Shown: piece after piece, positions 1 through 64,000 of the stretch | Position numbering within the stretch: the stretch's first letter is position 1 | Layout of the letters: every line of letters begins with the position of its first letter | Source of the DNA: Ignavibacteriales bacterium | GTDB taxonomy: Bacteria; Bacteroidota; Ignavibacteria; UBA10030; UBA6906 | Direction: 5' to 3' | Length of the DNA: 64,000 nt | Assembly (NCBI GenBank): GCA_037441705.1 | Contig: JBBIRR010000021.1 | Location: forward strand, 1 to 64,000 | Notes under the pieces: generated by a model | What the model saw: only the letters and a program-made list of their open reading frames with translations | Told to the model about the DNA's origin: nothing | The model's database searches: none | Position numbers and translations under genes: made by a program

Positions 1-369
1 GCGACCGATCACGCTCCGCATTCTTTCGATGACAAACAGGTAGAGTTTCAATTTGCGCCGTTCGGCATTGTGGGTCTTGAGACCGCCGTTGGCCTTGCAA
101 TGACAGAACTCTTTGCAAGGGGTATTCTTTCGTTAAGCCAGATCATTGAGAAACTTTCGACCAATCCTCGTCGCATTCTTCACCTTCCTCCTATCCTTAT
201 TCGTGAAGGCGAAGAGGCCAACCTGACGATCATTGATCCGAGTGTTGAATGGATTGTGGATGTTCAGCGATTCAAATCTAAATCCAAGAACTCGCCCTTC
301 CACGGACGGACACTCATCGGCAAGCCGGTAGGGGTCATCAACAACGGCAGAGTGTATTGGGCGTCTTGA
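1..369 (+). CDS. pyrC: Dihydroorotase, 3' part (5' truncated by window edge)
   Basis: Frame 1 from base 1 reads ATDHAPHSFDDKQVEFQFAPFGIVGLETA...SKSKNSPFHGRTLIG, containing the type I DHOase TDHAPH, PFGIVGLET and SKSKNSPF motifs. Confidence 0.92.
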   Translation, partial: ATDHAPHSFDDKQVEFQFAPFGIVGLETAVGLAMTELFARGILSLSQIIEKLSTNPRRILHLPPILIREGEEANLTIIDPSVEWIVDVQRFKSKSKNSPFHGRTLIGKPVGVINNGRVYWAS

Positions 370-518
370 TTTTTGGACGCCTGCCCTCCATAAGCTACAC
401 CGAACGCCCATCGCTGTTTCGTCGCAACCAGGAAAACCCCGTCTCCTGCATGGCATACCCTTTGCCCAAACGACTAGCGAAAACAGCAACTCATAGATCT
501 TCAATACATGGAGGACAT

Positions 519-1322
519 GTGAGTTTCATACGCACGGCGTGGGTTCTACTCTTGGTGTTGTTTGCAAGCAGCTGCCAGATGTCCAACACGTCTGTGGACC
601 TGACACCGCCCGGTGCACCAACGGGGTTGTGGACCGAAACTGGCGACAACATGATCGAGCTTTTCTGGGACGCGAATCCCGAGCCTGATGTTGCCGGCTA
701 CAACGTTTTTGTCAGCAGCTCGTACAACGGGCGCTATGAGTTGATAGGATCGGTGCGGAGTCCCTACTTCCGTGATGACGGAGCACGCAACGGCAGCACG
801 TACTACTACGCGGTGACTGCTTACGACTACGATGGGAATGAAAGCGAGCTGAGCAGGGATGTCGTCTACGACGTTCCTCGGCCGGAAGGATACGACGTCG
901 TGCTGGACGATTATCGGCGTGTGAGCGCAACATCGGGCTACGATTTCTCGCGTTACAGCGTTGTTCCGTATAACGACCTGTATGCCGACATGTACTTTGA
1001 AAACTATCAAGGAACACTCTACATGAACGTTCGCGAGGATTCCGACATCATTGACATGGGTCCAACGCAGTCGCTGCTCGACATCCGCGAAGCCCCGTCG
1101 TCGGGTTGGTCTCCAACGCACGACGTTCGTCTGGTTGCAGGCCACACGTACATCGTGTGGACGTGGGACGACCACTACGCAAAGTTTCGGGTGACGAACC
1201 TTTCGCCGAGCCGCGTGACGTTTGATTGGGCATATCAACTTCAACGATCGAATCCGTTGTTGAAACGTTCGATCAATACGACGGGGGAGAGGGCGATGGT
1301 CCATCGGGATAAAGAGCGTTAG
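519..1322 (+). CDS. Lipoprotein with FN3-like domain and an uncharacterised C-terminal beta domain
   Basis: GGAGG at 510-514 precedes an in-frame GTG at 519; signal ending FASS-C; PPGAPTGL...W...YNVF...YYYAVTAYD is an FN3 pattern. Confidence 0.75.
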   Translation: MSFIRTAWVLLLVLFASSCQMSNTSVDLTPPGAPTGLWTETGDNMIELFWDANPEPDVAGYNVFVSSSYNGRYELIGSVRSPYFRDDGARNGSTYYYAVTAYDYDGNESELSRDVVYDVPRPEGYDVVLDDYRRVSATSGYDFSRYSVVPYNDLYADMYFENYQGTLYMNVREDSDIIDMGPTQSLLDIREAPSSGWSPTHDVRLVAGHTYIVWTWDDHYAKFRVTNLSPSRVTFDWAYQLQRSNPLLKRSINTTGERAMVHRDKER

Positions 1323-1531
1323 GCCTTTTCAACCTCGCCTTAGCGGTGGGTACGGGTGCTGTTGGTGCTGAGGATGGTGGGAGTGATTGGGTGGTCGGGT
1401 GAAGTTGGGCAAGGCGAGGGATGGGACAATGGAGAAGTCAGGTGCCGCGTGTACGGACTTGATGGTGGCCGGACAGGCGGTGCCGTTCTCCATTGGCTTT
1501 TTCTCTCACCTCTTACTTATTGGAGGCTGCT

Positions 1532-2275
1532 ATGAAATGGCTGATGTGTTTCCTGTTGTTTGTTATTTCTGTACCAGGCGCCGATGCCCAGCGGCGCGAC
1601 ATAGGCAATAGCGGGCGCGGCAGTGCGCTCACGCCTTCGGGTCAAACGCAACGGCCACCGCGTTCCGAGCCTTCACGGAGCGACGCGCCTGCACAACAAC
1701 CGCCGCCACCCTCGTGTCAGCCCCCCGTCTGGATTATGCCCACACCAATCATCCCCATTGTCATCGAGAGTCCCGTGGACGTTTCTCAGACCGATATCGT
1801 CGAGTCTGCACCCGATCGTGAGACACCGGAAGAGGAGCAGAGTGAGCAGAGCGTTTTGCACGACCGCAATAGCCATCCTGACAGAGCGGGATTGGATTTT
1901 TCCTCCGGTGAAGTTGTGGCCGATGCTGATGAAGAAGGCGACGTCTATTTTGTTGTTGATGGGGACGGCCCTCAGTTTGTGGTGAAGGATGATACTGATA
2001 TTCAGGAGATTGGGAAAGGAGAGGAGCCGCTTGAGTCTGTTTCCTATTCATCAACAGATTGGTCACCGGCCCATCGCGTTCCCCTCCAGGCGAATGCGCG
2101 CTATGTGATTTGGACGTGGGACAATCAGTATTTTGCCTTTCGTGTCGTTCTTCTTGCCGAGCATCGTGTCGCGCTCGAGTGGAAGCGCCTCAGCGGCGGT
2201 GCAAAGCTTGCGGCCAACATTGCCTATCGCACGGGCACACATCATCGTGAGCAGCCACCAAAGTTCGGACGGTAG
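1532..2275 (+). CDS. Exported protein with Pro-rich N-terminal region; C-terminal domain paralogous to the upstream lipoprotein
   Basis: GGAGG then ATG at 1532; signal peptide MKWLMCFLLFVISVPGADA; WSPAHRVPL...YVIWTWDNQYFAFRV matches WSPTHDVRL...YIVWTWDDHYAKFRV of the previous gene. Confidence 0.7.
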   Translation: MKWLMCFLLFVISVPGADAQRRDIGNSGRGSALTPSGQTQRPPRSEPSRSDAPAQQPPPPSCQPPVWIMPTPIIPIVIESPVDVSQTDIVESAPDRETPEEEQSEQSVLHDRNSHPDRAGLDFSSGEVVADADEEGDVYFVVDGDGPQFVVKDDTDIQEIGKGEEPLESVSYSSTDWSPAHRVPLQANARYVIWTWDNQYFAFRVVLLAEHRVALEWKRLSGGAKLAANIAYRTGTHHREQPPKFGR

Positions 2276-2329
2276 ATTGATTTTTTCTGGCGATTGAGTT
2301 TTATTGACAGCACCAACCCAACGAGTGCC

Positions 2330-2746
2330 ATGCGTCGCATACTTATGTTCGTCCATTGCCTGTTTCTTGCTGGAGTGATTTCAGCTCAAGAGCAGCCCCG
2401 CCCGAAGGATTTTCGGATCATATTCGAGGAGATTCAGCAGGGCCTTGAAACGGGAAATGTTGCGCTGTTCTCAGCGCGGCTCGGCACGCAGGTGCAGGTG
2501 AACCTAAAGAATGCCGAAAGCGGGTACTACAGCGCCAATCACGCTTACTACATTCTCGAGAAATACCTGAAAACGCGTAAAGTGTTGAGCATGGAGTTTT
2601 CAGGCGTGGGCGAGAATGAGGGGATTCCGTTTGCCACAGGTTCGATCGTGTTCACTCACAAGGGCACGCGCGAAGTCGCTCAGGTGTACGTCTCGCTCAT
2701 GGCATCAGAAACGGGTTGGGTGATTGCTGAAATCACTGTGTACTGA
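2330..2746 (+). CDS. DUF4783-like exported protein
   Basis: Signal peptide; pattern FEEIQQGLETGNVALFS...GYYSANHAYYILEKYL resembles the Bacteroidota DUF4783 family. Confidence 0.6.
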   Translation: MRRILMFVHCLFLAGVISAQEQPRPKDFRIIFEEIQQGLETGNVALFSARLGTQVQVNLKNAESGYYSANHAYYILEKYLKTRKVLSMEFSGVGENEGIPFATGSIVFTHKGTREVAQVYVSLMASETGWVIAEITVY

Positions 2747-2752
2747 CGAGCG

Positions 2753-5700
2753 ATGCTCTCTACATTACGGTCGGGGCTCTCACTCGAAAACATACAAAGA
2801 CGATCCTTGGGAATCGTCTTTGTTGTTTTGGGAGCGTTGGGTGCATCCTACGTGACCGAGCGCTTGATGCTCTCGTACTACGAACGGAACTGGGCCTCCA
2901 TTGTTGAGGAAAAGAGCGCCGCGCAGCTGGAGGCGGTCAAGCGCGCATTCGTTTTGGTGCAACGGAACACCCGACGCATTGCGGCCGAGCTGGCCCGCCA
3001 CGAAGATGTAACCTCCTATCTCGTCGGACGATCCACGAACCTCGGCGCGGTGTTCGAACGGGCAGCGCGCGTGGCGGAGCTGCAGGATGTCGGCGTTGAA
3101 ATCTACGACACGAACGGGACGCTCATCGCATGGCACGGAAGAAGCGGTACTGTTAACCCCCGTGAAATTCGGACTGCCCTGCGCGGCGAGCTGACATCCT
3201 ATGTTACTCGCGGCCCTATCTTTTCCCATCTCTTCGTCATCACTCCGGTACGTAGTGAAGGAGCCTACTACGGCGCGGTGCTTGTCCGTACGGCGGTGGA
3301 GGTGAATTATCCGCTCAGCAACAAATTCATCCGGCGTGCCGGCCTTTCGGAACAGTTGAGCAGAGAGTTAGGGGTGAATGTTGAGCTGAGCTATGGTGAT
3401 GACGTTGAACCGCGCAAGGACGGACGCTACATCTCCTCCGTGATTCATGGAATTGATGGGCGCAAACTGGGCGTTGCAACGATCTTGCGTCTGTCGCGGT
3501 CGGCGTACCTCGAACGCATTGCCGCAACGTTTATTCAACTCAACGCGGGTCTCCTGCTGATTCTTGTCAGCTTCCTTACGTTCCTCGCTGCTCGATGGTT
3601 GGCGCGGCAATCATCGCTGTTGCTGCGCTGCTTATTGATCACCGGTCTTGTGTGGTCCGTCCGATACGTGCTCCTCTGGCTGGACATTCCTTCCGTGTTT
3701 CTTACCGTGAGTGTTTTCAATCCGGGCTACTTTGCATCCAAGTTCGGCGGCGGGCTGGCAAAGTCCATCGGCGACATGACGCTGACAGCCGTGGCGTTGT
3801 TTACGAACGTTGCATTGATTGCACGGTTAGTGACGGTGCGGATTCAGCGTGCCGCGCTCTGGCGGCCGCCGTCTATTCTCCTTCAGCTACTCATCGGTCT
3901 CCTGTTTACCGCCTTTGTGTTCCTTGCGCTGCGCGGTGTTGCAGCCGTTATCCGCAGTGCGGTGTACGACTCGGCGCTGCGGTTTAACGACCCGACCGTG
4001 ATCATTCCATCCTTCGAGCTTGGGCTGATGGTGTTCAACATCTTCGTTATCAGCTTTTGCCTGATTGTGGTTGCCGCAGGGCTTACGTGGTATCTGGCGT
4101 CGATGTTTGAAACCGGCCTGAAGCGCAAACGCTCTCCCGCGTTTGGTTGGGGAGCGGTTCTTCTCCTCTATACCATCGCCGGAGTGGGGTTTCAGTTTGT
4201 GCAGGAAACCCCCTTGCTTTCGATCCCGTTTCGGCTTTCGTTCGGTCTCGCGATCCTTCTCTTCACATTCTTCCTTCGCTCAGGAAAGAAAAAAGGAACA
4301 TCGCCGCTGACCTTCTCTCATGCCGTGATCGTTCTTGCCCTCTCGGCGCTCTTTTTCTATCCCGTGCTTGATGAAGCGATCCATGAACGAGATCGAGAAC
4401 GGGTGGAGGGATTCGCTCGTGACGTGCTTCGTCCAACCGATGCCTGGATCAAATACGTCGTTGAAGAATCTCTCCATCAATTCCTGACCGATGAAGCGTT
4501 GGATGTTCTTCTGTATGGTTCGCGGGAAGAAATCGAACGGCTTCCCTTCACGTGCTGGGCCATGAGTATGGCAGGGCGTCAGGGATACAATTGCTTGTTC
4601 GCCGTGCTCACGCCTTCAGGCGAAGAACTGAGTCGCTTCGCGATCGGCGAGCAGGTTCCAGAAACGTCCAGCGGTCTCCGAAGTGTCCTCGAGACGAGAG
4701 AGGGTAAAGTACGTGTTCAGCAAATCGGTTCGGGTGTCAACGCTGTTCGTGTGTACTCAGGCTCGATCCCTATCGTTGCGGCGGATAGCCTGCTGGGGTA
4801 CGGGGTGGTCACGATTTCCGCGGGGCAGTTGTTCCTCTTCAGAGACGAAGCACCAACCGTCTTTCGCATTTCGTCTCAGGAAAACATCGAATCGTTCTCT
4901 CGCTCCATTGCGTTTTGTGAATTCCGAGGAGACTCTCTTGTTGCTTCGACAATCGAGCTGCCGTTGGGGTATCGTCTTCCTGCTGCGGTTGTAGCTGCTT
5001 TTCGCGATTCGACGAAAACGTCTTTGTGGGTCGAGGAAAGTCTTGGGGAGAAAAGCTATGAGGCGTATTTCGTCCGTCGTCCGGAGGCAGCCAATCAGAT
5101 ACTCGGCCTGTATCTGGAACGACTCGGAATACAGTGGCATCTCTTGGGAGTCGTCAGGACGATGGTCTATTATGCGATTGTGTTGATCGGTGCCCTCAGC
5201 CTTGTGCTGCTGACGCGCTGGGTTCAGAGAAATCCCTATCGCCTGATCTTTCGCGACAAATTGCTCATTGCTTTTCTTGTAATTGCCCTTGTGCCGGTGC
5301 TGATCATCGCAGCCTATATTCGCATGTTTGCCTCCGAACGTCGGGACGAACTCCTTGCAGAACGATTGAAACACGAGACTGCGCAAGTCGAGCGAGCGCT
5401 GCTCAGCGAGCAGGAAGGAGAGGCGCAACCACGCGCGGAGCTGTTAGCGGCTACGATGGGGTTGGATTTTAACTACTATGTCGGCAACACGATGGCAATC
5501 AGCAGTCGTCGAGAGTTGTACGATACGGGGATTCTCGATCGCCGGTTGAGCGGCTCGGCGTATGCTGGGATTTTCCTCCGGGGTGAGCGCTTTCACGTCG
5601 AGACGGAGAATATTGGATTGTACCGCTATGCCGTTGGCTACAGGCCGCTGATTGGCGGGGACGGAAATATTGAAGGCCTCATCGCCGTGCCCGCTTTGTA

Positions 5701-6682
5701 TCGGCAGGAGGAAATTGATGAGGAAGTAGCTCGGACGAATGCGCTGCTGTTCGGTGTCTATGCCATCATCGTGCTTGTGGTAACGGTGATTGCGACGACA
5801 CTGGCAAACCGTATTGCAGCACCGATCCACTCGCTCACCGAAGCGACCAAGCATGTCTCGTACGGCGACCTTGACGTCAAGGTTCGTGCAAACGCCGACG
5901 GCGAAATCGGCGAGCTGATTCGATCGTTTGAAGCGATGACGCGCGACCTGAAACGCAGCCGCGAGCATCTCGTTCAGTACGAACGGGAAATTGCCTGGAA
6001 GGAAATGGCGAAGCAGGTGGCGCATGAGATCAAGAATCCGCTCACACCGATGAAGCTCGCCCTGCAGCACCTCCAGCAAACCTATCGGGACAAAGTGGAG
6101 AACTTCGACGAGATCTTCGAAGAAGTCAGCCAGATGGTCATCCGACAGGTGGACGCGCTCAGTCGGATTGCGTCGGAGTTCTCACGGTTCGCCCGCATGC
6201 CGAAAGCGCATCTTGAGCAGTGCAGTGTGAATGATGTCGTACGTGAAGCCGCAAGCCTTTTCGAACAGGACAAGCGAGTGACGCTGGAACAGCGCCTCGA
6301 CCCGCACCTGCCGCCCATCATGGCGGACAGAGAAGAGCTTCGCCGCGCGTTCATCAATATCATTCGCAACGGTGTTCAGGCGATGGGGAACGAGGGCAGA
6401 ATTATCGTAACAACATCAAGGCAGGGGCATGACATTGAAGTTCGCATTCAGGATTTCGGCAGCGGCATTCCCGACGAAATAAAAGGCAAGCTCTTCCAGC
6501 CGAATTTCTCTACCAAGACCGACGGCATGGGACTCGGCCTTGCCATCGTCAAGAAAACGATCGACGATTTGAACGGTACGATCGAAATCGTCAGTGAAGC
6601 CAACCGGGGCACAACCGTCATCATTCGCATTCCTTTTGTAGAACCCTCCTCACATGAATCATCCACCCATACTGCAGGCTGA
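2753..6682 (+). CDS. Large multi-TM sensor histidine kinase (NtrY-like; HAMP-HisKA-HATPase)
   Basis: HAMP (PIHSLTEAT...DGEIGELIRSF), H-box AKQVAHEIKNPLTP, N-box NIIRNGVQAM, DFGSGI, FQPNFSTKTDGMGLGL; many TM helices. Confidence 0.92.
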   Translation: MLSTLRSGLSLENIQRRSLGIVFVVLGALGASYVTERLMLSYYERNWASIVEEKSAAQLEAVKRAFVLVQRNTRRIAAELARHEDVTSYLVGRSTNLGAVFERAARVAELQDVGVEIYDTNGTLIAWHGRSGTVNPREIRTALRGELTSYVTRGPIFSHLFVITPVRSEGAYYGAVLVRTAVEVNYPLSNKFIRRAGLSEQLSRELGVNVELSYGDDVEPRKDGRYISSVIHGIDGRKLGVATILRLSRSAYLERIAATFIQLNAGLLLILVSFLTFLAARWLARQSSLLLRCLLITGLVWSVRYVLLWLDIPSVFLTVSVFNPGYFASKFGGGLAKSIGDMTLTAVALFTNVALIARLVTVRIQRAALWRPPSILLQLLIGLLFTAFVFLALRGVAAVIRSAVYDSALRFNDPTVIIPSFELGLMVFNIFVISFCLIVVAAGLTWYLASMFETGLKRKRSPAFGWGAVLLLYTIAGVGFQFVQETPLLSIPFRLSFGLAILLFTFFLRSGKKKGTSPLTFSHAVIVLALSALFFYPVLDEAIHERDRERVEGFARDVLRPTDAWIKYVVEESLHQFLTDEALDVLLYGSREEIERLPFTCWAMSMAGRQGYNCLFAVLTPSGEELSRFAIGEQVPETSSGLRSVLETREGKVRVQQIGSGVNAVRVYSGSIPIVAADSLLGYGVVTISAGQLFLFRDEAPTVFRISSQENIESFSRSIAFCEFRGDSLVASTIELPLGYRLPAAVVAAFRDSTKTSLWVEESLGEKSYEAYFVRRPEAANQILGLYLERLGIQWHLLGVVRTMVYYAIVLIGALSLVLLTRWVQRNPYRLIFRDKLLIAFLVIALVPVLIIAAYIRMFASERRDELLAERLKHETAQVERALLSEQEGEAQPRAELLAATMGLDFNYYVGNTMAISSRRELYDTGILDRRLSGSAYAGIFLRGERFHVETENIGLYRYAVGYRPLIGGDGNIEGLIAVPALYRQEEIDEEVARTNALLFGVYAIIVLVVTVIATTLANRIAAPIHSLTEATKHVSYGDLDVKVRANADGEIGELIRSFEAMTRDLKRSREHLVQYEREIAWKEMAKQVAHEIKNPLTPMKLALQHLQQTYRDKVENFDEIFEEVSQMVIRQVDALSRIASEFSRFARMPKAHLEQCSVNDVVREAASLFEQDKRVTLEQRLDPHLPPIMADREELRRAFINIIRNGVQAMGNEGRIIVTTSRQGHDIEVRIQDFGSGIPDEIKGKLFQPNFSTKTDGMGLGLAIVKKTIDDLNGTIEIVSEANRGTTVIIRIPFVEPSSHESSTHTAG

Positions 6683-7394
6683 AAGTTTTCTCGGACACGA
6701 TTCCGTCCTGTGTGCCATGAGCACGCGGCAAGGAGGGGTGAGCCCCCAACCGTATGGCCTGAACCTCTCGTTCCGCGTCGGAGATGCGGATGAGAATGTG
6801 GAAAGGAATCGGGAACTTTTCCTGGGCAGACTCGGAGTCGGCAGAGATGAACTTGCCATTCCACATCAGGTTCATAGTTCTGTCGTGAAGAGTGTGGATC
6901 ATCCGGGAATCTATGAACAGTGCGATGCACTCGTTTCCAACAGGCGTAGAGTATTCCTCTGTGTGAGTGTGGCCGACTGCGTTCCTATTTTTTTGTTTGA
7001 GAAGAAACAATCGGTTGTTGCAGCAATCCATGCAGGCTGGAGGGGAAGTCTCCATCGGATCGTTGAACGCACAGTAGAGCTGATGGTTCACCACTATGCG
7101 TGCAATCCTTCGGACATGATTGCTTACATAGGCCCATCAGCGCGGAGCTGTTGCTATGAGGTTGGCAAGGAAGTCGCCCGGCGTTTCGCCACAGATTTCA
7201 TCAGGAAAGAGCGTGAGAGATTCTTCCTCGACCTGAAGAACTCAAACCTTGCTCAGTTGACCCAGTCAGGCGTGCCTGTCTCTGGCATTGAGATATCAGA
7301 GCATTGCACCATCTGTGAGCCTGCGCTGTTTCATTCCTACCGGCGTGACGGACAAAAATCAGGTCGGATGTTGGGAGTGATAGGGCTTCTTTAG
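6654..7394 (+). CDS. pgeF: YfiH/PgeF family (peptidoglycan editing factor / purine nucleoside phosphorylase, laccase-like)
   Basis: STRQGGVS, HQVHS, VADCVPI, AAIHAGWRG, IGPSARSCCYEVG, FHSYRRDG...GRM motifs. Confidence 0.92.
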   Translation: MNHPPILQAESFLGHDSVLCAMSTRQGGVSPQPYGLNLSFRVGDADENVERNRELFLGRLGVGRDELAIPHQVHSSVVKSVDHPGIYEQCDALVSNRRRVFLCVSVADCVPIFLFEKKQSVVAAIHAGWRGSLHRIVERTVELMVHHYACNPSDMIAYIGPSARSCCYEVGKEVARRFATDFIRKERERFFLDLKNSNLAQLTQSGVPVSGIEISEHCTICEPALFHSYRRDGQKSGRMLGVIGLL

Positions 7395-7422
7395 ACATAG
7401 GCCGGTTTTAATCTCACCGCCG

Positions 7423-7896
7423 TCATTCGAGCCCCACCTCTTTGAGCCAGCCCGGATTGTACTTGCTTGCAAGGGAGAGGATCATCGTGCGCAGCCGCAC
7501 TAAGGATTCGGGAAGGCGAGATGTTTTCCCGATGTCCATGTTGCGCGTCGAGCCATCGTAGGAAGCCGTGATGCGGACGTCCGGTGCATCGTGCAGGCGT
7601 TCAGCGGCTGGTTCTTCCATCTTCAAGAAATCAATCGAGCGAAGATACGTGAGCATCTCGCTGGCTTCTTCAGATTGACGCAGCTTGTAGGTTTGCTCGA
7701 ACGGCTGAGCCTGCCCCGGCGTTGCACTACGAAGATGAAGTTCGTCCCGCGTGACAGTAATCGAGATGTCTTGTCGCGTCAAATAGCTTTTGGAGGAGAA
7801 GTGGACGCGAAAGTCGGCCTGTGAGGTTGCTGCCGGCTTGCTCGTGCATCCGATAGCAAAGAGGAGATAGCATAGAGCTGTGTGGAGGGTTTTCAT
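7423..7896 (-). CDS. Small lipoprotein of unknown function
   Basis: MKTLHTALCYLLFAIG-C lipobox; 157 aa ORF directly downstream of and co-oriented with the beta-propeller gene. Confidence 0.65.
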   Translation of the reverse strand: MKTLHTALCYLLFAIGCTSKPAATSQADFRVHFSSKSYLTRQDISITVTRDELHLRSATPGQAQPFEQTYKLRQSEEASEMLTYLRSIDFLKMEEPAAERLHDAPDVRITASYDGSTRNMDIGKTSRLPESLVRLRTMILSLASKYNPGWLKEVGLE

Positions 7897-7920
7897 CGTC
7901 TGTACTCGTTGGAGATAAAG

Positions 7921-7951
7921 GGATAACCCGCCCTGTTCAGACGGGTTATCC
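7921..7951 (-). terminator. Stem-loop after the beta-propeller gene (terminator or mRNA stabiliser)
   Basis: GGATAACCCG (7921-7930) and CGGGTTATCC (7942-7951) form a perfect 10-bp inverted repeat 22 nt after the stop codon; short T-rich tail on the - strand. Confidence 0.55.
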
Positions 7952-7973
7952 GTTGGTTGTTGTCAACTCAGAC

Positions 7974-10514
7974 TCATTTCACCAGCGTCATCTTCTTCGT
8001 TGCTGTAAACTTGCCCGCATGTATCCTGTAGAAGTACACGCCCGAAGCGAGATGTCCGCCATCGAAGCGTACGCTGTGCTCGCCTGCGTCTAATTGTTCA
8101 TCGAGAAGGCTCGCGACGCGGCGGCCCTGGACGTCGAATACAGCAAGTTGAACGCGATCGGGTGAGGGGAGCGCAAACTTGATCGTTGTGACGGGATTGA
8201 ACGGGTTGGGATAGTTCTGCGCCAGCTCGAATCGGTCGGGGAGTCCACGTCGCTGGTCAACATCGGTCGGATCGTCGCCGGAGATTTCGCGCTTCCAGAT
8301 TCCGCGTCCGTATGTTGCAGCAAGAACATAGAATCTCCCGTTGATGGCGATGCTATCAATGTAGGCCATTTCAGTGACGATAGTGGCTTCCGGCATGCCG
8401 TTGTTCCAACGATGCCAGGAGGCTCCGCCGTTGGTGGTCCGGAAGCAACCGCTTTCCGTTCCCAGATAGAGCTTGTTATCATCCGTCGGATGGGCAACAA
8501 GGTCACCGACAGCCACATTGGGAAGATTGCTTGTGATGTTTGTCCACGTAACGCCGCGGTTTGTCGTCTTGAAGACTTTCTGTCCTGAGACAAATCCTTG
8601 CATCAGGGCGTACGCTTTATTCGCATTAATGGGATGCGGCGCGACGCCCCGAACATTCACAGAGGTGGGGAACCCGCTGGAGCGTTCGTACCATGTACCA
8701 TTGTCATAAACACGAAGCTGTTGGCCCGCTGGCGAGTTGGTACTGAGGCATGCGTAGACAACAGCTGAGGGCGAAGCGTAGCGAGAGACCGTCATGTTGT
8801 AAATTTCGCTTCCGGGGAATGCCGTTGTGTTAAGTTTCGTCCAGGTATCACCGCTGTTGGTTGACCGGTAGACGTAAGGCCCGGAGTTGTTGAAGAGATA
8901 GATCGGCGCAACCTTGTCATTGCGAATCTTATGATACCATTGACCCGAAGGATCAATTCCATTATTGATGCCTGTCCAGCTCTGGCCGAAGTCGGTGGAG
9001 CGATGCCGCTGAAATGCCCAATTGCCTCCATAGACGCCGAGAGTTCCGAACACGCGCGAGGCATCATTGGGATCAATGCTGATTCCGCCGCCGTCCCCTC
9101 CCAGGGTGTGCCGCCATATCGTGCCTCCATTGGTTGTGCCCGAGTATCCGTTGTCCTGTGAACCTCCGAAAATGACGGCATTGTTGTTCTGTCCGACATC
9201 GAAGTTTACGTATTGCGTGATGGGAAAGGAATTTGCCGATGTGATCCACGTTGCACCTTGATCGTTGGAGTAGGACAGGCCCCCGTCATTGCCGACCCAA
9301 ACTTGTGTCCCTCCGCTGTGCCATGTAATGGCGTGATGATCGACGTGAAGATTTTCATCATCAATACGCGTCCAGCTCAGCCCGCGGTTCGTGGTTCGGA
9401 ACATTGTAACGCCCCCCACGAGAACAATGTTCTCATTGGTAGGGCAGATGGCAATCACGTTGTCATACCATCCTTGGCCGCCAAGAAAATTCTCCGGAGG
9501 AGAAAGGTTCGACCAGCTCGTTCCTCCGTTCGTGGTTCTATAAACTCCCAACATCTCATTATTGTCATTGCGTGCGATGGAGACGAAGATCGTATTGGGA
9601 TTGGATTCGGAAACTGCTATTGCTGTTCTCCCAACATTCGTTGTTGGAATGCCGCCGGCTGTAAGCTTCGACCACGTATCACCGCCATCAGTGGTTCTGT
9701 ACACGCCGTCGCCCCAGATTGCTGTGTACATGATGTTCGTGTTCGCTGAGTTGAAGGCAATGTCAGTTGTTATTCCCACGAGGCGACGTGTCCATGTGCT
9801 GCCGCCGTTATCGGAGCGATAGTACCCTTGAGTTGTCACTGCATGAATCTTGGTGGGATTACCAGGCGTCATGCGGATTCGAAAGAACCCTGATGGGACT
9901 GGAGAGAGCGGGACTTGAGTCCACGTTGTTCCACCATCGGTGGTTCTCCACATTCCGGTACCGCCTCGAATATACGGCTCGCCTGTGCCGACGAAGATCT
10001 TGTATTGATCTGTTGGATCGCTTTCAATAGTTCCTATTGCAAGACTGCCGAGCTGGTCGGAGAGTGGGATGGGGAAGATCAAAAAGTATCCCCAAAGACC
10101 CCCGCTGGCCGCAGCCACCTTCGTTCCATTCTTGATGTCGATGTCGAGTATGCGGCCCGAATACCGCGCTCCGCCCGGCGTCTGCATGCCATACGGACCT
10201 ATTGCATCCCAGGAGTTGACGACTGCTACTCCTAAATCGTTTTCGCTCGGCATCTGTTGCACGTCCGACCAAATGCGTTGGAGCATCTCCGGCTCTAACA
10301 CTGCGCCGTAGGGTTGATGCCATTGTTCGAAATACCATTTTTCTAACTCAGGTCCCTTCTTTCCGTCGTGCGCATCCTTCTCGACGAAGGACGGGGCGAT
10401 CGGTGGAGTAGATACTGCCGCTTCTGGTCGCGAACGATCCACGCGGAGCGCGTAGAAAATCAGGGTGCACAGAAGTATGGCAGAAAGCGGAGCAAGTTGG
10501 ATGATGCGCTTCAT
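7974..10514 (-). CDS. Secreted BNR/Asp-box (VPS10/sortilin-like) beta-propeller protein with T9SS type A C-terminal sorting domain
   Basis: Repeated RT/SxxGGxTW Asp-boxes; HVDHHAI and GGSQDNG motifs; C-terminus LAQNYPNPFNPVTTIKF...LASGVYFYRI...KKMTLVK. Confidence 0.88.
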   Translation of the reverse strand: MKRIIQLAPLSAILLCTLIFYALRVDRSRPEAAVSTPPIAPSFVEKDAHDGKKGPELEKWYFEQWHQPYGAVLEPEMLQRIWSDVQQMPSENDLGVAVVNSWDAIGPYGMQTPGGARYSGRILDIDIKNGTKVAAASGGLWGYFLIFPIPLSDQLGSLAIGTIESDPTDQYKIFVGTGEPYIRGGTGMWRTTDGGTTWTQVPLSPVPSGFFRIRMTPGNPTKIHAVTTQGYYRSDNGGSTWTRRLVGITTDIAFNSANTNIMYTAIWGDGVYRTTDGGDTWSKLTAGGIPTTNVGRTAIAVSESNPNTIFVSIARNDNNEMLGVYRTTNGGTSWSNLSPPENFLGGQGWYDNVIAICPTNENIVLVGGVTMFRTTNRGLSWTRIDDENLHVDHHAITWHSGGTQVWVGNDGGLSYSNDQGATWITSANSFPITQYVNFDVGQNNNAVIFGGSQDNGYSGTTNGGTIWRHTLGGDGGGISIDPNDASRVFGTLGVYGGNWAFQRHRSTDFGQSWTGINNGIDPSGQWYHKIRNDKVAPIYLFNNSGPYVYRSTNSGDTWTKLNTTAFPGSEIYNMTVSRYASPSAVVYACLSTNSPAGQQLRVYDNGTWYERSSGFPTSVNVRGVAPHPINANKAYALMQGFVSGQKVFKTTNRGVTWTNITSNLPNVAVGDLVAHPTDDNKLYLGTESGCFRTTNGGASWHRWNNGMPEATIVTEMAYIDSIAINGRFYVLAATYGRGIWKREISGDDPTDVDQRRGLPDRFELAQNYPNPFNPVTTIKFALPSPDRVQLAVFDVQGRRVASLLDEQLDAGEHSVRFDGGHLASGVYFYRIHAGKFTATKKMTLVK

Positions 10515-10715
10515 GAGGCCTCCTGATAATAGTGTGTGTATGATGGTGTGTTTGTAGGTCTACGCCCGGCCGACGCTGGTTGTGGTTTAAGATAGTTTTC
10601 TCTTTTATTTATGCAGTGACATAGGCAACAAAAGAGCGGCCCAGGTATTGGTAGGAATTATGGGCAGGGTGACCAGTTCAGCGAGGAGATTTTTCCCGAT
10701 GGTGTAACTTTAGGC

Positions 10716-10744
10716 TTGACAACGGCCTCTGCTTTGTTTATATT
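10716..10744 (+). promoter_or_regulatory. Sigma70-type promoter for lacI and the PUL
   Basis: TTGACA (10716-10721), 17-bp spacer, TATATT (10739-10744). Confidence 0.65.
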
Positions 10745-10757
10745 GTAAACGCTTTCA
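10744..10757. promoter_or_regulatory. LacI-family operator O1 (imperfect)
   Basis: TGTAAACGCTTTCA, abutting the -10 box; CG-centred LacI/CcpA-type palindrome. Confidence 0.65.
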
Positions 10758-10795
10758 TTGGCGATTATTTGATAGCGTTTTTTTGTTGCTGTTCC

Positions 10796-10809
10796 TGTAA
10801 ACGTTTACA
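10796..10809. promoter_or_regulatory. LacI-family operator O2 (perfect palindrome)
   Basis: TGTAAACGTTTACA, a perfect 14-bp palindrome upstream of the LacI-family gene. Confidence 0.75.
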
Positions 10810-10875
10810 CAGGTCCTCGCTCGGTAGGCCACAGCTTTCGCCTTACACGACACCGACCACGCCAGCAGCGCAGAC

Positions 10876-11895
10876 ATGGTTACCATAAAAGATGTAGCCC
10901 GAGAGGCGGGCGTTTCCATTGCAACCGTCTCGCGCGTTTTCAACAACGTTGGGCCTGTTGATGAGGAAACCCGACGTCGGGTACGGCAGGTTGCGCGTCA
11001 GTTGAAATATGTTCCGAGCGCGATCGGCAGAAGTCTCTCTACGAAAAAGACCGACGCCATCGGACTTCTGTTGCCGGATTTGTTCGGCGAGTTCTTCTCC
11101 GAAGTCTTACGCGGCAGCGACCAAACAGCACAGCAGGCACATTATCATCTGGTTGTTTCAAGTTCCCACAACAACAGGGAAGCCATCGAAGCAGCGCTGC
11201 GCATGATGCGAGGACGCGTCGATGGGTTGGTGATCATGTCGCCGCATATTGATGCCGAGACGCTGAATGAAAACCTCCCGCATTCGCTGCCGGTTGTCTT
11301 GCTCAACTGCTATGTGCAGTCCGATAAGTTCGATGCGCTCAATATTGACAACTACGGAGGCGCGTTTGCGATGACACAACACCTGCTTTCGCACGGCCAT
11401 CGGCGCGTTGCAATTATCAAAGGGACGGAGCACAATTTTGACGCGGCAGAACGGCTGCGCGGCTATCGCGACGCGATGCGGCAGTTCGGCGGCGAGCTTG
11501 ATGACCGATTGGAATTGCCCGGCCTCTTCAGTGAGTCCTCGGGCTACGACGCTGCGAAGCGACTCCTAACAATCTCTCCGCGGCCGACGGCTGCTTTCGC
11601 AAGCAACGACTCGATGGCCATCGGTGCGCTAAGCGCCCTGCGCGATGAAGGCATACAGGTACCGGAGCAGATTGCACTGGCCGGCTTCGACGACGTACCG
11701 ATTGCTTCGTTCCTGACGCCGACGCTTTCTTCCGTGCAGGTCGGCATTCACCAACTTGGCGTGAAGGCAATCGAAACCTTGCTGCACGCCGTGCGACACA
11801 AGAACACGCATCGCAAGCAGCAGGTTGTGCTTCCCACCAAACTCAGTCTTCGAGAATCCTGCGGTTGTACTAACTCAACATCCACCACATCATAA
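10876..11895 (+). CDS. LacI-family transcriptional repressor
   Basis: VTIKDVAREAGVSIATVSRVFN HTH; FASNDSMAIG and LAGFDDVP periplasmic-binding-fold motifs. Confidence 0.96.
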   Translation: MVTIKDVAREAGVSIATVSRVFNNVGPVDEETRRRVRQVARQLKYVPSAIGRSLSTKKTDAIGLLLPDLFGEFFSEVLRGSDQTAQQAHYHLVVSSSHNNREAIEAALRMMRGRVDGLVIMSPHIDAETLNENLPHSLPVVLLNCYVQSDKFDALNIDNYGGAFAMTQHLLSHGHRRVAIIKGTEHNFDAAERLRGYRDAMRQFGGELDDRLELPGLFSESSGYDAAKRLLTISPRPTAAFASNDSMAIGALSALRDEGIQVPEQIALAGFDDVPIASFLTPTLSSVQVGIHQLGVKAIETLLHAVRHKNTHRKQQVVLPTKLSLRESCGCTNSTSTTS

Positions 11896-12045
11896 ATCAA
11901 ACACACATGCAAAGGAGGTGATTGTCGGGAACTTCTCTTCAGTTCGGTTGTTGCAGCAATCCATTCGGGATCTGAGCATCGCTGCTCGCCCGGAGCGTTC
12001 GGTACCAATCCCTCATCAATCCACAAACACAAGGAGATACACGTC

Positions 12046-13962
12046 ATGAAGAAACTCTTGTTCATGATGCTTGCCTCCGTTCTGGTCGCGGCCGTGACCT
12101 TTGGGCAGACGACACGAACGGACGTGATCTGGGCTCGCACCACCACCCAAACCATGACGGTGGATGGACGACTCACGGAAGCGGCGTGGGCATCGGCAGA
12201 GTCGGTGAAGATTCAGTATGGCAACCCCGCCATGCTGCCGATTCCCGGAAGCGGTTGGTTCTTCGAAAACGGTCGCCAGCAGGTGATCGACTCGATGAAA
12301 GCCACAATCAAATTTCTCGTGAAGGCTGATAGCCTGTATGTTGGTGTTCGCATCGAAGACAAATCTGTCGGCGGCGGACCGTTCAACAGGTTCGACGGGA
12401 TCTTATCCAACATTCGCCAGAAGCAGCAGACTGCACGGCCTGTCGGTGCGGGCGAGATCTTCTACGGTTGGGTGAAGGAACCGTGGGCAGATACCCTCGC
12501 CGACCAACCCGGTCGCATGCCGGCCTATCTCGGTTTCTGGGGCAGCTCTCCGTATGCGCCGCGTCCGGATTCGCTGAATCAACGCTACTGGGCTGCCGGA
12601 ACCACCGTGCAAGGTGTGCAGAACAATGACACCGGCAACGACACCAGCTACATCATGGAGTTCAAGATCAACCTCCGTACCTTTGGCTATGATGTGAGCG
12701 GCACGAACGGCGACATCGTGATGTACAGCCTCTCGATCTATGACGCCGACTGGCAGTGGCCGCTTGATACGACTCGGCAATCGGGCACGCGCGCATGGCT
12801 GCAATGCCCGTGGGGGAATGCTTCGGCGTATCACCACATGCGGGTTTATGCGCGGCCCAGCGTCGGCTTGACCGATCCGCTGCCGGTGGTGGGACCCGAA
12901 GGAATTGTTCCTGGTGCCGGTACCTATGCCTCTCCGGTTATCGATGGACGTCTCACAGAGTCAGTATGGTCTGCGCCAAACATCGGGCAGTTACCAATTC
13001 AGTTTGGCAATACAGCGTTGCGGAACTCGTATCCGAGCACGGCACCGTATCGCAGCGGTCAGTTCCAGCCGTCGGTGAACGGAGGTACTGCTCCGGTTGT
13101 TGAGCCGAGCTTAGCTACGTTCAAGCACTTCTACAAGAACGACACGCTCTTTATCGGTGTGGATGTGAGCGATCAGTTTGTTCAGGCATTCCCGAGTTCC
13201 ACTCCCGACCGATGGGACGGGTTCCGGGTGGTGATCTGTCAGCGCGACCAGTTCAATCCCGACAACGTTTTGTTCCCCCGCATTCTGACGGCGAGGATCG
13301 GAGGTTCGGGTACGAGCGTGCAGACTTCACGCGAGGATGATCTCGCGCCAAATCCCGGTGCGTGGGATTCGGCGGGAACGAAGGTTCAGGTAGCTATCGC
13401 GCTCAAAGGTGGAACGACGATCGATACCGTAGGGGCGTCGCCGGATTCGGGCTGGACAGCCGAGATGAAGATCAATCTGCGGGCGCTGGGCTATCCTGCA
13501 GGGCGTGGTGACGGCGTGCTGTTCGTCGCCGCCATGCTGTACGACGGTGATTCGTTCGGGTCTGCCGCCAGCAGCAGCTACGGTACGCGCACGTGGTTCA
13601 TGCGTGAAGGCGGTTTCAACGACGGCGCGTTCTGGGCGTATATGCATCCGAACATCACGGTGAGCGTGGACGACCAGCCAACCGCTGTCCCCGCGCAGTT
13701 TGCGTTGCTGGGCAACTATCCGAACCCCTTCAACCCCTCGACCACCATCAAGTTCTCTCTGCCGCAGATGAGCGAGGTAACGTTGGAGGTGTTCAACATC
13801 CTTGGCCAGCGCGTGGCGACGCAGCAACTGGGCACACAGCAGCCCGGTGTGCACGAGGTTCGCTTCGATGCCTCGCACTTAGCGTCCGGTGTGTACCACT
13901 ATCGCCTGCGCATGGCGACAACGAATGCCAGCGTTGCAGGTAAGATGATGCTGTTGAAGTAA
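12046..13962 (+). CDS. T9SS-secreted protein with two CBM9/DOMON-like sugar-binding domains
   Basis: AAGGAG RBS; signal peptide; two repeats of (T/V)(V/I)DGRLTE..W...D.L(Y/F).GV...D...(M/A)E(F/M)KINLR..GY; CTD LLGNYPNPFNPSTTIKF...KMMLLK. Confidence 0.75.
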   Translation: MKKLLFMMLASVLVAAVTFGQTTRTDVIWARTTTQTMTVDGRLTEAAWASAESVKIQYGNPAMLPIPGSGWFFENGRQQVIDSMKATIKFLVKADSLYVGVRIEDKSVGGGPFNRFDGILSNIRQKQQTARPVGAGEIFYGWVKEPWADTLADQPGRMPAYLGFWGSSPYAPRPDSLNQRYWAAGTTVQGVQNNDTGNDTSYIMEFKINLRTFGYDVSGTNGDIVMYSLSIYDADWQWPLDTTRQSGTRAWLQCPWGNASAYHHMRVYARPSVGLTDPLPVVGPEGIVPGAGTYASPVIDGRLTESVWSAPNIGQLPIQFGNTALRNSYPSTAPYRSGQFQPSVNGGTAPVVEPSLATFKHFYKNDTLFIGVDVSDQFVQAFPSSTPDRWDGFRVVICQRDQFNPDNVLFPRILTARIGGSGTSVQTSREDDLAPNPGAWDSAGTKVQVAIALKGGTTIDTVGASPDSGWTAEMKINLRALGYPAGRGDGVLFVAAMLYDGDSFGSAASSSYGTRTWFMREGGFNDGAFWAYMHPNITVSVDDQPTAVPAQFALLGNYPNPFNPSTTIKFSLPQMSEVTLEVFNILGQRVATQQLGTQQPGVHEVRFDASHLASGVYHYRLRMATTNASVAGKMMLLK

Positions 13963-13969
13963 CCAGTAG

Positions 13970-14016
13970 TGCGCAAGCGCCCCGGAGTTCACCGAGCGTG
14001 GCCGGGGCGCCGCGCA
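13970..14016 (+). terminator. GC-rich intra-operon stem-loop
   Basis: GCGCCCCGG (13977-13985) and CCGGGGCGC (14002-14010) with flanking TGCGC/GCGCA, just after the stop codon; weak U-tract. Confidence 0.45.
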
Positions 14017-14125
14017 ATTTGGTAGCATGTTGCTTTTCACGATTTGGTTTGCAAAACTACAGTCGTCGCCATAGCTGTCCCAGCGGCGCGAAGGCAGCTC
14101 GGTTTGTTTGATTTGGGAAACGATC

Positions 14126-16780
14126 ATGAAACCCTTCCACCTTTCTCTGCGGTTATTCTGGCTCAGTGGCGCTCTGCTACTGTCCTTCACGCATGCGAGC
14201 GTCGGCGGCACCACCGGCAAACTTGCCGGACGTGTGCTGGACAAGAACAAGGAACCCTTGCCCAGCGCCAACATTGTCATTCTCGGGACGACACTCGGCG
14301 GCGTTGCGGACGTCGAGGGCTACTATTCCATCATCAACATTCCACCCGGCAGTTATAGTGTTCAGTTCCGACTTGTCGGGTACAGGTCCATGACGGTGCG
14401 CGATGTACAGATTACCGTCAACAATACGACAAAGTTGGATGCGGCACTCGAGGAGGAAGCCATTGCTACCGAAGCCGTCGTTGTTACGGCGCGGCGACCC
14501 GTCGTTGACATCAATCTGACGAGTACGATTGCCACCGTCACCGACAAGGAGATTCGATCGCTGCCGGTGCAGGAACTTCAGGATATCGTGAACCTGCAGG
14601 CTGGCGTTGTGGATGGCCACTTTCGTGGAGGACGCATCGGCGAGGTGCAGTATCAGGTCAACGGCGTGTCGGTCAACAACTCGTACGATAACAAGTCCTC
14701 CATCAAGATTGATCGTTCGTTGATTCAAGAAGTGCAGGTAATTACCGGAACATTCGACGCCGAATACGGTCAGGCGATGAGCGGCGTGGTCAACACCGTG
14801 TTGAAGAGCGGCGGAGAGAACTTTGCGTGGAATGCGGAAGTGCTGGCCGGCGATTTTCTCTTTGCCGGCGGCGGCGTGCGAAACCTTGTCTATCAAACTC
14901 ACCCTGCATCGCTGCAAAACTACCAGCTCAGCGTCAGCGGTCCGACGGGATTGCCGCAGACGTTCTTCCTCTTCAACGGGCGCCGCTATGTGTTTGATGA
15001 CTACCTTTACGGCGAACGGCGCTTTAATTCGCTGGACACGAACGGGCTTGCTGACCCCAACCGCTGGTTAGGCTCGCCCAACGGCGACCGCAAGCAAGTG
15101 GCAATGAGTTACACACGCGAATGGTCGGGACTTGCGAAGATCACGAATCGTTCGCTGCCGGGCGTCGAGATCAGCTATCAGGCTCTCTTCAATTTTCTTG
15201 AAGGACGAAACATGGCCAACGCCTTTGCCTATCGTTTCAATCCCGACGCAAAATCCAAACAAAAGACCGTGTCGTTCGTGCATGGGCTGGACTGGACTCA
15301 TTCGCTTTCGCCCAGTACGTTCTACAACATCAATCTCCGACAGAACTACTTCGACTACAAGGATTGGGTGTTTGAGGATTTCTTTGATCCTCGTTATGAC
15401 TATGCGGGGGCCAGTCGCGGCTTGCAGGATTACGAGTTCGGAGCTATCGTTGCGGGCGTTGATTTCACCCGCTTCCGCCAGAAGACAAACGCGTTTGTTG
15501 CGAAAGGCTCGCTCACCAGTCAGGTCACGCGCGAGCATCAGGTGAAGGTGGGCCTGGAGTTTCAAACGTCGCAGGTCCAGTTCGGGACTGCCGGCACGCT
15601 GACGTACAAGGGCGACTCGCTCTTTCGCTACATCGATGCGCCTCCGGACTATCCGGGCATTCAGACCTACAAGCCCATTGCGCTTTCCGCCTACGCTCAG
15701 GATCAGGTCGAGTGGAATGACCTCACCATTCGCGCCGGTGTTCGTTTCGAGTTGTTTGATGCTCGCGGATTTTTGCCGAGCGATCTGAAGAATCCGGCCA
15801 ACGCTATTCAGGGCGCACCAACGTCGGTGCCGCGACGAACGACGAAAAAAGTGACGTATGCGCCGCGCATCGGGATTTCATACCCCATCACCACAACCTC
15901 ATCCATCTTTTTCTCGTACGGTCACTTCTATCAATTTCCGCCGCTGGGCGATATCTTCAGGAACTCGAACTACACGATCCTTGAGCGCATCCAGGCGGGT
16001 ACGTCGAACTACGGCGTGCTCGGCAATCCCGATATCAAGCCCGAACGAACGGTGCAATATGAGTTCGGCTACAAGCACGCCATCACCGATTTCCTGGGAC
16101 TGAATCTCAATCTCTTTTACAAAGATATACGCGACCTGCTGGGTGTAGAATTCGTCGAAACCTATAACAACGCCGAGTATGCGCGGCTAACGAACATTGA
16201 TTTTGGTAATGTGATGGGATTTACGATCTCGCTGGTGCAACGGCAGGTCGGCATCGTGAGTTCGACGCTGGATTATACCTGGCAGATGGCGCAGGGAAAC
16301 TCCAGCGACCCGAATGAAACGGCCGTCCGTGCGCAGGCAGGGGAAGACCCTCGACCGCGTCAGGTGCCGCTGAACTGGGATCAGCGCCACACGTTGAATC
16401 TGACTGTCCAGCTTGCTGAAGCGGAAAACTACTCGCTTGCCACCATCGTCCGCTTCGGCAGCGGACAGCCGTACACGCCGGAAATCGGTTCGGGTTTCGG
16501 CGCTGCGATCGAAAAAAATTCCGGCCGCAAGCCTAACGGATTATTGGTTGATCTGCGCGCGGAAAAATATTTCTCGCTGTTCGGTCTGAGCATGAGTCTG
16601 TTTGCGCGTGTGTTCAATCTGTTCGATGCGACGTACTTCAACGGCGACGTTTTTGCTTCAACGGGCAGCCCGACGTACTCGACGACGCCGGCGAAGGATC
16701 GCAACCGGCTTGCCGACCCGACGCGGTTTTATCCGCCGCGGCGGTATGAAATCGGCATATCCATGAACTCAGCGTTTTGA
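14126..16780 (+). CDS. TonB-dependent receptor with N-terminal carboxypeptidase-regulatory-like domain
   Basis: GTTGKLAGRVLD...L..ANIVILGT..G...DVEGYYSI; plug HFRGGRIGEVQYQVNG; IQEVQVITGTFDAEYGQAMSGVVN; KPERTVQYEFG; C-terminal Phe. Confidence 0.92.
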   Translation: MKPFHLSLRLFWLSGALLLSFTHASVGGTTGKLAGRVLDKNKEPLPSANIVILGTTLGGVADVEGYYSIINIPPGSYSVQFRLVGYRSMTVRDVQITVNNTTKLDAALEEEAIATEAVVVTARRPVVDINLTSTIATVTDKEIRSLPVQELQDIVNLQAGVVDGHFRGGRIGEVQYQVNGVSVNNSYDNKSSIKIDRSLIQEVQVITGTFDAEYGQAMSGVVNTVLKSGGENFAWNAEVLAGDFLFAGGGVRNLVYQTHPASLQNYQLSVSGPTGLPQTFFLFNGRRYVFDDYLYGERRFNSLDTNGLADPNRWLGSPNGDRKQVAMSYTREWSGLAKITNRSLPGVEISYQALFNFLEGRNMANAFAYRFNPDAKSKQKTVSFVHGLDWTHSLSPSTFYNINLRQNYFDYKDWVFEDFFDPRYDYAGASRGLQDYEFGAIVAGVDFTRFRQKTNAFVAKGSLTSQVTREHQVKVGLEFQTSQVQFGTAGTLTYKGDSLFRYIDAPPDYPGIQTYKPIALSAYAQDQVEWNDLTIRAGVRFELFDARGFLPSDLKNPANAIQGAPTSVPRRTTKKVTYAPRIGISYPITTTSSIFFSYGHFYQFPPLGDIFRNSNYTILERIQAGTSNYGVLGNPDIKPERTVQYEFGYKHAITDFLGLNLNLFYKDIRDLLGVEFVETYNNAEYARLTNIDFGNVMGFTISLVQRQVGIVSSTLDYTWQMAQGNSSDPNETAVRAQAGEDPRPRQVPLNWDQRHTLNLTVQLAEAENYSLATIVRFGSGQPYTPEIGSGFGAAIEKNSGRKPNGLLVDLRAEKYFSLFGLSMSLFARVFNLFDATYFNGDVFASTGSPTYSTTPAKDRNRLADPTRFYPPRRYEIGISMNSAF

Positions 16781-16783
16781 GAG

Positions 16784-19700
16784 ATGGGAGATCAGCCTAT
16801 GACTTACCTGCGTTATTCCTTCGTGTGTGCACTGCTGCTGGTGCCGACGTTCACGCTTTTGGCACAACTGCAGCCGCCGGTGCCGCCCGATCGGCGCGGC
16901 CGATCCGACGCGGAACGCTCGGGCTTTCACGATGCGAACAACATCCGCACGATCTTCTGGAATTACGGTATGGTGGGAGATTACCCGCGCGATCCCATCA
17001 ATGTTGACCTGAGTGTGTTTCATTCCGTGGAAGTGCCCAAAGGCAGCGGCTTGAACTACAGCGACGGCATCACGCCGTTCGTGCTGGCAAAGATTCACAT
17101 CACGCCCACGGATTCCTTTTACATTATGGAAACCGGTTATCGTGAGCGGCAGGAGCAGAGTCCGTATTTCGCACGCGACATGCGCTACGAACCGCGCCCG
17201 GGCTACTTCCAGGCCGATCCTTTGATCAATCGTGGACGCTCGCCCGCCATCAGCAACGATCCTCGTACGTGGCCCGACACCTGGCCCGATAAGGATGCGA
17301 CATGGAACGGATACTGGAACGGTTATTTCGGCAAACAGCCCGCAGCCGATCAGGAAAGTTTTTGGGTGATGGATGATGATTACTACGACAAGTGGAATTT
17401 CTATCCTGATGTTCGTGACTCGACGCGCAACGGCCTTGCGCTGCGCGTTGAAGTGCGCGGCTTTCAGTGGGCTAATCCTCAATCCGGTAATGTCATCTTC
17501 TGGCACTATGACATTACCAACGAAGGGACGGTGAGCTATCCCGAACCTGGCAAGCCGGAGAACATCATCTTTGGTTTGTATATGGATTCCGGAGTCGGCG
17601 GCTCTGCCATCGGATGCGATCCCGTTCCGGAGTCCGATGACGACAATGCGTACTTCGATCGTTCCTCGGGACTGAATCTCGTGTACACGTGGGATACGTA
17701 CGGGCACGGAAGAAGTCTCACCAACACGTGCGCCCCCACGGGCTATCTTGGCTACGCCTACCTGGAAACTCCGGGCAAGCCGTTCGACTTTCAGGATAAC
17801 GATGAGGATGGCATTACGGACGAGAAACGCGATAGCGGTCCGGGCACGCTTATCGTCGGCCAATCGGCAATCATGGGCTACCTTGTGGCCAACTATGACA
17901 CGGCAAAGTTCCAACGCTTCTACGGCGCCATCACCAATCGCCCCGCATACAAGGCCGCGCGGTGGTGGACCGGAGACGAGGATATGGATTGGCTGGCGAT
18001 TTCCGATGATGTGGGCGAGGATGGCGTACCCAACACGAATGATCCGGGCGAAGGCGACGGCATGCCCACCAGCGGCGAGCCGCGGTTCGACAAAACCGAT
18101 AAAGACGAATCCGACCAGATTGGTTTGACGGGGTTCAAGATGAACCGCATAACCCGCGCGATTGATGACGTCGTGTTCTTCATGCGCGCCCCGCGCAACT
18201 GGCCGCAGGCTCTCTTCAACATGTGGACCAATCCCAACGTTGGTGCTCGCTTCGATACTGCCGTTGTCGAGAATCTGAACATCGGATTCCTCTTTGCTTC
18301 AGGTCCGTTTACACTTCGGTCGGGCCGAACAGAACGGTTCAGCCTTGCCCTTGCTGCAGGCGAAGACCTCGAGGAACTGCGCAACACTATCCGTGTTGTG
18401 CAGGCCATCTACAACGCCAACTACCAGTTTGCGACACCTCCGCCTCCTCCGAAAGTCCAAGCCGAGGTTGGCGATGGCTATGTTCGCCTGACGTGGGATG
18501 ACGTTGCCGAACGCACGGCAGATCCGGTGTTAGGGATTCTAGACTTCGAAGGATATCGCATCTATCGTTCCACCGACCCGGACTTCCGTGACCCGCGCAT
18601 TATCGTTTCGGGCCGCGGCAATACCTTCCCGAACAACGGCAAGCCGCTTGCACAATTCGATCTCAAGAACGGCATCCGCGGCTATTCTCAAATCACCGTC
18701 GAGGGTGTAGCGTACTATCTCGGCAGCGAAACCGGCATCACGCACACGTGGACGGACACCTCGGTCGTCAACGGGCAGCAGTATTATTACGCCGTGTGTG
18801 CGTATGACTACGGGCCGAGCATCATTGATCGCTCGGGCGAGCAGTTTACGTTCTATCCGTCGGAGAATTCCATCGCCGTGTCGCGCACGCCGCGCGGCGG
18901 CACCATCCTTCCCATCAATGTCGTTGCCGCACGCCCCAACCCGAAAGCGCTGGGATACACGCCCGCCTCAACTTCGAACGTTGAGCGCGTATCGGGCATC
19001 GGGACGGGGAGTGTCCAGGTACGCGTGCTCGATTCCAAACAAGTGCCGGATAATCACGTTTTCAAAATCACATTCAACGCGCTCGATGACGAAGTTCATG
19101 CCAACTCCTACAACCTGATTGACTCGACGACGGGGCAGGTTCTCTTCCGCACCGCCAATGATTTTGATGGGCTGGGAACGGGACTGGTAGGCGCCGGCAT
19201 TCAACCCGTGATCAAGACACTGCCGACGGTCGTGGTGGACACCAATCGCACGGGATTTACGCCGACCAGTCACACGAATGTACGACTTTCGGTTGAGTAC
19301 AACAGCGCGATGCCGATCAATTTCCGGCGAGAAGGGTTCCCGTACGACCTGACGATTACCTTCTCGAATGTCCCGATTGACAGTGCCATCTGGTTGTTCG
19401 ATGGGTTTTACCGTCCGGTGAAGTTCCGTGTGGTTGCGCATACTCCGCACGGCGATCAACGATTGCTCTGTCGCTTTGTGGATCTCAACGGCGATAACAC
19501 GCTCAGTCCCAATCCGCAGAACCCTGAGGCGATTGCCGTACTGACAGGCCCCGACACGCTCGGCTGGCGCGACAGACAGACGTGGATCGTCAAGATTAGC
19601 AACGATAATGATACGCTGACTGCCCCGACCGCAGGCGACGTGTTCGAGATGCGGTTGCTTTATCCCTTCACAGTTGGCGACGTGTTCACATTCAGAACGA

Positions 19701-20053
19701 CGGGCGAGATTGTTTCCGGCGATCTTGCGAAACAGATGTTCAAGGAGTCCCCGTATGTGGTGCCGAACCCGTACGTGGGCGCGGCGAGCTTTGAGCCGGA
19801 ACGGTTTGCCGTGTCGGGACGGGGAGAGCGGCGCATCGAGTTCCGCGGACTGCCTCAGAACTGTACCATCCGCATCTACACCGTGCGCGGAGACCTTGTG
19901 CAGACGTTGCACCACGATGGCTCGACCGAAGGGTACGTTGCGTGGAATCTTCGCACGAAGGACAATCTCGATGTTGCGCCGGGCCTCTACATCTTTCATG
20001 TGGATGCCGGCAGCGTCGGGACACACATCGGCAAGTTTGCCATCATCAAGTGA
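16784..20053 (+). CDS. Large exported protein with DxDxDG-type Ca-binding loops, FN3-like domain and variant CTD (VVPNPY...GKFAIIK); start may be 16799
   Basis: Signal peptide; DNDEDGITDE and DVGEDGVPNTNDPGEGDG loops; FEGYRIYRS...YYYAVCAYD FN3; C-terminal Ig-like CTD. Confidence 0.8.
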   Translation: MGDQPMTYLRYSFVCALLLVPTFTLLAQLQPPVPPDRRGRSDAERSGFHDANNIRTIFWNYGMVGDYPRDPINVDLSVFHSVEVPKGSGLNYSDGITPFVLAKIHITPTDSFYIMETGYRERQEQSPYFARDMRYEPRPGYFQADPLINRGRSPAISNDPRTWPDTWPDKDATWNGYWNGYFGKQPAADQESFWVMDDDYYDKWNFYPDVRDSTRNGLALRVEVRGFQWANPQSGNVIFWHYDITNEGTVSYPEPGKPENIIFGLYMDSGVGGSAIGCDPVPESDDDNAYFDRSSGLNLVYTWDTYGHGRSLTNTCAPTGYLGYAYLETPGKPFDFQDNDEDGITDEKRDSGPGTLIVGQSAIMGYLVANYDTAKFQRFYGAITNRPAYKAARWWTGDEDMDWLAISDDVGEDGVPNTNDPGEGDGMPTSGEPRFDKTDKDESDQIGLTGFKMNRITRAIDDVVFFMRAPRNWPQALFNMWTNPNVGARFDTAVVENLNIGFLFASGPFTLRSGRTERFSLALAAGEDLEELRNTIRVVQAIYNANYQFATPPPPPKVQAEVGDGYVRLTWDDVAERTADPVLGILDFEGYRIYRSTDPDFRDPRIIVSGRGNTFPNNGKPLAQFDLKNGIRGYSQITVEGVAYYLGSETGITHTWTDTSVVNGQQYYYAVCAYDYGPSIIDRSGEQFTFYPSENSIAVSRTPRGGTILPINVVAARPNPKALGYTPASTSNVERVSGIGTGSVQVRVLDSKQVPDNHVFKITFNALDDEVHANSYNLIDSTTGQVLFRTANDFDGLGTGLVGAGIQPVIKTLPTVVVDTNRTGFTPTSHTNVRLSVEYNSAMPINFRREGFPYDLTITFSNVPIDSAIWLFDGFYRPVKFRVVAHTPHGDQRLLCRFVDLNGDNTLSPNPQNPEAIAVLTGPDTLGWRDRQTWIVKISNDNDTLTAPTAGDVFEMRLLYPFTVGDVFTFRTTGEIVSGDLAKQMFKESPYVVPNPYVGAASFEPERFAVSGRGERRIEFRGLPQNCTIRIYTVRGDLVQTLHHDGSTEGYVAWNLRTKDNLDVAPGLYIFHVDAGSVGTHIGKFAIIK

Positions 20054-20065
20054 GCGAGGTGACGT

Positions 20066-21070
20066 ATGAGAACAGTCGCAATAACCCTTCTCACCGTTTT
20101 AGCAGGTCATTTCCTCTTCGCTCAGTCGAAAACGGGCACGAGTGTCGGACAGTTTTTGATGATTGAGCCAAGTGCGCGCATTGCTGCAATGGGCAATGCC
20201 GGCTCGACCATGTACGGCGAGTTGCAGGCGGCGTATTACAATCCCGCGGCTATCGGGCTTCAGCAGTTTCACAGCGTGCAGTTCACGCACAGCAACTGGC
20301 TTGCCGATATTGCGTACGACTATGCTGCGCTGGGGTTAGTATTGGGAAGCTTCGGCAATTTGTATGCAAGCGTGACGTCGCTGAACTCGGGCGAGATTGA
20401 TGTGCGCACAGTGGAACAACCGCTGGGTACCGGAGAACGCTACACGGTCTCCAACCTCGCATTCGGGCTTGGCTATGGTAGACAGATTTCCGAGCGCTTC
20501 TCGTTGGGTGTTCAGGTCTCCTACATACGCGAGACCATCTGGCATAGTGGGCTTAGCGCTTTCGGTTTCAATGTGGGGACGATCTATCGGATCTCGGAGA
20601 ACGGGCTGCACATCGGCGCAAGTCTATCGAACTTCGGCACGCGCGCAAAGTACGACGGCCGTGATCTTCGCATTCAGTTTGATCAAGATCCCAGGAAGTA
20701 TGGCGACAACGGCAGTCTGCCGGCCGAGTTGTTCACCGATGACTTCCCGCTGCCGGTGCTGTTTCGTGTCGGCATTGGGTTGCCGCTGCAATTCGGAGAG
20801 GATCACCGGCTGCACCTGGTGGTGGATGCCTACCATCCCAGCGACAACACCGAAAGCATCAGCTTAGGGGCGGAGTACACGTTCCTCGATCTGTTCAGTC
20901 TGCGTGGAGGGTACCAGAATCTCTTCCTGCAGGATTCAGAAGTCGGCCTCACGCTCGGCGCAGGCGTGAATTACCGAATGACAACGTACGCCCTCAGCTT
21001 CGATTATGCGTGGGCCGATCATGGTCGCCTTGACAAGACCCACAGGCTGACCTTTGGCGTTCAGTTTTGA
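20066..21070 (+). CDS. PorV/PorQ-family (FadL-like) outer-membrane beta-barrel
   Basis: KTGTSVGQFLMIEPSARIAAMGNA...YYNPAAI N-terminal signature; amphipathic strands; ends in THRLTFGVQF. Confidence 0.85.
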   Translation: MRTVAITLLTVLAGHFLFAQSKTGTSVGQFLMIEPSARIAAMGNAGSTMYGELQAAYYNPAAIGLQQFHSVQFTHSNWLADIAYDYAALGLVLGSFGNLYASVTSLNSGEIDVRTVEQPLGTGERYTVSNLAFGLGYGRQISERFSLGVQVSYIRETIWHSGLSAFGFNVGTIYRISENGLHIGASLSNFGTRAKYDGRDLRIQFDQDPRKYGDNGSLPAELFTDDFPLPVLFRVGIGLPLQFGEDHRLHLVVDAYHPSDNTESISLGAEYTFLDLFSLRGGYQNLFLQDSEVGLTLGAGVNYRMTTYALSFDYAWADHGRLDKTHRLTFGVQF

Positions 21071-21096
21071 TTGATCGAACAACAGGATAACGCGCG

Positions 21097-23496
21097 TTGA
21101 AACGATTCACCACGAAGTATGGTTTTTTTGCAAACGACGGGAACGAATACTGCATCAGAACACCGCGTACCCCGCGGCCGTGGATCAACGTCATCAGCAA
21201 CGGCGATTACGGTATCACCGTTTCGCAGACCGGCAGCGGCTACAGTTGGCGCACGCACGCCCAGCTCAACCGACTGACGCGATGGGCGCAAGACCTGGTG
21301 AAGGATGAGTGGGGGAAGTACCTCTACCTCCGCGATGAGAGTGGCAATGTCTGGTCGGCGGGCTGGAAGCCGGTGTGCAGCGAACCGGAAGCGTACGAAT
21401 GCCGTCACGGCATCGGCTACAGCGTTATCATCGCGACGAACTTCGGTATCGAAACCGAACTGCTGCTCTTTGTTCCCAATGACGAGCCGGTAGAGATCTG
21501 GCGCTTGCGCATTGTCAATCGTTCGCGCAAGAAAAGAACACTCGATCTCTTCACCTACCTCGAATGGGGTCTCGGACAGGCACCCGACTGGCATCGGGAA
21601 TTTCACAAATCCTTTACCAAGACGGAGTACAATGCAACAGCGCATGCGCTCGTCGCAACAAAGCGCTTGTGGGAAGTGCCGACCGAACGCGGGCATTGGA
21701 ACACGGATTGGCCCTATGTTGCATTCCATTCTTCCAACCTCAAACCCACGTCGTATGATGCGGACAAAGAGACGTTCCTCGGCATGTACGGGAGCGTCGC
21801 GCGCCCGGCGTCGGTCTTCGCTCGAACGCTGAAGCGACGCACCGGCAACTGGCTCGACCCGATTGCCAGCTTGCATCATCATATCACGCTTCGACCGAAA
21901 GAAGAGCGTACGGTGGTGTACACGCTCGGCTGTGCCGACTCGCGCGAGCAGGCCCACGACATCATCGCGCGGTACCGCTCGATGGACGAAGTGGAAGCCG
22001 CGCTGGAGGAGGTGCACGAGCAGTGGAGGCGTCGGCTCTCCACGATGACGGTCGAGACGCCGGATGCGGCGATGAATATCATGACCAACACGTGGCTGAA
22101 GTATCAGGCAATCTCCGGACGAATGTGGGGGAGAACGGCATATTACCAGACGGGCGGAGCGTTCGGTTTTCGCGATCAGTTGCAGGATAGTCAATTGTGG
22201 TTGGTGATTGATCCGCCGCGCACGAAGCAGCAGATTCGCCTGCATGCGCGGCATCAGTTTGCCGACGGAGGCGTGTATCACTGGTGGCACCCGATCACGG
22301 AAATCGGCTTGCGCAACCAGATCTCCGACAACCTCCTGTGGCTGCCGTTCGTGATGCAGGCATACCTGCAGGAGACGAACGACGTTGCCGCGCTCGAGGA
22401 GACGGAGCCGTTTGTGGACGAGGCGGCGCCTGCGACGCTGTACGATCACTGCTGCCGCGCGATCGATCGCGCGCTGGAGCGGTTCAGTCCGCGTGGCCTT
22501 CCGCTCATCGGCGGGGGAGATTGGAATGACGGCTTGAGTGCTGTGGGGTTGGAGATGAAGGGGGAGTCCATCTGGCTCGGCCATTTTCTTCATCGCATTC
22601 TGTTGGATTTCGCGGCAATCGCTCGGCGCGTGAACGATCACGAACGAGCCACGCGCTACGACGATCGCGCGCGGCAGCTTCGCGACAACTTGAATACGAT
22701 CGGTTGGGATGGCGAGTACTATTACGGCGCGACGAAGGATTCGGGTGAGAAGATCGGCAGCAAGGAGAACGCCGAAGGTTCTCTCTGGCTCAATCCGCAG
22801 ACGTGGGCGGTGATTGCCGGCGTTGCCGGTGATGAACGCGCGCGGCAGGTGATGGATGTTGTGGAGCAGAACCTGGAATCCGAGATCGGCCCGCTGCTGC
22901 TTGCTCCTGCCTACAAAACGCCGGACAGGTACATCGGCTATCTGACGCGTTACAGTCCCGGCATGCGCGAGAACGGCGGCGTGTACACGCACGGGGCGAC
23001 GTGGACGGTGATTGCCGAAGCGATGCTCGGGCGCGGCGAGGCGGCCTACCGCGTGTACTGCAAGCTCAATCCCATCAATCGCGGCAAGCAGCCCGATCGC
23101 TATTGCGCGGAGCCGTACGTTACCGCAGGCAACATCGAGGGGCCGGACTCCGCCTTTTTCGGTCGCGGGGGGTGGACGTGGTACTCAGGTTCGGCTGCGT
23201 GGCTGTTCAAAGTGGGGGTGGAGTGGATTCTCGGCATTCGGCCGACGTTCGACGGACTCCTGATCGACCCATGCATTCCCCGATCATGGGCCGGGTTCAA
23301 GGTCCATCGCGTGTTTCGCGGCGCGGTGTACGAGATCGAGGTTCGCAATCCCGATGGTGTGGAATGCGGTGTGAAGGAGTTGTGGGTGGACGGCGTTCGC
23401 CATTGCGAGACGAAGGGTCCGCGGGAAAAACGTGCGCCGCAGTTTGACCCCGGCACGACGCACACGGTGGTGGCGGTGATGGGCAATGCTGTGTAG
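21097..23496 (+). CDS. GH94 glycoside phosphorylase (cytoplasmic; resembles the beta-1,2-oligoglucan/Cgs-type GH94 domain)
   Basis: TPRPWINVISN, YYQTGGAFGFRDQLQD, catalytic GGGDWNDGL, RENGGVYTH, GRGGWTWYSGSAAW; TTG start. Confidence 0.9.
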   Translation: MKRFTTKYGFFANDGNEYCIRTPRTPRPWINVISNGDYGITVSQTGSGYSWRTHAQLNRLTRWAQDLVKDEWGKYLYLRDESGNVWSAGWKPVCSEPEAYECRHGIGYSVIIATNFGIETELLLFVPNDEPVEIWRLRIVNRSRKKRTLDLFTYLEWGLGQAPDWHREFHKSFTKTEYNATAHALVATKRLWEVPTERGHWNTDWPYVAFHSSNLKPTSYDADKETFLGMYGSVARPASVFARTLKRRTGNWLDPIASLHHHITLRPKEERTVVYTLGCADSREQAHDIIARYRSMDEVEAALEEVHEQWRRRLSTMTVETPDAAMNIMTNTWLKYQAISGRMWGRTAYYQTGGAFGFRDQLQDSQLWLVIDPPRTKQQIRLHARHQFADGGVYHWWHPITEIGLRNQISDNLLWLPFVMQAYLQETNDVAALEETEPFVDEAAPATLYDHCCRAIDRALERFSPRGLPLIGGGDWNDGLSAVGLEMKGESIWLGHFLHRILLDFAAIARRVNDHERATRYDDRARQLRDNLNTIGWDGEYYYGATKDSGEKIGSKENAEGSLWLNPQTWAVIAGVAGDERARQVMDVVEQNLESEIGPLLLAPAYKTPDRYIGYLTRYSPGMRENGGVYTHGATWTVIAEAMLGRGEAAYRVYCKLNPINRGKQPDRYCAEPYVTAGNIEGPDSAFFGRGGWTWYSGSAAWLFKVGVEWILGIRPTFDGLLIDPCIPRSWAGFKVHRVFRGAVYEIEVRNPDGVECGVKELWVDGVRHCETKGPREKRAPQFDPGTTHTVVAVMGNAV

Positions 23497-23547
23497 GTTT
23501 CGGCATGCAGCAGCCGGCGAGAATTCTGTACTGCGGGTTGAGGATGA

Positions 23548-23671
23548 TGCGTTAGGCGCCCGGAGGGCTTGGTGCCGCCGCTGTTCGGGCGGCACGGGAG
23601 GCCGCCGAAGGCGGCCGTACCCCGGAGGGCGCCGACGGCGCTGCGAAGCGTTTAGCGCCGGAACGCCCAAC
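23548..23671. repeat. REP-like multi-hairpin intergenic element (copy A)
   Basis: Starts TGCGTTAGG and ends GGAACGCCCA, as does the 35533-35664 element; internal hairpins GTGCCGCC/GGCGGCAC, GGCCGCC-GAA-GGCGGCC and CGGCGCT/AGCGCCG. Confidence 0.6.
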
Positions 23672-23733
23672 ATCCAACAGTGAAAGAAAAGTGGGTTGCG
23701 CGTATCAATCACGATGATGAGAAAGAGAATACC

Positions 23734-25305
23734 ATGCGGCGAACGGTTTTCTTCCTTTTGATGGCGTTGGCGGCGTCGGTTCCTTCGTCCGCGCAAATTA
23801 CAACCGATGCACTTCTCGATACCATCCAGCACACTGCGTTTCGGTATTTTTGGGAGCAGGCAAATCCCGCGAACGGATTGATCAAAGATCGTGGGCCGAT
23901 GGACGCGCCGTGCAGCATCGCGGCGGTGGGGTTTGGTCTGAGTGCCATTTGCATCGGCGTTGATCACGGGTGGGTGACGCGCGAGGCGGCGCGGGATCGC
24001 GTGCTGACGACGCTGAACACATTCTGGACGGGACCGCAAGGCGGCGGCACCAGCGGCTACATCGGCAACTGGGGCTTGTTCTACCACTTCCTCGACATGA
24101 ACACGGCAACGCGGACGTGGACCTCCGAGCTCTCCACCATTGATACGGGCTTGCTGCTGGCCGGCATTATCGATGCACGCCAGTTTTTCGACGGGACGGA
24201 TTCTGTTGAGACGCGGATTCGTGCGCTCGCTGATTCGATTTACGCGCGCATGAATTGGAATCTGATGCGGAACTACAATCCGGGCATTTTGATGGGCTGG
24301 ACGCCCGAGACGGGTTTCATCCGCGCGGAATGGATTGGGTACAACGAGGCGACGATCATGTACATTCTTGCGCTGGGTTCACCCACGCATCCGGTTGATT
24401 ATCTCGCATGGCAGGCATGGACGCAGGGGTACACGCCCGGCTCGTACTACGGCTACTCGTACATCATTTTTCCGCCGCTGTTCGGGCATCAGTATTCGCA
24501 TTGCTGGATTGATTTTCGGAACATCAACGAATACTACATGGCGCAGCATGGGTTGACGTATTTCGAGAACTCGCGCCGCGCAACGCTTGCGCAGCGTGCG
24601 TATTCGATCGCCAACCCGTACGGACATGCGGGCTACAGTGACTCGCTGTGGGGCATTACGGCAAGCGACACGCCGACGGGCTACCGTGCGCGCGGCGCGC
24701 CCCCGGCGCAGAACGACGACGGCACGATTACCCCGACCGCGCCGATCAGTTCGATCCCGTTTGCGCCCGACGAGTGCATCCGCGTTGCACGCACGATGTG
24801 GGAACACTACCGGCCGCAGCTCTGGACGCAGTACGGATTTCGCGATGCTTTCAATCTCAACGTCAACTGGTGGGACCCGTGGATTATCGGTATTGATCAG
24901 GGGCCGATGATCATCATGATCGAAAACTATCGGACGGGGCGCGTGTGGCAGCGCTTCATGTCCAATCCCAACGTCCAGCTCGGCTTGCAGCGGGCAGGGT
25001 TTACGCCGATTGTGAGCGTAAAGGAAAAGACGGCAGAACCGAATGTATTCAGGCTGGAGCAAAACATTCCCAACCCGTTCAATCCGAGTACGAACATTAG
25101 GTTCAGGCTTCAAGGTTCGGGGCATGTGACGCTGAGAGTGTTCGATGTGTTGGGGCGAGAAGTCGCGACGTTGGTTGATGATGTGAAACAAGCAGGCGAG
25201 CATACAGTCAGCTTCGATGCTTCGCATCTCTCCAGCGGCGTGTACTACTACCGATTGACGGCGGGTTCCTCTACGCAAACCAGGCGCATGGTCCTTCTCA
25301 AATAG
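23734..25305 (+). CDS. GH144-like (glycoamylase/DUF3131, beta-1,2-glucanase clan) enzyme with T9SS CTD
   Basis: SIAAVGFGL, GLFYHFLD, ELSTIDTGLL, W.GYNEA, PPLFGHQYSHCWIDFR, YGFRDAFN, IGIDQGP; CTD LEQNIPNPFNPST. Confidence 0.85.
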   Translation: MRRTVFFLLMALAASVPSSAQITTDALLDTIQHTAFRYFWEQANPANGLIKDRGPMDAPCSIAAVGFGLSAICIGVDHGWVTREAARDRVLTTLNTFWTGPQGGGTSGYIGNWGLFYHFLDMNTATRTWTSELSTIDTGLLLAGIIDARQFFDGTDSVETRIRALADSIYARMNWNLMRNYNPGILMGWTPETGFIRAEWIGYNEATIMYILALGSPTHPVDYLAWQAWTQGYTPGSYYGYSYIIFPPLFGHQYSHCWIDFRNINEYYMAQHGLTYFENSRRATLAQRAYSIANPYGHAGYSDSLWGITASDTPTGYRARGAPPAQNDDGTITPTAPISSIPFAPDECIRVARTMWEHYRPQLWTQYGFRDAFNLNVNWWDPWIIGIDQGPMIIMIENYRTGRVWQRFMSNPNVQLGLQRAGFTPIVSVKEKTAEPNVFRLEQNIPNPFNPSTNIRFRLQGSGHVTLRVFDVLGREVATLVDDVKQAGEHTVSFDASHLSSGVYYYRLTAGSSTQTRRMVLLK

Positions 25306-25318
25306 TCTCAGCCCCATC

Positions 25319-26686
25319 ATGAAGCGATTCATCCTTTTCGCTTTTCTCTCACTGCCGCTCACCGCGTGTGCCGATCAGCCGAAGAAACAGTGGGACCCGT
25401 TTCTCGACACGCTGCATCAGCGGACGATCCAGTGGTTTCTCGATGTGACGCCGCGAGAAACAGGATTGACCCCCGACCGTTGGCCCGCAGAATGGTCGCC
25501 GTCGAGCATCGCCGCGGTCGGCTTTGCACTCACCACCTACCCGATCGCGGTCGAGCGCAAGATGATCACGCGTGACGAAGCCGTTGCGCGAACGCTCAAC
25601 ACGCTGCGCTTTTTCTGGAATCTTCCGCAGTCAACCGATCCCGTCCGCAGCGCGGGCTACAAGGGGTTCTTCTACCACTTTCTGAAGAAGGAGTCCGGAT
25701 TGCGGGAGTGGAACTGCGAGCTTTCCACGATCGACACCGGGTTGCTGATGGCGGGCGTTCTCTTTGCGCAGACGTACTTCGATGAGCACAGTAGCGCCGA
25801 ACGTGAGATTCGTGCGCTTGCCGATTCGCTCTACCGTCGCGTCGATTGGCAGTGGGCGATGGGCGGTACCCGCGGTATTGCCATGGGGTGGACGCCGGAA
25901 CATGGCTTCCACAAGTGGCATTGGTTCGGCTACACCGAAGCGATGATTCTCTACGTGCTTGCACTCGGCTCGCCGACGCATCCTGTTCCGCCGTCGGTGT
26001 GGGAGGTGTTCACCGAGCGTTATGTCTGGAAAGAACACTACGGGCAGACGCTTGTGAATTTCATGCCCCTGTTCGGGCATCAGTTTTCGCAGGCCTGGAT
26101 TGATTTCCGGGGCATTCGCGATGCGTTCATGCGCAAACAGGGGATTGACTATTTTGAGAATTCGCGTCGCGCGTGTTACGTCCACCAAACCTACGCCATC
26201 GCAAATCCCCATCGGTGGTTGGACTACTCCGATTCCATCTGGGGGTTGAGTGCGTGCGATGGTCCCAAGGATACATCGTTTGTGGTCAATGGCATCGAAC
26301 GACGGTTTCGTTCGTACTCTGCCCGCGGAACGGGGGCCGAGGAAGAAGTTGACGACGGCACGATTGCTCCGTATGCAGCCGCAGGATGCATCCCGTTCGC
26401 ACCCGAAATCGCCATCCGCGCGGTGAAAGCGATGCGGAATAAGTACGGCGACAGGCTCTGGACGAAGTACGGCTTCCTCGATGCGTTCAATCCTACCTTC
26501 ATCACTCCTGCAACACCGCACGGCTGGTTCGACAAGGATTATCTCGGCATTGATCAGGGACCGATTGTTCTGATGGTCGAGAACTTTCGCAGCGGGTTTG
26601 TGTGGGAGGTGATGAAGAAGAATCGGTACATCGTTGACGGATTGAAGAAGGCGGGATTTACAGGAGGATGGTTGGAGAGGAAATGA
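25319..26686 (+). CDS. GH144-like beta-1,2-glucanase, lipoprotein
   Basis: Lipobox LTA-C; SIAAVGFAL, GFFYHFL, ELSTIDTGLL, PLFGHQFSQAWIDFRG, YGFLDAFN, LGIDQGP. Confidence 0.87.
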   Translation: MKRFILFAFLSLPLTACADQPKKQWDPFLDTLHQRTIQWFLDVTPRETGLTPDRWPAEWSPSSIAAVGFALTTYPIAVERKMITRDEAVARTLNTLRFFWNLPQSTDPVRSAGYKGFFYHFLKKESGLREWNCELSTIDTGLLMAGVLFAQTYFDEHSSAEREIRALADSLYRRVDWQWAMGGTRGIAMGWTPEHGFHKWHWFGYTEAMILYVLALGSPTHPVPPSVWEVFTERYVWKEHYGQTLVNFMPLFGHQFSQAWIDFRGIRDAFMRKQGIDYFENSRRACYVHQTYAIANPHRWLDYSDSIWGLSACDGPKDTSFVVNGIERRFRSYSARGTGAEEEVDDGTIAPYAAAGCIPFAPEIAIRAVKAMRNKYGDRLWTKYGFLDAFNPTFITPATPHGWFDKDYLGIDQGPIVLMVENFRSGFVWEVMKKNRYIVDGLKKAGFTGGWLERK

Positions 26687-26729
26687 GAGAGGCAAACGCC
26701 GTCGCGTTATCACGAATCATTCTCGACAC

Positions 26730-29700
26730 ATGAACATGCACACAGCAGAGTCCACCCAACAACGCAGCCGTTACGTCGTTTGCACGCTCCTTCTCGCAGT
26801 CATGGCAGCGGTGAATCTTCTTCATGCTCAACCGCTTGTTCTCGACACGTTCGAGTCACTTGAAGGCTGGCGTGCCATTACCTCCGAGGGTGCGGGGCTG
26901 TCTCTTTCGCAAGGGGAGGGCAAGACGGGGAAAGCGATGGTGATGGAGTTCGACCTGACGGGAGCCTACGGCTATGCGATTGCCCAGAAAGATTTTGCGC
27001 TGGATCTGCCTGCCAATTATCAGTTCACGTTCGATCTGCGTGCTGAGGCGCCGGTGAACAATTTTGAGTTCAAACTTCTCGACTCACTCGGCAATGTCTG
27101 GTGGATCAAGAAATTAAGCGTGAGCTTTCCGACTGCGTGGACGAAGCAGCGTATCAAGAAACGCCATTTGAGTTTTGGATGGGGTCCTTCCGGCAATGTG
27201 CCCATCACACGTGTGAAAAGCATCGAGTTCGTCGTCTCGTCGGGAACAGGCGGCAAAGGGAAGGTTTTTCTCGACAGCTTTCGGTTCGAACCCATCGACG
27301 ATGCTCTTGCAGAAACGGCACGCGCGGAATTCGACGCCTCCTCACTTGCAAAAGGGGGAGAGCCGCTGATGGATGCAAAGGGCACACGCCTCACAAACTG
27401 GAGCGGAAACAACGAACAGGAATGGCTCTCCATCAACTTCAACTACGCGAAGGAAATCGGCGGCGTGGTGATCGACTGGGATTCCACGCTCTTTGCAACC
27501 GAGTACAGCGTGTTGCTGTCCGATGACGGTAAGGACTGGACGAGGGCGTACGCCGTGAGCGGCGGCAACGGTGGGCGCGACTACATCTATCTGCCCGAAC
27601 AGAATGCTCGGGTGCTGCGGATCGCGTTCACGAAAAGTGCAGCCGGAAAAGGCTACGCCATCCGGCGCATGGAGGTGAAAGGGCCGGAGTTCTCGCAATC
27701 ACCGAACGAGTTCTTCACCGCGCTCGCGCAGGAATCGCCGCGAGGATGGTTTCCTCGCTACTTTTTGAAGGAGCAAACGTACTGGACGATCGTGGGTGTC
27801 AACGGCGACCGGAAAGAAGCGCTTCTCAACGAATTGGGCGCGGTCGAAGTGGATCAGCTCGGCTTCTCGCTCGAGCCGTTTCTGTATCTCGACAACAAGT
27901 TGATTACCTGGAATGATGTCGAACGAGAACAAACGTTGCTGGACGGGTACCTGCCGATTCCGAGCGTGACGTGGAAGTACGGAACGCTGAGGTTGACCGT
28001 GCGCGCTTTTGCGGCGGGCGCCGAAGGCAATTCGCTCCTGATCGTGACATACACGTTGGAGAACACCGGCGGTACTCCGCAGAAGGGAAAGCTGTTCGTC
28101 GCGCTGCGCCCGTTTCAGGTCAATCCGCCGTGGCAATGGCTGAACCAGGTTGGCGGCGCGACGAGAATCGACAGCATCCGCAGCGAGAACGGCGTACTGC
28201 ATGTGCAGAACAAGATCGTCATTCCCGTGTCGCAGCCGACGGCGTTTGGTGCGACAGGCTTCGACAGCGGCGAGATCATCGAGTATCTGCAACACGGATC
28301 GCTGCCGCAGGCGCAGGGCGTGACCGATCCGCGCGGGTTCGCTTCCGCTGCGCTCGCGTATGATTTCAGCGTACTCTCGACACTTCCGCAGTCATTTCAC
28401 GTCGTCGTACCGTTCCATGCCTGGCGCGGAAGTCCGACGCCGAACATGGGTCCCAGCGCCGACATTTACGTCGGCCTGGCACACGAAGCGACCGTTGCGG
28501 CCTGGAAAGCGAAACTCGATCAGGTTCGTATCACGCTTCCGGGCTTTGCACAACCCATCATCAACACGATCAAATCGAATCTTGCGTACATCTTTATCAA
28601 CCGTGATGGTGCAGGAATTCAACCCGGCTCGCGCAGCTACGAGCGTTCGTGGATACGCGACGGCTCGTTGACATCAACGGCGTTGTTGGAGATGGGCGTG
28701 AAGGACGAGGTGCGGCAGTTCATCGATTGGTACGCGCAGTATCAGTTTCTGAACGGAAAGATGCCGTGTGTGGTTGATCAGCGCGGCGCCGATCCCACCA
28801 ACGAACACGATAGTCACGGACAATTCATTTATGCCGTGATGCAGTACTTCAACTTCACGAAAGACACGGCATGGCTGCGAACGAAATTCGATCATGTCGT
28901 CAAGACGGTGCGCTTCATCCAAGCGCTCAGGGCGGAACGGAAGACCGACCTGTACAAGAGCGGCACGCCGGAGCAGCGAGCGTGTTACGGACTTGTTCCC
29001 GAATCCATCAGTCATGAAGGCTACTGGGATGTGCCGCGCCATTCCTATTGGGACGACTTCTTTGTTCTGCGCGGGTTGAAGGACGCGACAGCGATCGCGA
29101 CCATTCTCGGTGAGAAAACCCTCGCGTCGGAGTTTGCCGCCGAGCGTGACGACTTTCGCAAGGACCTGTACAACTCGATGCGCCTTGCCATCAGCATCAA
29201 AGGGATTGACTACATTCCCGGTTGCGTGGAGCTGGGCGATTTCGATGCAACCTCGACGACGATCGGCGTGCACCCGGCCAACGAACTCGGCTTCATTCCG
29301 GAGCCGCAGCTTCACAACACGTTCGATCGGTACTACGAGTACTTCAAGAAGAGAAGAGATGGCGCCGTTGCGTGGAAAGACTACACGCCGTATGAGAACC
29401 GCGTTATCGGTACGTTCGTCTATCTCGATCAGAAGCAGCGGGCGCACGAAGCACTGCAGTTCTTCATGAACGATCGCCGTCCTGCGGCGTGGAATCAGTG
29501 GGGCGAAGTGGTGCATCGCGATCCCCTTGCGCCGAAGTTCATCGGCGACCTGCCCCATACCTGGTGCGGCTCGGATTTCATCCGCTCTGTGCGCGCGATG
29601 TTCGTCTACGAACGAGAACGGGATGCGGCGCTCGTGGTCGGTGCAGGCATCGCCGATGAATGGGTGAAGGATTCAACCGGCGTACGCGTCGAAGCTCTGC

Positions 29701-29924
29701 CGACGTACTACGGGCCGCTGACGTACACGATGAAGATGAACGGCAGTGCGGTGGTCGTCACGATCGGCGCCGGTATTACCATCCCGCCCGGCAAGATCGT
29801 CCTCAAGTCCCCCCTCTCACGCCCGATCGTTTCTGCGGCGATTGGGAAGAAGAGACTGAAAGTGAACAGCAGAAACGAAGTCGTTATCCAACGCGTCCCC
29901 GTAACATTTGTTCTGACATACTGA
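26730..29924 (+). CDS. Exported multi-domain carbohydrate-active protein: CBM11/CIA30-like + discoidin (F5/8C, CBM32-like) + six-hairpin (alpha/alpha)6 glycosidase domain
   Basis: Signal peptide; EWLSINF...IGGVVIDW...YSVLLSDDGKDW discoidin; IQPGSRSYERSWIRDGS, EHDSHGQ, GLVPESISHEGY and GDLPHTWCGS in the catalytic region. Confidence 0.75.
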   Translation: MNMHTAESTQQRSRYVVCTLLLAVMAAVNLLHAQPLVLDTFESLEGWRAITSEGAGLSLSQGEGKTGKAMVMEFDLTGAYGYAIAQKDFALDLPANYQFTFDLRAEAPVNNFEFKLLDSLGNVWWIKKLSVSFPTAWTKQRIKKRHLSFGWGPSGNVPITRVKSIEFVVSSGTGGKGKVFLDSFRFEPIDDALAETARAEFDASSLAKGGEPLMDAKGTRLTNWSGNNEQEWLSINFNYAKEIGGVVIDWDSTLFATEYSVLLSDDGKDWTRAYAVSGGNGGRDYIYLPEQNARVLRIAFTKSAAGKGYAIRRMEVKGPEFSQSPNEFFTALAQESPRGWFPRYFLKEQTYWTIVGVNGDRKEALLNELGAVEVDQLGFSLEPFLYLDNKLITWNDVEREQTLLDGYLPIPSVTWKYGTLRLTVRAFAAGAEGNSLLIVTYTLENTGGTPQKGKLFVALRPFQVNPPWQWLNQVGGATRIDSIRSENGVLHVQNKIVIPVSQPTAFGATGFDSGEIIEYLQHGSLPQAQGVTDPRGFASAALAYDFSVLSTLPQSFHVVVPFHAWRGSPTPNMGPSADIYVGLAHEATVAAWKAKLDQVRITLPGFAQPIINTIKSNLAYIFINRDGAGIQPGSRSYERSWIRDGSLTSTALLEMGVKDEVRQFIDWYAQYQFLNGKMPCVVDQRGADPTNEHDSHGQFIYAVMQYFNFTKDTAWLRTKFDHVVKTVRFIQALRAERKTDLYKSGTPEQRACYGLVPESISHEGYWDVPRHSYWDDFFVLRGLKDATAIATILGEKTLASEFAAERDDFRKDLYNSMRLAISIKGIDYIPGCVELGDFDATSTTIGVHPANELGFIPEPQLHNTFDRYYEYFKKRRDGAVAWKDYTPYENRVIGTFVYLDQKQRAHEALQFFMNDRRPAAWNQWGEVVHRDPLAPKFIGDLPHTWCGSDFIRSVRAMFVYERERDAALVVGAGIADEWVKDSTGVRVEALPTYYGPLTYTMKMNGSAVVVTIGAGITIPPGKIVLKSPLSRPIVSAAIGKKRLKVNSRNEVVIQRVPVTFVLTY

Positions 29925-29928
29925 GGCG

Positions 29929-32568
29929 ATGGAAACACGCGCTCGTCGTAGGAAATATCTGCTGAACGGCATCTGGTTTTTTCAACCGACGACGAACGAC
30001 GCCCTGCCGACGTCGTGGGACCACACGATCGTGGTGCCGTCGGTGGTTGATTGTGCCGAGCCGCGCTGCCGGTGGCAGGAGTTTTCGTACTTCTGGTACC
30101 GCACAACGTTCGACATTCCTTCGCTGCGGGAGTGTGCCTTCGTCGTGATCGAGCAGGCGATGTTCGGAACGGAAGTGTGGTTGAACGGCACGTATCTCGG
30201 CGGTGACATTGCCTGCTACACCTCGCAGGAATACGATGCGCGGGCTGCGCTGAAACCTGGAGTCAACGAACTGATCGTGCGCGTGGGGTGCCGAGAACAT
30301 CTCCCGCCGCACAGCGCTGTCGGCAACGATCAGGAGCGTACCGAATGGATTCCCGGCATGTGGGGGGATGTGTACCTGACGCAGTGCGGCAACCCGCGCA
30401 TCAAGCTCGTGCAGGTGATTCCGCACATCCAAACCGCGACAGTCGAAGCGAGAGTGACGGTCGAAAATCGTTCAGAACATCCTGCGACCGTTGTCCTTTC
30501 GACTATTGTTCGAGAAAAGAGAAGCGGCAAACCTGTCAGCACACCACAAGAGCAGAATCTCACGCTCACGCCGAACAACACGGCAGCAGCAGTCTTCTAT
30601 CACCCGATTGACGGGGTGCACCTGTGGTCTCCTGACTCGCCATTCCTTTATGAACTTGAATCCGAAATCGTGGGTTCTGCCCCGGAAGGGGACTCGTGCG
30701 TTCAGGTCTTCGGCATGCGTGAATTCAGGATACACGACGGCGATTTTATCCTGAACGGCAGAAAGATTTTGCTCCGCGGCGGCAACATTGCCTTTCATCG
30801 GTTTCTGTCGGATTCCGATCGCGGCCCGCTGCCGTGGAATCTCGAATGGGTGAAGAAGGTGTTGATCGATATCCCGAAGGCACACAACTTCAATTTCTTC
30901 CGGTGTCACCTTGGCCACGTGTACAACCGGTGGTACGACATCGCCGATGAGTACGGCATGCTGCTGCAGGATGAGTGGATGTTCTGGACGACGAGCGGCT
31001 CGAAAGAGCAGACGATGAAGGAGTTTACGCGCTGGCTGCAGGACAACGGGCATCACCCGAGCATCATCATCTGGGATGCACTCAATGAATGCACGGACGA
31101 CATCGTGCAGAAGGAGATTGTGCCCGCGATGAAGAAACTCGACCCCACCCGCCCGTGGGAGCCGGTTGATGTTGTTGAGGAACATCCGTACATCTACTCA
31201 CTCGGTCCGGTCTTGAACGACAGGAAGTTCGGCTTCACCCGCTCGCTTGCCGAGATCGAGCACTCGTTGAAGCCGACGATGCTCAATGAGTTCTGCTGGT
31301 GGTGGCTGGACAAGGATTTCAATCCCTCGTCGCTCATGAGCGGTGTGATCGAGCGCTGGCTGGGTCCTTGCTGGACGAAAGAACAGGCGATTGCGCACCA
31401 ATCGTATCTCGTGACCGAGCTGGTCGAGCTGTTCCGCCGGATGCGCGTGGATGCGATTCAGCCGTTCGTGTACCTCAGCAACAACGCCGGACCGACAGCG
31501 CACTGGTTCGTCGGTAACATTGCATCGCTACAGCCAAAGCCGATCCTTGCCGCGCTCAAGAATGCCTTCAGTCCGTTCGGCGTGAGCATCGAGTTGTGGG
31601 ATCGACATTTCTTCCCCTCCGAGTTGCGGACGGTGCGCGTGTTCGTCTTCAACGATGAGCCGGAGGCGCAATCCGGCACGCTGCGGTGTGGGCTGGTGAA
31701 TGCATCAGGCGAATGGTTGTACGAAATGAAGCAAGCCATTACCGTCGCGGCGGCAGAGTCCGTGCGCGTTGCCGTGACGCTGCCGATGCCTCCACGGGTT
31801 GGCAGTTACGTTGTTCGGGCAGAAATTCTCCAAGATGAGCGCCTGATTGCGTACTCGGAGAAGCCTGCATTCGTCTGTGCACGCCCATCGGCGCCGCGGC
31901 TGCTGAAGGAACGCTTCGTTGCCGTGCTCGGTGCCGATGACGAGATGGTCGAGTTTCTTGCCGGCCATGATGTCGGTGTTTGCTCGATCAGCGACATAAA
32001 CACGAAAGGGGCGAGCGTTCTGCTCGTTGGCGAGGGAAAGCTGTTCAGTTCGGAGTATCAATCGCGCCTCGGCGCGGCGACAAAGTTCCTCCAAGCGGGC
32101 AAGACCATCGTCATCATCGAACCCGAGTGGGGCGTGCGTGACCGCGAAACCATCAGCGTCGCGTTGGGACTTGATCTGCACATCTGCAAGCGAGAGGATA
32201 AGGACAGGGGCGGCTATGACTCGTATGTGTTTGCCGAGGATCAAACGCATCCGCTGTGGCAGGGCATTCTGCCCGATCATCTCAAGATGTTCAACGGCGG
32301 CTATGGCGGAGAGGTGGTCTCGCAGCATGATGTTACGCCGACACGCCCGATGCACGTGCTTGCCCGGTGTGGTTTAGGCTTGGCCGTGCCGGCTGTCTTT
32401 GAGGTGCCGATGGACAAGGGAAGAGTGATCGTGTCGCGCTTGCAGGTGCGCGGGAGGCTCACGTCAACCACGGGTACCGAGCAACTGTTTGCACGTCGCC
32501 CCGACCCGGTGGTGCAGCGGTATTTCATCAATCTCCTCGCGTATGCTTCGGAGCGTGTCGGGGACTGA
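29929..32568 (+). CDS. GH2-family glycoside hydrolase (no signal peptide)
   Basis: LNGIWFF, VWLNG, LWSPDSPFLY, FGMREF...F.LNGRKI.LRG, ADEYGMLL, HPSIIIWDALNE (acid/base NE). Confidence 0.85.
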   Translation: METRARRRKYLLNGIWFFQPTTNDALPTSWDHTIVVPSVVDCAEPRCRWQEFSYFWYRTTFDIPSLRECAFVVIEQAMFGTEVWLNGTYLGGDIACYTSQEYDARAALKPGVNELIVRVGCREHLPPHSAVGNDQERTEWIPGMWGDVYLTQCGNPRIKLVQVIPHIQTATVEARVTVENRSEHPATVVLSTIVREKRSGKPVSTPQEQNLTLTPNNTAAAVFYHPIDGVHLWSPDSPFLYELESEIVGSAPEGDSCVQVFGMREFRIHDGDFILNGRKILLRGGNIAFHRFLSDSDRGPLPWNLEWVKKVLIDIPKAHNFNFFRCHLGHVYNRWYDIADEYGMLLQDEWMFWTTSGSKEQTMKEFTRWLQDNGHHPSIIIWDALNECTDDIVQKEIVPAMKKLDPTRPWEPVDVVEEHPYIYSLGPVLNDRKFGFTRSLAEIEHSLKPTMLNEFCWWWLDKDFNPSSLMSGVIERWLGPCWTKEQAIAHQSYLVTELVELFRRMRVDAIQPFVYLSNNAGPTAHWFVGNIASLQPKPILAALKNAFSPFGVSIELWDRHFFPSELRTVRVFVFNDEPEAQSGTLRCGLVNASGEWLYEMKQAITVAAAESVRVAVTLPMPPRVGSYVVRAEILQDERLIAYSEKPAFVCARPSAPRLLKERFVAVLGADDEMVEFLAGHDVGVCSISDINTKGASVLLVGEGKLFSSEYQSRLGAATKFLQAGKTIVIIEPEWGVRDRETISVALGLDLHICKREDKDRGGYDSYVFAEDQTHPLWQGILPDHLKMFNGGYGGEVVSQHDVTPTRPMHVLARCGLGLAVPAVFEVPMDKGRVIVSRLQVRGRLTSTTGTEQLFARRPDPVVQRYFINLLAYASERVGD

Positions 32569-32636
32569 ACCCTGCCGAATCGCGAGCAGAATGTGTTTTG
32601 ATGCTCAACGCATGACCAACGCCGCACGGTACGGCA

Positions 32637-33278
32637 ATGATTACACGTGATTATCTTATGCGGATGATTGACCAGCTTGTGAAAGTGCTGGTACGTGTTC
32701 TCCAGCATAAGAAAGCGCACGAGTTTCGTTTTGCGAGGAAGGAACTCGAAGCCGCCTACCGATCGCTGTTGGGCGTCAATCCCGATTTCGTTCGGCGTTT
32801 TTCTGTAGAGCAGTTGGCGAATCTCATCGGTACGGACCCGGAGACGCGCAGCACCCGATGCTATGTGCTCGGTGTGCTTCTCAAGGAAGAGGCGGAGATC
32901 GAGCGCCTCGATCATCATGATGAGCAGAGTCTTCACGTATGCCTCAAAGCCCTGAGCCTTTTGCTTGCTGCGTTTCTCGAATCGCCGTTCCCCCTCGAGA
33001 GCGATCATGCAAAGCGCATTGAAGAATGCGTGACGTTCTTGCAGGATGTGCACATGACGCGCGAGGTACTCGAACCGTTGATGCTGTTCTATGAGCGTAT
33101 CGGCAAGTTCGCCAAAGCGGAAGATATTTTGTTTGAGTTGATCGACATCAGTGATGAGTACAAAGATCGCGGGCTTGATTTCTACGAACGTCTTCTCCAA
33201 CACCCCGATGCAGCACTCGAAGCAGGCGGCCTGCCGCGCAGCGAAGTGCTCGAAGGGTTGAGTCTTCTGAAACATTGA
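32637..33278 (+). CDS. DUF6483-like helical/TPR-like protein
   Basis: RDYLMRMIDQL N-terminus; FYERIGKFAKAEDILF and LEAGGLPRSEVLEGL C-terminal motifs. Confidence 0.65.
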   Translation: MITRDYLMRMIDQLVKVLVRVLQHKKAHEFRFARKELEAAYRSLLGVNPDFVRRFSVEQLANLIGTDPETRSTRCYVLGVLLKEEAEIERLDHHDEQSLHVCLKALSLLLAAFLESPFPLESDHAKRIEECVTFLQDVHMTREVLEPLMLFYERIGKFAKAEDILFELIDISDEYKDRGLDFYERLLQHPDAALEAGGLPRSEVLEGLSLLKH

Positions 33279-33295
33279 TATTCACGCTTATACAC

Positions 33296-35521
33296 ATGCG
33301 CAAGATTCTTCTTCTCATTGTGGCAACCGCAGCCTGCTTCACGGCGAGCGGAGCACAGCATTTTCGTTCTCTCGATCCGCTGATCGAGCGGCGGATTGAT
33401 TCGCTGATCAGTCTCATGACCCTCGAAGAAAAATTGGGCCAGCTCAACCAACGCGTGGGTGGCTACGATCATTCAACAGGCACGATTCGCCCGGACGATG
33501 TACGGATGCTGCGTGAGGGCAGAGTGGGTTCCTATCTTGGAGTGGTTGGAGCAGAACGCACTCGCCGCTTGCAAAAGATTGCAGTAGAAGAATCACGCCT
33601 CGGCATCCCCCTCATCTTTGGGCTTGATGTGATTCACGGATTTCGAACGACGTTCCCGATTCCGCTGGCAGAAGCAGCAACATGGAATCCCGAGCTTGTG
33701 CAGCAGGCAGCGCGCGCTGCCGCACGCGAGGCGACGGCGGCGGGAATTCACTGGACGTTTGCGCCGATGGTGGACATTGCTCGCGATCCGCGTTGGGGGC
33801 GTATTGCTGAAGGCGCAGGCGAAGACCCGTACCTCGGTGCCGTGATGGCGACAGCGAAGGTGCGCGGCTTTCAGGGTGAAATTCTGCGAGACTCCACCGC
33901 GCTGCTGGCGTGTGCGAAGCACTTTGCTGCGTACGGCGGTGCGGAGGCCGGAAGGGACTACAACACCGTTGACATCTCCGAACGCACGCTGCGCGAAATC
34001 TATCTCCCTCCGTTCAGAGCCGCTGTCGAAGCAGGCGTTGGGACGCTCATGTCGTCGTTCAACGAAATTGCCGGCGTGCCCAGCTCAGGAAATCGCTGGC
34101 TCATGACCGACGTGCTGCGCGGCGAGTGGCAGTTCAACGGCTTTGTTGTGAGCGATTGGGAAGCCATCCTCGAGATGATCAATCATCGCGTGGGGGCGAC
34201 ACGAACCGACGTAGGTGTGTTGGCGTTGAATGCCGGCGTTGATATGGACATGGTGAGCGGCATCTACGCCAACGAAATGGTGCAGGCAGCGCGGGCGGGA
34301 CTCGTCACCGAACAAACTGTGAACCACGCAGTGCGTCGAGTGCTCCGCGCGAAGTTCGCCCTCGGACTGTTCGATCATCCCTACCGCAACTGCGACACGC
34401 TCCGCGAGAGGACGGAGATGCTGAAGCCCGAATACCTCGCGCTCGCGCGCAAGCTCGCCCAGCAGGCAATCGTTCTGTTGCAGAACAAGCGTAGAGTCCT
34501 TCCGCTGAGCAAGAATCTGAAGCGCCTTGCGCTCATCGGGCCGCTGGTTGACGATCGGCGCGAGCCGAAGGGACCGTGGGCGGCTGAGGGCAGGCCCGAG
34601 GATGTCGTGACGGTGTTGGAGGGTGTGCGCACGAAACTTGGACCCGATGTGCATCTTGAGGTCGTGAAGGGATGTGAGATCGTCGGCGATTCGGGCGTGG
34701 CGTTTGGCAGAGCCGTACGAGCAGCGCAAGCGGCGGATGCCGTTATCGTGGTGGTGGGCGAACGTGAAACGATGAGCGGCGAAGCCGCGAGTCGTGCCTA
34801 TTTGGATCTGCCGGGCAGGCAGGAAGAATTGGTGCGAAAACTTGCGGGCACGGGCCGGCGTCTGATTGTGGTGGTGATGAGCGGCCGCCCGCTGACGCTC
34901 GCGTCGGTTGCCGAGCATTGTGATGCTCTTCTTCAAGCATGGTTTCTCGGCTCGCAATCCGGCAACGCGATCGCCGATGTCGTGTTTGGAGATGTGAACC
35001 CGAGCGGCAAGCTGCCGGTGACATTTCCGCGCACGCTCGGACAGGTGCCGATCTATTACAACCACAAAAGCACGGGCCGCCCGCCGGTGGATACCCTCAA
35101 GTACACATCGAAGTACATTGATGCGCCGACGACGCCGCTGTTTCCGTTCGGGTTTGGACTTTCATACACAACGTTCGTTTACAAGAATCTTCGGCTATCG
35201 GACTCCGCCATTTCCATGCAGCAGCAAGTGCGCGTGATGGTGGATGTTGAGAATGTCGGCGAGCGCGACGGAGAAGAGGTTGTGCAGATGTACGTTCGGG
35301 ACGAGGTGGCAAGCGTGACGCGGCCGGTGAAGGAGTTGAAAGGGTTTCGTCGTGTTGCGCTCAGGGCTGCGGAGAAGAAAACCGCGGAGTTCATCCTCAC
35401 GCCTGATGATCTGTCGTTTTATGATCTGAACATGAAGCGGGTGATTGAGCCTGGATGGTTCACGGTGATGGTGGGAGGGAGTTCTGAAGCGTTTCTTGAA
35501 ACACGATTCGAGGTACGATGA
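33296..35521 (+). CDS. bglX: Periplasmic GH3 beta-glucosidase
   Basis: MTLEEKLGQL, SRLGIPLIFGLDVIHG, ARDPRWGRIAEGAGEDPYL, KHFAAYG, FVVSDW nucleophile, SGEAASR, RPVKELKGF. Confidence 0.93.
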   Translation: MRKILLLIVATAACFTASGAQHFRSLDPLIERRIDSLISLMTLEEKLGQLNQRVGGYDHSTGTIRPDDVRMLREGRVGSYLGVVGAERTRRLQKIAVEESRLGIPLIFGLDVIHGFRTTFPIPLAEAATWNPELVQQAARAAAREATAAGIHWTFAPMVDIARDPRWGRIAEGAGEDPYLGAVMATAKVRGFQGEILRDSTALLACAKHFAAYGGAEAGRDYNTVDISERTLREIYLPPFRAAVEAGVGTLMSSFNEIAGVPSSGNRWLMTDVLRGEWQFNGFVVSDWEAILEMINHRVGATRTDVGVLALNAGVDMDMVSGIYANEMVQAARAGLVTEQTVNHAVRRVLRAKFALGLFDHPYRNCDTLRERTEMLKPEYLALARKLAQQAIVLLQNKRRVLPLSKNLKRLALIGPLVDDRREPKGPWAAEGRPEDVVTVLEGVRTKLGPDVHLEVVKGCEIVGDSGVAFGRAVRAAQAADAVIVVVGERETMSGEAASRAYLDLPGRQEELVRKLAGTGRRLIVVVMSGRPLTLASVAEHCDALLQAWFLGSQSGNAIADVVFGDVNPSGKLPVTFPRTLGQVPIYYNHKSTGRPPVDTLKYTSKYIDAPTTPLFPFGFGLSYTTFVYKNLRLSDSAISMQQQVRVMVDVENVGERDGEEVVQMYVRDEVASVTRPVKELKGFRRVALRAAEKKTAEFILTPDDLSFYDLNMKRVIEPGWFTVMVGGSSEAFLETRFEVR

Positions 35522-36936
35522 TGGAGCGCTTTTGCGTTAGGGATGCGAAGGGTGGCGCCGTTGTTCAGGCGCCAGTGCCGCAGCGCTGTTTCTGCGGCAC
35601 CGAAGCGATAGCGAAGCCCGAAGCAGCCCGACCCCGCTTGCTGTTCAACGCGGGGGAACGCCCATATTCATCAGTTGCAAAGATCGCGCTTGCTGCTCTG
35701 CTGTGTGCGTGGATGATTGCGGGCTGCGGTGCATCGTCCGATGGGCGCACGGAGATTGTCTTCTGGGCGATGGGTGCTGAAGGCGAACACGTGGCGAAAT
35801 TGATGCCGGCGTTCGAGCGCCGCCATCCGAATCTGCGTGTGCGCGTGCAGATGATTCCCTGGAATGCTGCGCACGAAAAATTGCTGACCGCCTACGCAGG
35901 CAACTCGCTGCCGGACATGGCGCAGATCGGGAATACGTGGATTCCGGAGTTTCACCTGTTGAACGCGCTCGAGAATCTTTCGCCGTACGTTGCGCGCTCG
36001 ACAACCATCAACGACTCGAGTTACTTTCCCGGCATCTGGGACACGAATGTGATTGACTCCGCGCTGTACGGCGTGCCGTGGTACGTGGACACGCGTGTGC
36101 TGTTTTACCGTTCTGATTTGCTTGCGCGCGTCGGATACAACAAGCCGCCGGTGTCGTGGGACGAGTGGTTTGATGTGTGCGAGAAGGTGGTGAAGAACAA
36201 CGTCGCCGAGTACGGCATCTTCTTTCCGACGAACAACGAATGGGCACCGCCCGTGCTTATGGGCGTTCAGCTCGGCTCGCCGCTGCTGACGGAGAACGCG
36301 ACGCGCGGCGCGTTCAGCGGGAAGGAGTTTCGCGATGCGCTGCATGCGTTTCATCGTTTCTTCAAGAAGGGGTGGGCGCCGGTGAAGACCACGCAGATTG
36401 TCAATATCTACCAGGGCATGGCGGAGAAGGTCTTCGCCATGCACATCACGGGACCGTGGAACATCGGCGAGTTCAAACGGCGCATGCCTCCTGCATTGCA
36501 GCACGCGTGGATGACGGCGCCGCTGCCCGGGCCTCACGGCGGCATCGGCGCATCGCTTGCCGGCGGCTCGAGCCTCGCGATCTTTCGGCATTCGGCAAAG
36601 AAGCAAGAGGTGTGGAAGGTGATCGAGTATCTTTCCGACCCTGCCGTCCAGATCGAGTTCTACCGGCTGACCGGCGATCTGCCTGCGCGCACTGAAGCCT
36701 GGCGCGACTCAGCGCTTGCCGGCAATATCTATGCGCGAGCGTTCTTTCAGCAACTCCAGCATGTTGTTGCCATGCCGAAAACGCCGGAGTGGGAACAGAT
36801 TGCGCAGAAGGTGCGCGAGTATGTCGAGTTGGTGACGATGGATCGGTTGACCGTCGAGCAAGCAACGATGCTGCTTGACCGAGACGTGGATTTGATGCTG
36901 GAGAAGCGGCGGTGGATGTTGGGCAGAGGCGGATAG
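35518..36936 (+). CDS. Sugar ABC transporter substrate-binding lipoprotein (N-terminus carries an in-frame palindromic insertion)
   Basis: ATGA overlap with the bglX stop; lipobox IAG-C near residue 69; FWAMGAEG, PDMAQIGNTW, YGVPWYVDTRVLFYR, GGSSLAIF. Confidence 0.9.
   Translation: MMERFCVRDAKGGAVVQAPVPQRCFCGTEAIAKPEAARPRLLFNAGERPYSSVAKIALAALLCAWMIAGCGASSDGRTEIVFWAMGAEGEHVAKLMPAFERRHPNLRVRVQMIPWNAAHEKLLTAYAGNSLPDMAQIGNTWIPEFHLLNALENLSPYVARSTTINDSSYFPGIWDTNVIDSALYGVPWYVDTRVLFYRSDLLARVGYNKPPVSWDEWFDVCEKVVKNNVAEYGIFFPTNNEWAPPVLMGVQLGSPLLTENATRGAFSGKEFRDALHAFHRFFKKGWAPVKTTQIVNIYQGMAEKVFAMHITGPWNIGEFKRRMPPALQHAWMTAPLPGPHGGIGASLAGGSSLAIFRHSAKKQEVWKVIEYLSDPAVQIEFYRLTGDLPARTEAWRDSALAGNIYARAFFQQLQHVVAMPKTPEWEQIAQKVREYVELVTMDRLTVEQATMLLDRDVDLMLEKRRWMLGRGG
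35533..35664. repeat. REP-like multi-hairpin element (copy B), in frame within the SBP 5' end
   Basis: TGCGTTAGG...GGAACGCCCA ends shared with copy A; hairpins TGGCGCC/GGCGCCA, GTGCCGCAG/CTGCGGCAC and CCCCGC/GCGGGG; 132 bp = 44 codons. Confidence 0.6.
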
Positions 36937-36941
36937 TTTCT

Positions 36942-37024
36942 TTCTGAACCGCAAATGGGCGCGAATGAACGCTAATGAAGAGAGGGATTGATTCGCGTTG
37001 ATTCGCGTGGATTCGCGGTTAGAA
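36942..37024. repeat. Palindromic element built of three 10-bp units per arm
   Basis: AACCGCAAAT-GGGCGCGAAT-GAACGCTAAT, 14-nt loop, ATTCGCGTTG-ATTCGCGTGG-ATTCGCGGTT. Confidence 0.75.
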
Positions 37025-37050
37025 CTCAAGAAGCTTAAGAAATACAATTC

Positions 37051-37932
37051 ATGAAAAGTCGAACACGCATCGCCTTGTTTTTTCTTGCACCAGCGCTGAT
37101 TGCGATCGGTGTGTTCTTCTTTGTGCCTGTGCTTGCGGCGCTGGTGTTGAGCTTTACGGATTTCGACATCTACGCACTGGCAAGGTTCGACTATGCGCGC
37201 TTCATCGGGTTGAGGAACTATGAACGCATCTTTGCCGATCCGCTGTTCTGGACGGCGCTTCGCAACACGCTCTACTTTCTGCTGGTCGGTGGCCCGCTCT
37301 CGATCGCCGTATCGCTTGCGGCTGCGCTGCTGCTCAACTCGAAGCTCGTGCGGTTCAAGACGGTGTTTCGCACCGCCTTCTTCGCGCCGGTGGTCACAAC
37401 GCTGGTCGCCGTGGCGGTTGTGTGGCGGTTCGTGTATCATCCACGGTTCGGGTTGTTGAACTACGCGCTCTCGTTTATCGGTCTGCCCTCCATTGATTGG
37501 CTCGGCGATCCGGCGTGGGCTATGCCGGCAATTATCCTGATGGCGGTGTGGAAGAATTTTGGCTACAATATGATCATCTTCATCGCGGGGTTGCAGAACA
37601 TTCCCGAGGAGTTGTACGAGGCGGCGAGTATCGACGGGGCGAGCACGTGGCTGCAATTCACCTCCATCACGATTCCCATGCTTGCGCCGACAACGTTGTT
37701 TATCACGATCATCACGATGATCGGCTACTTTCAACTGTTTGCCGAGCCGTACGTGATGACGCAGGGTGGCCCGCTGAACAGCACCTTGAGCATCGTGCTG
37801 TACATGTATCAGATGGGATTCCGCTGGTGGAATATGGGATATTCCGCGGCGCTTGCGTTCGTGCTGTTTGCAATCATTCTGGCAGCCTCACTGATTCAAA
37901 CACGCCTGCAGCGTGTGGTGCAAAAACCATGA
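37051..37932 (+). CDS. Carbohydrate ABC transporter permease (MalF/UgpA-like)
   Basis: FIGLRNY, FWTALRNT, EAA loop GLQNIPEELYEAASIDGAS; multiple TM helices. Confidence 0.95.
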   Translation: MKSRTRIALFFLAPALIAIGVFFFVPVLAALVLSFTDFDIYALARFDYARFIGLRNYERIFADPLFWTALRNTLYFLLVGGPLSIAVSLAAALLLNSKLVRFKTVFRTAFFAPVVTTLVAVAVVWRFVYHPRFGLLNYALSFIGLPSIDWLGDPAWAMPAIILMAVWKNFGYNMIIFIAGLQNIPEELYEAASIDGASTWLQFTSITIPMLAPTTLFITIITMIGYFQLFAEPYVMTQGGPLNSTLSIVLYMYQMGFRWWNMGYSAALAFVLFAIILAASLIQTRLQRVVQKP

Positions 37933-37987
37933 GGGCGAAGTTGGTGCCTGTGGTATTCACCTGAAGCACAACTGTGACGGAGAAACA

Positions 37988-38809
37988 ATGCATCGGGCAA
38001 TGTTGAAGATCGTGCTGTACACCGTACTCATCGTTGGGGCGGCAATAACGCTTGCCCCGCTGGTGTGGATGGTATCGGCGTCGTTCATGCCGAGGGGCGA
38101 AGCGAGTACGTTTCCGCCGGCGTTCCTGCCGAGATCGTTCACACTCGATCATTATATCGATCTGTTCACGCGGGCGAATCTTGCGCGCTATCTCTTCAAC
38201 AGCGCGTTCCTCTCCGTTGCCGTTACGCTCATCTCCCTCATCATCAACTCGATGGCGGGGTATGCATTTGCCAAGTATCGTTTTGCGGGGAGGGAGTCGC
38301 TCTTCAAACTGCTGGTCTCTTCGATGGTAATTCCTGCTCAGGTGACGATGCTGCCGCTCTTCTTGATGTTGAATAAGATGGGATTCATCAACACGTACAT
38401 GGGGGTGATTATTCCGGGGATGGCAAGCATCTTCGGGATTTTTCTGATTCGGCAGTTTGCACTCTCGATTCCCGACAGCTTGCTCGAGGCGGCACGCATT
38501 GACGGGGCGGGGGATTTCAAGATTTACTGGACGATCGTCCTGCCGCTGTGCAAACCGATTCTCATCACGCTGGCGATCTTCACGTTCATGGGCACGTGGA
38601 ACGATTTCCTCTGGCCTCTCATCGTGATGACCGACGATACGATGTACACGCTGCCCGTTGCGCTTGCCAATCTCTCGCTCGAACATGTGCAGGACACCGA
38701 GTTGATGATGGCCGGCTCGGTGATGACCATTGCCCCCGTGTTGATCTTGTTTGCCGCCGTGCAGCGCTACTACATCAGCGGCATCATGGCCGGAGGGATC
38801 AAGGAATGA
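37988..38809 (+). CDS. Carbohydrate ABC transporter permease (MalG/UgpE-like)
   Basis: SMAGYAFAK, EAA loop IPDSLLEAARIDGAG, WNDFLWPLI, QRYYISGIMAGGIKE. Confidence 0.95.
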   Translation: MHRAMLKIVLYTVLIVGAAITLAPLVWMVSASFMPRGEASTFPPAFLPRSFTLDHYIDLFTRANLARYLFNSAFLSVAVTLISLIINSMAGYAFAKYRFAGRESLFKLLVSSMVIPAQVTMLPLFLMLNKMGFINTYMGVIIPGMASIFGIFLIRQFALSIPDSLLEAARIDGAGDFKIYWTIVLPLCKPILITLAIFTFMGTWNDFLWPLIVMTDDTMYTLPVALANLSLEHVQDTELMMAGSVMTIAPVLILFAAVQRYYISGIMAGGIKE

Positions 38810-40269
38810 GGCCTCTTCTCTGCATGCTTGCTCTCAGCATTGCTCGCCTCGGCGTCGCACAGAGCCTGGATGATGAAGTGCTGGCACGTGTGGGGGCCCG
38901 GGAAATTACCGTCGGCGAGTTCCGTCAGCGAATAGATTTGATGCCGTGGCCGGGGAAAGACAATCCGGAAACCCGAGACTCCGCCAAAATTGCGGCACTC
39001 GCTTCGCTTGTTGCCGAGAAACTGCTTTCCGCACAGGCGGTCGAACGAGGCATGGTATCAAGTCCGGCCACCTCAGCCTCGCTCGCAGCGATCGAACGGC
39101 TGCTCGCACGCAATGAACTCTATCGCCTGGAGGCTGCGGCGCGCGTGCACATTGATTCGGCCGACATCATGCAGGGACTTGAACGCTACGCCTCGCTTCT
39201 GCGGTTGAATGTGTTTGTTGTTGATTCTCAGCATCGAGCGGAACGTCTCGCTGCACAGCTTGGTGCAAAAGATTCCGTCGTGTCGCTCGAAGGCGTTCTC
39301 TCGCACGATACCGTCGTTGTGGGGTTGGGCGATCTGCATCCATCATACGAAGATGTAGCCTTTGCTCTCACCGAGACGGGTGAGGCGCGCGCCGCGTTTT
39401 CAGACCGGCAGGGATGGGCTGTTTTTCAACTCGTGGAACGAACAACCAATCCAGCCTACGCGCGGCAGAGCATTCAGGATCGGCTGATGACGGTAACGCA
39501 GCGCCTGCGCAGGCGGAAGGAGGGACTGCTCGCAATCGAGTTTGCGCGTCGACTCCTCTCCAAGAGTCTGCAACTCGACTCCTCAGCCTTCCACCTTCTT
39601 GCCGACAGTCTGCATGCTCTCATGGTCGCCGATTCCGTTGATCGGCAAGGTGAGACGTACGCAATTCGCGGCGAAGAAGTAGATCGTCTGCGGCTGCAGC
39701 TTACACCGACGCTCGGTCGCGCATTTGCGCGTTTGGGCGATTACACCGTTACGCTTGGGGAGATCGTTGGCGAGTTGAAATTCTTTCCGCTTCGCTTTTC
39801 GTCGCTGCGCAAAGGGGCATTTCTCAGAACGCTGAATCAGGACATCCGCCTTGTGGTTGAAGCTGCGATCATGTCGCAGGAGGCGCAACGGCGGAATCTC
39901 CACCAACGGCCGGAGGTACGTCGGGAGCTGGCGATGTGGATTGATGCGATGCAGTCGGAGAAGTTTCTGAAGTTTTTGCTCGATTCGCTTGCTCGCGCCG
40001 CCCGTACTGATACGGTGAGCGATCAGGAGGCTGCGCGTTCTGCAATGAAGCGGGCGTCGGACGAAATCAGCGGATACATTGCGCGACTTGCGGAGCAGCA
40101 AAACGTGATGATGGATCTGGCGAAGCTGAAGCGTGTGCTGATCACCCCGTCGAATATGGTAACCCGGCGCTTCATCGGCTTCGGCGGCTCGATGATGGCC
40201 GTTCCGATGCTGCCTCAGGTGTGGGAGTGGTTCGAACTGTGGAAGAGGGCTGGAGGTATCGCGCCATAG
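38806..40269 (+). CDS. Exported SurA/PpiC-like foldase-type protein (degenerate parvulin)
   Basis: ATGA overlap with the permease stop; signal peptide; VLARVGAREITVGEF, LASLVAEKLL..QA and EDVAFAL...G...QGWAVFQLVE resemble SurA-N/parvulin patterns. Confidence 0.55.
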   Translation: MRPLLCMLALSIARLGVAQSLDDEVLARVGAREITVGEFRQRIDLMPWPGKDNPETRDSAKIAALASLVAEKLLSAQAVERGMVSSPATSASLAAIERLLARNELYRLEAAARVHIDSADIMQGLERYASLLRLNVFVVDSQHRAERLAAQLGAKDSVVSLEGVLSHDTVVVGLGDLHPSYEDVAFALTETGEARAAFSDRQGWAVFQLVERTTNPAYARQSIQDRLMTVTQRLRRRKEGLLAIEFARRLLSKSLQLDSSAFHLLADSLHALMVADSVDRQGETYAIRGEEVDRLRLQLTPTLGRAFARLGDYTVTLGEIVGELKFFPLRFSSLRKGAFLRTLNQDIRLVVEAAIMSQEAQRRNLHQRPEVRRELAMWIDAMQSEKFLKFLLDSLARAARTDTVSDQEAARSAMKRASDEISGYIARLAEQQNVMMDLAKLKRVLITPSNMVTRRFIGFGGSMMAVPMLPQVWEWFELWKRAGGIAP

Positions 40270-40287
40270 GGTGAATTCTCCCGCGCT

Positions 40288-40662
40288 TCACTTCGCTGTG
40301 CGTTGATAGTACTCCCGACACTCCTCCTCGCGCCCCCGAATCACGCGCTTGCCGGCAAGATCGCCCTGGAACTCGGTCACGATTGTGGAGCGCTGGTCGC
40401 TCTGCTCACCCTCATGCCTGAAGTATATCACCACCCAATCGTTTGTCTTGCCTAACTCATGTGCTCTCTGCGTATTGGAAAACAGAATCGTGAAGTGCCA
40501 ACCCTCGCGTTGTGTTTGCATGATAGGGAGCCATGCCTTGCCCTCCGAGTTGAACTTCTTCGGGGCGATGAGTTTCAAAGTCCCCTCGGCGGCTTTGCGC
40601 CGGTACTCGCCATCAAGCTCAAGAAGGAGTTCGATGCGTGGAATGTTCTGCTTGCTTCGCAT
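40288..40662 (-). CDS. Conserved hypothetical protein; stand-alone domain usually seen C-terminal to helix-hairpin-helix (PolX N-terminal-like) domains
   Basis: LLELDGEYRRKA, IAPKKFN...AWLP, FTILFSNTQRAHELGKTNDWVVIY, TIVTE..G.LAGKRVIRGREEEC; start codon uncertain. Confidence 0.6.
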   Translation of the reverse strand: MRSKQNIPRIELLLELDGEYRRKAAEGTLKLIAPKKFNSEGKAWLPIMQTQREGWHFTILFSNTQRAHELGKTNDWVVIYFRHEGEQSDQRSTIVTEFQGDLAGKRVIRGREEECREYYQRTAK

Positions 40663-40793
40663 GCAACAGGCTCTGCTGTCATATACAAAAAAGTCCGAAG
40701 CGGAGCAACGTCTCGGCGCTGGCATCTTTGATTGATTTTCTATGTGCTTTTGCCTAACTTTCGACACAAAATTTTTCAGGGGGAGATTCACAT

Positions 40794-42638
40794 ATGTGCG
40801 GCATTATCGGATATATCGGACAGCGCAACTGCGTGCCCATCATCGTCGAGGGGTTGAGGCGTCTCGAATATCGAGGGTACGACTCGGCGGGCATCGCTCT
40901 TGTCAGAGACGGCATTTTCCGCATCGAAAAGAAGGCGGGCAAGGTTGCGGATCTGGTTCAGCACCTCAATCAATTCAACGGGGATCTGAGCGCAACGGTA
41001 GGCATGGGTCATACCCGTTGGGCCACGCACGGCGAGCCGAACGATGTGAACGCTCACCCGCATTGGGATAGCGAAGGAAAGATTGCCATCATCCACAATG
41101 GTATCATAGAAAACTACGCTGCGATCAAGACGAAACTTCAGCGTGAAGGCCATACCTTTCGCAGCGCGACGGATACCGAAGTGCTTGCCCACCTCATCGA
41201 GGAAATGTACAAACGCACGAACGATCTGTGTGCCGCGGTTCGGCTTGCCCTCGCCGAGGTAGAAGGAACATACGGCCTGGTGGTTATCTCCACCCATCAA
41301 CCGGATCGGCTCATTGTTGCGCGCAAAGGAAGCCCGCTGATCCTCGGTGTGGGTGATGGTGAAAACTTCGTCGCTTCCGATGCCGCCGCGATTGTCAGCC
41401 ACACCCGCCAGGTTGTGTATCTGGAAGATGGAGAGATTGCCGAACTGACGGCCTCCGGATTCCGGACAATGACGATTGACGATGAGGAAATCGAGAAGGA
41501 GGTTGAGGAGATTACGTTCGAGCTGTCGCAGATCGAGCGCGGCGGGTATGATCATTTCATGCTGAAGGAAATCCATGAGCAGCCCGAGACCATTCGCAAT
41601 GCCATGCGCGGGAGATTGCAGCCCGATGGGGGCACGGTGGTTCTGGGCGGTCTTCGGGATGTCCGGGACAAACTGCTCAATGCTCGACGCATCGTGATCA
41701 CCGCATGCGGCACGTCGTGGCATGCAGGACTGGTCGGTGAGTATCTCTTCGAGGAATTGGCGCGCATCCCCACCGAAGTGGAGTATGCCTCCGAGTTTCG
41801 GTATCGCAATCCGGTGATCGAAAAGGACGACGTCGTGTTTCTTATCAGCCAGAGCGGCGAAACGGCTGATACGCTTGCTGCAGGAAGAGAGGCCAAGGCC
41901 AAAGGCGCCACGGTTCTCGGCATTGTCAATGTCGTTGGTAGCACCATCGCCCGTGAATCGCATGCCGGCGTGTACATTCATGCCGGGCCGGAAATTGGTG
42001 TCGCTTCTACGAAGGCATTCACCTCGCAGCTTACGGTGCTCTCCCTGGTGGCGTTGATGCTGGCGCAGGCGCGGGGAAAGCTTGATCCTCAGCGTGCAAA
42101 GGTTCTCTCGCAGGAACTTGCTGCAGTTCCGGACAAGGTTGCTCGTATCCTGGCAAGCACACAGCAGCAGATTAAAGCTATCGCAGAGGAGTTCAAAGCC
42201 TCTCAGCATTTTCTCTATCTCGGCCGGGGCGCCAACTTCCCCGTCGCCCTCGAAGGCGCATTGAAGCTCAAGGAAATCTCCTACATCCATGCGGAAGGCT
42301 ATCCGGCGGCTGAAATGAAGCACGGGCCGATTGCGTTGATTGACGAAAACATGCCGGTGGTGTTCATCGTTCCGAAAGATGCGATCTATGAAAAGGTCTT
42401 GAGCAACATTCAGGAAGTGCGTGCACGCCACGGTCGCATCATCGCGATCGCAAACGAAGACGATACCGAAATCGAGCATCTTGCCGAACATGTGATTCGT
42501 GTGCCGCACACGTTCGGATACTTCGGTCCGATTCTCAACGTCATCCCGCTGCAGCTCCTTTCATACTACATTGCTGTGGCACGTGGGACGAACGTTGACC
42601 AGCCGAGGAATTTAGCGAAGAGTGTCACCGTCGAGTAA
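40794..42638 (+). CDS. glmS: Glutamine--fructose-6-phosphate aminotransferase
   Basis: MCGIIG, LEYRGYDSAG, GHTRWATHG, SQSGETADT, GPEIGVASTKAFT, EMKHGPIAL, DQPRNLAKSVTVE. Confidence 0.98.
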   Translation: MCGIIGYIGQRNCVPIIVEGLRRLEYRGYDSAGIALVRDGIFRIEKKAGKVADLVQHLNQFNGDLSATVGMGHTRWATHGEPNDVNAHPHWDSEGKIAIIHNGIIENYAAIKTKLQREGHTFRSATDTEVLAHLIEEMYKRTNDLCAAVRLALAEVEGTYGLVVISTHQPDRLIVARKGSPLILGVGDGENFVASDAAAIVSHTRQVVYLEDGEIAELTASGFRTMTIDDEEIEKEVEEITFELSQIERGGYDHFMLKEIHEQPETIRNAMRGRLQPDGGTVVLGGLRDVRDKLLNARRIVITACGTSWHAGLVGEYLFEELARIPTEVEYASEFRYRNPVIEKDDVVFLISQSGETADTLAAGREAKAKGATVLGIVNVVGSTIARESHAGVYIHAGPEIGVASTKAFTSQLTVLSLVALMLAQARGKLDPQRAKVLSQELAAVPDKVARILASTQQQIKAIAEEFKASQHFLYLGRGANFPVALEGALKLKEISYIHAEGYPAAEMKHGPIALIDENMPVVFIVPKDAIYEKVLSNIQEVRARHGRIIAIANEDDTEIEHLAEHVIRVPHTFGYFGPILNVIPLQLLSYYIAVARGTNVDQPRNLAKSVTVE

Positions 42639-42659
42639 CCATACCAGGAAAGGACCAGC

Positions 42660-43505
42660 GTGAACTCTACGTACTCGTACAGCAAGCATCAATGGGGACT
42701 CATTCTCGGAGCATCCAGCGGATTCGGGGCGGCGACAGCGCGCGAACTTGCACGCCACGGTATGAGCATTATCGGCGTGCATTTCGATCGCTCCGCCACG
42801 ATGCCTGCCGTTGAGGCGCTGATCAAAGAGCTGGAAGGGTACGGAGTAAACGTGCGGTATTTTAATATCAATGCCTCCGATGCACAGAAGCGCAACGAAG
42901 TGTTAGACACCGTCAAGAAAGAGTTTGAAAAGGACCAGGCAAACACGATTCGCGTGCTGATGCACTCGCTTGCCTTCGGCAGTCTCAAACCCCTCGTCTC
43001 GCCGAAACCGGGCATGGCGCTGACCCAAGCACAGGTCGAGATGACGATGGACGTGATGGCAAACTCGCTTGTGTACTGGACGCAGGGCGTGATCGAGCGA
43101 GGTTTGATGAAGCGGGGCGGACGCATCTTTGCCATGACTTCGTCGGGAGGCCACTCGGTGCTGCTGAACTACGGCGCTGTTTCTGCCGCGAAAGCAGCAC
43201 TCGAATCCTACATCCGTCAGCTCACGCTCGAGCTCGGCCCGATGGGCATTACGGCCAATGCCATTCTGGGCGGTGTCACCGATACGCCTGCGCTCCGAAA
43301 GATTCCCGGCGCGGTCGAGATGCTCGAAGTCGCCAAAGCGCGCAATCCATCCCTGCGGAACGGGACGCCGGAAGACATCGCGAAGGCCATCTGCCTGCTC
43401 GCGCATGACGACGCAGGCTTCATCTCCGGCAACGTCATCCGTGTTGACGGCGGCGAGGATGTTGTCCAGTACATCGGCTCGAAGAGCGTCGAGAAGTATG
43501 ATTAG
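42660..43505 (+). CDS. SDR-family oxidoreductase, probable enoyl-ACP reductase (FabL/FabI-like)
   Basis: LILGASSGFG, YGAVSAAKAALES (YX6K), GVTDTPALRKIPG, ISGNVIRVDGG; GTG start. Confidence 0.85.
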   Translation: MNSTYSYSKHQWGLILGASSGFGAATARELARHGMSIIGVHFDRSATMPAVEALIKELEGYGVNVRYFNINASDAQKRNEVLDTVKKEFEKDQANTIRVLMHSLAFGSLKPLVSPKPGMALTQAQVEMTMDVMANSLVYWTQGVIERGLMKRGGRIFAMTSSGGHSVLLNYGAVSAAKAALESYIRQLTLELGPMGITANAILGGVTDTPALRKIPGAVEMLEVAKARNPSLRNGTPEDIAKAICLLAHDDAGFISGNVIRVDGGEDVVQYIGSKSVEKYD

Positions 43506-43551
43506 GGACTTTTCTCTCAAGACGGATTTTCTTATACTATAGCGCACAGCC

Positions 43552-43624
43552 GGACAGGTAGCTCAGTTGGTAGAGCAATGGACTGAAAATCCATGTGTCG
43601 GCGGTTCGATTCCGTCCCTGTCCA
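43552..43624 (+). tRNA. tRNA-Phe (GAA)
   Basis: GGACAGG/CCTGTCC acceptor stem, D arm GCTC-AGTTGGTA-GAGC, anticodon arm ATGGA-CTGAAAA-TCCAT, T loop GGTTCGATTCC; 73 nt, CCA not encoded. Confidence 0.97.
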
Positions 43625-43875
43625 CATACACAAGCAGCAGCGGCGCGTGCCGGTGCTGTTTCTGTTTTTGGGGGATGTCTTGGCTCTCAGCCGAAGGCAG
43701 GTCAATCATGGGTTTGTACGGCTGAACCGCCAGGCAACGTCAGCCAATCATGTTTTGCCTATAGCGTACGTGCACTCGCGCACAAATTTTTTCGCGCGTT
43801 TTCTTGCATTTAGATTCCGCTGCTTGTACAATTCAAATGCAAGATTCGTTCTTTGAAGCATAAGCTTCTGTTGCC

Positions 43876-45477
43876 ATGAAAAGGGGAATCGTACTCTATC
43901 CGCTCTTGAAACCACGCATCGGGCTGACGCTTGCTTTCCTCGCCTTTCTCTCTTCGTGCGACCCGGTGGGGCCTCCGCCGCCTTCTGTGGTTTCCTGTTC
44001 CGCATCTCTCACCCAATCTGAGGTTGAAACGCTGATTGCTCATGCAGTGGAGCAGGCGCAGCGTCTCAATGAAAAAGTAACGATTGCCATCTCTGACCGA
44101 GAAGGAAACATCCTCGGCGTATTCCGGATGACGGGTGCACGCTTTGTCTCAGCGCCTCTCACCGTCAACGGCGTACCCGTTCAGGTCACAACGGTTGATA
44201 CGTGCATCCGCAAAGCGCGCACGGCCGCCTTTCTCAGCAGCAACGGGCATGCGTTTTCAACCACAACTGCATGTTTCATCACTCGTTCCCATTTCCCGCC
44301 CGGCGTTGCCAACGCGCCGGCAGGGCCGCTGTTCGGCGTCGGGTTGTCGAGCCTGCCGGGCAGCGACATCATGCCCAACGGAAATGCCCTCAGCGATCTT
44401 CCGGGCGGAATCCCTATTTACAAAGGAGGGTGCCTTGCGGGCGGCATCGGCGTCATCGGCGCGGCGTCGCAGTTCGATCCGACCCTGTGTACGGGACAGA
44501 GCCTCGATGAGGTGATTGCCCTCGGCGCCACCGCTGATTTTTCCGTCCCGCCGGACAAGCGTGGCGACAGGATTTTCATTGATGGGATTCGATTTCTTTA
44601 CACAACCTCCGAAGCACCATCTGCGAATTACACGCTGACATTTGCGCAAGCTCTCACGCTCGGTTCGGTGGATAACGACTATCCGATTCGTGCAACACCG
44701 GCAGCGCGGTTCCCCGATGAAGGCGAAGTCCTGTTGGGTGGCGGATTCGATTTCCCGATTCGTGCAGGGACGTTTCTCTCTCTGGCGGATGTCCAGACGA
44801 TCATTCGACAAGCTGCGACTCAGGCGTCGCGTACCCGCGCAGCAATTCGGCGTCCCGTCGGTGCAGCCGCTCAGGTCTTCATCGCTGTGGTTGATGTTGA
44901 TGGTTCAGTCTTGGGGGTCTGGCGCACACCCGATGCGACGATCTTCAGCTTTGACGTGAGTGTGCAAAAGGCTCGCACCGCGCTCGTCTTCAGCAATCCA
45001 AACAATCCAATTTCGCAAAACAATCGAGAATTCAGTCAACGCCTCCGGGCGATCCTCGGTCTTCCGCCTGCACAGCCTCTTGCCGTATCAACGCGGGCGG
45101 TTGGTTTTCTTGCGCAGGATTTTTTCCCACCCGGGATTGACCGTGACTCCTTAGGTGGGCGCATCGAGCCGGGGCCGTTGTTCGAGGGGACAAACTTTGC
45201 ATATCAATTCCGTTTGCTTGCAGAGGGTCTGCCGCTATTCGCAGGCAACCGCAGCAATGGTATCACAATTTTCCCCGGTGGCATTCCACTGTACAAGAAC
45301 GGCCAACTCGTCGGCGCCATCGGCATCAGCGGCGACGGTGTCGATCAGGATGATTTGATTGCTGCGGCGGGGGCGAAGGGTTTCGAACCGCCCGCTGAGA
45401 TTCGATGCGATCAGGTATCCTACCACGGCGTTCGTCTCCCATACGTCAAGTTTCCTCGACAGCCGGAGATTCGCTAA
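43876..45477 (+). CDS. Lipoprotein with two tandem GlcG/HbpS-like heme-binding domains
   Basis: Lipobox LSS-C; two copies of IA(I/V).D..G..LG..R...KARTA and PGGIP(I/L)YK.G.L.G.IG(V/I).G. Confidence 0.85.
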   Translation: MKRGIVLYPLLKPRIGLTLAFLAFLSSCDPVGPPPPSVVSCSASLTQSEVETLIAHAVEQAQRLNEKVTIAISDREGNILGVFRMTGARFVSAPLTVNGVPVQVTTVDTCIRKARTAAFLSSNGHAFSTTTACFITRSHFPPGVANAPAGPLFGVGLSSLPGSDIMPNGNALSDLPGGIPIYKGGCLAGGIGVIGAASQFDPTLCTGQSLDEVIALGATADFSVPPDKRGDRIFIDGIRFLYTTSEAPSANYTLTFAQALTLGSVDNDYPIRATPAARFPDEGEVLLGGGFDFPIRAGTFLSLADVQTIIRQAATQASRTRAAIRRPVGAAAQVFIAVVDVDGSVLGVWRTPDATIFSFDVSVQKARTALVFSNPNNPISQNNREFSQRLRAILGLPPAQPLAVSTRAVGFLAQDFFPPGIDRDSLGGRIEPGPLFEGTNFAYQFRLLAEGLPLFAGNRSNGITIFPGGIPLYKNGQLVGAIGISGDGVDQDDLIAAAGAKGFEPPAEIRCDQVSYHGVRLPYVKFPRQPEIR

Positions 45478-47159
45478 TGCATCCCATGAAGTCGACCTTC
45501 CTGAGCACGCTGCTGCTGATTGGTCTTGTATCATCGTTGTTGGCGCAGACGGGTCGACCGGCGGACACGACGCGCGCCGTGGCGGATTCCCTTGCGCCGC
45601 AGCCGCCGGATTTTGAGGTGATTGAAGACCGTTGGAGAATCAAAGCTCCCCCCATCGAACAAACCGTCGAGGGCAGCATTCTCGATCCTTACAACCAGAA
45701 TGTTCTGAAGGGAGACTATCCCATCATCGGGCAGAACACGTTTCTCATCCTGACAGCATCTGCAGAAAATATCTTTGAGATGGTCAAGAACCCGACTCCC
45801 ATCGGGGTGAGCACGCGCCAGCCGCTCAGCGATCCCTTCTTCGGCAACAGCGACCGGCTGTTCAACAACACGTTTGCAAAACTCTCGGTGGAGTTATACG
45901 GCGGACAAACGGCATTTCGTCCGCGTGATTGGGAACTGAAGGCAACGGCCGTGTTCAATCTGAACTATACCAAACTGAAGGAGTTTAACGCCGTCAACAT
46001 CAACGTCCGCAAGGGCGATACCAGAACCGAGAATCACATCGGCTTTCAGGAGTTGTTTGCCGAGAAGCATCTATTTGACGTGAGCGACCGATATGATTTC
46101 GTTTCGTTGAAAGTCGGCATCCAAAAGTTTTCCAGTGACTTTCGAGGATTTGTGTTCAGTGATTTCAATCTCGGCGCGCGGTTGTTTGGCAGCTTCAACT
46201 CCAACCGCATTCAATGGAATCTTATTTACCTCCCGATGCTGGAGAAGGAAACCAACAGCGAGCTGAACACCGTCTTCAAGAAACGAGAGCAGGACGTGGC
46301 GATTGCCAACGTGTACATTCAGGATTGGTTGACGCTCGGCTATACGACACAATTCAGCTTCCACTTCAATCACGACAAGCCGAGCGTGCACTATGATCAG
46401 AACGGCTTCCTCGTCCGCCCGGCAATTGCAGGCAACACGAAGCCGCACGACATCAAAGCATTCTATGCGGGATGGGCAGGCGACGGGCACTTCGATTGGC
46501 TCAACATCACGCACGCGTTCTACTACGTTTTCGGTACGGATGATTTCAATTCCTTTGCCGGAAGAAAGATTACGATCAACGCACAAATGGCGGCGCTTGA
46601 GCTTTCGGTGGATGACGACTGGCAGCGGTTCAGGATTTCCGGACTCTACGCTTCCGGCGATGATGACATTGCAGACGATGTCGGCAAAGGCTTCGATGCG
46701 ATTCTTGACGCGCCGTTCTTCGCCGGCGGCCCGTCCGGGTACTGGCAGTCTCAGCGCATCGGCATTCAAGGGGTGGGACTCGTGCAGAAGTTCAGCTTCC
46801 TTCCAACGCTGCGCAGCAGTAAGTTGGAGGGTCAGGCGAATTTCGTCAATCCTGGACTCATTCTTCTCAATGCCGGGTACGACGCCGACATTACGCCCAC
46901 GCTCAAGGCAACAGTGAATGTCAACTATCTTCGTTTTGTGAATACAGCTGTTCTGGTGGATTTTCTGAATCAGAACTCCATCCACAAACAGATCGGAATC
47001 GAAGCAGGCCTCGGCATTCTCTACCGGCCGTTCCTGAACAACAACGCAATCGTCACGCTAACGTTCTCAGCATTCTCTCCGCTCGCCGGGTTCAAAGATA
47101 TTTATGAAAGAGGGGAGATGTTGTATGCAGGGACCGTCGGGATGACGTTTACGTATTGA
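45477..47159 (+). CDS. Predicted outer-membrane beta-barrel protein
   Basis: TAATG overlap with the previous stop; signal peptide; aromatic-rich alternating strands; C-terminal beta-signal GTVGMTFTY. Confidence 0.75.
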   Translation: MHPMKSTFLSTLLLIGLVSSLLAQTGRPADTTRAVADSLAPQPPDFEVIEDRWRIKAPPIEQTVEGSILDPYNQNVLKGDYPIIGQNTFLILTASAENIFEMVKNPTPIGVSTRQPLSDPFFGNSDRLFNNTFAKLSVELYGGQTAFRPRDWELKATAVFNLNYTKLKEFNAVNINVRKGDTRTENHIGFQELFAEKHLFDVSDRYDFVSLKVGIQKFSSDFRGFVFSDFNLGARLFGSFNSNRIQWNLIYLPMLEKETNSELNTVFKKREQDVAIANVYIQDWLTLGYTTQFSFHFNHDKPSVHYDQNGFLVRPAIAGNTKPHDIKAFYAGWAGDGHFDWLNITHAFYYVFGTDDFNSFAGRKITINAQMAALELSVDDDWQRFRISGLYASGDDDIADDVGKGFDAILDAPFFAGGPSGYWQSQRIGIQGVGLVQKFSFLPTLRSSKLEGQANFVNPGLILLNAGYDADITPTLKATVNVNYLRFVNTAVLVDFLNQNSIHKQIGIEAGLGILYRPFLNNNAIVTLTFSAFSPLAGFKDIYERGEMLYAGTVGMTFTY

Positions 47160-47176
47160 GCATGAAGTGGAGTTCA

Positions 47177-47292
47177 GTCGGGACTGCGCTCATCCTTCGA
47201 CTCTGTCCCGCCTGAAAAGCGGCGGGACTCCGCTCAGGATGACGCTTCGACTCCGTCCCGACAAAGAGCGTCGGGTCAACTCTCAGGATGAC
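47177..47292. repeat. Tandem REP-like units with nested hairpins
   Basis: Two units CTTCGACTC-[GTCCCG..hairpin..CGGG]-CTCAGGATGAC at 47195-47243 and 47245-47292; partial third copy GTCGGGACTGCGCTCA at 47177. Confidence 0.7.
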
Positions 47293-47369
47293 CGTGTTAG
47301 CGCGTATGAAATCCCGGAGAATTTGGAATGGAGATCAAAACAACGCGATCACGTTTTCACATATCGAGC

Positions 47370-50300
47370 ATGAGATACCTCCTCTGTATTCTCCTGTACT
47401 CCTCGCTGCATGCACAGCAGGTTGATCTGCTTCGCCAAACGCAGGCCGAGGCTGACCGCAAGAGCAAAGGATGCCTCACGTGTCACGGCGGCATCGAGCC
47501 GATGCACAAAAATCCCGCGGTGAAACTCGGCTGCACCGATTGCCACGGCGGCAATGCCGACGCGTTAGCCAAAGAGGCTGCACATGTGAAGCCCCGCTTT
47601 CCTGGCCGATGGAAATCCGCGGCGAATCCCCAACGGTCGTACACGCTGCTTAATGACGAGTACCCCGAGTTCGTGCAGTTCGTGAACCCGGGAGACTTGC
47701 GTGCTGCGGAGAAGGCCTGCGGGCCATGCCACAACCAGCCGGCAGACCCGATTGTGCGCAACGTGAAGAAGAGCATGATGACCACCTCTGCGCTGCTGTG
47801 GGGCGGCGCGGCATACAACAACGGCATCCTGCCGGTGAAGCAGTATATCCTCGGTGAAAGCTATAGTTGGGACGGCAAGCCGCAGAAAATCAACACCGTT
47901 CCCATCCCAACGAAAGAAGAGATGGACAAAAAGGGTGCGCTGCCGTTTCTGGTGCCTTTGCCGCGATGGGAGATAACGCAACCGCCCGACAACTTCCGCA
48001 GCTTCGAACGAGGCGGAAAAGTTTCACGCATCAATCCGTCGGAGATCGGCATCCCGAATCCGTTCGAGGAGCCGGGCCGGCCTGACAACAAGCTGAGCGA
48101 TCGCGGTCCGGGAACGCAACTGCGCATCAGCTCGCCCGTGCTGAACATTCACAAGACTCGCTTGAACGACCCGCATCTCTCGTTCCTCGGCACGAATGAT
48201 CATCCGGGGGATTATCGCTCGAGCGGATGCACGGCCTGTCATGTCGTATACGCGAATGATCGCTCGCCGTTCAATGCCGGACCGTACGCGCGCTACGGCA
48301 ATCGCGGCTACTCCTTCAGCGCCGATACGACGATTCCGAAGAACGAACCGGGGCATCCCATCAAACATCAATTCACACGCTCGATCCCTTCCAGCCAGTG
48401 CATGAGCTGCCACATGCATCAGCCGAATGCCTTCGTCAATACCTATCTCGGTTATCAAATGTGGGATTACGAGACCGACGGCGATCTGATGTATCCCAAG
48501 CAGCAGAAGTATCCGTCAAACGCCGAAGCGTTCGAGATGCTGATGAAGAATCCGGAGGAAGCCGTGCTGCGCGGACACTGGAGTGACGATGAGTTTCTCG
48601 CGGACGTCAGCAAACTCAATCCTCAACTCTCTCACACTCAGTTCTCGGATTATCATGGGCACGGGTGGGTCTTCCGCGCCGTTTTCAAGCGTAACCGTAA
48701 GGGCAATCTTTTGGACAAAGACGGCAATATCATTCCCGAAAACTCTCCCTTCAAGTTCGACGGCGTCGTTCCCGTCGAAGGCCTTACGCCAAAGGTGCTC
48801 TCGCCCGAAAGTCAACGCTCGCAGAAGGCCGTGCATCTCAAGGACATTCATCTCGAAAAGGGGATGCAGTGTGTTGATTGCCACTTCAAGCAGGACGCGC
48901 ACGGTAACGGCACGTTGGTAGGGGAGTTTCACAATGCCGTTGAGATTCAGTGCGTGGATTGTCACGGCACCGTCAATGCCAAGGCAACGCTGCGTACATC
49001 GGGTGTTGCTGCGCCGACGGGCGGGACAGATTTGACGACCATGTTCACCCCGTTTGGCGAGCGGCGGTTCAGGAGATCGGCAGGAAAAATCCTCCAGCGC
49101 TCCTCGCTTGTTGATACGCTGCAGTGGGAAATTCTTCAGACCGTTGACACGCATACCCGCGGATCGCGAGGCTACAACGCGAGAGCAGAGGCCGCACACC
49201 TGATGCTGAAAGATGGAACGATCGGGACGCCGGGCGTCAGCGACGATATGCTCGCCCATTCGTACAAGAAAATGGAATGCCAGAGCTGCCACACGTCGTG
49301 GATCACGAATTGCTTCGGCTGTCATCTGCCCCAACAGGCAAACTGGAAGAAGCAGATGAATCATTACGAGGGAGAGGTTTCGCGAAACTGGACGACGTAC
49401 AATCCGCAGGTCCTGCGCGATGACGGCTACATGCTCGGCATGACGGGCACAACGAAGGGAAACAAGATCACGACGGTTCGCTCATCGAGTGCGCTCGTGC
49501 TCAGTTCTCGAAACGCCAACCGGGAACAGATCTATATTCAGCAGGCTCCCATTTCAACGCCGGGGTTCAGCAGTCAGGCATTCAACCCGCATTTTGCGCA
49601 TACCGTTCGCTCGAAAGAAACACGATGGTGCACGGATTGCCACGTCTCCGCAAAGAATGACAACAACGCGTGGATGGCCCAACTGCTTCTGCAAGGAACA
49701 AATTTTGTCAACTTCATGGGAACGTATGTCTATGTAGCGGCGGGTGATGGAGGGGTTGCCGCCGTGCAGGTGACGGAGACCGACGAACCGCAAGCAGTCA
49801 TTGGCAGCTATCTCCACAGCATTGCGTATCCCGATTACTACAAACAACATCTGAATAACAGAAGGCAGTTGCGAACATCGTTCTCGCACGGCGGGACAGT
49901 ATTGAGCGTTCAGCTGCGCGGCGAGTATCTCTACGCTGCTTGCGGCGAGGACGGTTTCCGGGTGTACGACGTTGCGAACATTGACAACAAGGGATATTCC
50001 GAACGCATGGTCACGGCGCCGGTGTCGCCGCTCGGGCAGGATACACATGTCAAGACGCGCTACGCCACGGCGGTTGCCCTTCCCACCAACATGCCCATTG
50101 ATACGCGGCGAAGGGTTCGTCCGGAGAACCAGGAGCAAACGGTTCTGTACGAAGGGAAGTCGTACAACCTTCATCCTCTCTACAGCTACGCGTATATCAC
50201 CGATACGTTTGAGGGATTGATTTTAGTAGATGTCATGAATCTGGTTGACGGCGATCCGCGGAACAACTTTCTCGAGCGAGCAGTAACGTTCAATCCGAAC

Positions 50301-51056
50301 GGGATGCTCAACGGTGCGGTGAACCTTGTGATAGCGGGCAACTACGTGTACATCTGCTGCGACCGCGGCATCGTAGTCGTAAATGTGAGCGACCCGAAGA
50401 AGCCGCGCATCGTGGCCGACGTCGGTGCGCCGTTCATCAGGAGTCCGAAAGCCATTGCTGTTCAATTTCGCTATGCGTTTGTTGTGGATGATGAAGGGGT
50501 AAAAGTCATCGACGTCACGTTCCCGGAGATGCCAAAATTCGTCAAGAAAAGTTTTGTGGCTCTGCAAGGCGGTCGGGATATTTACGTTGCGAGAACATAC
50601 GCGTATGTTGCAGCAGGAACACAGGGCCTTGTCATCATTGATGTCGAGAATCCCGAAGCGATGAAGCTCGAGAAAGTTTTTACTGCGGACGGACAGATCA
50701 ACGATGCGCAAGGAGTGAAGGTGGCCTCGACGAACGCGAGCCTTTTCGCTTATGTTGCCGATGGCAAGAACGGCTTGCGTGTCATCCAACTCACGTCTCC
50801 GAAAACGGTGCCCGGCTATCTCGGTTTCAGTCCGAAGCCTGTTCCGCAACTCATTGCCACGAAGCCACTTAGCGGGCGCTCGCTTGCTATCTCCAAAGGT
50901 ATGGATCGTGATCGAGCAGTGGATGAGAGCGGTAATCAAGTCAGCGTTTTCGGGAGATTAGGTTCGCGACCCTTCACGCTCGCGGAGATGCAGAGGCTGT
51001 ACCTGAAAGAGGCAAAACTGTGGACGGTGACGGAGGACGGAAAAGTTGTCCGTTGA
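47370..51056 (+). CDS. Exported decaheme c-type cytochrome fused to an LVIVD-repeat beta-propeller
   Basis: Signal peptide; 10 CxxCH motifs (CLTCH, CTDCH, CGPCH, CTACH, CMSCH, CVDCH x2, CQSCH, CFGCH, CTDCH); C-terminal YAYVA...GL.IIDV..P repeats. Confidence 0.92.
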   Translation: MRYLLCILLYSSLHAQQVDLLRQTQAEADRKSKGCLTCHGGIEPMHKNPAVKLGCTDCHGGNADALAKEAAHVKPRFPGRWKSAANPQRSYTLLNDEYPEFVQFVNPGDLRAAEKACGPCHNQPADPIVRNVKKSMMTTSALLWGGAAYNNGILPVKQYILGESYSWDGKPQKINTVPIPTKEEMDKKGALPFLVPLPRWEITQPPDNFRSFERGGKVSRINPSEIGIPNPFEEPGRPDNKLSDRGPGTQLRISSPVLNIHKTRLNDPHLSFLGTNDHPGDYRSSGCTACHVVYANDRSPFNAGPYARYGNRGYSFSADTTIPKNEPGHPIKHQFTRSIPSSQCMSCHMHQPNAFVNTYLGYQMWDYETDGDLMYPKQQKYPSNAEAFEMLMKNPEEAVLRGHWSDDEFLADVSKLNPQLSHTQFSDYHGHGWVFRAVFKRNRKGNLLDKDGNIIPENSPFKFDGVVPVEGLTPKVLSPESQRSQKAVHLKDIHLEKGMQCVDCHFKQDAHGNGTLVGEFHNAVEIQCVDCHGTVNAKATLRTSGVAAPTGGTDLTTMFTPFGERRFRRSAGKILQRSSLVDTLQWEILQTVDTHTRGSRGYNARAEAAHLMLKDGTIGTPGVSDDMLAHSYKKMECQSCHTSWITNCFGCHLPQQANWKKQMNHYEGEVSRNWTTYNPQVLRDDGYMLGMTGTTKGNKITTVRSSSALVLSSRNANREQIYIQQAPISTPGFSSQAFNPHFAHTVRSKETRWCTDCHVSAKNDNNAWMAQLLLQGTNFVNFMGTYVYVAAGDGGVAAVQVTETDEPQAVIGSYLHSIAYPDYYKQHLNNRRQLRTSFSHGGTVLSVQLRGEYLYAACGEDGFRVYDVANIDNKGYSERMVTAPVSPLGQDTHVKTRYATAVALPTNMPIDTRRRVRPENQEQTVLYEGKSYNLHPLYSYAYITDTFEGLILVDVMNLVDGDPRNNFLERAVTFNPNGMLNGAVNLVIAGNYVYICCDRGIVVVNVSDPKKPRIVADVGAPFIRSPKAIAVQFRYAFVVDDEGVKVIDVTFPEMPKFVKKSFVALQGGRDIYVARTYAYVAAGTQGLVIIDVENPEAMKLEKVFTADGQINDAQGVKVASTNASLFAYVADGKNGLRVIQLTSPKTVPGYLGFSPKPVPQLIATKPLSGRSLAISKGMDRDRAVDESGNQVSVFGRLGSRPFTLAEMQRLYLKEAKLWTVTEDGKVVR

Positions 51057-51126
51057 GGGCGGAGAAGTAGAATAAGGGCTTCGGCTTCTAAGTAATTTCT
51101 GTGCATTCACAAGCGCGAGAAAAACT

Positions 51127-52152
51127 GTGAGCGATTGCGCCGATTCAAAACTCGTTCTTCGTCATTTCGTGTTCGTGTTTGCTGTTCTGCTTGCAGGCCT
51201 TGCGAGGGACGCCGCGTATGCACAAACGCGCTATCAAACGATCGGCCCGAGCGGCTGTGGCGTGGGACAGAACAACTGCCACGCTTCGGAGAACAGGAAC
51301 ATGGTGGACAAACACAAGAACTCGGTTGATGACATCGCCGACAACGAAGATGCTCGAAAGTACGCCGATCTTTCGGGCATCGGCGCGGGGAACTATCTCA
51401 AGGGAACCTCTCGCTGCATGGAGTGTCACGGCACCATCATTTCCGGGAAGGAAGGAAAGGAAGTTGAAGAAGGCGTGAGCTGCGAAAGCTGTCACGGTCC
51501 CGGCAGCGCATACAAAGATGCTCACGCTGAAGGTCCCAAAGGCGCGCCCGGCACAATTCGTCCCGGATACACGAAATCTCTTCCGCTTGGGTTGCTCGAT
51601 CTCAAGAGCCCTGATGTGCTCGCACAAGCCTGCGTTCGCTGTCATGTCATCACCGATCAGAAAATCCTCGCCGCGGGTCACCCCGATGGGGTGAAGTTCA
51701 ACTACAAGTCGGGAATGAAATCCGTGGCAAAGCACTGGAAGTATCGCGACGCGGGAAGCATTCCGGAGCAAGCCGTGTTCAAAGCAGCAGCTGCGCGCAA
51801 GGGGCCGACCGGCGTCACCGCGAAAATGCCGAAACCCGCTGTCCAGCCGCAGGCCGCCGTGGAGAAGCCCGCGCCCGCACAAGCACGCGCGCCTAAAGCA
51901 GAAGCGCTTACCCCCGAACCTAAGCCTGCGACCACCGTTGCCGTCGAGGACAGTCCACCGCGTGTGCCTGTCCGCAGACCGCCTCCTCCGCCGAAGCCCG
52001 CACCGGTGGACGCAACTGCTCCGCCGCCGGCTGCAGTCACACCCATCGAGCTGCCTCCGTTTCCGGAAGTTACCGACAGTACACGCATTGATCGGCTGCT
52101 GCTTCTGCTCAAGCAGCGGTTGGAGTTGTTGTATAAGAAGACAGGTAATTAG
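51127..52152 (+). CDS. Cytochrome c554-like multiheme protein (3 CxxCH + 1 CX6CH) with Pro/Ala-rich tail
   Basis: Signal peptide; GPSGCGVGQNNCH, CMECH, EGVSCESCHGPGS, CVRCH; AAGHP motif; GTG start. Confidence 0.85.
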   Translation: MSDCADSKLVLRHFVFVFAVLLAGLARDAAYAQTRYQTIGPSGCGVGQNNCHASENRNMVDKHKNSVDDIADNEDARKYADLSGIGAGNYLKGTSRCMECHGTIISGKEGKEVEEGVSCESCHGPGSAYKDAHAEGPKGAPGTIRPGYTKSLPLGLLDLKSPDVLAQACVRCHVITDQKILAAGHPDGVKFNYKSGMKSVAKHWKYRDAGSIPEQAVFKAAAARKGPTGVTAKMPKPAVQPQAAVEKPAPAQARAPKAEALTPEPKPATTVAVEDSPPRVPVRRPPPPPKPAPVDATAPPPAAVTPIELPPFPEVTDSTRIDRLLLLLKQRLELLYKKTGN

Positions 52153-52158
52153 CGCCCC

Positions 52159-53781
52159 ATGCCTCTCGGTCAGACACAACTGAAGCGTCTCGAACAGTAC
52201 AAAGACCGCTGGACGTCGTACGGTGCAAACACCGGCATCCTCGAGCTTTCGGAAAAGCCGACGCCTGATTTGCTGAAGCAGTTCGACATCTTCAAAGAGT
52301 ACGACGACAAGTTTCTTGAAAGGATTTCTCCTGACATTTCCATTGCTCTTTGGAAATCAGGCACCGTGCTGTTTGAAGAAGGAAGCTACATTGATCTCGC
52401 CTTTTACATCGTCTCGGGCAGTGTTGACGTGTACTTGCAGAAGCAGCAGGCACCGCAGCCGATTTTTGCGCGTGCACGAACGCAAGTCTTCACCGGGCCG
52501 GAAACAGGCCCGCGCAAGGATGCTTCAGGAGAACAACGCGCCGTGAAGCGAACCGGACAGCCGACCACGAGCGTGAAAGCGATAACGTTTCTCGCATCCA
52601 TGGATTTCGATTTGCCGACAGGAACGACTCTCACGTTGAAGGCTGGAGATGTCTTTGGCGAGATCGGCGCGCTCAACGGCTGGCCGCAATCGGCGACGGC
52701 AAAGACAACCTCTACCTGTCAGCTCATACAAATCCGCACCGCCGCCTTGCGCATGATGCGGAAGCGTTCGGCGGGGCTGAAAGCGCGGTTGGACAGATTG
52801 TACAAAGAACGAACGCTCACCGCGCAGCTTCGCACGACTCCTTTCTTTCGTGGCCTGCGTGACGAATTTCTTCAGGCACTGGCTCAGAAGGTGGAACTTG
52901 TCTCCTGCGAACCTGGGGAAGTGATCACCAACGAAGGCGCCACGGCAGATGCCCTGTATCTCGTCCGTTCGGGATTTGTCAAACTTTCACAGCGTCTCGC
53001 CGAAGGAAACATTGTCGTTTCTTATCTTCCCAAAGGAAGCCTCTTTGGCGAAGCTGAACTACTCCTGGACGGTGGAGGGAAGTGGATGTTCACCGCCTCA
53101 TCGCAGGAGTACTCGGAGTTGGTAAGGATTTCGCGAGAGGATTTTCGCAGCGTGCTGGCTCAGCAGCCGGAAATCGAGCCGCTGCTGTGGGAGTCGGTTG
53201 CGGCAAGGATCAAAGAGTCCGGCTACAGCCGCCGCAACATCAGCCAATCCGACTTTATCTCACAGGCACTCGACAACGGACTGGTCGAGGGCAACAGCAT
53301 TCTGGTGATCGATCTGAACGTCTGCACGCGCTGCGATGATTGCGTGCGCGGCTGTTCCGATACCCACGGCGGCATTCCCCGGTTTGTTCGTGAGGGAAAC
53401 AGAATCGGCAACTTCCTCGTTGCCCGCGCGTGCTATCACTGCGCCGATCCCGTGTGCCTCATCGGATGCCCGACGGGAGCCATTCGCAGAACCGATGTGG
53501 GTGATGTTGTGGCGATCGAAGATTCGCTGTGCATCGGCTGCTCGTCGTGCGCCAACAACTGCCCGTACGATGCCATCGTGATGCACGAGACCGGCGAGGT
53601 GTGGCCCGCCGACATGATTCCGGAAGGCTTGCGCGGCAAGGAACGCCTGCTGGCTTCTAAATGCGATCTGTGTTACACCGACCCGGCAGGCCCCGCGTGC
53701 GTGCGGAGCTGTCCTCACGGATGCGCCATCCGCGTCGGTGATGTGCAGGAGTTCAAAAATCTTTTGTGGAAAGAAGTCTGA
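52159..53781 (+). CDS. Two cNMP-binding-type domains fused to a 4x[4Fe-4S] DmsB/NrfC-type ferredoxin (cytoplasmic)
   Basis: LFEEG...GDVFGEIGAL and ITNEG...GSLFGEAEL; CTRCDDCVRGC, CYHCADPVCLIGCP, CIGCSSCANNCP, KCDLC...PACVRSCP. Confidence 0.92.
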   Translation: MPLGQTQLKRLEQYKDRWTSYGANTGILELSEKPTPDLLKQFDIFKEYDDKFLERISPDISIALWKSGTVLFEEGSYIDLAFYIVSGSVDVYLQKQQAPQPIFARARTQVFTGPETGPRKDASGEQRAVKRTGQPTTSVKAITFLASMDFDLPTGTTLTLKAGDVFGEIGALNGWPQSATAKTTSTCQLIQIRTAALRMMRKRSAGLKARLDRLYKERTLTAQLRTTPFFRGLRDEFLQALAQKVELVSCEPGEVITNEGATADALYLVRSGFVKLSQRLAEGNIVVSYLPKGSLFGEAELLLDGGGKWMFTASSQEYSELVRISREDFRSVLAQQPEIEPLLWESVAARIKESGYSRRNISQSDFISQALDNGLVEGNSILVIDLNVCTRCDDCVRGCSDTHGGIPRFVREGNRIGNFLVARACYHCADPVCLIGCPTGAIRRTDVGDVVAIEDSLCIGCSSCANNCPYDAIVMHETGEVWPADMIPEGLRGKERLLASKCDLCYTDPAGPACVRSCPHGCAIRVGDVQEFKNLLWKEV

Positions 53782-54617
53782 TGCACAAGCTCGCGCACAC
53801 ACTTCGGCTGCAGCGGTTCGTCCGCTCGCCCGACTGGGCGGCGTGGTTCCTTCTGGCGACGTCAGTGTTTCTGCTCATGTATGCCGTCAATGTCATTCTG
53901 TTCGATGTCAATCCGGGAAATTGGTGGGGACTGACGTACGGATGGATTGCCGCGCTGCTCATGTTCGGTGCGGGACTCTACGGCGTGCGGCGACGCGTCC
54001 TGAACCGCGACTTCGGCAATTCGAAAGTGTGGGTAGAGTTTCACGTTTACGGCGGCACGCTCGCCGCGCTGCTGGTGCTGCTGCACACCGGCTTCAGACT
54101 GCCCAACGGCCTGTTCAACTGGCTCCTGTGGCTTCTGGCTGTGTGGGTAACAGTAAGCGGGTTGCTTGGTGTCATTCTGCAGCGATGGATTCCGAAGCTG
54201 TTGACATCGGGCCTTTCCGTCGAAGCAGTCTATGAACGGATTCCTGATTTGGTTCTTGAGCTGCGTGAACGAGCGGAGAAACTCGTGCGAACCTGTGCGG
54301 CTCCGGTGCGGGACTTCTATCAGGGTACCGTTGCCGCAGCGCTCGTCCAGCCCGAACCGCGGCTCATCTACTATCTGGATGTAACTGGAGGAGTCCAGTC
54401 CCGCATTCGGAAGTTCGAATTCCTTCGGCGCGTTCTGCCCGATGAGGAAAAGAAACGACTCGATGAGCTTCAGCTCATCTACAAAACAAAACTCGAATTG
54501 GACGCTCACTATTCATTGCAGCGAGCGCTCCGTTGGTGGCTCTACTCACATGTGCCGCTGTCAATGGTGCTGCTTCTGATGATTCTCCTGCATATATGGG
54601 CTGTGTGGTATTACTGA
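53781..54617 (+). CDS. Integral membrane protein with four TM histidines (putative di-heme b cytochrome, ferric-reductase-like)
   Basis: TGATG overlap; WVEFHVYGG...LVLLHTGF and WWLYSHVPLS...ILLHIWAV, His pairs 13 residues apart in two TM helices. Confidence 0.75.
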   Translation: MHKLAHTLRLQRFVRSPDWAAWFLLATSVFLLMYAVNVILFDVNPGNWWGLTYGWIAALLMFGAGLYGVRRRVLNRDFGNSKVWVEFHVYGGTLAALLVLLHTGFRLPNGLFNWLLWLLAVWVTVSGLLGVILQRWIPKLLTSGLSVEAVYERIPDLVLELRERAEKLVRTCAAPVRDFYQGTVAAALVQPEPRLIYYLDVTGGVQSRIRKFEFLRRVLPDEEKKRLDELQLIYKTKLELDAHYSLQRALRWWLYSHVPLSMVLLLMILLHIWAVWYY

Positions 54618-54650
54618 ACTGGATTGCTTGATGGTTTAGGATGATGTCGT

Positions 54651-56246
54651 ATGGCTAAAGCAGACAATGGAACCGGCAGGAAGGGAACCTTCAGCGACGC
54701 GCGCATGAGCGTGGCCCGAAGGTACATCCGCCCGCTGACGCGCAAGCAGATGGTGATGATTGGAGGGATTGGCTGCGCGATCGTTGCTTTGTATTACATG
54801 GTAGATTCGTTCGCCCTCGGCAATACGTTCATCTCCAGCGGCAACGTTTCGTCGAATCACGCCAACTTCGAAAGCGATTGCGTGAAGTGTCATCGTCCAT
54901 TTCGTGGGACACTCGATGCGCAGTGCTCAACCTGTCATGAGAAGACGAAAGATCGGTTAGGTGTGTACAGCTTCGCTGCGCATTACGTGTACAGGTCGGA
55001 AGATCCCGCACGCATCCAGCCTGCTCGTTCGCGCTATGGTTCGACCGAGCAGCAATGTGCCTCGTGCCATCCCGATCATCGGGGCCGGCACGCTGCGATA
55101 ACGGAAGTGCCCGATGGACGATGCGCGTCCTGCCACTACCGATCCTTCACCGGCGACCACCCGGAGTTCGCCTTTGCGCGAACGCTTGCGCCCGATGACT
55201 CGACGTTGAAGATGACGCATGTGAAGCATACGAAGGAAGTGCTGAAGAAACTCAACACCACCAACATCGAGTCGGCGTGCCTGTACTGTCACAATGCCGA
55301 TAAGCAGGGCAAGGGTTTTCTGCCGCTGGATTACGACAGGCATTGCGGCGACTGCCATCTGACCACCTCATCGGAAACGCCCTCGCTTGCTATCAAGGAT
55401 CCGGCAAGCGATGCCAGTCCGGGTGTTGAAACACTCGAGATGATTCAACGCCGCAGGGGACCCGGCACGCTCTGGGCGTTTTACACCAATCCGAACGAAT
55501 TCAACGTAAGCGGCAACCGTGTGCGGAAATCTCCCGTGTATCATCGTGATCCGTGGATTCTCGAAAACCTGAAACAACTGCGACGCTCGTTGTTTGCCGA
55601 TACGACACTCGCCGACCTTCTTAATACTATCGCGGCCGATGGGCGAACGGATACCCGCCGCATGTATCGCGATGCGATTGCAATGTTGCAGCAATATGCT
55701 CTCGGGCTTCGATCGCGGCCCGAGCCTGAAATTCAGGCCGAGCTGCTGCGCATCGACTCATTGCTGAAGGTCGCGCAACAGCGATTGAGCGACGGCGGAA
55801 CGCTGCCCGATCTTCTGCCGGCGCTCACGCGGGGCGCTGCGAATCCCGGCCTCACCGATGCACAGCGACAGGCAATCGAAGACTTTGCGCTCAGACTGAG
55901 CAAGCCGTGTCTCGAATGTCACGAAGTGTCGGGCGCAGCAATTGTAGCGGTGAAGGCAAGTCAGCGCACGTTGCTTCGCGCCGAGTTTGACCATCGGGCA
56001 CACATCACGCAGCGCCGATGCCTGGAGTGCCACGATGCCATCCCCGTTGCAGAAGCGCTTGCAGGTGACACGTCCGGCGTGGCGCTGCTCGACAGAGCAT
56101 CGACGAACAATATCCCCAAGAAAGAAAACTGCATGCAGTGTCACTCGCCGACGCAAGCCTCGAGCAGTTGTGTGACGTGCCACTACATGCATCCGAACAA
56201 GGAGAATCGCGGCAACCTGCAACTGTTTGTCGAGAGGAAGCAATGA
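54651..56246 (+). CDS. Membrane-anchored decaheme c-type cytochrome (cytochrome c3/c7-like motifs)
   Basis: N-terminal TM helix; 10 CxxCH motifs (CVKCH, CSTCH, CASCH x2, CLYCH, CGDCH, CLECH x2, CMQCH, CVTCH); MTHVKH and FDHRAH distal-His motifs. Confidence 0.92.
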   Translation: MAKADNGTGRKGTFSDARMSVARRYIRPLTRKQMVMIGGIGCAIVALYYMVDSFALGNTFISSGNVSSNHANFESDCVKCHRPFRGTLDAQCSTCHEKTKDRLGVYSFAAHYVYRSEDPARIQPARSRYGSTEQQCASCHPDHRGRHAAITEVPDGRCASCHYRSFTGDHPEFAFARTLAPDDSTLKMTHVKHTKEVLKKLNTTNIESACLYCHNADKQGKGFLPLDYDRHCGDCHLTTSSETPSLAIKDPASDASPGVETLEMIQRRRGPGTLWAFYTNPNEFNVSGNRVRKSPVYHRDPWILENLKQLRRSLFADTTLADLLNTIAADGRTDTRRMYRDAIAMLQQYALGLRSRPEPEIQAELLRIDSLLKVAQQRLSDGGTLPDLLPALTRGAANPGLTDAQRQAIEDFALRLSKPCLECHEVSGAAIVAVKASQRTLLRAEFDHRAHITQRRCLECHDAIPVAEALAGDTSGVALLDRASTNNIPKKENCMQCHSPTQASSSCVTCHYMHPNKENRGNLQLFVERKQ

Positions 56247-57142
56247 CGGCACGTTTGTTCTGCAAGACAGGTCAACTTGCCGGAGCCAGCTTCGAGTTCA
56301 CCAAAGAGGCGACGATCGGGAAGCAACCCGGAAACACGATACAACTTTATCCGGCACTCATCTCGGGCAGGCATGCACGCATTTTCTTCGATGAGAAGGA
56401 GAATGCCTACTTCATAGAAGATTTGAACAGCCGCAACGGAACCAAGGTGGATGGGATGCGGGTGAGTGGGAAAGAGCGGCTCGGAAAGCTGCATGTTATC
56501 ACGTTTGCCAACACATTTGATTTTTTCTTTCAAGTTCTCGACGCGCCGGTTCGTGCCGATGCAGAGCCGACGATCTCGAAGAAGCCGGTGCAACAAGACG
56601 AACAGAAAGCCAAGCCGGCAGCGCCACGTGCAGAGCCGCAGGCAGCTCCTGCGACCCGTTCACAAACCATTTATGACGATGGGGGCATCTTTGCTCCGGG
56701 CCTCCTCGACGAGCAGGCGGCACCCTCTCCGTCATCGGACGATAAGCAGCGGACGAAAGTGGGGGTAGACATAACACCGGTACCGTCGTTCGTCGAGCCT
56801 TCAAAGCCGCCGAAGTCAGTACAAGATGGTGAAGCTGCAGGCGCATTTGTTCTTGTGTTCGAGTCGCTGCAAGGCAAACCACAGGCGTTCGATCTCAAGG
56901 AGGGAATAACTGTTGTTGGAAGAGAGGCGGGATGTACGATAGTAGTTGAAGATCCTTCCGTGTCCCGCAGACACGCCGAGCTTGTGCTCAAAGGAGGCAG
57001 ACTGACGATCAAAGATCTCGGCAGCAAGAATCATACGTACATTGACGAGCAGCGCATCGCGAAAGAGGTTGAAGTGACCGAGGGACGGGCAATAACGTTC
57101 GGCCTGGTGCGAGCGCGTTTGGTGCGGAAGCCAATACGGTAG
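56243..57142 (+). CDS. Double FHA-domain protein with low-complexity linker
   Basis: ATGA overlap; IGK...ISGRHARI...DLNSRNGT and VGR...VSRRHAEL...DLGSKNHT. Confidence 0.9.
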   Translation: MTARLFCKTGQLAGASFEFTKEATIGKQPGNTIQLYPALISGRHARIFFDEKENAYFIEDLNSRNGTKVDGMRVSGKERLGKLHVITFANTFDFFFQVLDAPVRADAEPTISKKPVQQDEQKAKPAAPRAEPQAAPATRSQTIYDDGGIFAPGLLDEQAAPSPSSDDKQRTKVGVDITPVPSFVEPSKPPKSVQDGEAAGAFVLVFESLQGKPQAFDLKEGITVVGREAGCTIVVEDPSVSRRHAELVLKGGRLTIKDLGSKNHTYIDEQRIAKEVEVTEGRAITFGLVRARLVRKPIR

Positions 57143-57252
57143 TGCAGTTCGCGCTGGCTGTCATGGCGTACAGTGCTTATCCTGCGCCGTGACAGGCCGG
57201 CCGGGCTGAGCGCATAGCGCACGCGCATTCTAATATAAAAGCATGAGTTCCA

Positions 57253-59538
57253 ATGTCCATTAGTGAATTTGCATACGAGCCTGACGGCACGCTTGTGCTG
57301 AGGAAGGCGGTGCGACTGCCGGACGTGCTCGACCTGTTAGTTGTCGGTGCTGGACCTGCAGGAACCGCCGCGGCATTTCGCGCGGTGGAGTTGGGATTGA
57401 GCGTGCTTGTGATTGACTACGATGACATCCTCAAGCGCATCCGAGACTATCCCAAGGACAAACTCATCCTTCCGGACTTCGGTGGCGGCGACCAGATGCG
57501 CTTTCCTAAAGGAGGCAAGCTCATCTCATCCCTTCATTTCTCTCCCATAGATAAGGATGAGTTGGTTGCTTCCTGGAAGCAGTTGTATGTCGAGAACAAT
57601 GTGCCGGCCAAAATTGGTGTCGAGCTTCTCAGCATCACGCGCAGCAACGGCATGTGGGAGGTGAAAGTGTGGAACTACAACGTCAGGGACGAGTACTTGC
57701 TTCGCGCACAACACATTGCCATCGGCATTGGCCGAGGAGTGCCCCGGCGCTTCGACATTCCCGGCAACACAGATGGCATCGCGTACCGTCTTGCCGATCC
57801 GCAAGCGTACGTCAACGGACCTGCGCTCGTTATCGGCGGTGGAACATCGGCAGCCGAGGCAGTCATTGCCATCTCGAACGCGAAAGCAAAAGCCGCCGAT
57901 CGCTCGGCTGTATACTGGTCCTATCGCGGCGAGAAGCTGCCGAAAGTCTCCAAGGCCCTTGCCGACGTGTTCTTCGAAGCCTACATCGGCAACGGCAATA
58001 TCCGTTACTTCCCGAACAGCGAGCCGGTTGCCGTCATTAGCGGCGACGATAGTCGGGATTATCTTTCGGTTCGAGTTGACCGAAAGACGATTGCCGGTCG
58101 CCCGAATGAGACGCAGCATCTTGAGTTTCCCAAAGAATCCTGCATCGCGTGCATCGGCGAAGACATCCCTGAAGCATTTCTCAACTCGCTCGGCATCACG
58201 ATGGTGACGGGTGGCCCGGCGCGCAAAAAGCGCATGTGTGTGACGCGGTTGCTCGAAACACAGCAACCCAACGTCTACCTCATCGGCGACATTTTGAGTC
58301 AGGCGTACTTAGAAACCGATGACTTCGCCGCCGATCCGGCCACGTTCCGCGAAGTGAAACATCGCGGTAACATCAAAGCAGGATTGATTGACGGCGTTCT
58401 CGTCGCCGAAGTCGTAGCCCAGCGTCTTGCCGGAAAAACGGAGATTGATGTGAAGGTAGAGTTTGAAGAGGCTGCAGGCGTCAGCGAACCGCCGAAGCCT
58501 GCAAGTCCACTTGCAACGATCTTCTCCAGTCTTCCACCTCCTGCGGAAAAGGAAGCAGCACCGCGCCGCGCCGTGCTTGTGCGTGTACTTGCCGGCGGCG
58601 TAGAAGAGGACGAATATCCCGTTGCCCTTCACGGCAGCGTTACCATCGGCAGGAAATTCTGCGACATCGTCTTTCCGGACGATACGCTCCTTTCCGAAAA
58701 GCATGCTGCGGTTACCTATGGGCCCGACGGATTCACGCTGCGCGACGAAGGGAGCCAGAACGGCGTGTTTCTTCGACTTGTGGAAGGGAAACCCAGAGAG
58801 GTGACAAACGGCGATCTCGTGCGTGCCGGTCGTCAATTTCTTCTCTTTCGTGTTGAGAACGGCGAGAGCGCCATGCTTCATTACGACCGCACAGGAAAGC
58901 GAGTCAACTCCTATCCTCTTTTCTCGGGAAAGACAGTTGTAGTTGGTCGGGAAGCTCCAGATATTACACTCGACACATCGGACATGACGCTTTCGCGCAG
59001 ACATCTTGCCGTATCCGTAAAAGAAGGAGCGATCTTGGTCAAAGATCTCAAGAGCGTGAACGGTACGTATCTCAAAGTGCGCAACGTCGTTTCCCTTGAG
59101 CCGGGCGACGTGTTCCGGGTGGGCAGTCAGGCATTCAAGCTCCAGTGGGTGGAGGAGGGACCGGCGAGTTTACGCGTAAGCACGAAACCTCCTTCGGCTC
59201 CGAAGCCTGTTTCGCCAAAGCCAGCGCCGGAAGTCCCGAAGGCGGCAGCGATGACGGTGACGTTCAAGAACGTCGGCAAAACTGTTGCATTCGATGCGGG
59301 ACAAACGATCTGCGCTATTGCGGAGAAGAACGGTATCAAGATCGTTGCCGAGTGCCACGCGGGGATTTGCGGAAGCGATCCGATTCGGGTAATTTCCGGT
59401 AGAGAGTGTCTCGGCCCCATCAGCGATGAGGAGAAGGGGACACTCGAAGACATCTGTGGGCATGTTGCCGGAGAATACCGGCTGGCCTGCATGGCAAAAC
59501 CAAGCGCTCCTGTTGAAGTGGAGATTCTCAGCTCGTGA
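57253..59538 (+). CDS. FAD/NAD(P)H oxidoreductase (thioredoxin-reductase/YpdA-like) fused to two FHA domains and a C-terminal [2Fe-2S] ferredoxin
   Basis: VVGAGPAG, VIGGGTSAAE, WSYRG, ETQQPNVYLIGD; FHA IGR..SEKH..SQNG and VGR..SRRH..SVNGT; ECHAGICGSD...RLAC. Confidence 0.88.
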   Translation: MSISEFAYEPDGTLVLRKAVRLPDVLDLLVVGAGPAGTAAAFRAVELGLSVLVIDYDDILKRIRDYPKDKLILPDFGGGDQMRFPKGGKLISSLHFSPIDKDELVASWKQLYVENNVPAKIGVELLSITRSNGMWEVKVWNYNVRDEYLLRAQHIAIGIGRGVPRRFDIPGNTDGIAYRLADPQAYVNGPALVIGGGTSAAEAVIAISNAKAKAADRSAVYWSYRGEKLPKVSKALADVFFEAYIGNGNIRYFPNSEPVAVISGDDSRDYLSVRVDRKTIAGRPNETQHLEFPKESCIACIGEDIPEAFLNSLGITMVTGGPARKKRMCVTRLLETQQPNVYLIGDILSQAYLETDDFAADPATFREVKHRGNIKAGLIDGVLVAEVVAQRLAGKTEIDVKVEFEEAAGVSEPPKPASPLATIFSSLPPPAEKEAAPRRAVLVRVLAGGVEEDEYPVALHGSVTIGRKFCDIVFPDDTLLSEKHAAVTYGPDGFTLRDEGSQNGVFLRLVEGKPREVTNGDLVRAGRQFLLFRVENGESAMLHYDRTGKRVNSYPLFSGKTVVVGREAPDITLDTSDMTLSRRHLAVSVKEGAILVKDLKSVNGTYLKVRNVVSLEPGDVFRVGSQAFKLQWVEEGPASLRVSTKPPSAPKPVSPKPAPEVPKAAAMTVTFKNVGKTVAFDAGQTICAIAEKNGIKIVAECHAGICGSDPIRVISGRECLGPISDEEKGTLEDICGHVAGEYRLACMAKPSAPVEVEILSS

Positions 59539-60317
59539 GAACATTAACCTACGCCGGCAAAACCGATATTGGAAGAGTGCGTGATGAGAATCAGGATGCG
59601 ATGGGGAAATTTCCCAGCGACTCGCTCGATCTCGACACACCCAAAGGCCAGCTCTTGATTGTTGCGGATGGGATGGGCGGACACGCGGGCGGTCGAGAAG
59701 CGAGCCGTCTTGCTGTCGAAACGATTGCGCGGGTCTATTTCGCGTCCGATATGCCGGTCGCCGAAAGCCTGAAACGCTCATTCAAGGAAGCGAACAAGGC
59801 GATCTACGACTACAGCGTCAACAATCCGCAGTATTACGGGATGGGCACAACGTGCATCGCTCTTGTGCTGCAAAACGCCGCAGCATACGCCGCGCACATA
59901 GGCGACAGCCGCCTGTACCATATCAATGGCCACAGCATCAAGCAATTGACGCGCGATCACTCGAAAGTGGCAGAGATGGTTCGTCGCGGCATGCTCACTC
60001 CCGAAGAGGCACGGTGGCACCCCGAGCGCTCTATGCTCTACCGTGCCATGGGAGTAGTTCTCAATGTGGAGTTCGATTTTCTCAACGGCATCGTGTTGGG
60101 GTCCGACGATTACCTCGTGCAATGCACCGACGGCCTCACCGCATACGTGGAGCCTGAAGAACTCCGTGAGGTTGTTGTGAGCAACTCGCCGCAAGAAGCC
60201 TGCGACGTGCTGGTGGACCTTGCCAACAGCCGCGGCGGACACGACAACATCACCGTGCAGATCGCCCACGTGCGGGGCGGAAACGGATTCCTGAAAACGT
60301 TCTTGCGCTCTCGATAG
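59535..60317 (+). CDS. PP2C-family Ser/Thr protein phosphatase (Stp1/PrpC-like)
   Basis: GTGA overlap; TDIGRVRDENQD, VADGMGGHAGG, HIGDSRLY, CTDGL, GGHDNITV. Confidence 0.95.
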   Translation: MRTLTYAGKTDIGRVRDENQDAMGKFPSDSLDLDTPKGQLLIVADGMGGHAGGREASRLAVETIARVYFASDMPVAESLKRSFKEANKAIYDYSVNNPQYYGMGTTCIALVLQNAAAYAAHIGDSRLYHINGHSIKQLTRDHSKVAEMVRRGMLTPEEARWHPERSMLYRAMGVVLNVEFDFLNGIVLGSDDYLVQCTDGLTAYVEPEELREVVVSNSPQEACDVLVDLANSRGGHDNITVQIAHVRGGNGFLKTFLRSR

Positions 60318-60320
60318 GTC

Positions 60321-62123
60321 ATGCAATCAATCATCGGCAAAGTTGTTGACACATACGAGATCACCGGCATTCTCGGCAAGGGAGGCATGGGCGTTGTGTA
60401 CAAAGCGAAGGACATGACGCTCGATCGGGACGTGGCGCTGAAAATGATGGACGCCAATCTTGCGCGCGATGAGGAGTTCCTCAAGCGATTCAAATCCGAA
60501 GCGAAAGCGCTCGCGAAGCTGCAGAATCGCAACATCGTCAGCGTCTTTGCACTGCGGGAGACGGAGTTGGGCCTGGCGCTTGTGATGGAGTTTGTTGACG
60601 GCACGACGCTGGCGGATCAGCTTCGCCTGCAGGGCCCGATTCCGCTGGCGCGCACAATGCATATCTTCAAGCAAATCCTCGGCGCACTGGGCGACGCGCA
60701 TCGCAATAACGTCATCCATCGAGACATCAAGCCGAGCAACGTGATGTTGACGAAAGACGATGTCGTGAAGGTGACGGACTTCGGGCTTGCCAAGATTCAG
60801 CAGGTCTCCGGCGCTACCGTGACGATGGGAACGGGCGGCACTTTGTATTACATGTCACCTGAGCAGATCCGCGGGCTTGCCAATGTTGATCAACGCGGCG
60901 ATATCTACTCGATCGGCATGACGCTCTACGAGACGGTGACCGGACGTGTGCCCTTCGGAAATGATCTGACCGATTTCGACATCCGGCAGATGATTGTGGA
61001 AGGAAAAATTCCGCCGCCCGAGCGATTCAATGCCGCGCTTCCGAAGGAGCTTGTGCAGGTCATCGTGAAATCCATCCACAAAGATCCCAACAAGCGTTTC
61101 CAGTCATGCGAAGAAATGTCCGCTGCCCTCGGGGCGATTGAACTGAAGCCGGAAGATGGCGAGGTCAAACGGGCGACCGTCGAGCCCCCGCCGCGCCTGC
61201 CCAAGTACAAACCGCGCCCGTCGCCGAAGCGGCCACTTTTTGTGACGCTCGGGGCAGGAGTCGTTCTGATTGCCGGTTTGTTCATTGCTCGTTCGTACCT
61301 CTTTCCGCCAACGGGTATGCTGAGCATCGATTCCGACCCGCCCGGCTCAACGATTTCGGTTAACGGAAACGCTGCAGGCGTAACACCGTTGGAAAACATC
61401 TCGCTCGCCGCAGGCAAGATTGTGGTTGAAGTTGACAAAGAAGGGTATTATCGGAAGGACACGACTCTTTCCCTCGACGCGGGGCAGAACGTTTCCCTGC
61501 TTATCACTCTTACAAAACTTCCGACGCAAACCGCCGCACAGCGGGAGGAGACAGCGGCGGGCAGCGAGCAGAAACAGGCCGTTCAGCAGCCGATCTCTGA
61601 GCGAAGAACCGAGAATGTAACCACCGTGCCGGCGGAGCGAAAACCAGCTCCGGCTACCCGCGGCGAAACGGCTGCTCCTGCGCGCGCCGCGCTTGTGCTG
61701 CGTGCGGTGCCGTCAGGCTCCGTCGTTGTGGACGGCGGACCAAGAACAAATCTCGGTTCGTCGGCCTCAAGCGTCGAGGTTGCTCCGGGTCAACGGACGA
61801 TCATCTTTGAACATCCGACCTACGGCAGCAAACGGATCAACGTCACATTGCAGCCGGGCGAACAAAGACAGCTCACGTGTTATTTCGAAACGTATCTCAG
61901 CGTAGCCACGACGGGCGATGCAGCGTGGGGACTGCTTGTGATTGATGGGAAAGCGACGGATGTGCAAACCCCCATTGATGGCTATCCCCTGGGGCCGGGC
62001 CGACATCGGATTTCCGTGAGCAAGATGGGCTATGAAACGGTGGAAGGCGAGAAGGTCGTGGTCGTCGAGCCGACGTTCGAGCGACGCGTCGAGCGCCTGT
62101 CCTTTACACTCAAACGAAAATAA
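60321..62123 (+). CDS. Hanks-type Ser/Thr kinase with TM helix and periplasmic PEGA domains
   Basis: LGKGGMGVVY, VALK, HRDIKPSN, DFGLAK, GTLYYMSPEQ; TM LFVTLGAGVVLIAGLFIA; PEGA SDPPGSTISVNG..GVTP. Confidence 0.95.
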   Translation: MQSIIGKVVDTYEITGILGKGGMGVVYKAKDMTLDRDVALKMMDANLARDEEFLKRFKSEAKALAKLQNRNIVSVFALRETELGLALVMEFVDGTTLADQLRLQGPIPLARTMHIFKQILGALGDAHRNNVIHRDIKPSNVMLTKDDVVKVTDFGLAKIQQVSGATVTMGTGGTLYYMSPEQIRGLANVDQRGDIYSIGMTLYETVTGRVPFGNDLTDFDIRQMIVEGKIPPPERFNAALPKELVQVIVKSIHKDPNKRFQSCEEMSAALGAIELKPEDGEVKRATVEPPPRLPKYKPRPSPKRPLFVTLGAGVVLIAGLFIARSYLFPPTGMLSIDSDPPGSTISVNGNAAGVTPLENISLAAGKIVVEVDKEGYYRKDTTLSLDAGQNVSLLITLTKLPTQTAAQREETAAGSEQKQAVQQPISERRTENVTTVPAERKPAPATRGETAAPARAALVLRAVPSGSVVVDGGPRTNLGSSASSVEVAPGQRTIIFEHPTYGSKRINVTLQPGEQRQLTCYFETYLSVATTGDAAWGLLVIDGKATDVQTPIDGYPLGPGRHRISVSKMGYETVEGEKVVVVEPTFERRVERLSFTLKRK

Positions 62124-62167
62124 CCGTCATCAATATCAATCATCACGATGAGAGGAAAGGGGACCCT

Positions 62168-63193
62168 ATGATTCGCGAAACGTTTTTGAAGGCAGGAATC
62201 AGCGTGATTCTGGTAATGCTTGCTGGAGGTAGCAGCGTTGCGCTTGCACAGTCGGACGCACACACGAAGTGGGAAGAAGCACAGAAGTTCTACAACTCCG
62301 CCAACTTCGACAAGGCAATTGAGCTGCTTCAGCCTCTTGCCGACGATAAGTCCCTTGACAAGAGCGCCCGGAAGAACGTCCTGCTGGCATTGGGACGCGC
62401 CCACATTGCCAAGGGCAACAAGAAAGGCGCACTGACGGCAATGCAGAAGTTGTTAGAGGTCGAGCCTCCGGTGATTGAACTCGACCCGGACGCCGAGTGC
62501 CCGCCGCTGATGAAGGTGTACTACGAAGCTCGGAAGGCGAAGTCCGGAACGACACAGGTGGAACGTCCCGACCCCGGCATTCGGACGATCGCTATACTCG
62601 ACTTCAAGAATCGCTCGGTCGATGACAAAGAAAAGTATGACCCGTTGGAGAAAGGTTTTGCCGAGTTGATGATTGATCAGCTCAACGGCGCCGTGGATTT
62701 GAAAGTGATCGAGCGAGAGCGTATCCAATGGATTCTCGAAGAGATTGGATTGGAGAATGATCCTTCCAAGTTCGATCAATCGTCCGCCGTCCGGGTGGGT
62801 AAGCAGCTTGGTGTGCATACGATCCTGCTGGGAAGTTTCATCAAAGTGAAAGATAAGATGAAGCTTCTTGCTCGATTGGTAAAGGTCGAGACGAGCGAGA
62901 TTCTCGCAACGGAGCAGGCCGAAGGAGACGCCGATGAGTTTTTCGAGGTTGCCGAGAACCTCAGCCTGAAGGTGGCAAAGAAGATCAACGCGGCATTGAC
63001 CAAAGCCGATGTGGAGAAAAACACCGAGACAAAGTCGCTTGATGCAATGATGTCGTATTCGGAAGGGTTGGTGTTGTTAGAGAAGGGGAATTACAAGGAC
63101 GCGTACGACAAGTTCATGCGTGCGCTGGAAATCGATCCGAATTACAACAAGGCACGCACGAAAGCCGAAAGCCTGAGGCCGCTGCTCGGATAG
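62168..63193 (+). CDS. Exported TPR + CsgG/HfaB (TolB-N-like) domain protein
   Basis: Signal peptide; N- and C-terminal TPRs; TIAILDFKN...LKVIERERIQWILEE...SAVRVGKQLGV...GSF...ARLVKVETSEIL. Confidence 0.85.
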   Translation: MIRETFLKAGISVILVMLAGGSSVALAQSDAHTKWEEAQKFYNSANFDKAIELLQPLADDKSLDKSARKNVLLALGRAHIAKGNKKGALTAMQKLLEVEPPVIELDPDAECPPLMKVYYEARKAKSGTTQVERPDPGIRTIAILDFKNRSVDDKEKYDPLEKGFAELMIDQLNGAVDLKVIERERIQWILEEIGLENDPSKFDQSSAVRVGKQLGVHTILLGSFIKVKDKMKLLARLVKVETSEILATEQAEGDADEFFEVAENLSLKVAKKINAALTKADVEKNTETKSLDAMMSYSEGLVLLEKGNYKDAYDKFMRALEIDPNYNKARTKAESLRPLLG

Positions 63194-63248
63194 CAGCACA
63201 ACGCGCGCTGTGCGCGTTCATTGTTTATCAATCAACGCTGGAGAATCT

Positions 63249-64000
63249 ATGCGATTACTCTGTTGCGTCCTCGTCGTTCTGAGCGCAAGCTTGCTCGTTT
63301 CGTGTGTTACCGTCAAGACGCCGGGAGGCGATGAGGATTACAGCGGGGATATTCGAGAGCTGCTGCGCCAGCTTGCAGCCAATCCCGAGGACCCGATCGC
63401 TTTGCGCGAAATCGGCATTCGGTACTTTCTCTCCAAGCAATTCGATCTTGCGAAGCTTCACCTCTTCCGTTCGTACATGCGTGCGGATGACGATCCGAAG
63501 ACGATCTTCTACTACGGGCTGACGCTGGAATATATGGGAGATGTGCAAGGCGCGCTTGCGATCTACATTCACTACTCGGATGTGTCGTCGTTCTCGCCCT
63601 ATCGCAAGCTGATCGAAGGCCGTTACCGCGCGCTAACGCGAGAGATGATCAAGCAGCAATTCCAATCCCTCCTTGTGAACGAACAACAGCTCGGTGCCGA
63701 ACGCATGTCGCCGAAGGCCGTTGCCGTCTTTCCGCTCACATATCAAGGCACGGATCCCAAGTACGAAGCCCTGGGCAAGGGCATCAGCGAGATGGTCATC
63801 ATTGATTTGGGACAGATCAAGAGCCTGACGCTGATCGAACGTATCCGTATTGAAGCGCTGCTGGAGGAACTGAAATTCGGGGAGTCGAAGTTTGTGGACC
63901 GTGGCACCGCACCGCGCCTCGGCAAACTGCTCAGCGCCGGAAGAGTCGTCTCGGGATCGTTCAACGTCAGCAACGAGAAGCTTCGCATGGACGTCGCCGC
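63249..64000 (+). CDS. Lipoprotein with TPRs and CsgG/HfaB-like domain (3' truncated by window edge; absent from the ORF track)
   Basis: Manual translation MRLLCCVLVVLSASLLVS-C...AVAVFPL...LGKGISEMVIIDL...LTLIERIRIEALLEE...APRLGKLLSAGRVVSGSF, open to base 64000. Confidence 0.85.
   Translation, partial: MRLLCCVLVVLSASLLVSCVTVKTPGGDEDYSGDIRELLRQLAANPEDPIALREIGIRYFLSKQFDLAKLHLFRSYMRADDDPKTIFYYGLTLEYMGDVQGALAIYIHYSDVSSFSPYRKLIEGRYRALTREMIKQQFQSLLVNEQQLGAERMSPKAVAVFPLTYQGTDPKYEALGKGISEMVIIDLGQIKSLTLIERIRIEALLEELKFGESKFVDRGTAPRLGKLLSAGRVVSGSFNVSNEKLRMDVA

Follow-up and report, generated by a model that had tools for sequence, protein, structure and literature searches.

To our knowledge, the trans-envelope electron conduits described so far take their electrons from quinols and are regulated chiefly at the level of expression. 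The barrel of the MtrCAB system, MtrB, has 26 strands. NOX, ferric reductase and MsrQ-type chains pass electrons from NAD(P)H through FAD and then across the membrane via a pair of bis-His b haems, and the phagocyte NOX assembles upon phosphorylation. An operon named ptdABCDEFG has been reported but is uncharacterised (bioRxiv 10.1101/2023.11.21.568154). Extracellular electron transfer has been proposed for a putative complex of Verrucomicrobia in which, as in our locus, a novel porin adjoins periplasmic multihaem genes (PMC5615132). The Geobacter cluster extHIJKLMNOPQS is similar in that it brings together lipoprotein, porin, large multihaem, Fe–S protein and cytochrome b genes; its product ExtI is proposed to be a selenite/tellurite channel (PMC5877670).

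The locus described here lies in a window of 64,000 nucleotides from an Ignavibacteriales bacterium whose genome is 3.8 Mb and 100% complete. It consists of 13 co-oriented ORFs on the + strand, from 43876 to beyond the window end at 64000. The gene orientation and the four stop/start overlaps reported in an earlier note on this DNA (TAATG at 45475, TGATG at 53779, ATGA at 56243, GTGA at 59535) are all present, and the remaining intergenic gaps are 3–210 nt. So are the 23 CxxCH motifs (10 + 3 + 10), the background being one per 87,596 codons (six frames, positions 1–43,800); a conserved Cx6CH motif probably adds a 24th haem. Pfam families are matched by the outer and cytochrome genes (tandem HbpS/GlcG, LVIVD, c554, c7/c3), by the cytoplasmic redox genes (two cNMP + Fer4; two FHA; Pyr_redox + two FHA + Fer2) and by the signalling and 3′ genes (PP2C; Pkinase + PEGA; TPR + CsgG). 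The barrel and the 4-His membrane protein have no Pfam family match.

The centre of the cluster resembles the ptd core. Matched by description, not by alignment, the window holds counterparts of the FAD/NAD(P) oxidoreductase PtdC, the tetrahaem PtdD, the cNMP Fe–S protein PtdE, the ferric-reductase-like membrane protein PtdF and the decahaem PtdG, and the order D-E-F-G is common to both (bioRxiv 10.1101/2023.11.21.568154). The earlier note, which knew of no characterised system with this architecture, missed that the core had already been named, though it is uncharacterised. The window differs from the ptd description in having no pentahaem PtdA and apparently no PtdB-type porin; it has a GlcG lipoprotein, an AlgE-like barrel and a decahaem-propeller instead. 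FHA domains, a kinase and a PP2C phosphatase are added in the window version, and neither ‘FHA’ nor ‘kinase’ is mentioned anywhere in the text of the preprint. Relative to that text, what appears to be new is the outer module replacing PtdAB, the phosphorylation link and an Arg-to-Gln contrast between clades, the core being known by name only.

The PtdC-like gene (57253–59538, +) encodes a TrxR/FNR/YpdA-like FAD–NAD(P)H oxidoreductase, assigned from Pfam and PDB relatives, followed by two FHA domains and a C-terminal [2Fe-2S]-type domain with Cys-Cys-Asp-Cys spacing. The cytoplasmic PtdE-like protein (52159–53781, +) joins two cNMP-binding-type domains to a predicted 4×[4Fe-4S] part, whose 16 Cys fall into four groups; C522 is an additional one. 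In the PtdF-like inner-membrane protein (53781–54617, +; about five TM helices, AF2 pLDDT 90.6), H88/H102 and H257/H271 are invariant in 40/40 homologues and in 105/105 of a larger set. These His pairs lie on two TM helices, with one pair per membrane side according to the positive-inside topology. The automatic Atlas name of the protein is ‘ferric reductase like’. Its fold has no Foldseek match at E 0.001, and its similarities to superoxide oxidase (Z 8.1, rmsd 3.6, 128 aligned) and to hydrogenase cytochrome b and STEAP4 (Z 7.8) stand among generic helical bundles; from the conserved His, we predict a dihaem b protein.

The PtdG-like protein (54651–56246, +) is a periplasmic decahaem anchored by a TM helix (33–51), in which ten non-motif His, the putative distal ligands, are conserved in 61/61 homologues. 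The periplasmic c554-like, PtdD-like cytochrome (51127–52152, +; Pro-rich tail) was previously read as having three to four haems. It is multihaem and most likely tetrahaem: in addition to three CxxCH, C44-x6-C51-H52 is conserved in 96% of 72 homologues.

Co-occurrence was counted in 60 loci for which 7.5 kb or more of downstream sequence could be seen, and upstream genes and outer modules in 48 loci with the upstream flank visible. The membrane protein and the decahaem are both present in 52 of the 60, and 48 of the 60 hold these two together with the adaptor, FAD and FHA parts; the tetrahaem gene is found in 46/48. Fusions join inner steps (FAD–cNMP–FeS; cNMP–FeS–membrane protein), signalling with redox parts (FHA–multihaem–FeS–FAD) and outer parts (tetrahaem–barrel). 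Because the ligands are invariant, each step is joined by fusions and the genes co-occur in 48/60 loci, the inner chain NAD(P)H–FAD–FeS–haem b–haem c, proposed in the earlier note, is very probably correct. It differs from NOX, ferric reductase and MsrQ-type chains in its TrxR-fold flavoprotein, Fe–S relay and multihaem acceptors, and none of the window proteins matches a profile of those families. MtrCAB/Pcc systems share with the window a barrel and decahaem cytochromes within one operon, but rely on quinol oxidation where the window has an NAD(P)H/Fe–S/dihaem input. The Geobacter ext cluster has a Rieske/cytochrome b input, and flavoprotein, FHA and cNMP domains are not among its listed components (PMC5877670); the section on the Verrucomicrobia complex describes neither inner chain nor signalling (PMC5615132).

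The chain could also run inward or mainly sense, with a periplasmic donor reducing NAD(P)+ or with the Fe–S redox state relayed via FHA contacts. The PDB relatives of the flavoprotein include TrxR-type ferredoxin–NADP+ reductases, which usually reduce NADP+, and a plain reductase would hardly call for so many signalling parts. However, electrons flowing inward would have to overcome the membrane potential as well as the low potential of NAD(P)H, and a conserved DNA-binding output is absent (Crp profile in 0/80 loci of either homologous set); we consider this reading quite unlikely.

The first three genes form the outer module. The lipoprotein (43876–45477, +; lipobox ending at C28) carries tandem GlcG/HbpS-like domains (PF03928, E 6e-32, two stretches), and its PDB relatives are EfgA, PduO-type proteins and NahX. 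It had been called haem-binding; the tandem domains stand, whereas haem binding seems to be a family label, H139 alone being conserved (91% of 22 homologues). The outer-membrane barrel (45477–47159, +; AF2 pLDDT 82) has 18 strands by DSSP and an AlgE-like fold (Foldseek E 1.4e-15; Z 27.8, rmsd 2.8, 363 aligned). In its homologue set, 7999 of 8000 scored candidates were homologues. It belongs to no Pfam or NCBIfam family, and the MtrB/PioB family PF11854 has 0 matches in the host genome; the model suggests a barrel resembling AlgE/Occ solute channels, not the MtrB family.

The third gene (47370–51056, +; alternative start 47328) encodes a decahaem protein with an LVIVD β-propeller, here called DecaL. 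Ten CxxCH haem sites are spread over about 750 residues, 13 extra His are kept in 94% or more of 52 homologues, K157, K262 and M137 are invariant, and identity with the Sphingobium copy is 51%. On account of this haem density, of the extra conserved His, Lys and Met and of the identity with the Sphingobium copy, DecaL looks like an enzyme as much as a wire. It finds no relative among PDB sequences at E 0.01 and scores 87 bits with the ExtM profile NF040943 (cut-off 800). The previous description as exported is borne out by a cleavable signal peptide and reaches no further than that; none of the cytochromes of the cluster has a visible surface-export signal. DecaL orthologues occur in 14/61 relatives, all 14 with the flavoprotein.

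Might the cluster be a true porin–cytochrome conduit like Mtr/Pcc, through which the host respires extracellular acceptors anaerobically? The barrel gene adjoins multihaem genes, 27 host ORFs carry at least three CxxCH, and extracellular electron transfer has been proposed for related clusters (PMC5615132; bioRxiv 10.1101/2023.11.21.568154). Yet the MtrB family is unmatched in gene and genome, the cluster has no recognisable quinol-oxidising subunit, and direct transfer from NAD(P)H to the periplasm would bypass coupling sites. Sphingobium, an aerobe, also carries the system. A respiratory conduit is therefore unlikely.

Outer modules are mutually exclusive among the 48 loci: the window type is found in 13 and a pentahaem/porin type in 29, never together. 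In the latter, pentahaem and porin precede the core, another ptd-like feature, and are accompanied by a 7–8-haem cytochrome. The sole PDB match of the pentahaem is cytochrome c552 5ze8, which we take to be the protein cited for PtdA in the ptd preprint. The porin that follows the pentahaem in these loci is unrelated to the window barrel (hhalign probability 0.4), and its profile has 0 matches in the host genome. By description, the Verrucomicrobia porin, with at least 20 strands and an octahaem partner, fits this alternative module better (PMC5615132).

The same inner chain may also end in the periplasm, the barrel admitting a small solute to be reduced by DecaL or the GlcG lipoprotein. Such a reductase could serve detoxification or nutrient or cofactor acquisition; phospho-gating could apply to it too, and the only departure from outward conduction is at the outer end. 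The 18-strand AlgE/Occ-type fold and the enzyme-like DecaL point this way, as does the swapping of two unrelated outer modules on one core, in the manner of alternative terminal enzymes. The weak ExtM match also agrees with it, one proposed role of ExtI with ExtKL/ExtM being similar (PMC5877670). On the other hand, one barrel homologue carries an N-terminal tetrahaem c3 domain by fusion, the same membrane-protein family and flavoprotein elsewhere adjoin wire-like cytochromes of 16 to 51 haems, and no neighbouring gene hints at a substrate. We give a periplasmic reductase a substantial chance, somewhat below even, and passage of electrons across the outer membrane slightly less than an even one; the two are about equally likely. 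Of the chain to the cell surface claimed earlier, the inner part stands, and the outer end is possible at the odds just given.

Between the decahaem and flavoprotein genes lies that of a tandem-FHA adaptor (56243–57142, +), whose Pro/Ala-rich linker has conserved Thr (T142, T171). The second FHA domain of each FHA protein has the pThr pocket Gly-Arg, Ser-x-x-His, Asn: G565, R566, S581, R582 and N603 are present in 51/51 flavoproteins, and R227, S241, H244 and N263 in 39, 39, 40 and 38 of 40 adaptors. In the first FHA domains the pocket is partly degenerate and keeps only some of these residues. The same pocket residues are described for DgcB; the FHA self-peptide switches GarA/OdhI and DgcB likewise have a Thr conserved within a disordered stretch and hydrophobic residues at +2/+3, but what they control is either TCA-cycle enzymes or a diguanylate cyclase rather than a redox chain of the envelope (PMC6733907). 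In 47 linkers the motif [KR]T.[IVLM] was observed 38 times against 4.9 expected (300 shuffles, maximum 12), and its Ser version 0 times against 4.8.

Downstream lie genes for an Stp1/IreP-family PP2C Ser/Thr phosphatase (59535–60317, +; NF033484, 239.6 bits, cut-off 230) and a Hanks-type Ser/Thr kinase (60321–62123, +; TM 304–322, periplasmic PEGA domains). They are followed by an exported TPR + CsgG-like protein, a lineage-limited kinase companion (62168–63193, +), and a TPR + CsgG-like lipoprotein (63210–64000, +; probable ATG at 63249, continuing to 64550 on the contig). The cluster holds one of the two Ser/Thr kinases, one of the two PP2Cs and two of the three FHA ORFs of the host. A kinase lies no more than 3 kb from the edge of the cluster in 27/50 loci against 1.8 expected, an approximately 15-fold excess (17/39 against 1.7 without the closest clade) whose significance is overstated, since related loci are not independent of one another and kinase genes tend to be clustered in genomes. 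The signalling genes are thus linked to the redox genes beyond this window.

Kinase, phosphatase and TPR genes could still be incidental neighbours and the FHA domains phosphorylation-independent scaffolds. PP2C is lineage-limited (11/60 loci), TPR/CsgG profiles match in 14/80, 23/50 loci lack a kinase within 3 kb, and in sphingomonad-like loci the FHA-like domain persists although Ser does not rank among the three most frequent residues at its pocket position. This explanation is improbable given the invariant pocket, the Thr-only linker motifs and the kinase excess, which involves at least three lineages at differing positions. Conserved FHA pockets, Thr-specific linker motifs and kinase enrichment together support the suggested Thr-phosphorylation link, and pThr–FHA control of the chain is probable.

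The FHA and cNMP-type domains claimed earlier are both present, but the latter do not have the canonical phosphate-binding cassette Gly-Glu ... Arg. In the first domain the phosphate-binding Arg is replaced by Gln177 in 118/118 proteins, and the second domain of this clade has no conserved Arg; cNMP is therefore probably not bound in the usual way. Sphingomonad-like loci keep the Arg in both domains (75/75 fusion proteins), and a class III phosphodiesterase is present in 48/48 long loci of this set, against 0/80 loci of the Gln-type set. A kinase is found in just 4 of these 48, together with PP2C and FHA upstream. As the Gln-type proteins form one clade (support 0.948), the swap counts as a single contrast. 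Five Acidobacteriota loci have both cNMP cassettes and the FHA motifs intact; since they keep both, and given the 4/48 sphingomonad-like loci, the two inputs are not exclusive. From these sequences, the window version appears to have replaced cyclic-nucleotide control by protein-phosphorylation control.

Motifs, conservation, folds, fusions and neighbourhood statistics are the observations behind the explanation that we favour, with moderate confidence: a ptd-family, quinone-independent, phospho-gated chain exporting electrons from cytoplasmic NAD(P)H to an outer module. Electrons from NAD(P)H, probably NADPH, would pass through FAD, [2Fe-2S], four [4Fe-4S] and two b haems across the inner membrane, then through the anchored decahaem and the tetrahaem to decahaem-propeller, AlgE-like barrel and GlcG lipoprotein, which would reduce some acceptor at or across the outer membrane. 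Because moving electrons to the positive side uses up membrane potential instead of building it, the chain probably acts as a gated service and not in respiration. In the lineage of the window the gate would be Thr phosphorylation: the adaptor linker and the Fe–S protein would be phosphorylated by the membrane kinase at [KR]-T-x-hydrophobic sites, FHA domains would thereupon dock or undock the flavoprotein, which is encoded by a gene of its own, and PP2C would reverse the kinase step, the ancestral cNMP input having been lost or changed. Cofactor loading, complex formation, direction, phosphorylation and substrate are what we infer. More speculatively, and we hold this for rather unlikely, quinone-independent chains from NAD(P)H to the outer membrane may be widespread, with swappable outer modules and gates, a dual-input ancestor having given rise to a cNMP-gated sphingomonad form and to the window form, in which a periplasm-sensing Ser/Thr kinase turns electron export on or off via FHA docking of the flavoprotein. 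By its logic, though not by descent, such a system would be the bacterial equivalent of the NADPH oxidase that assembles upon phosphorylation, with a connection to the cell surface.

If the favoured explanation is true, an NAD(P)H-fed chain switched by Thr phosphorylation or cNMP would be a new route to reduction at the surface or in the periplasm, in uncultured Bacteroidota, Acidobacteriota and KSB1 and in cultured sphingomonads. The His pairs, linker Thr sites, FHA pocket and Arg/Gln switch offer residue-level predictions, and the same outer module is present in a cultured strain, Sphingobium herbicidovorans MH, which makes the ptd question testable.

The 13 genes reported in the earlier note as co-oriented are all on the forward strand, from position 43876 to past 64000. 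They code for a GlcG lipoprotein, a barrel, a decahaem-propeller protein, a c554-like tetrahaem cytochrome, an Fe–S/cNMP protein, a membrane protein, an anchored decahaem, an FHA adaptor, a flavoprotein, a PP2C, a kinase and two TPR/CsgG proteins. The four overlapping stop/start junctions are found on the sequence, as is the total of 23 CxxCH motifs, with a background of one CxxCH per 87,596 codons in the remainder of the window. Intergenic gaps of 210 nt and 110 nt also occur in the cluster. A promoter and terminator scan gave counts at chance level (2 versus 7.5; 28 versus 22.4). Elsewhere, window:10876-38809 is a carbohydrate-use locus (a LacI regulator, a TonB-dependent receptor, GH94, two PF10091 glycoamylase-like proteins, GH2, GH3 and an ABC transporter), a gene set that suggests use of beta-glucans. 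A 1309-aa sensor with C-terminal HAMP and HATPase domains is encoded at window:2753-6682. The 167-aa ORF at window:40288-40791 (reverse strand) reads like a real protein, with no Pfam match at E 1e-8.

The closest named relatives, among the matches listed, are Ignavibacteria and other Bacteroidota genomes. Comparison was based on 80 kept genome loci (the best 80 of 388), and co-occurrence was scored on the 60 with enough DNA visible downstream. The homologous clusters expected from the earlier note do exist: the membrane protein, decahaem, adaptor, FAD and FHA parts occur jointly in 48 of these 60 loci. The system is real, conserved and uncharacterised. Eight of the 60 have no membrane gene downstream and are rearranged or cut. 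In one rearranged variant (L064:11790-15238; also L028, L036, L039, L045, L049 and L073), the cNMP/Fe–S gene is followed by a gene for a 340-aa protein, without match in Pfam or NCBIfam, and by one for a kinase that has an FGE-sulfatase domain as fusion partner.

An inner chain from NAD(P)H to the periplasmic haems is, on sequence grounds, very probable. The flavoprotein is nearest to TrxR-fold enzymes, YpdA and ferredoxin-NADP+ reductases. Its GGGxSA motif and Arg225 are invariant (51/51 homologues), which suggests NADPH as the donor. In its C-terminal ferredoxin domain (residues 701–746, window:59353-59490), C701, C706, D709 and C746 are present in 47 of 51 homologues, the other four having gaps. 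In all 47 homologues that align here, Asp709 occupies the position expected of the third Cys ligand. There is conservation at C687 and C735 too, and the ligation of the [2Fe–2S] centre is possibly unusual. The cysteines of the Fe–S protein fall into four groups. The membrane protein has four His residues, as two pairs on two membrane-spanning helices, that are invariant in 105/105 sequences down to about 25% identity; a PDB sequence search returned no relatives. The ten distal His of the anchored decahaem are invariant in 61/61 homologues, as would be expected of a bis-His wire. In the c554-like protein, C44-x6-C51-H52 is kept in 96% of 72 homologues and is probably a fourth haem site, bringing the cluster to 24 c haems.

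The steps of this chain are linked by fusions in other genomes: FAD–cNMP–FeS, cNMP–FeS–membrane protein and FHA–multihaem–FeS–FAD. The last type carries FHA, eight haems, Fe–S and the flavoprotein domain in one polypeptide (L209:7830-11102 and L214:10454-14005); in L209 an FHA-cyclase gene lies downstream of it. The membrane-protein family also adjoins a 51-haem cytochrome (L221:5835-11866), with an Fe–S flavoprotein beside it, and a 32-haem cytochrome (L220:8999-13734). The genome of the window itself has a second system (L223:6426-15750; G000:C1, approx. 216–226 kb), in which a paralogue of the membrane protein with four His is accompanied by cytochromes of 20 and 34 haems, a 532-aa protein that matches no Pfam family, an Fe–S and TrxR-like flavoprotein and a cytochrome of 16 haems. 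FHA and cNMP domains were looked for in this second system and none were found.

The barrel is modelled with 18 strands, and its best fold match is AlgE (Z 27.8, rmsd 2.8, 363 aligned), followed by Occ porins. A family search of the gene and the genome gave no MtrB family match for the barrel; MtrB is also not among the 50 matches listed in either of two fold searches, which is not an exclusion. A barrel homologue (47% identity) at L208:9929-12298 carries a class III tetrahaem cytochrome fused N-terminally. The decahaem-propeller has 13 conserved His besides its ten motifs, as well as invariant Lys and Met residues, and a PDB sequence search found no solved relative. Among 61 relatives, 14 have the decahaem-propeller, all of them with the flavoprotein; three more have the flavoprotein alone. 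In the 48 loci that show 8 kb of upstream sequence (from the best 80 of 388), the outer module of the window type is present in 13 and an alternative module, made of a pentahaem, an unrelated porin and a 7–8-haem tandem c554, in 29; none has both and six have neither. The electrons may cross the outer membrane or, almost as plausibly, stay in the periplasm and reduce a solute that has been imported there, each reading having somewhat less than an even chance. A conduit reaching the cell surface, as the earlier note proposed, is putative and unproven. In Sphingobium (L091:2262-16371), the outer module is preceded by CHAT, CHASE2-cyclase and ShlB-family genes and one for a 2092-aa protein without Pfam match.

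The proposed connection of the redox genes to Ser/Thr phospho-signalling has good support from genomic evidence. In the second FHA domain of the flavoprotein, Gly-Arg, Ser-Arg and Asn are kept in 51/51 homologues and His in 42; the pocket residues of the second FHA domain of the adaptor are kept in 38–40 of 40. The first FHA domains of both proteins are partly degenerate. The adaptor linkers (n = 47) contain the motif [KR]-T-x-[IVLM] 38 times, compared with 4.9 in shuffles (maximum 12), and its Ser version not once (4.8 expected). The predicted pThr sites are T142 and T171 in the adaptor and T6 and T108 in the Fe–S protein. For 50 of the 80 loci (best 80 of 388), picked for visible flank, kinases lying no more than 3 kb from the cluster edge were counted, the expectation coming from each genome's own kinase count with the higher, first-look figure taken. 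There is a nearby kinase in 27 loci versus 1.8 expected and none in 23, the loci being kin and not independent; with the 11 closest loci left out, the figures are 17 of 39 versus 1.7. These kinases belong to at least three lineages and are placed downstream, convergent or divergent. PP2C is present at only 11 of 60 loci. The host genome has two kinases, two PP2Cs and three FHA ORFs, of which one, one and two, respectively, are in the cluster.

In the first cNMP-type domain, Gln replaces the expected phosphate-binding Arg in 118/118 proteins and in 78 of 80 loci (best 80 of 388); the second is without a conserved Arg. Sphingobium herbicidovorans MH shares this outer module and this core, but has the FAD, cNMP and Fe–S domains in one fused protein. 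In the sphingomonad-like set (80 metagenome loci, best 80 of 594), both cassettes have Arg in 75/75 full-length fusions, and the pocket Ser of the FHA-like domain is missing in most copies. A class III phosphodiesterase follows the cluster in 48/48 such loci of at least 15 kb, a kinase in 4/48; the phosphodiesterase is found in 0/80 window-type loci (best 80 of 388). It serves as the cNMP-type marker instead of adenylate cyclase, which is a weak one (3/48 long loci versus 1/54). The sphingomonad metallophosphoesterase was rejected as a protein phosphatase: its best matches are SpdA, CpdA and Rv0805, and both NCBIfam scores are under the cut-off. A strict alternation of cNMP and FHA is also rejected, because five of 20 further Acidobacteriota loci combine intact cassettes, intact FHA motifs and the window-type outer module. 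When a subsample is placed in a tree rooted at its midpoint, the Gln proteins form one clade (support 0.948) nested among Arg proteins. The simplest reading would be a dual-input ancestor followed by two opposite specialisations, the Arg/Gln swap being a single contrast and not a statistical series.

By description, the cluster is a variant of the kind named ptd. The pentahaem of the alternative outer module matches cytochrome c552 5ze8, which fits PtdA. PtdC–G of the ptdABCDEFG operon agree with the core as they are described in the available text of the preprint (10.1101/2023.11.21.568154), where the function is given as unknown and neither FHA domains nor kinases come up. A related porin–multihaem complex has been proposed in Verrucomicrobia, according to the accessible part of PMC5615132. 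The Tenderiales uet cluster, as far as its available description goes, is a different system, and the porins in the accessible part of PMC7399161 are of different families. In the open literature, with most subscription journals outside its scope, no paper was found on the window-type outer module or on FHA or cNMP control of such an electron chain.

Electrons would pass from NAD(P)H to FAD, the [2Fe–2S] centre, four [4Fe–4S] clusters, two b haems, the anchored decahaem, the tetrahaem and the outer module. The kinase would read a periplasmic cue through its PEGA domains, perhaps together with the TPR/CsgG proteins, and govern how the flavoprotein docks by way of FHA; in other lineages the flavoprotein and the Fe–S protein are fused. 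Outward electron flow would be downhill and cost membrane potential, and this would account for a tight gate.

Follow-up and report, generated by a model that had tools for sequence, protein, structure and literature searches.

This locus raises the question of what a protein would do that carries a flavoprotein, two FHA domains, and a ferredoxin domain on one chain, and whether the aspartate at a cluster-ligand position of its ferredoxin domain is real. The open reading frame (57253..59538, + strand, 761 aa) lies in a 64,000-nucleotide stretch of an Ignavibacteriales contig, hereafter the window. The order flavoprotein-FHA-FHA-Fer2(Asp) was read from the ORF list, Pfam, homologues, and an AF2 model (mean pLDDT 85.4). 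Pfam bore out the architecture put forward in the original prediction, with Pyr_redox_2 (residues 27-348, 61.1 bits) and also Pyr_redox_3, FHA in two stretches (83.5 bits, the best at 463-526 and the second at about 553-631), and Fer2 (673-750, 25.3 bits against a cut-off of 21). For comparison we used 120 listed full-length homologues of 54-99% identity. Judged from these sequence features, the gene appears to encode an unstudied enzyme in which an NAD(P)H-using flavoprotein is joined to an iron-sulfur domain via two phosphothreonine-reader modules.

The flavin domain (residues about 27-395; 57331..58437, +) has the two-dinucleotide-binding TrxR/YpdA fold, as assigned from Pyr_redox_2/3, Foldseek, and motif conservation. 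Pfam and the 120-row alignment located an FAD motif (V-G-[GA]-G-P-A-G, 31-37), an NAD(P)H motif (G-G-G-T-S-A, 195-200), R225, and G345-D346; the GxGxxG at 31-37 and the GGGTSA at 195-200 were invariant or nearly so across the 120 rows. The expected likeness to YpdA/Bdr and to TrxR-type ferredoxin-NADP reductases (FNRs) was supported by the top Foldseek matches (7a76 and 7a7b for Bdr(YpdA); 6gar, 3ab1, 3lzw, and 2zbw for the FNRs). Bdr/YpdA gave the best match (Foldseek E 1.1e-21, target TM 0.60; phmmer E 3.3e-7), and, unlike our ORF, Bdr carries no FHA or Fe-S domain. The TrxR-type FNRs (6gar/6gas, B. cereus FNR1/FNR2; 3ab1, Chlorobaculum tepidum; 3lzw, B. subtilis YumC; 2zbw, T. thermophilus) share the fold at E values of 1e-17 to 1e-20, with an identity of only 16-19%. 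These YumC-type enzymes have FAD and NAD(P)H motifs and no redox CxxC, as does the flavin domain here, and their partner is a separate [2Fe-2S] or [4Fe-4S] ferredoxin or a flavodoxin. In our ORF, unlike in these enzymes, the ferredoxin is present in cis and has an Asp in its motif, and two FHA domains lie between it and the flavin domain.

The original prediction had described the flavin domain as free of CxxC. Taken literally this was incorrect, because a single C-x2-C, C297-I-A-C300 (58141..58152, +), is present at a predicted strand (E297-299); position 297 is Cys in 108 of 120 rows (A in 9, T in 2, S in 1) and position 300 in 119. In substance the description probably holds. Apart from C297 and C300, the flavin domain of the query has a single cysteine, C329, and no Cys occurs in the query directly before the second GGG motif, which we take to be the site of the redox CxxC in TrxR. 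The redox-active CxxC is therefore missing from the NADPH domain, as in TrxR-type ferredoxin-NADP+ oxidoreductases, and the CIAC at 297-300 is probably structural rather than a redox disulfide.

The Fer2 domain (residues about 667-758; 59251..59526, +) carries C701-x4-C706-G-S-D709-P...C746, as identified from Pfam, AF2, and alignments to solved ferredoxins. Codons read directly agree with the motif first reported, C-HAGI-C-GS-D...RLAC: TGC for C701 (59353-59355), C706 (59368-59370), and C746 (59488-59490), and GAT for D709 (59377..59379, +), where the third cluster Cys would be expected. The four-Cys pattern C-x4-C-x2-C...C of plant-type ferredoxins (PF00111) is thus replaced at its third position, and family-wide, by Asp. 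The AF2 model has the elements E668-671, E676-679, H686-692, E710-715, H725-733, E742-744, and E754-758, which follow the beta-grasp order with a helix after strand 2 and the loop 701-709 before strand 3; the cluster loop at 702-705 has a pLDDT below 50. D709 stood opposite the third Cys ligand in all five printed alignments with solved proteins (9i2a, 5ffi, 9iey, 5ogx, and 1fxi) and again in all five printed from a Fer2 profile search against solved chains. No Asp was found at this position of the solved PF00111-type chains in these ten alignments, where it was always Cys.

Asp is found at position 709 in every one of the 120 listed homologues. Together with C701, C706, and C746 it was invariant in those homologues, in 65/65 rows of alignment A1, and in 66/66 metagenome loci (those of 80 loci in which the Fer2 domain was found). 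A contig from an independent study covers the gene from end to end and differs from it at 53 of 2286 letters; it is as long as the longest contig listed for homologue P0001, which also reads CHAGICGSD, and this equal length suggests that the two are one contig. The conservation of the Asp, which the original prediction had proposed as a check, thus argues against chance and against error. On these alignments, Asp709 is a conserved, selected signature of the family.

The same prediction had regarded the Asp as an unusual replacement. The replacement is real, but it is not unusual in itself. The motif C-x4-C-G-S-D is already known from E. coli SdhB, in which Asp63 ligates the cluster; the two local sequences (CREGVCGSD and CHAGICGSD) matched with a BLASTP E of 6e-4 in a single comparison over 42 residues. 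The fourth ligand of SdhB lies 11 residues past the Asp, whereas the conserved fourth Cys of our ORF lies 36 past it, as in plant-type ferredoxins. Membership of the SdhB/FrdB family was considered and rejected: no 4Fe-4S or 3Fe-4S domain follows, and Pfam gives Fer2, not an SdhB-type domain. Asp(Cys)3 clusters are also already known, and the available text of one report attributes to NfnA/SudB an Asp(Cys)3 [2Fe-2S] cluster whose potential, +80 mV, is unusually high, and gives a moderate effect of Asp ligation for the P. furiosus [4Fe-4S] ferredoxin (PMC8097209). A shift in potential does not follow from Asp ligation in every case. In the accessible part of another, the NfnA Asp alternates between bidentate and monodentate binding (PMC10724689). 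SdhB (complex II) and NfnA/SudB of Pyrococcus/Thermotoga NfnI (PyrK-like) belong to other domain families and enzymes, and are without FHA.

To see how far the Asp extends, we ran a Fer2-domain profile against 1.84 billion representative proteins and analysed the best 150 of 661 matches (156 domains). The third ligand position was Asp in 146 of these domains, Cys in 7, and a gap in 3, and after the three Cys, Asp709-Pro710 was the best-conserved feature. By sequence, the Asp marks a distinct wider Fer2 subfamily, C-x2-G-x-C-G-x-D-P. Cys and Asp forms were intermixed in one clade of stand-alone proteins of roughly 93 aa (FastTree, without support values). FHA was present in 46 of the 71 D-type matches scanned. 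In some natural fusions the D-type Fer2 is flanked on one side by a polytopic, Cys-rich membrane domain and on the other by a Pyr_redox_2/Rubredoxin_C reductase, and 5 of the 21 such membrane-fused reductases scanned (18 + 3) carry one or two FHA domains. These natural fusions to NAD(P)H reductases and membrane domains point to an electron-relay role for the D-type Fer2.

Both FHA domains that had been proposed were found by Pfam, but only the second keeps the full canonical set. FHA1 (residues about 438-544; 58564..58884, +; Pfam FHA at 463-526 and alignment) has a degenerate phosphothreonine-binding set, with G466 in 120/120, R467 in 92/120, S481 in 112/120, H484 in 118/120, and N503 in 33/120 rows. 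FHA2 (residues about 550-643; 58900..59181, +; Pfam FHA/Yop-YscD_cpl at 553-631 and alignment) keeps G565, R566, S581, R582, H584, S601, N603, and G604, each in 120/120 rows. The Gly-Arg, Ser-x-x-His, and Asn-Gly set of FHA (PF00498) is accordingly complete in FHA2 and partial in FHA1, and FHA2 is probably the one canonical phosphothreonine reader of the protein. Phosphothreonine reading may plausibly play a part, given that the FHA2 set is kept in all 120 rows and that the ORF is directly followed by PP2C phosphatase and Ser/Thr kinase genes. A low-confidence linker rich in Pro, Ala, Ser, and Thr precedes FHA1 (linker 1; 58465..58563, +; AF2 pLDDT and alignment). Its pLDDT falls below 50 at 410-420 and 424-434, and it contains a semi-conserved Thr-containing motif (LATIF / KTSIVE types) that might, speculatively, serve as a phospho-acceptor.

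The neighbouring genes from 47328 onwards are all on the + strand. A decahaem cytochrome with LVIVD repeats (47328..51056; 1242 aa, 10 CxxCH; Pfam and haem count) follows a porin-like 584-aa ORF with an aromatic last residue (45405-47159); the decahaem gene was found in four of six genome loci, and in the other two the flank was too short or had no match. A c554-like multihaem cytochrome (51127..52152; 3 CxxCH; Pfam Cytochrome_C554) and a protein with three cyclic-nucleotide-binding stretches and 2x[4Fe-4S] (52159..53781; Pfam cNMP_binding, 107.4 bits, and Fer4 families) were found in 6/6. The latter gene, which was also upstream in 22 of the 36 metagenome loci whose 5' flank is 5.8 kb or longer, overlaps by 16 bases the start of a gene for a membrane protein with two H-x13-H pairs and putative dihaem b (53766..54617). 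This protein had no Pfam or NCBIfam match, and its assignment as ferric-reductase-like is putative, based on language-model features (Atlas matches of 0.96/0.95 to clusters whose automatic name is 'ferric reductase like transmembrane component') and His spacing, with a poor AF2 model. The first three His were conserved in 7/7 rows and the fourth in the 6/6 rows reaching it (L017 being truncated).

A membrane-anchored decahaem cytochrome c (54651..56246; 10 CxxCH; Pfam Cytochrome_C7/c3) and an FHA-FHA protein (56243..57142 as scanned, with a longer ORF from 56138; Pfam FHA, 122.2 bits, two stretches) complete the upstream side. The FHA-FHA gene lies immediately 5' of the flavoprotein in 6/6 genome loci. 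Among metagenome loci with enough upstream DNA, the membrane-protein gene was seen on that side in 36 of 43 (flank of 4 kb or more), the membrane-anchored decahaem gene in 40 of 46 (3 kb or more), and the FHA-FHA gene, again directly 5', in 50 of 58 (1.2 kb or more). Downstream, a PP2C phosphatase gene (59535..60317; Pfam PP2C_2/PP2C) has a start that overlaps the stop of the flavoprotein ORF, and a Ser/Thr protein kinase with a PEGA domain follows (60321..62123; Pfam Pkinase 175.5 bits, PEGA 83.3 bits). Each of these two genes was found in 5/6 genome loci. In the metagenomes, the phosphatase gene was found in only 8 of the 51 loci that extend 1 kb or more downstream, and the kinase gene in 14 of the 38 that extend 3 kb or more. 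These metagenome counts come from tblastn with the window's own proteins, by which divergent neighbours may be missed. The core of membrane protein, cytochrome c, FHA-FHA protein, and flavoprotein was syntenic in 6/6 relatives' loci, with the decahaem gene displaced in one; kinase, phosphatase, and TPR/CsgG genes were downstream in 5/6. Gene order was permuted in some metagenome loci.

This arrangement resembles the ptdABCDEFG operon of Elbon, Stewart and Glass, whose function is unknown according to the authors. As described in the available text of their preprint, it encodes a pentahaem PtdA, a porin PtdB, a flavohaemoprotein-like FAD/NAD(P) oxidoreductase PtdC, a small multihaem cytochrome, a cNMP-binding 2x[4Fe-4S] protein PtdE, a ferric-reductase-like PtdF, and a decahaem PtdG (bioRxiv 10.1101/2023.11.21.568154). 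By domain descriptions alone, PtdE-, PtdF-, and PtdG-like genes are consecutive and in the same order at our locus. The NAD(P)H enzyme here has the TrxR fold with FHA-FHA-Fer2, a different fold from the PtdC described there. No counterpart of the pentahaem PtdA was found at the locus, which has the LVIVD decahaem protein instead. Compared with the ptd genes described, the locus has the FHA-FHA protein in addition, and in this lineage also PP2C, kinase, and TPR/CsgG-like lipoproteins; the term 'FHA' does not occur in the accessible preprint text (bioRxiv 10.1101/2023.11.21.568154).

The explanation that we prefer, with middling confidence, is that the ORF encodes a phospho-gated module through which electrons from NAD(P)H enter a ptd-like cytochrome conduit. 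It builds on what was observed: the architecture, the conserved ligand set and FHA2 site, the fold relationships, and the synteny. The protein would be a cytoplasmic iron-sulfur flavoenzyme whose TrxR-fold NAD(P)H/FAD domain, without YpdA/TrxR-type thiol chemistry, would reduce the plant-type [2Fe-2S] domain at the C-terminus of the same chain. The cluster would be held by Cys701, Cys706, Cys746, and the carboxylate of Asp709, which, to judge from other Asp(Cys)3 clusters, probably raises its potential; flow from NAD(P)H to a haem acceptor would therefore be downhill. Binding of a phosphorylated partner or linker by FHA2 would set whether the tethered ferredoxin shuttles between flavin and acceptor. 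We infer the direction of flow and the link to a conduit in which electrons would pass from the cNMP-binding 2x[4Fe-4S] protein to the dihaem-b membrane protein and on to the deca- and multihaem cytochromes c. Several observations stand against this explanation: the solved chains of all ten alignments have Cys where Asp709 stands, the Pfam score of Fer2 is barely above threshold, Asp ligation has a moderate effect in the P. furiosus ferredoxin, the adjacency of PP2C and kinase is not general, the cNMP-Fer4 gene is upstream in only 22 of 36 metagenome loci with permuted order in some, FHA1 is without a conserved Asn, the ferric-reductase assignment of the membrane protein is putative, and the docking result is weak.

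When Fer2 (665-761) was docked on the flavin domain (1-400) in the presence of FAD and 2Fe-2S, the score was 0.33 against 0.12 for the best of three controls, a level at which, according to the tool, predictions are wrong oftener than right unless the pairing is likely beforehand. The runs had at least 96% contact agreement and a partner pLDDT of at least 84. Of 157 solved complexes, 116 reached the docking mark, as did 2 of 215 mismatched pairs; with a score of 0.60 or lower, only 18 of the 157 reached it, together with both of these mismatches. The result lends weak support to an intramolecular contact.

The protein could also be a sensor of redox state, oxygen, or NO rather than a bulk carrier, which we regard as unlikely. 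Here a labile or switching Asp-ligated cluster would be poised by the NAD(P)H/FAD domain, and its redox state would alter FHA binding, thereby reporting to a Ser/Thr kinase/phosphatase circuit or recruiting partners. Azotobacter FeSII (Shethna protein II; 5ffi, 9iey, 9cu1) is among the nearest solved sequence relatives of the Fer2 domain, and this [2Fe-2S] protein works through redox-dependent binding instead of catalysis. The Fer2 profile matched FeSII and 'Ferredoxin-4' (9i2a), its nearest solved sequences, at E 1e-7 to 2e-5, with a common G-x-E-N-L...E...L-E after the cluster loop; unlike the ORF's domain, both have Cys at the third ligand position and are stand-alone proteins. Carboxylate ligands able to switch binding mode (PMC10724689) and the non-Cys ligands typical of sensor clusters, such as NsrR with Asp (PMC5411485), would suit a sensor, as far as the available parts of these sources describe them. 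FHA is moreover a protein-recruitment module, and D-type Fer2 occurs with FHA and without a flavin domain (P0124, P0129, and many matches of 350-560 aa) and once with a TIR domain (P0199), although some of the short flavin-less forms may be ORFs broken at contig ends. However, D-type Fer2 recurs in fusions with complete NAD(P)H flavoproteins, which have two different folds, and with membrane redox domains, and is encoded with cytochromes, and a relay is the simpler reading because of these fusions and neighbours.

It is improbable that the domain is a degenerate, cluster-less beta-grasp for docking only, with the Asp as a sign of lost metal binding. The low Fer2 score, the absence of one canonical ligand, and the low pLDDT of loop 702-705 would fit, but low confidence is expected of that loop in a model without metal. 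The three ligand-position Cys, G704, G707, and D709 are invariant in the 120 homologues and 66 loci and in most of the 156 distant domains, and this disfavours the reading because degenerate domains would lose such residues. E. coli SdhB, moreover, binds a cluster with the same motif.

We consider it very improbable that the cluster is all-Cys, with C687, C719, C735, or position 742 as fourth ligand and Asp709 in the second sphere. C687 is invariant in the 120 close homologues, position 735 is Cys in 96/120, and position 742 is Cys in 61/120. However, C687 is kept in only 52/66 loci and 53/156 domains (Leu in 79) and lies in the helix 686-692, where plant-type ferredoxins carry a core Leu; position 735 is Asn in 23/120, position 742 is Tyr in the query, and the C719 column is mostly Asn, with Cys not among its five commonest residues. 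No Cys conserved enough to replace Asp709 was found among the 120 homologues, the 66 loci, or the 156 domains, so that the nearby substitute ligand foreseen as a possible objection did not emerge, and Asp709-Pro710 is the best-conserved feature after the three Cys.

A YpdA/Bdr-like low-molecular-weight-thiol disulfide reductase with regulatory add-on domains is scarcely credible, even though Bdr/YpdA is the top structural and sequence match and TIGR04018 the top NCBIfam match of the flavin domain, since TIGR04018 reaches 58.9 bits where its cut-off is 339.9, a fused ferredoxin domain would serve no purpose in thiol reduction, and the first dinucleotide motif is GAGPAG, against GGGPCG with its presumably catalytic Cys in B. 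cereus Bdr (7a76), position 36 being A in 104, G in 14, V in 1, and T in 1 of 120 rows and never Cys.

Beyond this locus, we suggest tentatively, and regard as possible but on balance doubtful, that the pairing of D-type Fer2 with FHA is a widespread modular switch in which Ser/Thr phosphorylation gates electron entry into membrane and extracellular chains. In such a switch, the ligand of FHA2 would determine whether the tethered Asp-ligated ferredoxin is released or withheld, and the carboxylate ligand may provide a second, conformational gate. A second input to the same conduit would come from cyclic nucleotide bound to the PtdE-like Fe-S protein. If true, this would be a new regulatory principle, in which kinases control post-translationally how respiration-like electron flow is wired in bacteria.

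The open reading frame at 57253-59538 on the forward strand is intact and encodes a 761-aa protein in which Pfam places a Pyr_redox_2/Pyr_redox_3 flavin domain at residues 27-348, two FHA stretches at residues 463-526 and about 553-631, and a Fer2 domain at residues 673-750 (25.3 bits, where the cut-off is 21). The codons at the four ligand positions, read directly from the window, are TGC at 59353 (C701), TGC at 59368 (C706), GAT at 59377 (D709), and TGC at 59488 (C746), exactly as originally assigned. The AlphaFold2 model of the full-length protein, with 65 homologues as input, was confident (mean pLDDT 85.4, pTM 0.61); its low-confidence stretches are one linker at 410-434, another at 648-664, and the loop of the cluster at 702-705. 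Its C-terminal domain runs strand-strand-helix-strand-helix-strand-strand, the order of a beta-grasp ferredoxin. When all PDB chains were searched with phmmer and a profile, those closest to the Fer2 domain were plant-type and FeSII-type [2Fe-2S] ferredoxins (FeSII is the Azotobacter Shethna protein II), and D709 lay opposite the third Cys ligand in 10 of 10 printed alignments to solved ferredoxins.

The original prediction had asked whether the Asp is conserved among homologues, and it is. The motif C-x4-C-G-x-D was found in 120 of the 120 best homologues (54-99% identical; 119 near full length and one of 645 aa), all from metagenome-assembled genomes whose sources assign them to Ignavibacteria, Bacteroidota, KSB1, and Rhodothermales. 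D709 is invariant in the full-length alignment of the query and 119 homologues, where C701, C706, and C746 are each kept in 120/120 rows. Metagenome loci were scanned with a 65-row alignment; the Fer2 domain was present in 66 of 80 loci, and C, C, D, and C were read at the ligand positions in all 66.

Another nearby Cys might have supplied the fourth ligand, but each candidate position varies. C687 is invariant in close homologues, yet of the family's 66 metagenome loci only 52 have Cys there, and Leu takes the position in 79 of the 156 domains examined from the wider subfamily with Asp at the third ligand position (D-type); by the AlphaFold2 model and the alignments C687 sits in helix 686-692, at the site of the plant-ferredoxin core Leu. 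Among the 120 rows, C735 is Asn in 23 and the C719 column is mostly Asn, while position 742 is Tyr in the query itself. The only universal positions are the three Cys and Asp-Pro. Sequencing error as the source of the Asp is excluded by this conservation together with a contig from an independent study, which covers the whole gene and differs from it at 53 of 2286 letters (codon 59377 itself is not read there) and which we take to be that of homologue P0001, a protein that also reads Asp.

Asp beside three Cys has precedents. The E. coli SdhB (K-12 record) reads CREGVCGSD, which BLASTP pairs with CHAGICGSD of the query. In the SdhB crystal structure, Asp63 is a ligand of the cluster. For the [2Fe-2S] cluster of NfnA/SudB, a review (PMC8097209) gives Asp(Cys)3 ligation and a potential that is unusually high, at +80 mV, and a kinetics paper (PMC10724689) states that its Asp alternates between bidentate and monodentate binding. 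Because the SdhB motif and the NfnA/SudB ligation give precedent, a Cys3Asp cluster is of an already known kind. No solved or described example of a PF00111-type domain with a Cys3Asp set conserved over hundreds of proteins was found in the PDB or the literature. Literature searches for FHA/2Fe-2S oxidoreductase fusions, or for FHA with thioredoxin reductase or ferredoxin in Ignavibacteria, gave no description of the protein, as judged by title or abstract. The flavoprotein-FHA-FHA-Fer2(Asp) family is real and uncharacterised; it is large, with 900 protein matches and 159 confirmed metagenome stretches from several phyla of uncultured bacteria.

A profile of the Fer2 domain searched against 1.84 billion cluster representatives matched 661 proteins at E up to 0.001. 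Among the best 150 of these, which carry 156 domain matches, the third ligand position is Asp in 146, Cys in 7, and a gap in 3, with a signature of C-x2-G-x-C-G-x-D-P. A Pfam scan of 71 subfamily proteins (all 43 previously unscanned matches of at least 300 aa and 28 chosen earlier) found FHA domains in 46. A second architecture consists of a polytopic membrane domain, then one to three D-type Fer2 domains, then a Pyr_redox_2/Rubredoxin_C reductase; in 5 of the 21 scanned proteins of this kind, the N- or C-terminal end carries one or two FHA domains (examples of the architecture are P0220, P0206, P0223, P0243, P0251, P0227, P0146, and P0121). The membrane domain bears the motifs W-C-x3-C-P and C-x2-C-x2-C-x3-C, the latter in the form H-C-x-P-C-V-G-C-x-K-N-C, and a sub-threshold Fer4_5 match in one of three proteins (E 0.041, 14.3 bits against 22) serves as a lead only. 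Further D-type forms include FHA-FHA-Fer2 proteins without a flavin domain and stand-alone proteins of roughly 93 aa; among the latter, Cys and Asp versions are mixed within one clade (FastTree, 95 columns, no support values). One protein, P0199 (637 aa), joins FHA, TIR_2, and a D-type Fer2 domain (CWIGMCGCDPIR), an unexpected link of this Fe-S domain to TIR. Separately, paralogues of the flavin domain in relatives' genomes share 30-37% identity over residues 23-318 and lie within open frames of 420-1059 aa, at sites that include G007:C44:14861-15652 and G021:C204:22332-23123.

The flavin domain had been likened to YpdA and TrxR-type ferredoxin-NADP reductases, and both lead the Foldseek ranking: Bdr/YpdA came first (7a76, E 1.1e-21; 7a7b), next the TrxR-type ferredoxin/flavodoxin-NADP reductases 6gar, 3ab1, 3lzw, 2zbw, and 6gas, and then thioredoxin reductases, all at sequence identities of 16-19%. 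Identity as a YpdA was rejected, with a TIGR04018 score of 58.9 against a cut-off of 339.9 and a first motif of GAGPAG versus GGGPCG in Bdr. Across the 120-row alignment, the motifs for FAD and NAD(P)H stay constant or nearly constant. The statement that the domain shows no CxxC needs correction, as a single C-x2-C exists (C297-I-A-C300, 58141-58152) in a predicted strand near the domain hinge. C297 is kept in 108/120 rows (A, T, or S in the other 12) and C300 in 119/120; we read the pair as structural, which probably leaves the sense of the statement intact, the alternative being a metal or disulfide role.

In the second FHA domain, G565, R566, S581, R582, H584, S601, N603, and G604 are all kept in 120/120 rows, whereas the first keeps G466 but has R467 in 92/120 and N503 in only 33/120. 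The intact set in FHA2 and the eroded set in FHA1 argue for one likely canonical phosphothreonine reader, FHA2, with FHA1 degenerate and perhaps a scaffold. A conserved linker Thr was considered as an FHA ligand and set aside, the motif being only semi-conserved in the alignment and too weak to claim.

The gene lies in a cluster that runs in the order LVIVD decahaem cytochrome, c554-like cytochrome, cNMP-binding protein carrying 2x[4Fe-4S], 283-aa membrane protein, decahaem cytochrome, FHA-FHA protein, the flavoprotein gene, PP2C, Ser/Thr kinase with PEGA, and two TPR/CsgG-like lipoproteins. In the window, the FHA-FHA protein is encoded at 56243-57142, PP2C at 59535-60317, and the kinase at 60321-62123. 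Six loci from relatives repeat the cluster, each gene being 54-85% identical. Five of them share the gene order, the decahaem gene has moved in one, and the four downstream genes are missing from one. More distant metagenome loci were counted where the flank was long enough: 50 of 58 carry the FHA-FHA gene upstream, 40 of 46 the decahaem cytochrome, 36 of 43 the membrane-protein gene, and 22 of 36 cNMP-Fer4, which some loci have on the downstream side in a permuted order. Downstream, no more than 8 of 51 have PP2C, and 14 of 38 have the kinase. The link of the flavoprotein gene to the cytochrome/membrane core is general, and the kinase and phosphatase adjacency appears lineage-limited, at least as far as tblastn with the window's proteins can see. 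One group of more distant homologues (L036, L038, L043, L046, L051, L052, and L056) has the cluster permuted, with a porin-like gene, the LVIVD and c554-like cytochromes, and cNMP-Fer4 on the downstream side of the flavoprotein gene and not on its upstream side.

The 283-aa membrane protein (53766-54617) has no significant Pfam or NCBIfam match. It carries two H-x13-H pairs, with the first three His kept in 7/7 sequences and the fourth in the 6/6 that reach it. Its nearest ESM-Atlas clusters (0.96 and 0.95) are auto-named ferric-reductase-like transmembrane component, a lead and not proof, and its AlphaFold2 model, made from an alignment of 7 rows, is of poor quality (mean pLDDT 62.6, pTM 0.48) and supports nothing. 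The start of the gene overlaps by 16 bases that of the cNMP-Fer4 protein (52159-53781, with three cNMP-binding stretches and two 4Fe-4S motifs); this arrangement suggests coupled translation, and also that cyclic nucleotide could be a second input to the conduit. A 584-aa ORF at 45405-47159 begins with a signal-like segment and ends in ...TFTY; neither Pfam nor NCBIfam matches it. It resembles a barrel of the outer membrane and might serve as the conduit's porin, and its homologue adjoins the LVIVD cytochrome in several metagenome loci. Upstream of it, 43876-45477 encodes a lipoprotein with two HbpS-like domains of haem-degrading type. The tandem lipoprotein-like genes with TPR repeats and a CsgG-like domain, at 62168-63193 and 63210-63998, are kept downstream of the kinase in 5/6 relatives' loci.

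Judged from the domain descriptions in the preprint that reports it (10.1101/2023.11.21.568154), the E-F-G core of the ptdABCDEFG operon has the same domain content and order as the window's cluster. Our search for literature on this operon returned that one preprint only; it calls the operon's function "completely unknown", and its text makes no mention of FHA.

The scheme that we infer, in every functional step, is an electron relay. FAD would be reduced by NAD(P)H and would in turn reduce the tethered Cys3Asp [2Fe-2S] domain, from which single electrons would pass to the cNMP-Fer4 protein and/or the putative dihaem-b membrane protein and on to periplasmic multihaem cytochromes. Asp709 probably lifts the cluster potential, which would favour NAD(P)H oxidation. 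Phosphothreonine binding by FHA2 would fix or free the ferredoxin domain, and the phosphothreonine could be carried by the FHA-FHA protein, a linker, or a conduit subunit. Docking of Fer2 on the flavin domain gave weak support, with a score of 0.33 against 0.12 for the best control, at least 96% contact agreement between runs, and a partner pLDDT of at least 84; of 157 solved complexes, 116 reach the docking mark, as do 2 of 215 mismatches, and scores at 0.60 or under took in 18 of the 157 solved complexes and both passing mismatches. In the main rival reading, the cluster would sense redox state or a gas and would alter FHA-mediated interactions, as the likeness of the domain to FeSII and the existence of FHA-Fer2 forms lacking the flavin domain would suggest. 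The best argument for the D-type domain as an electron relay is that in natural fusions it has an NAD(P)H flavoprotein on one side and a membrane redox domain on the other.

Control of bacterial electron-transfer chains is mostly known at the levels of transcription and substrate supply. In this protein, an NAD(P)H-to-iron-sulfur module has phosphothreonine readers built in and is co-encoded with a multihaem conduit, which would provide a direct and testable way into the post-translational control of electron export. The analysis contributes an invariant Asp for which no Cys substitutes, the definition of a D-type subfamily, the SdhB and NfnA precedents, the repeated coupling of D-type Fer2 to FHA in several architectures, a degenerate FHA1 versus a canonical FHA2, and a kinase/phosphatase adjacency restricted by lineage. 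The conserved Asp provides a natural series of Cys3Asp plant-type domains with close Cys4 relatives for comparison, useful for learning how carboxylate ligation tunes the potential and stability of [2Fe-2S] clusters, and ptd-type clusters gain a candidate cytoplasmic electron donor.
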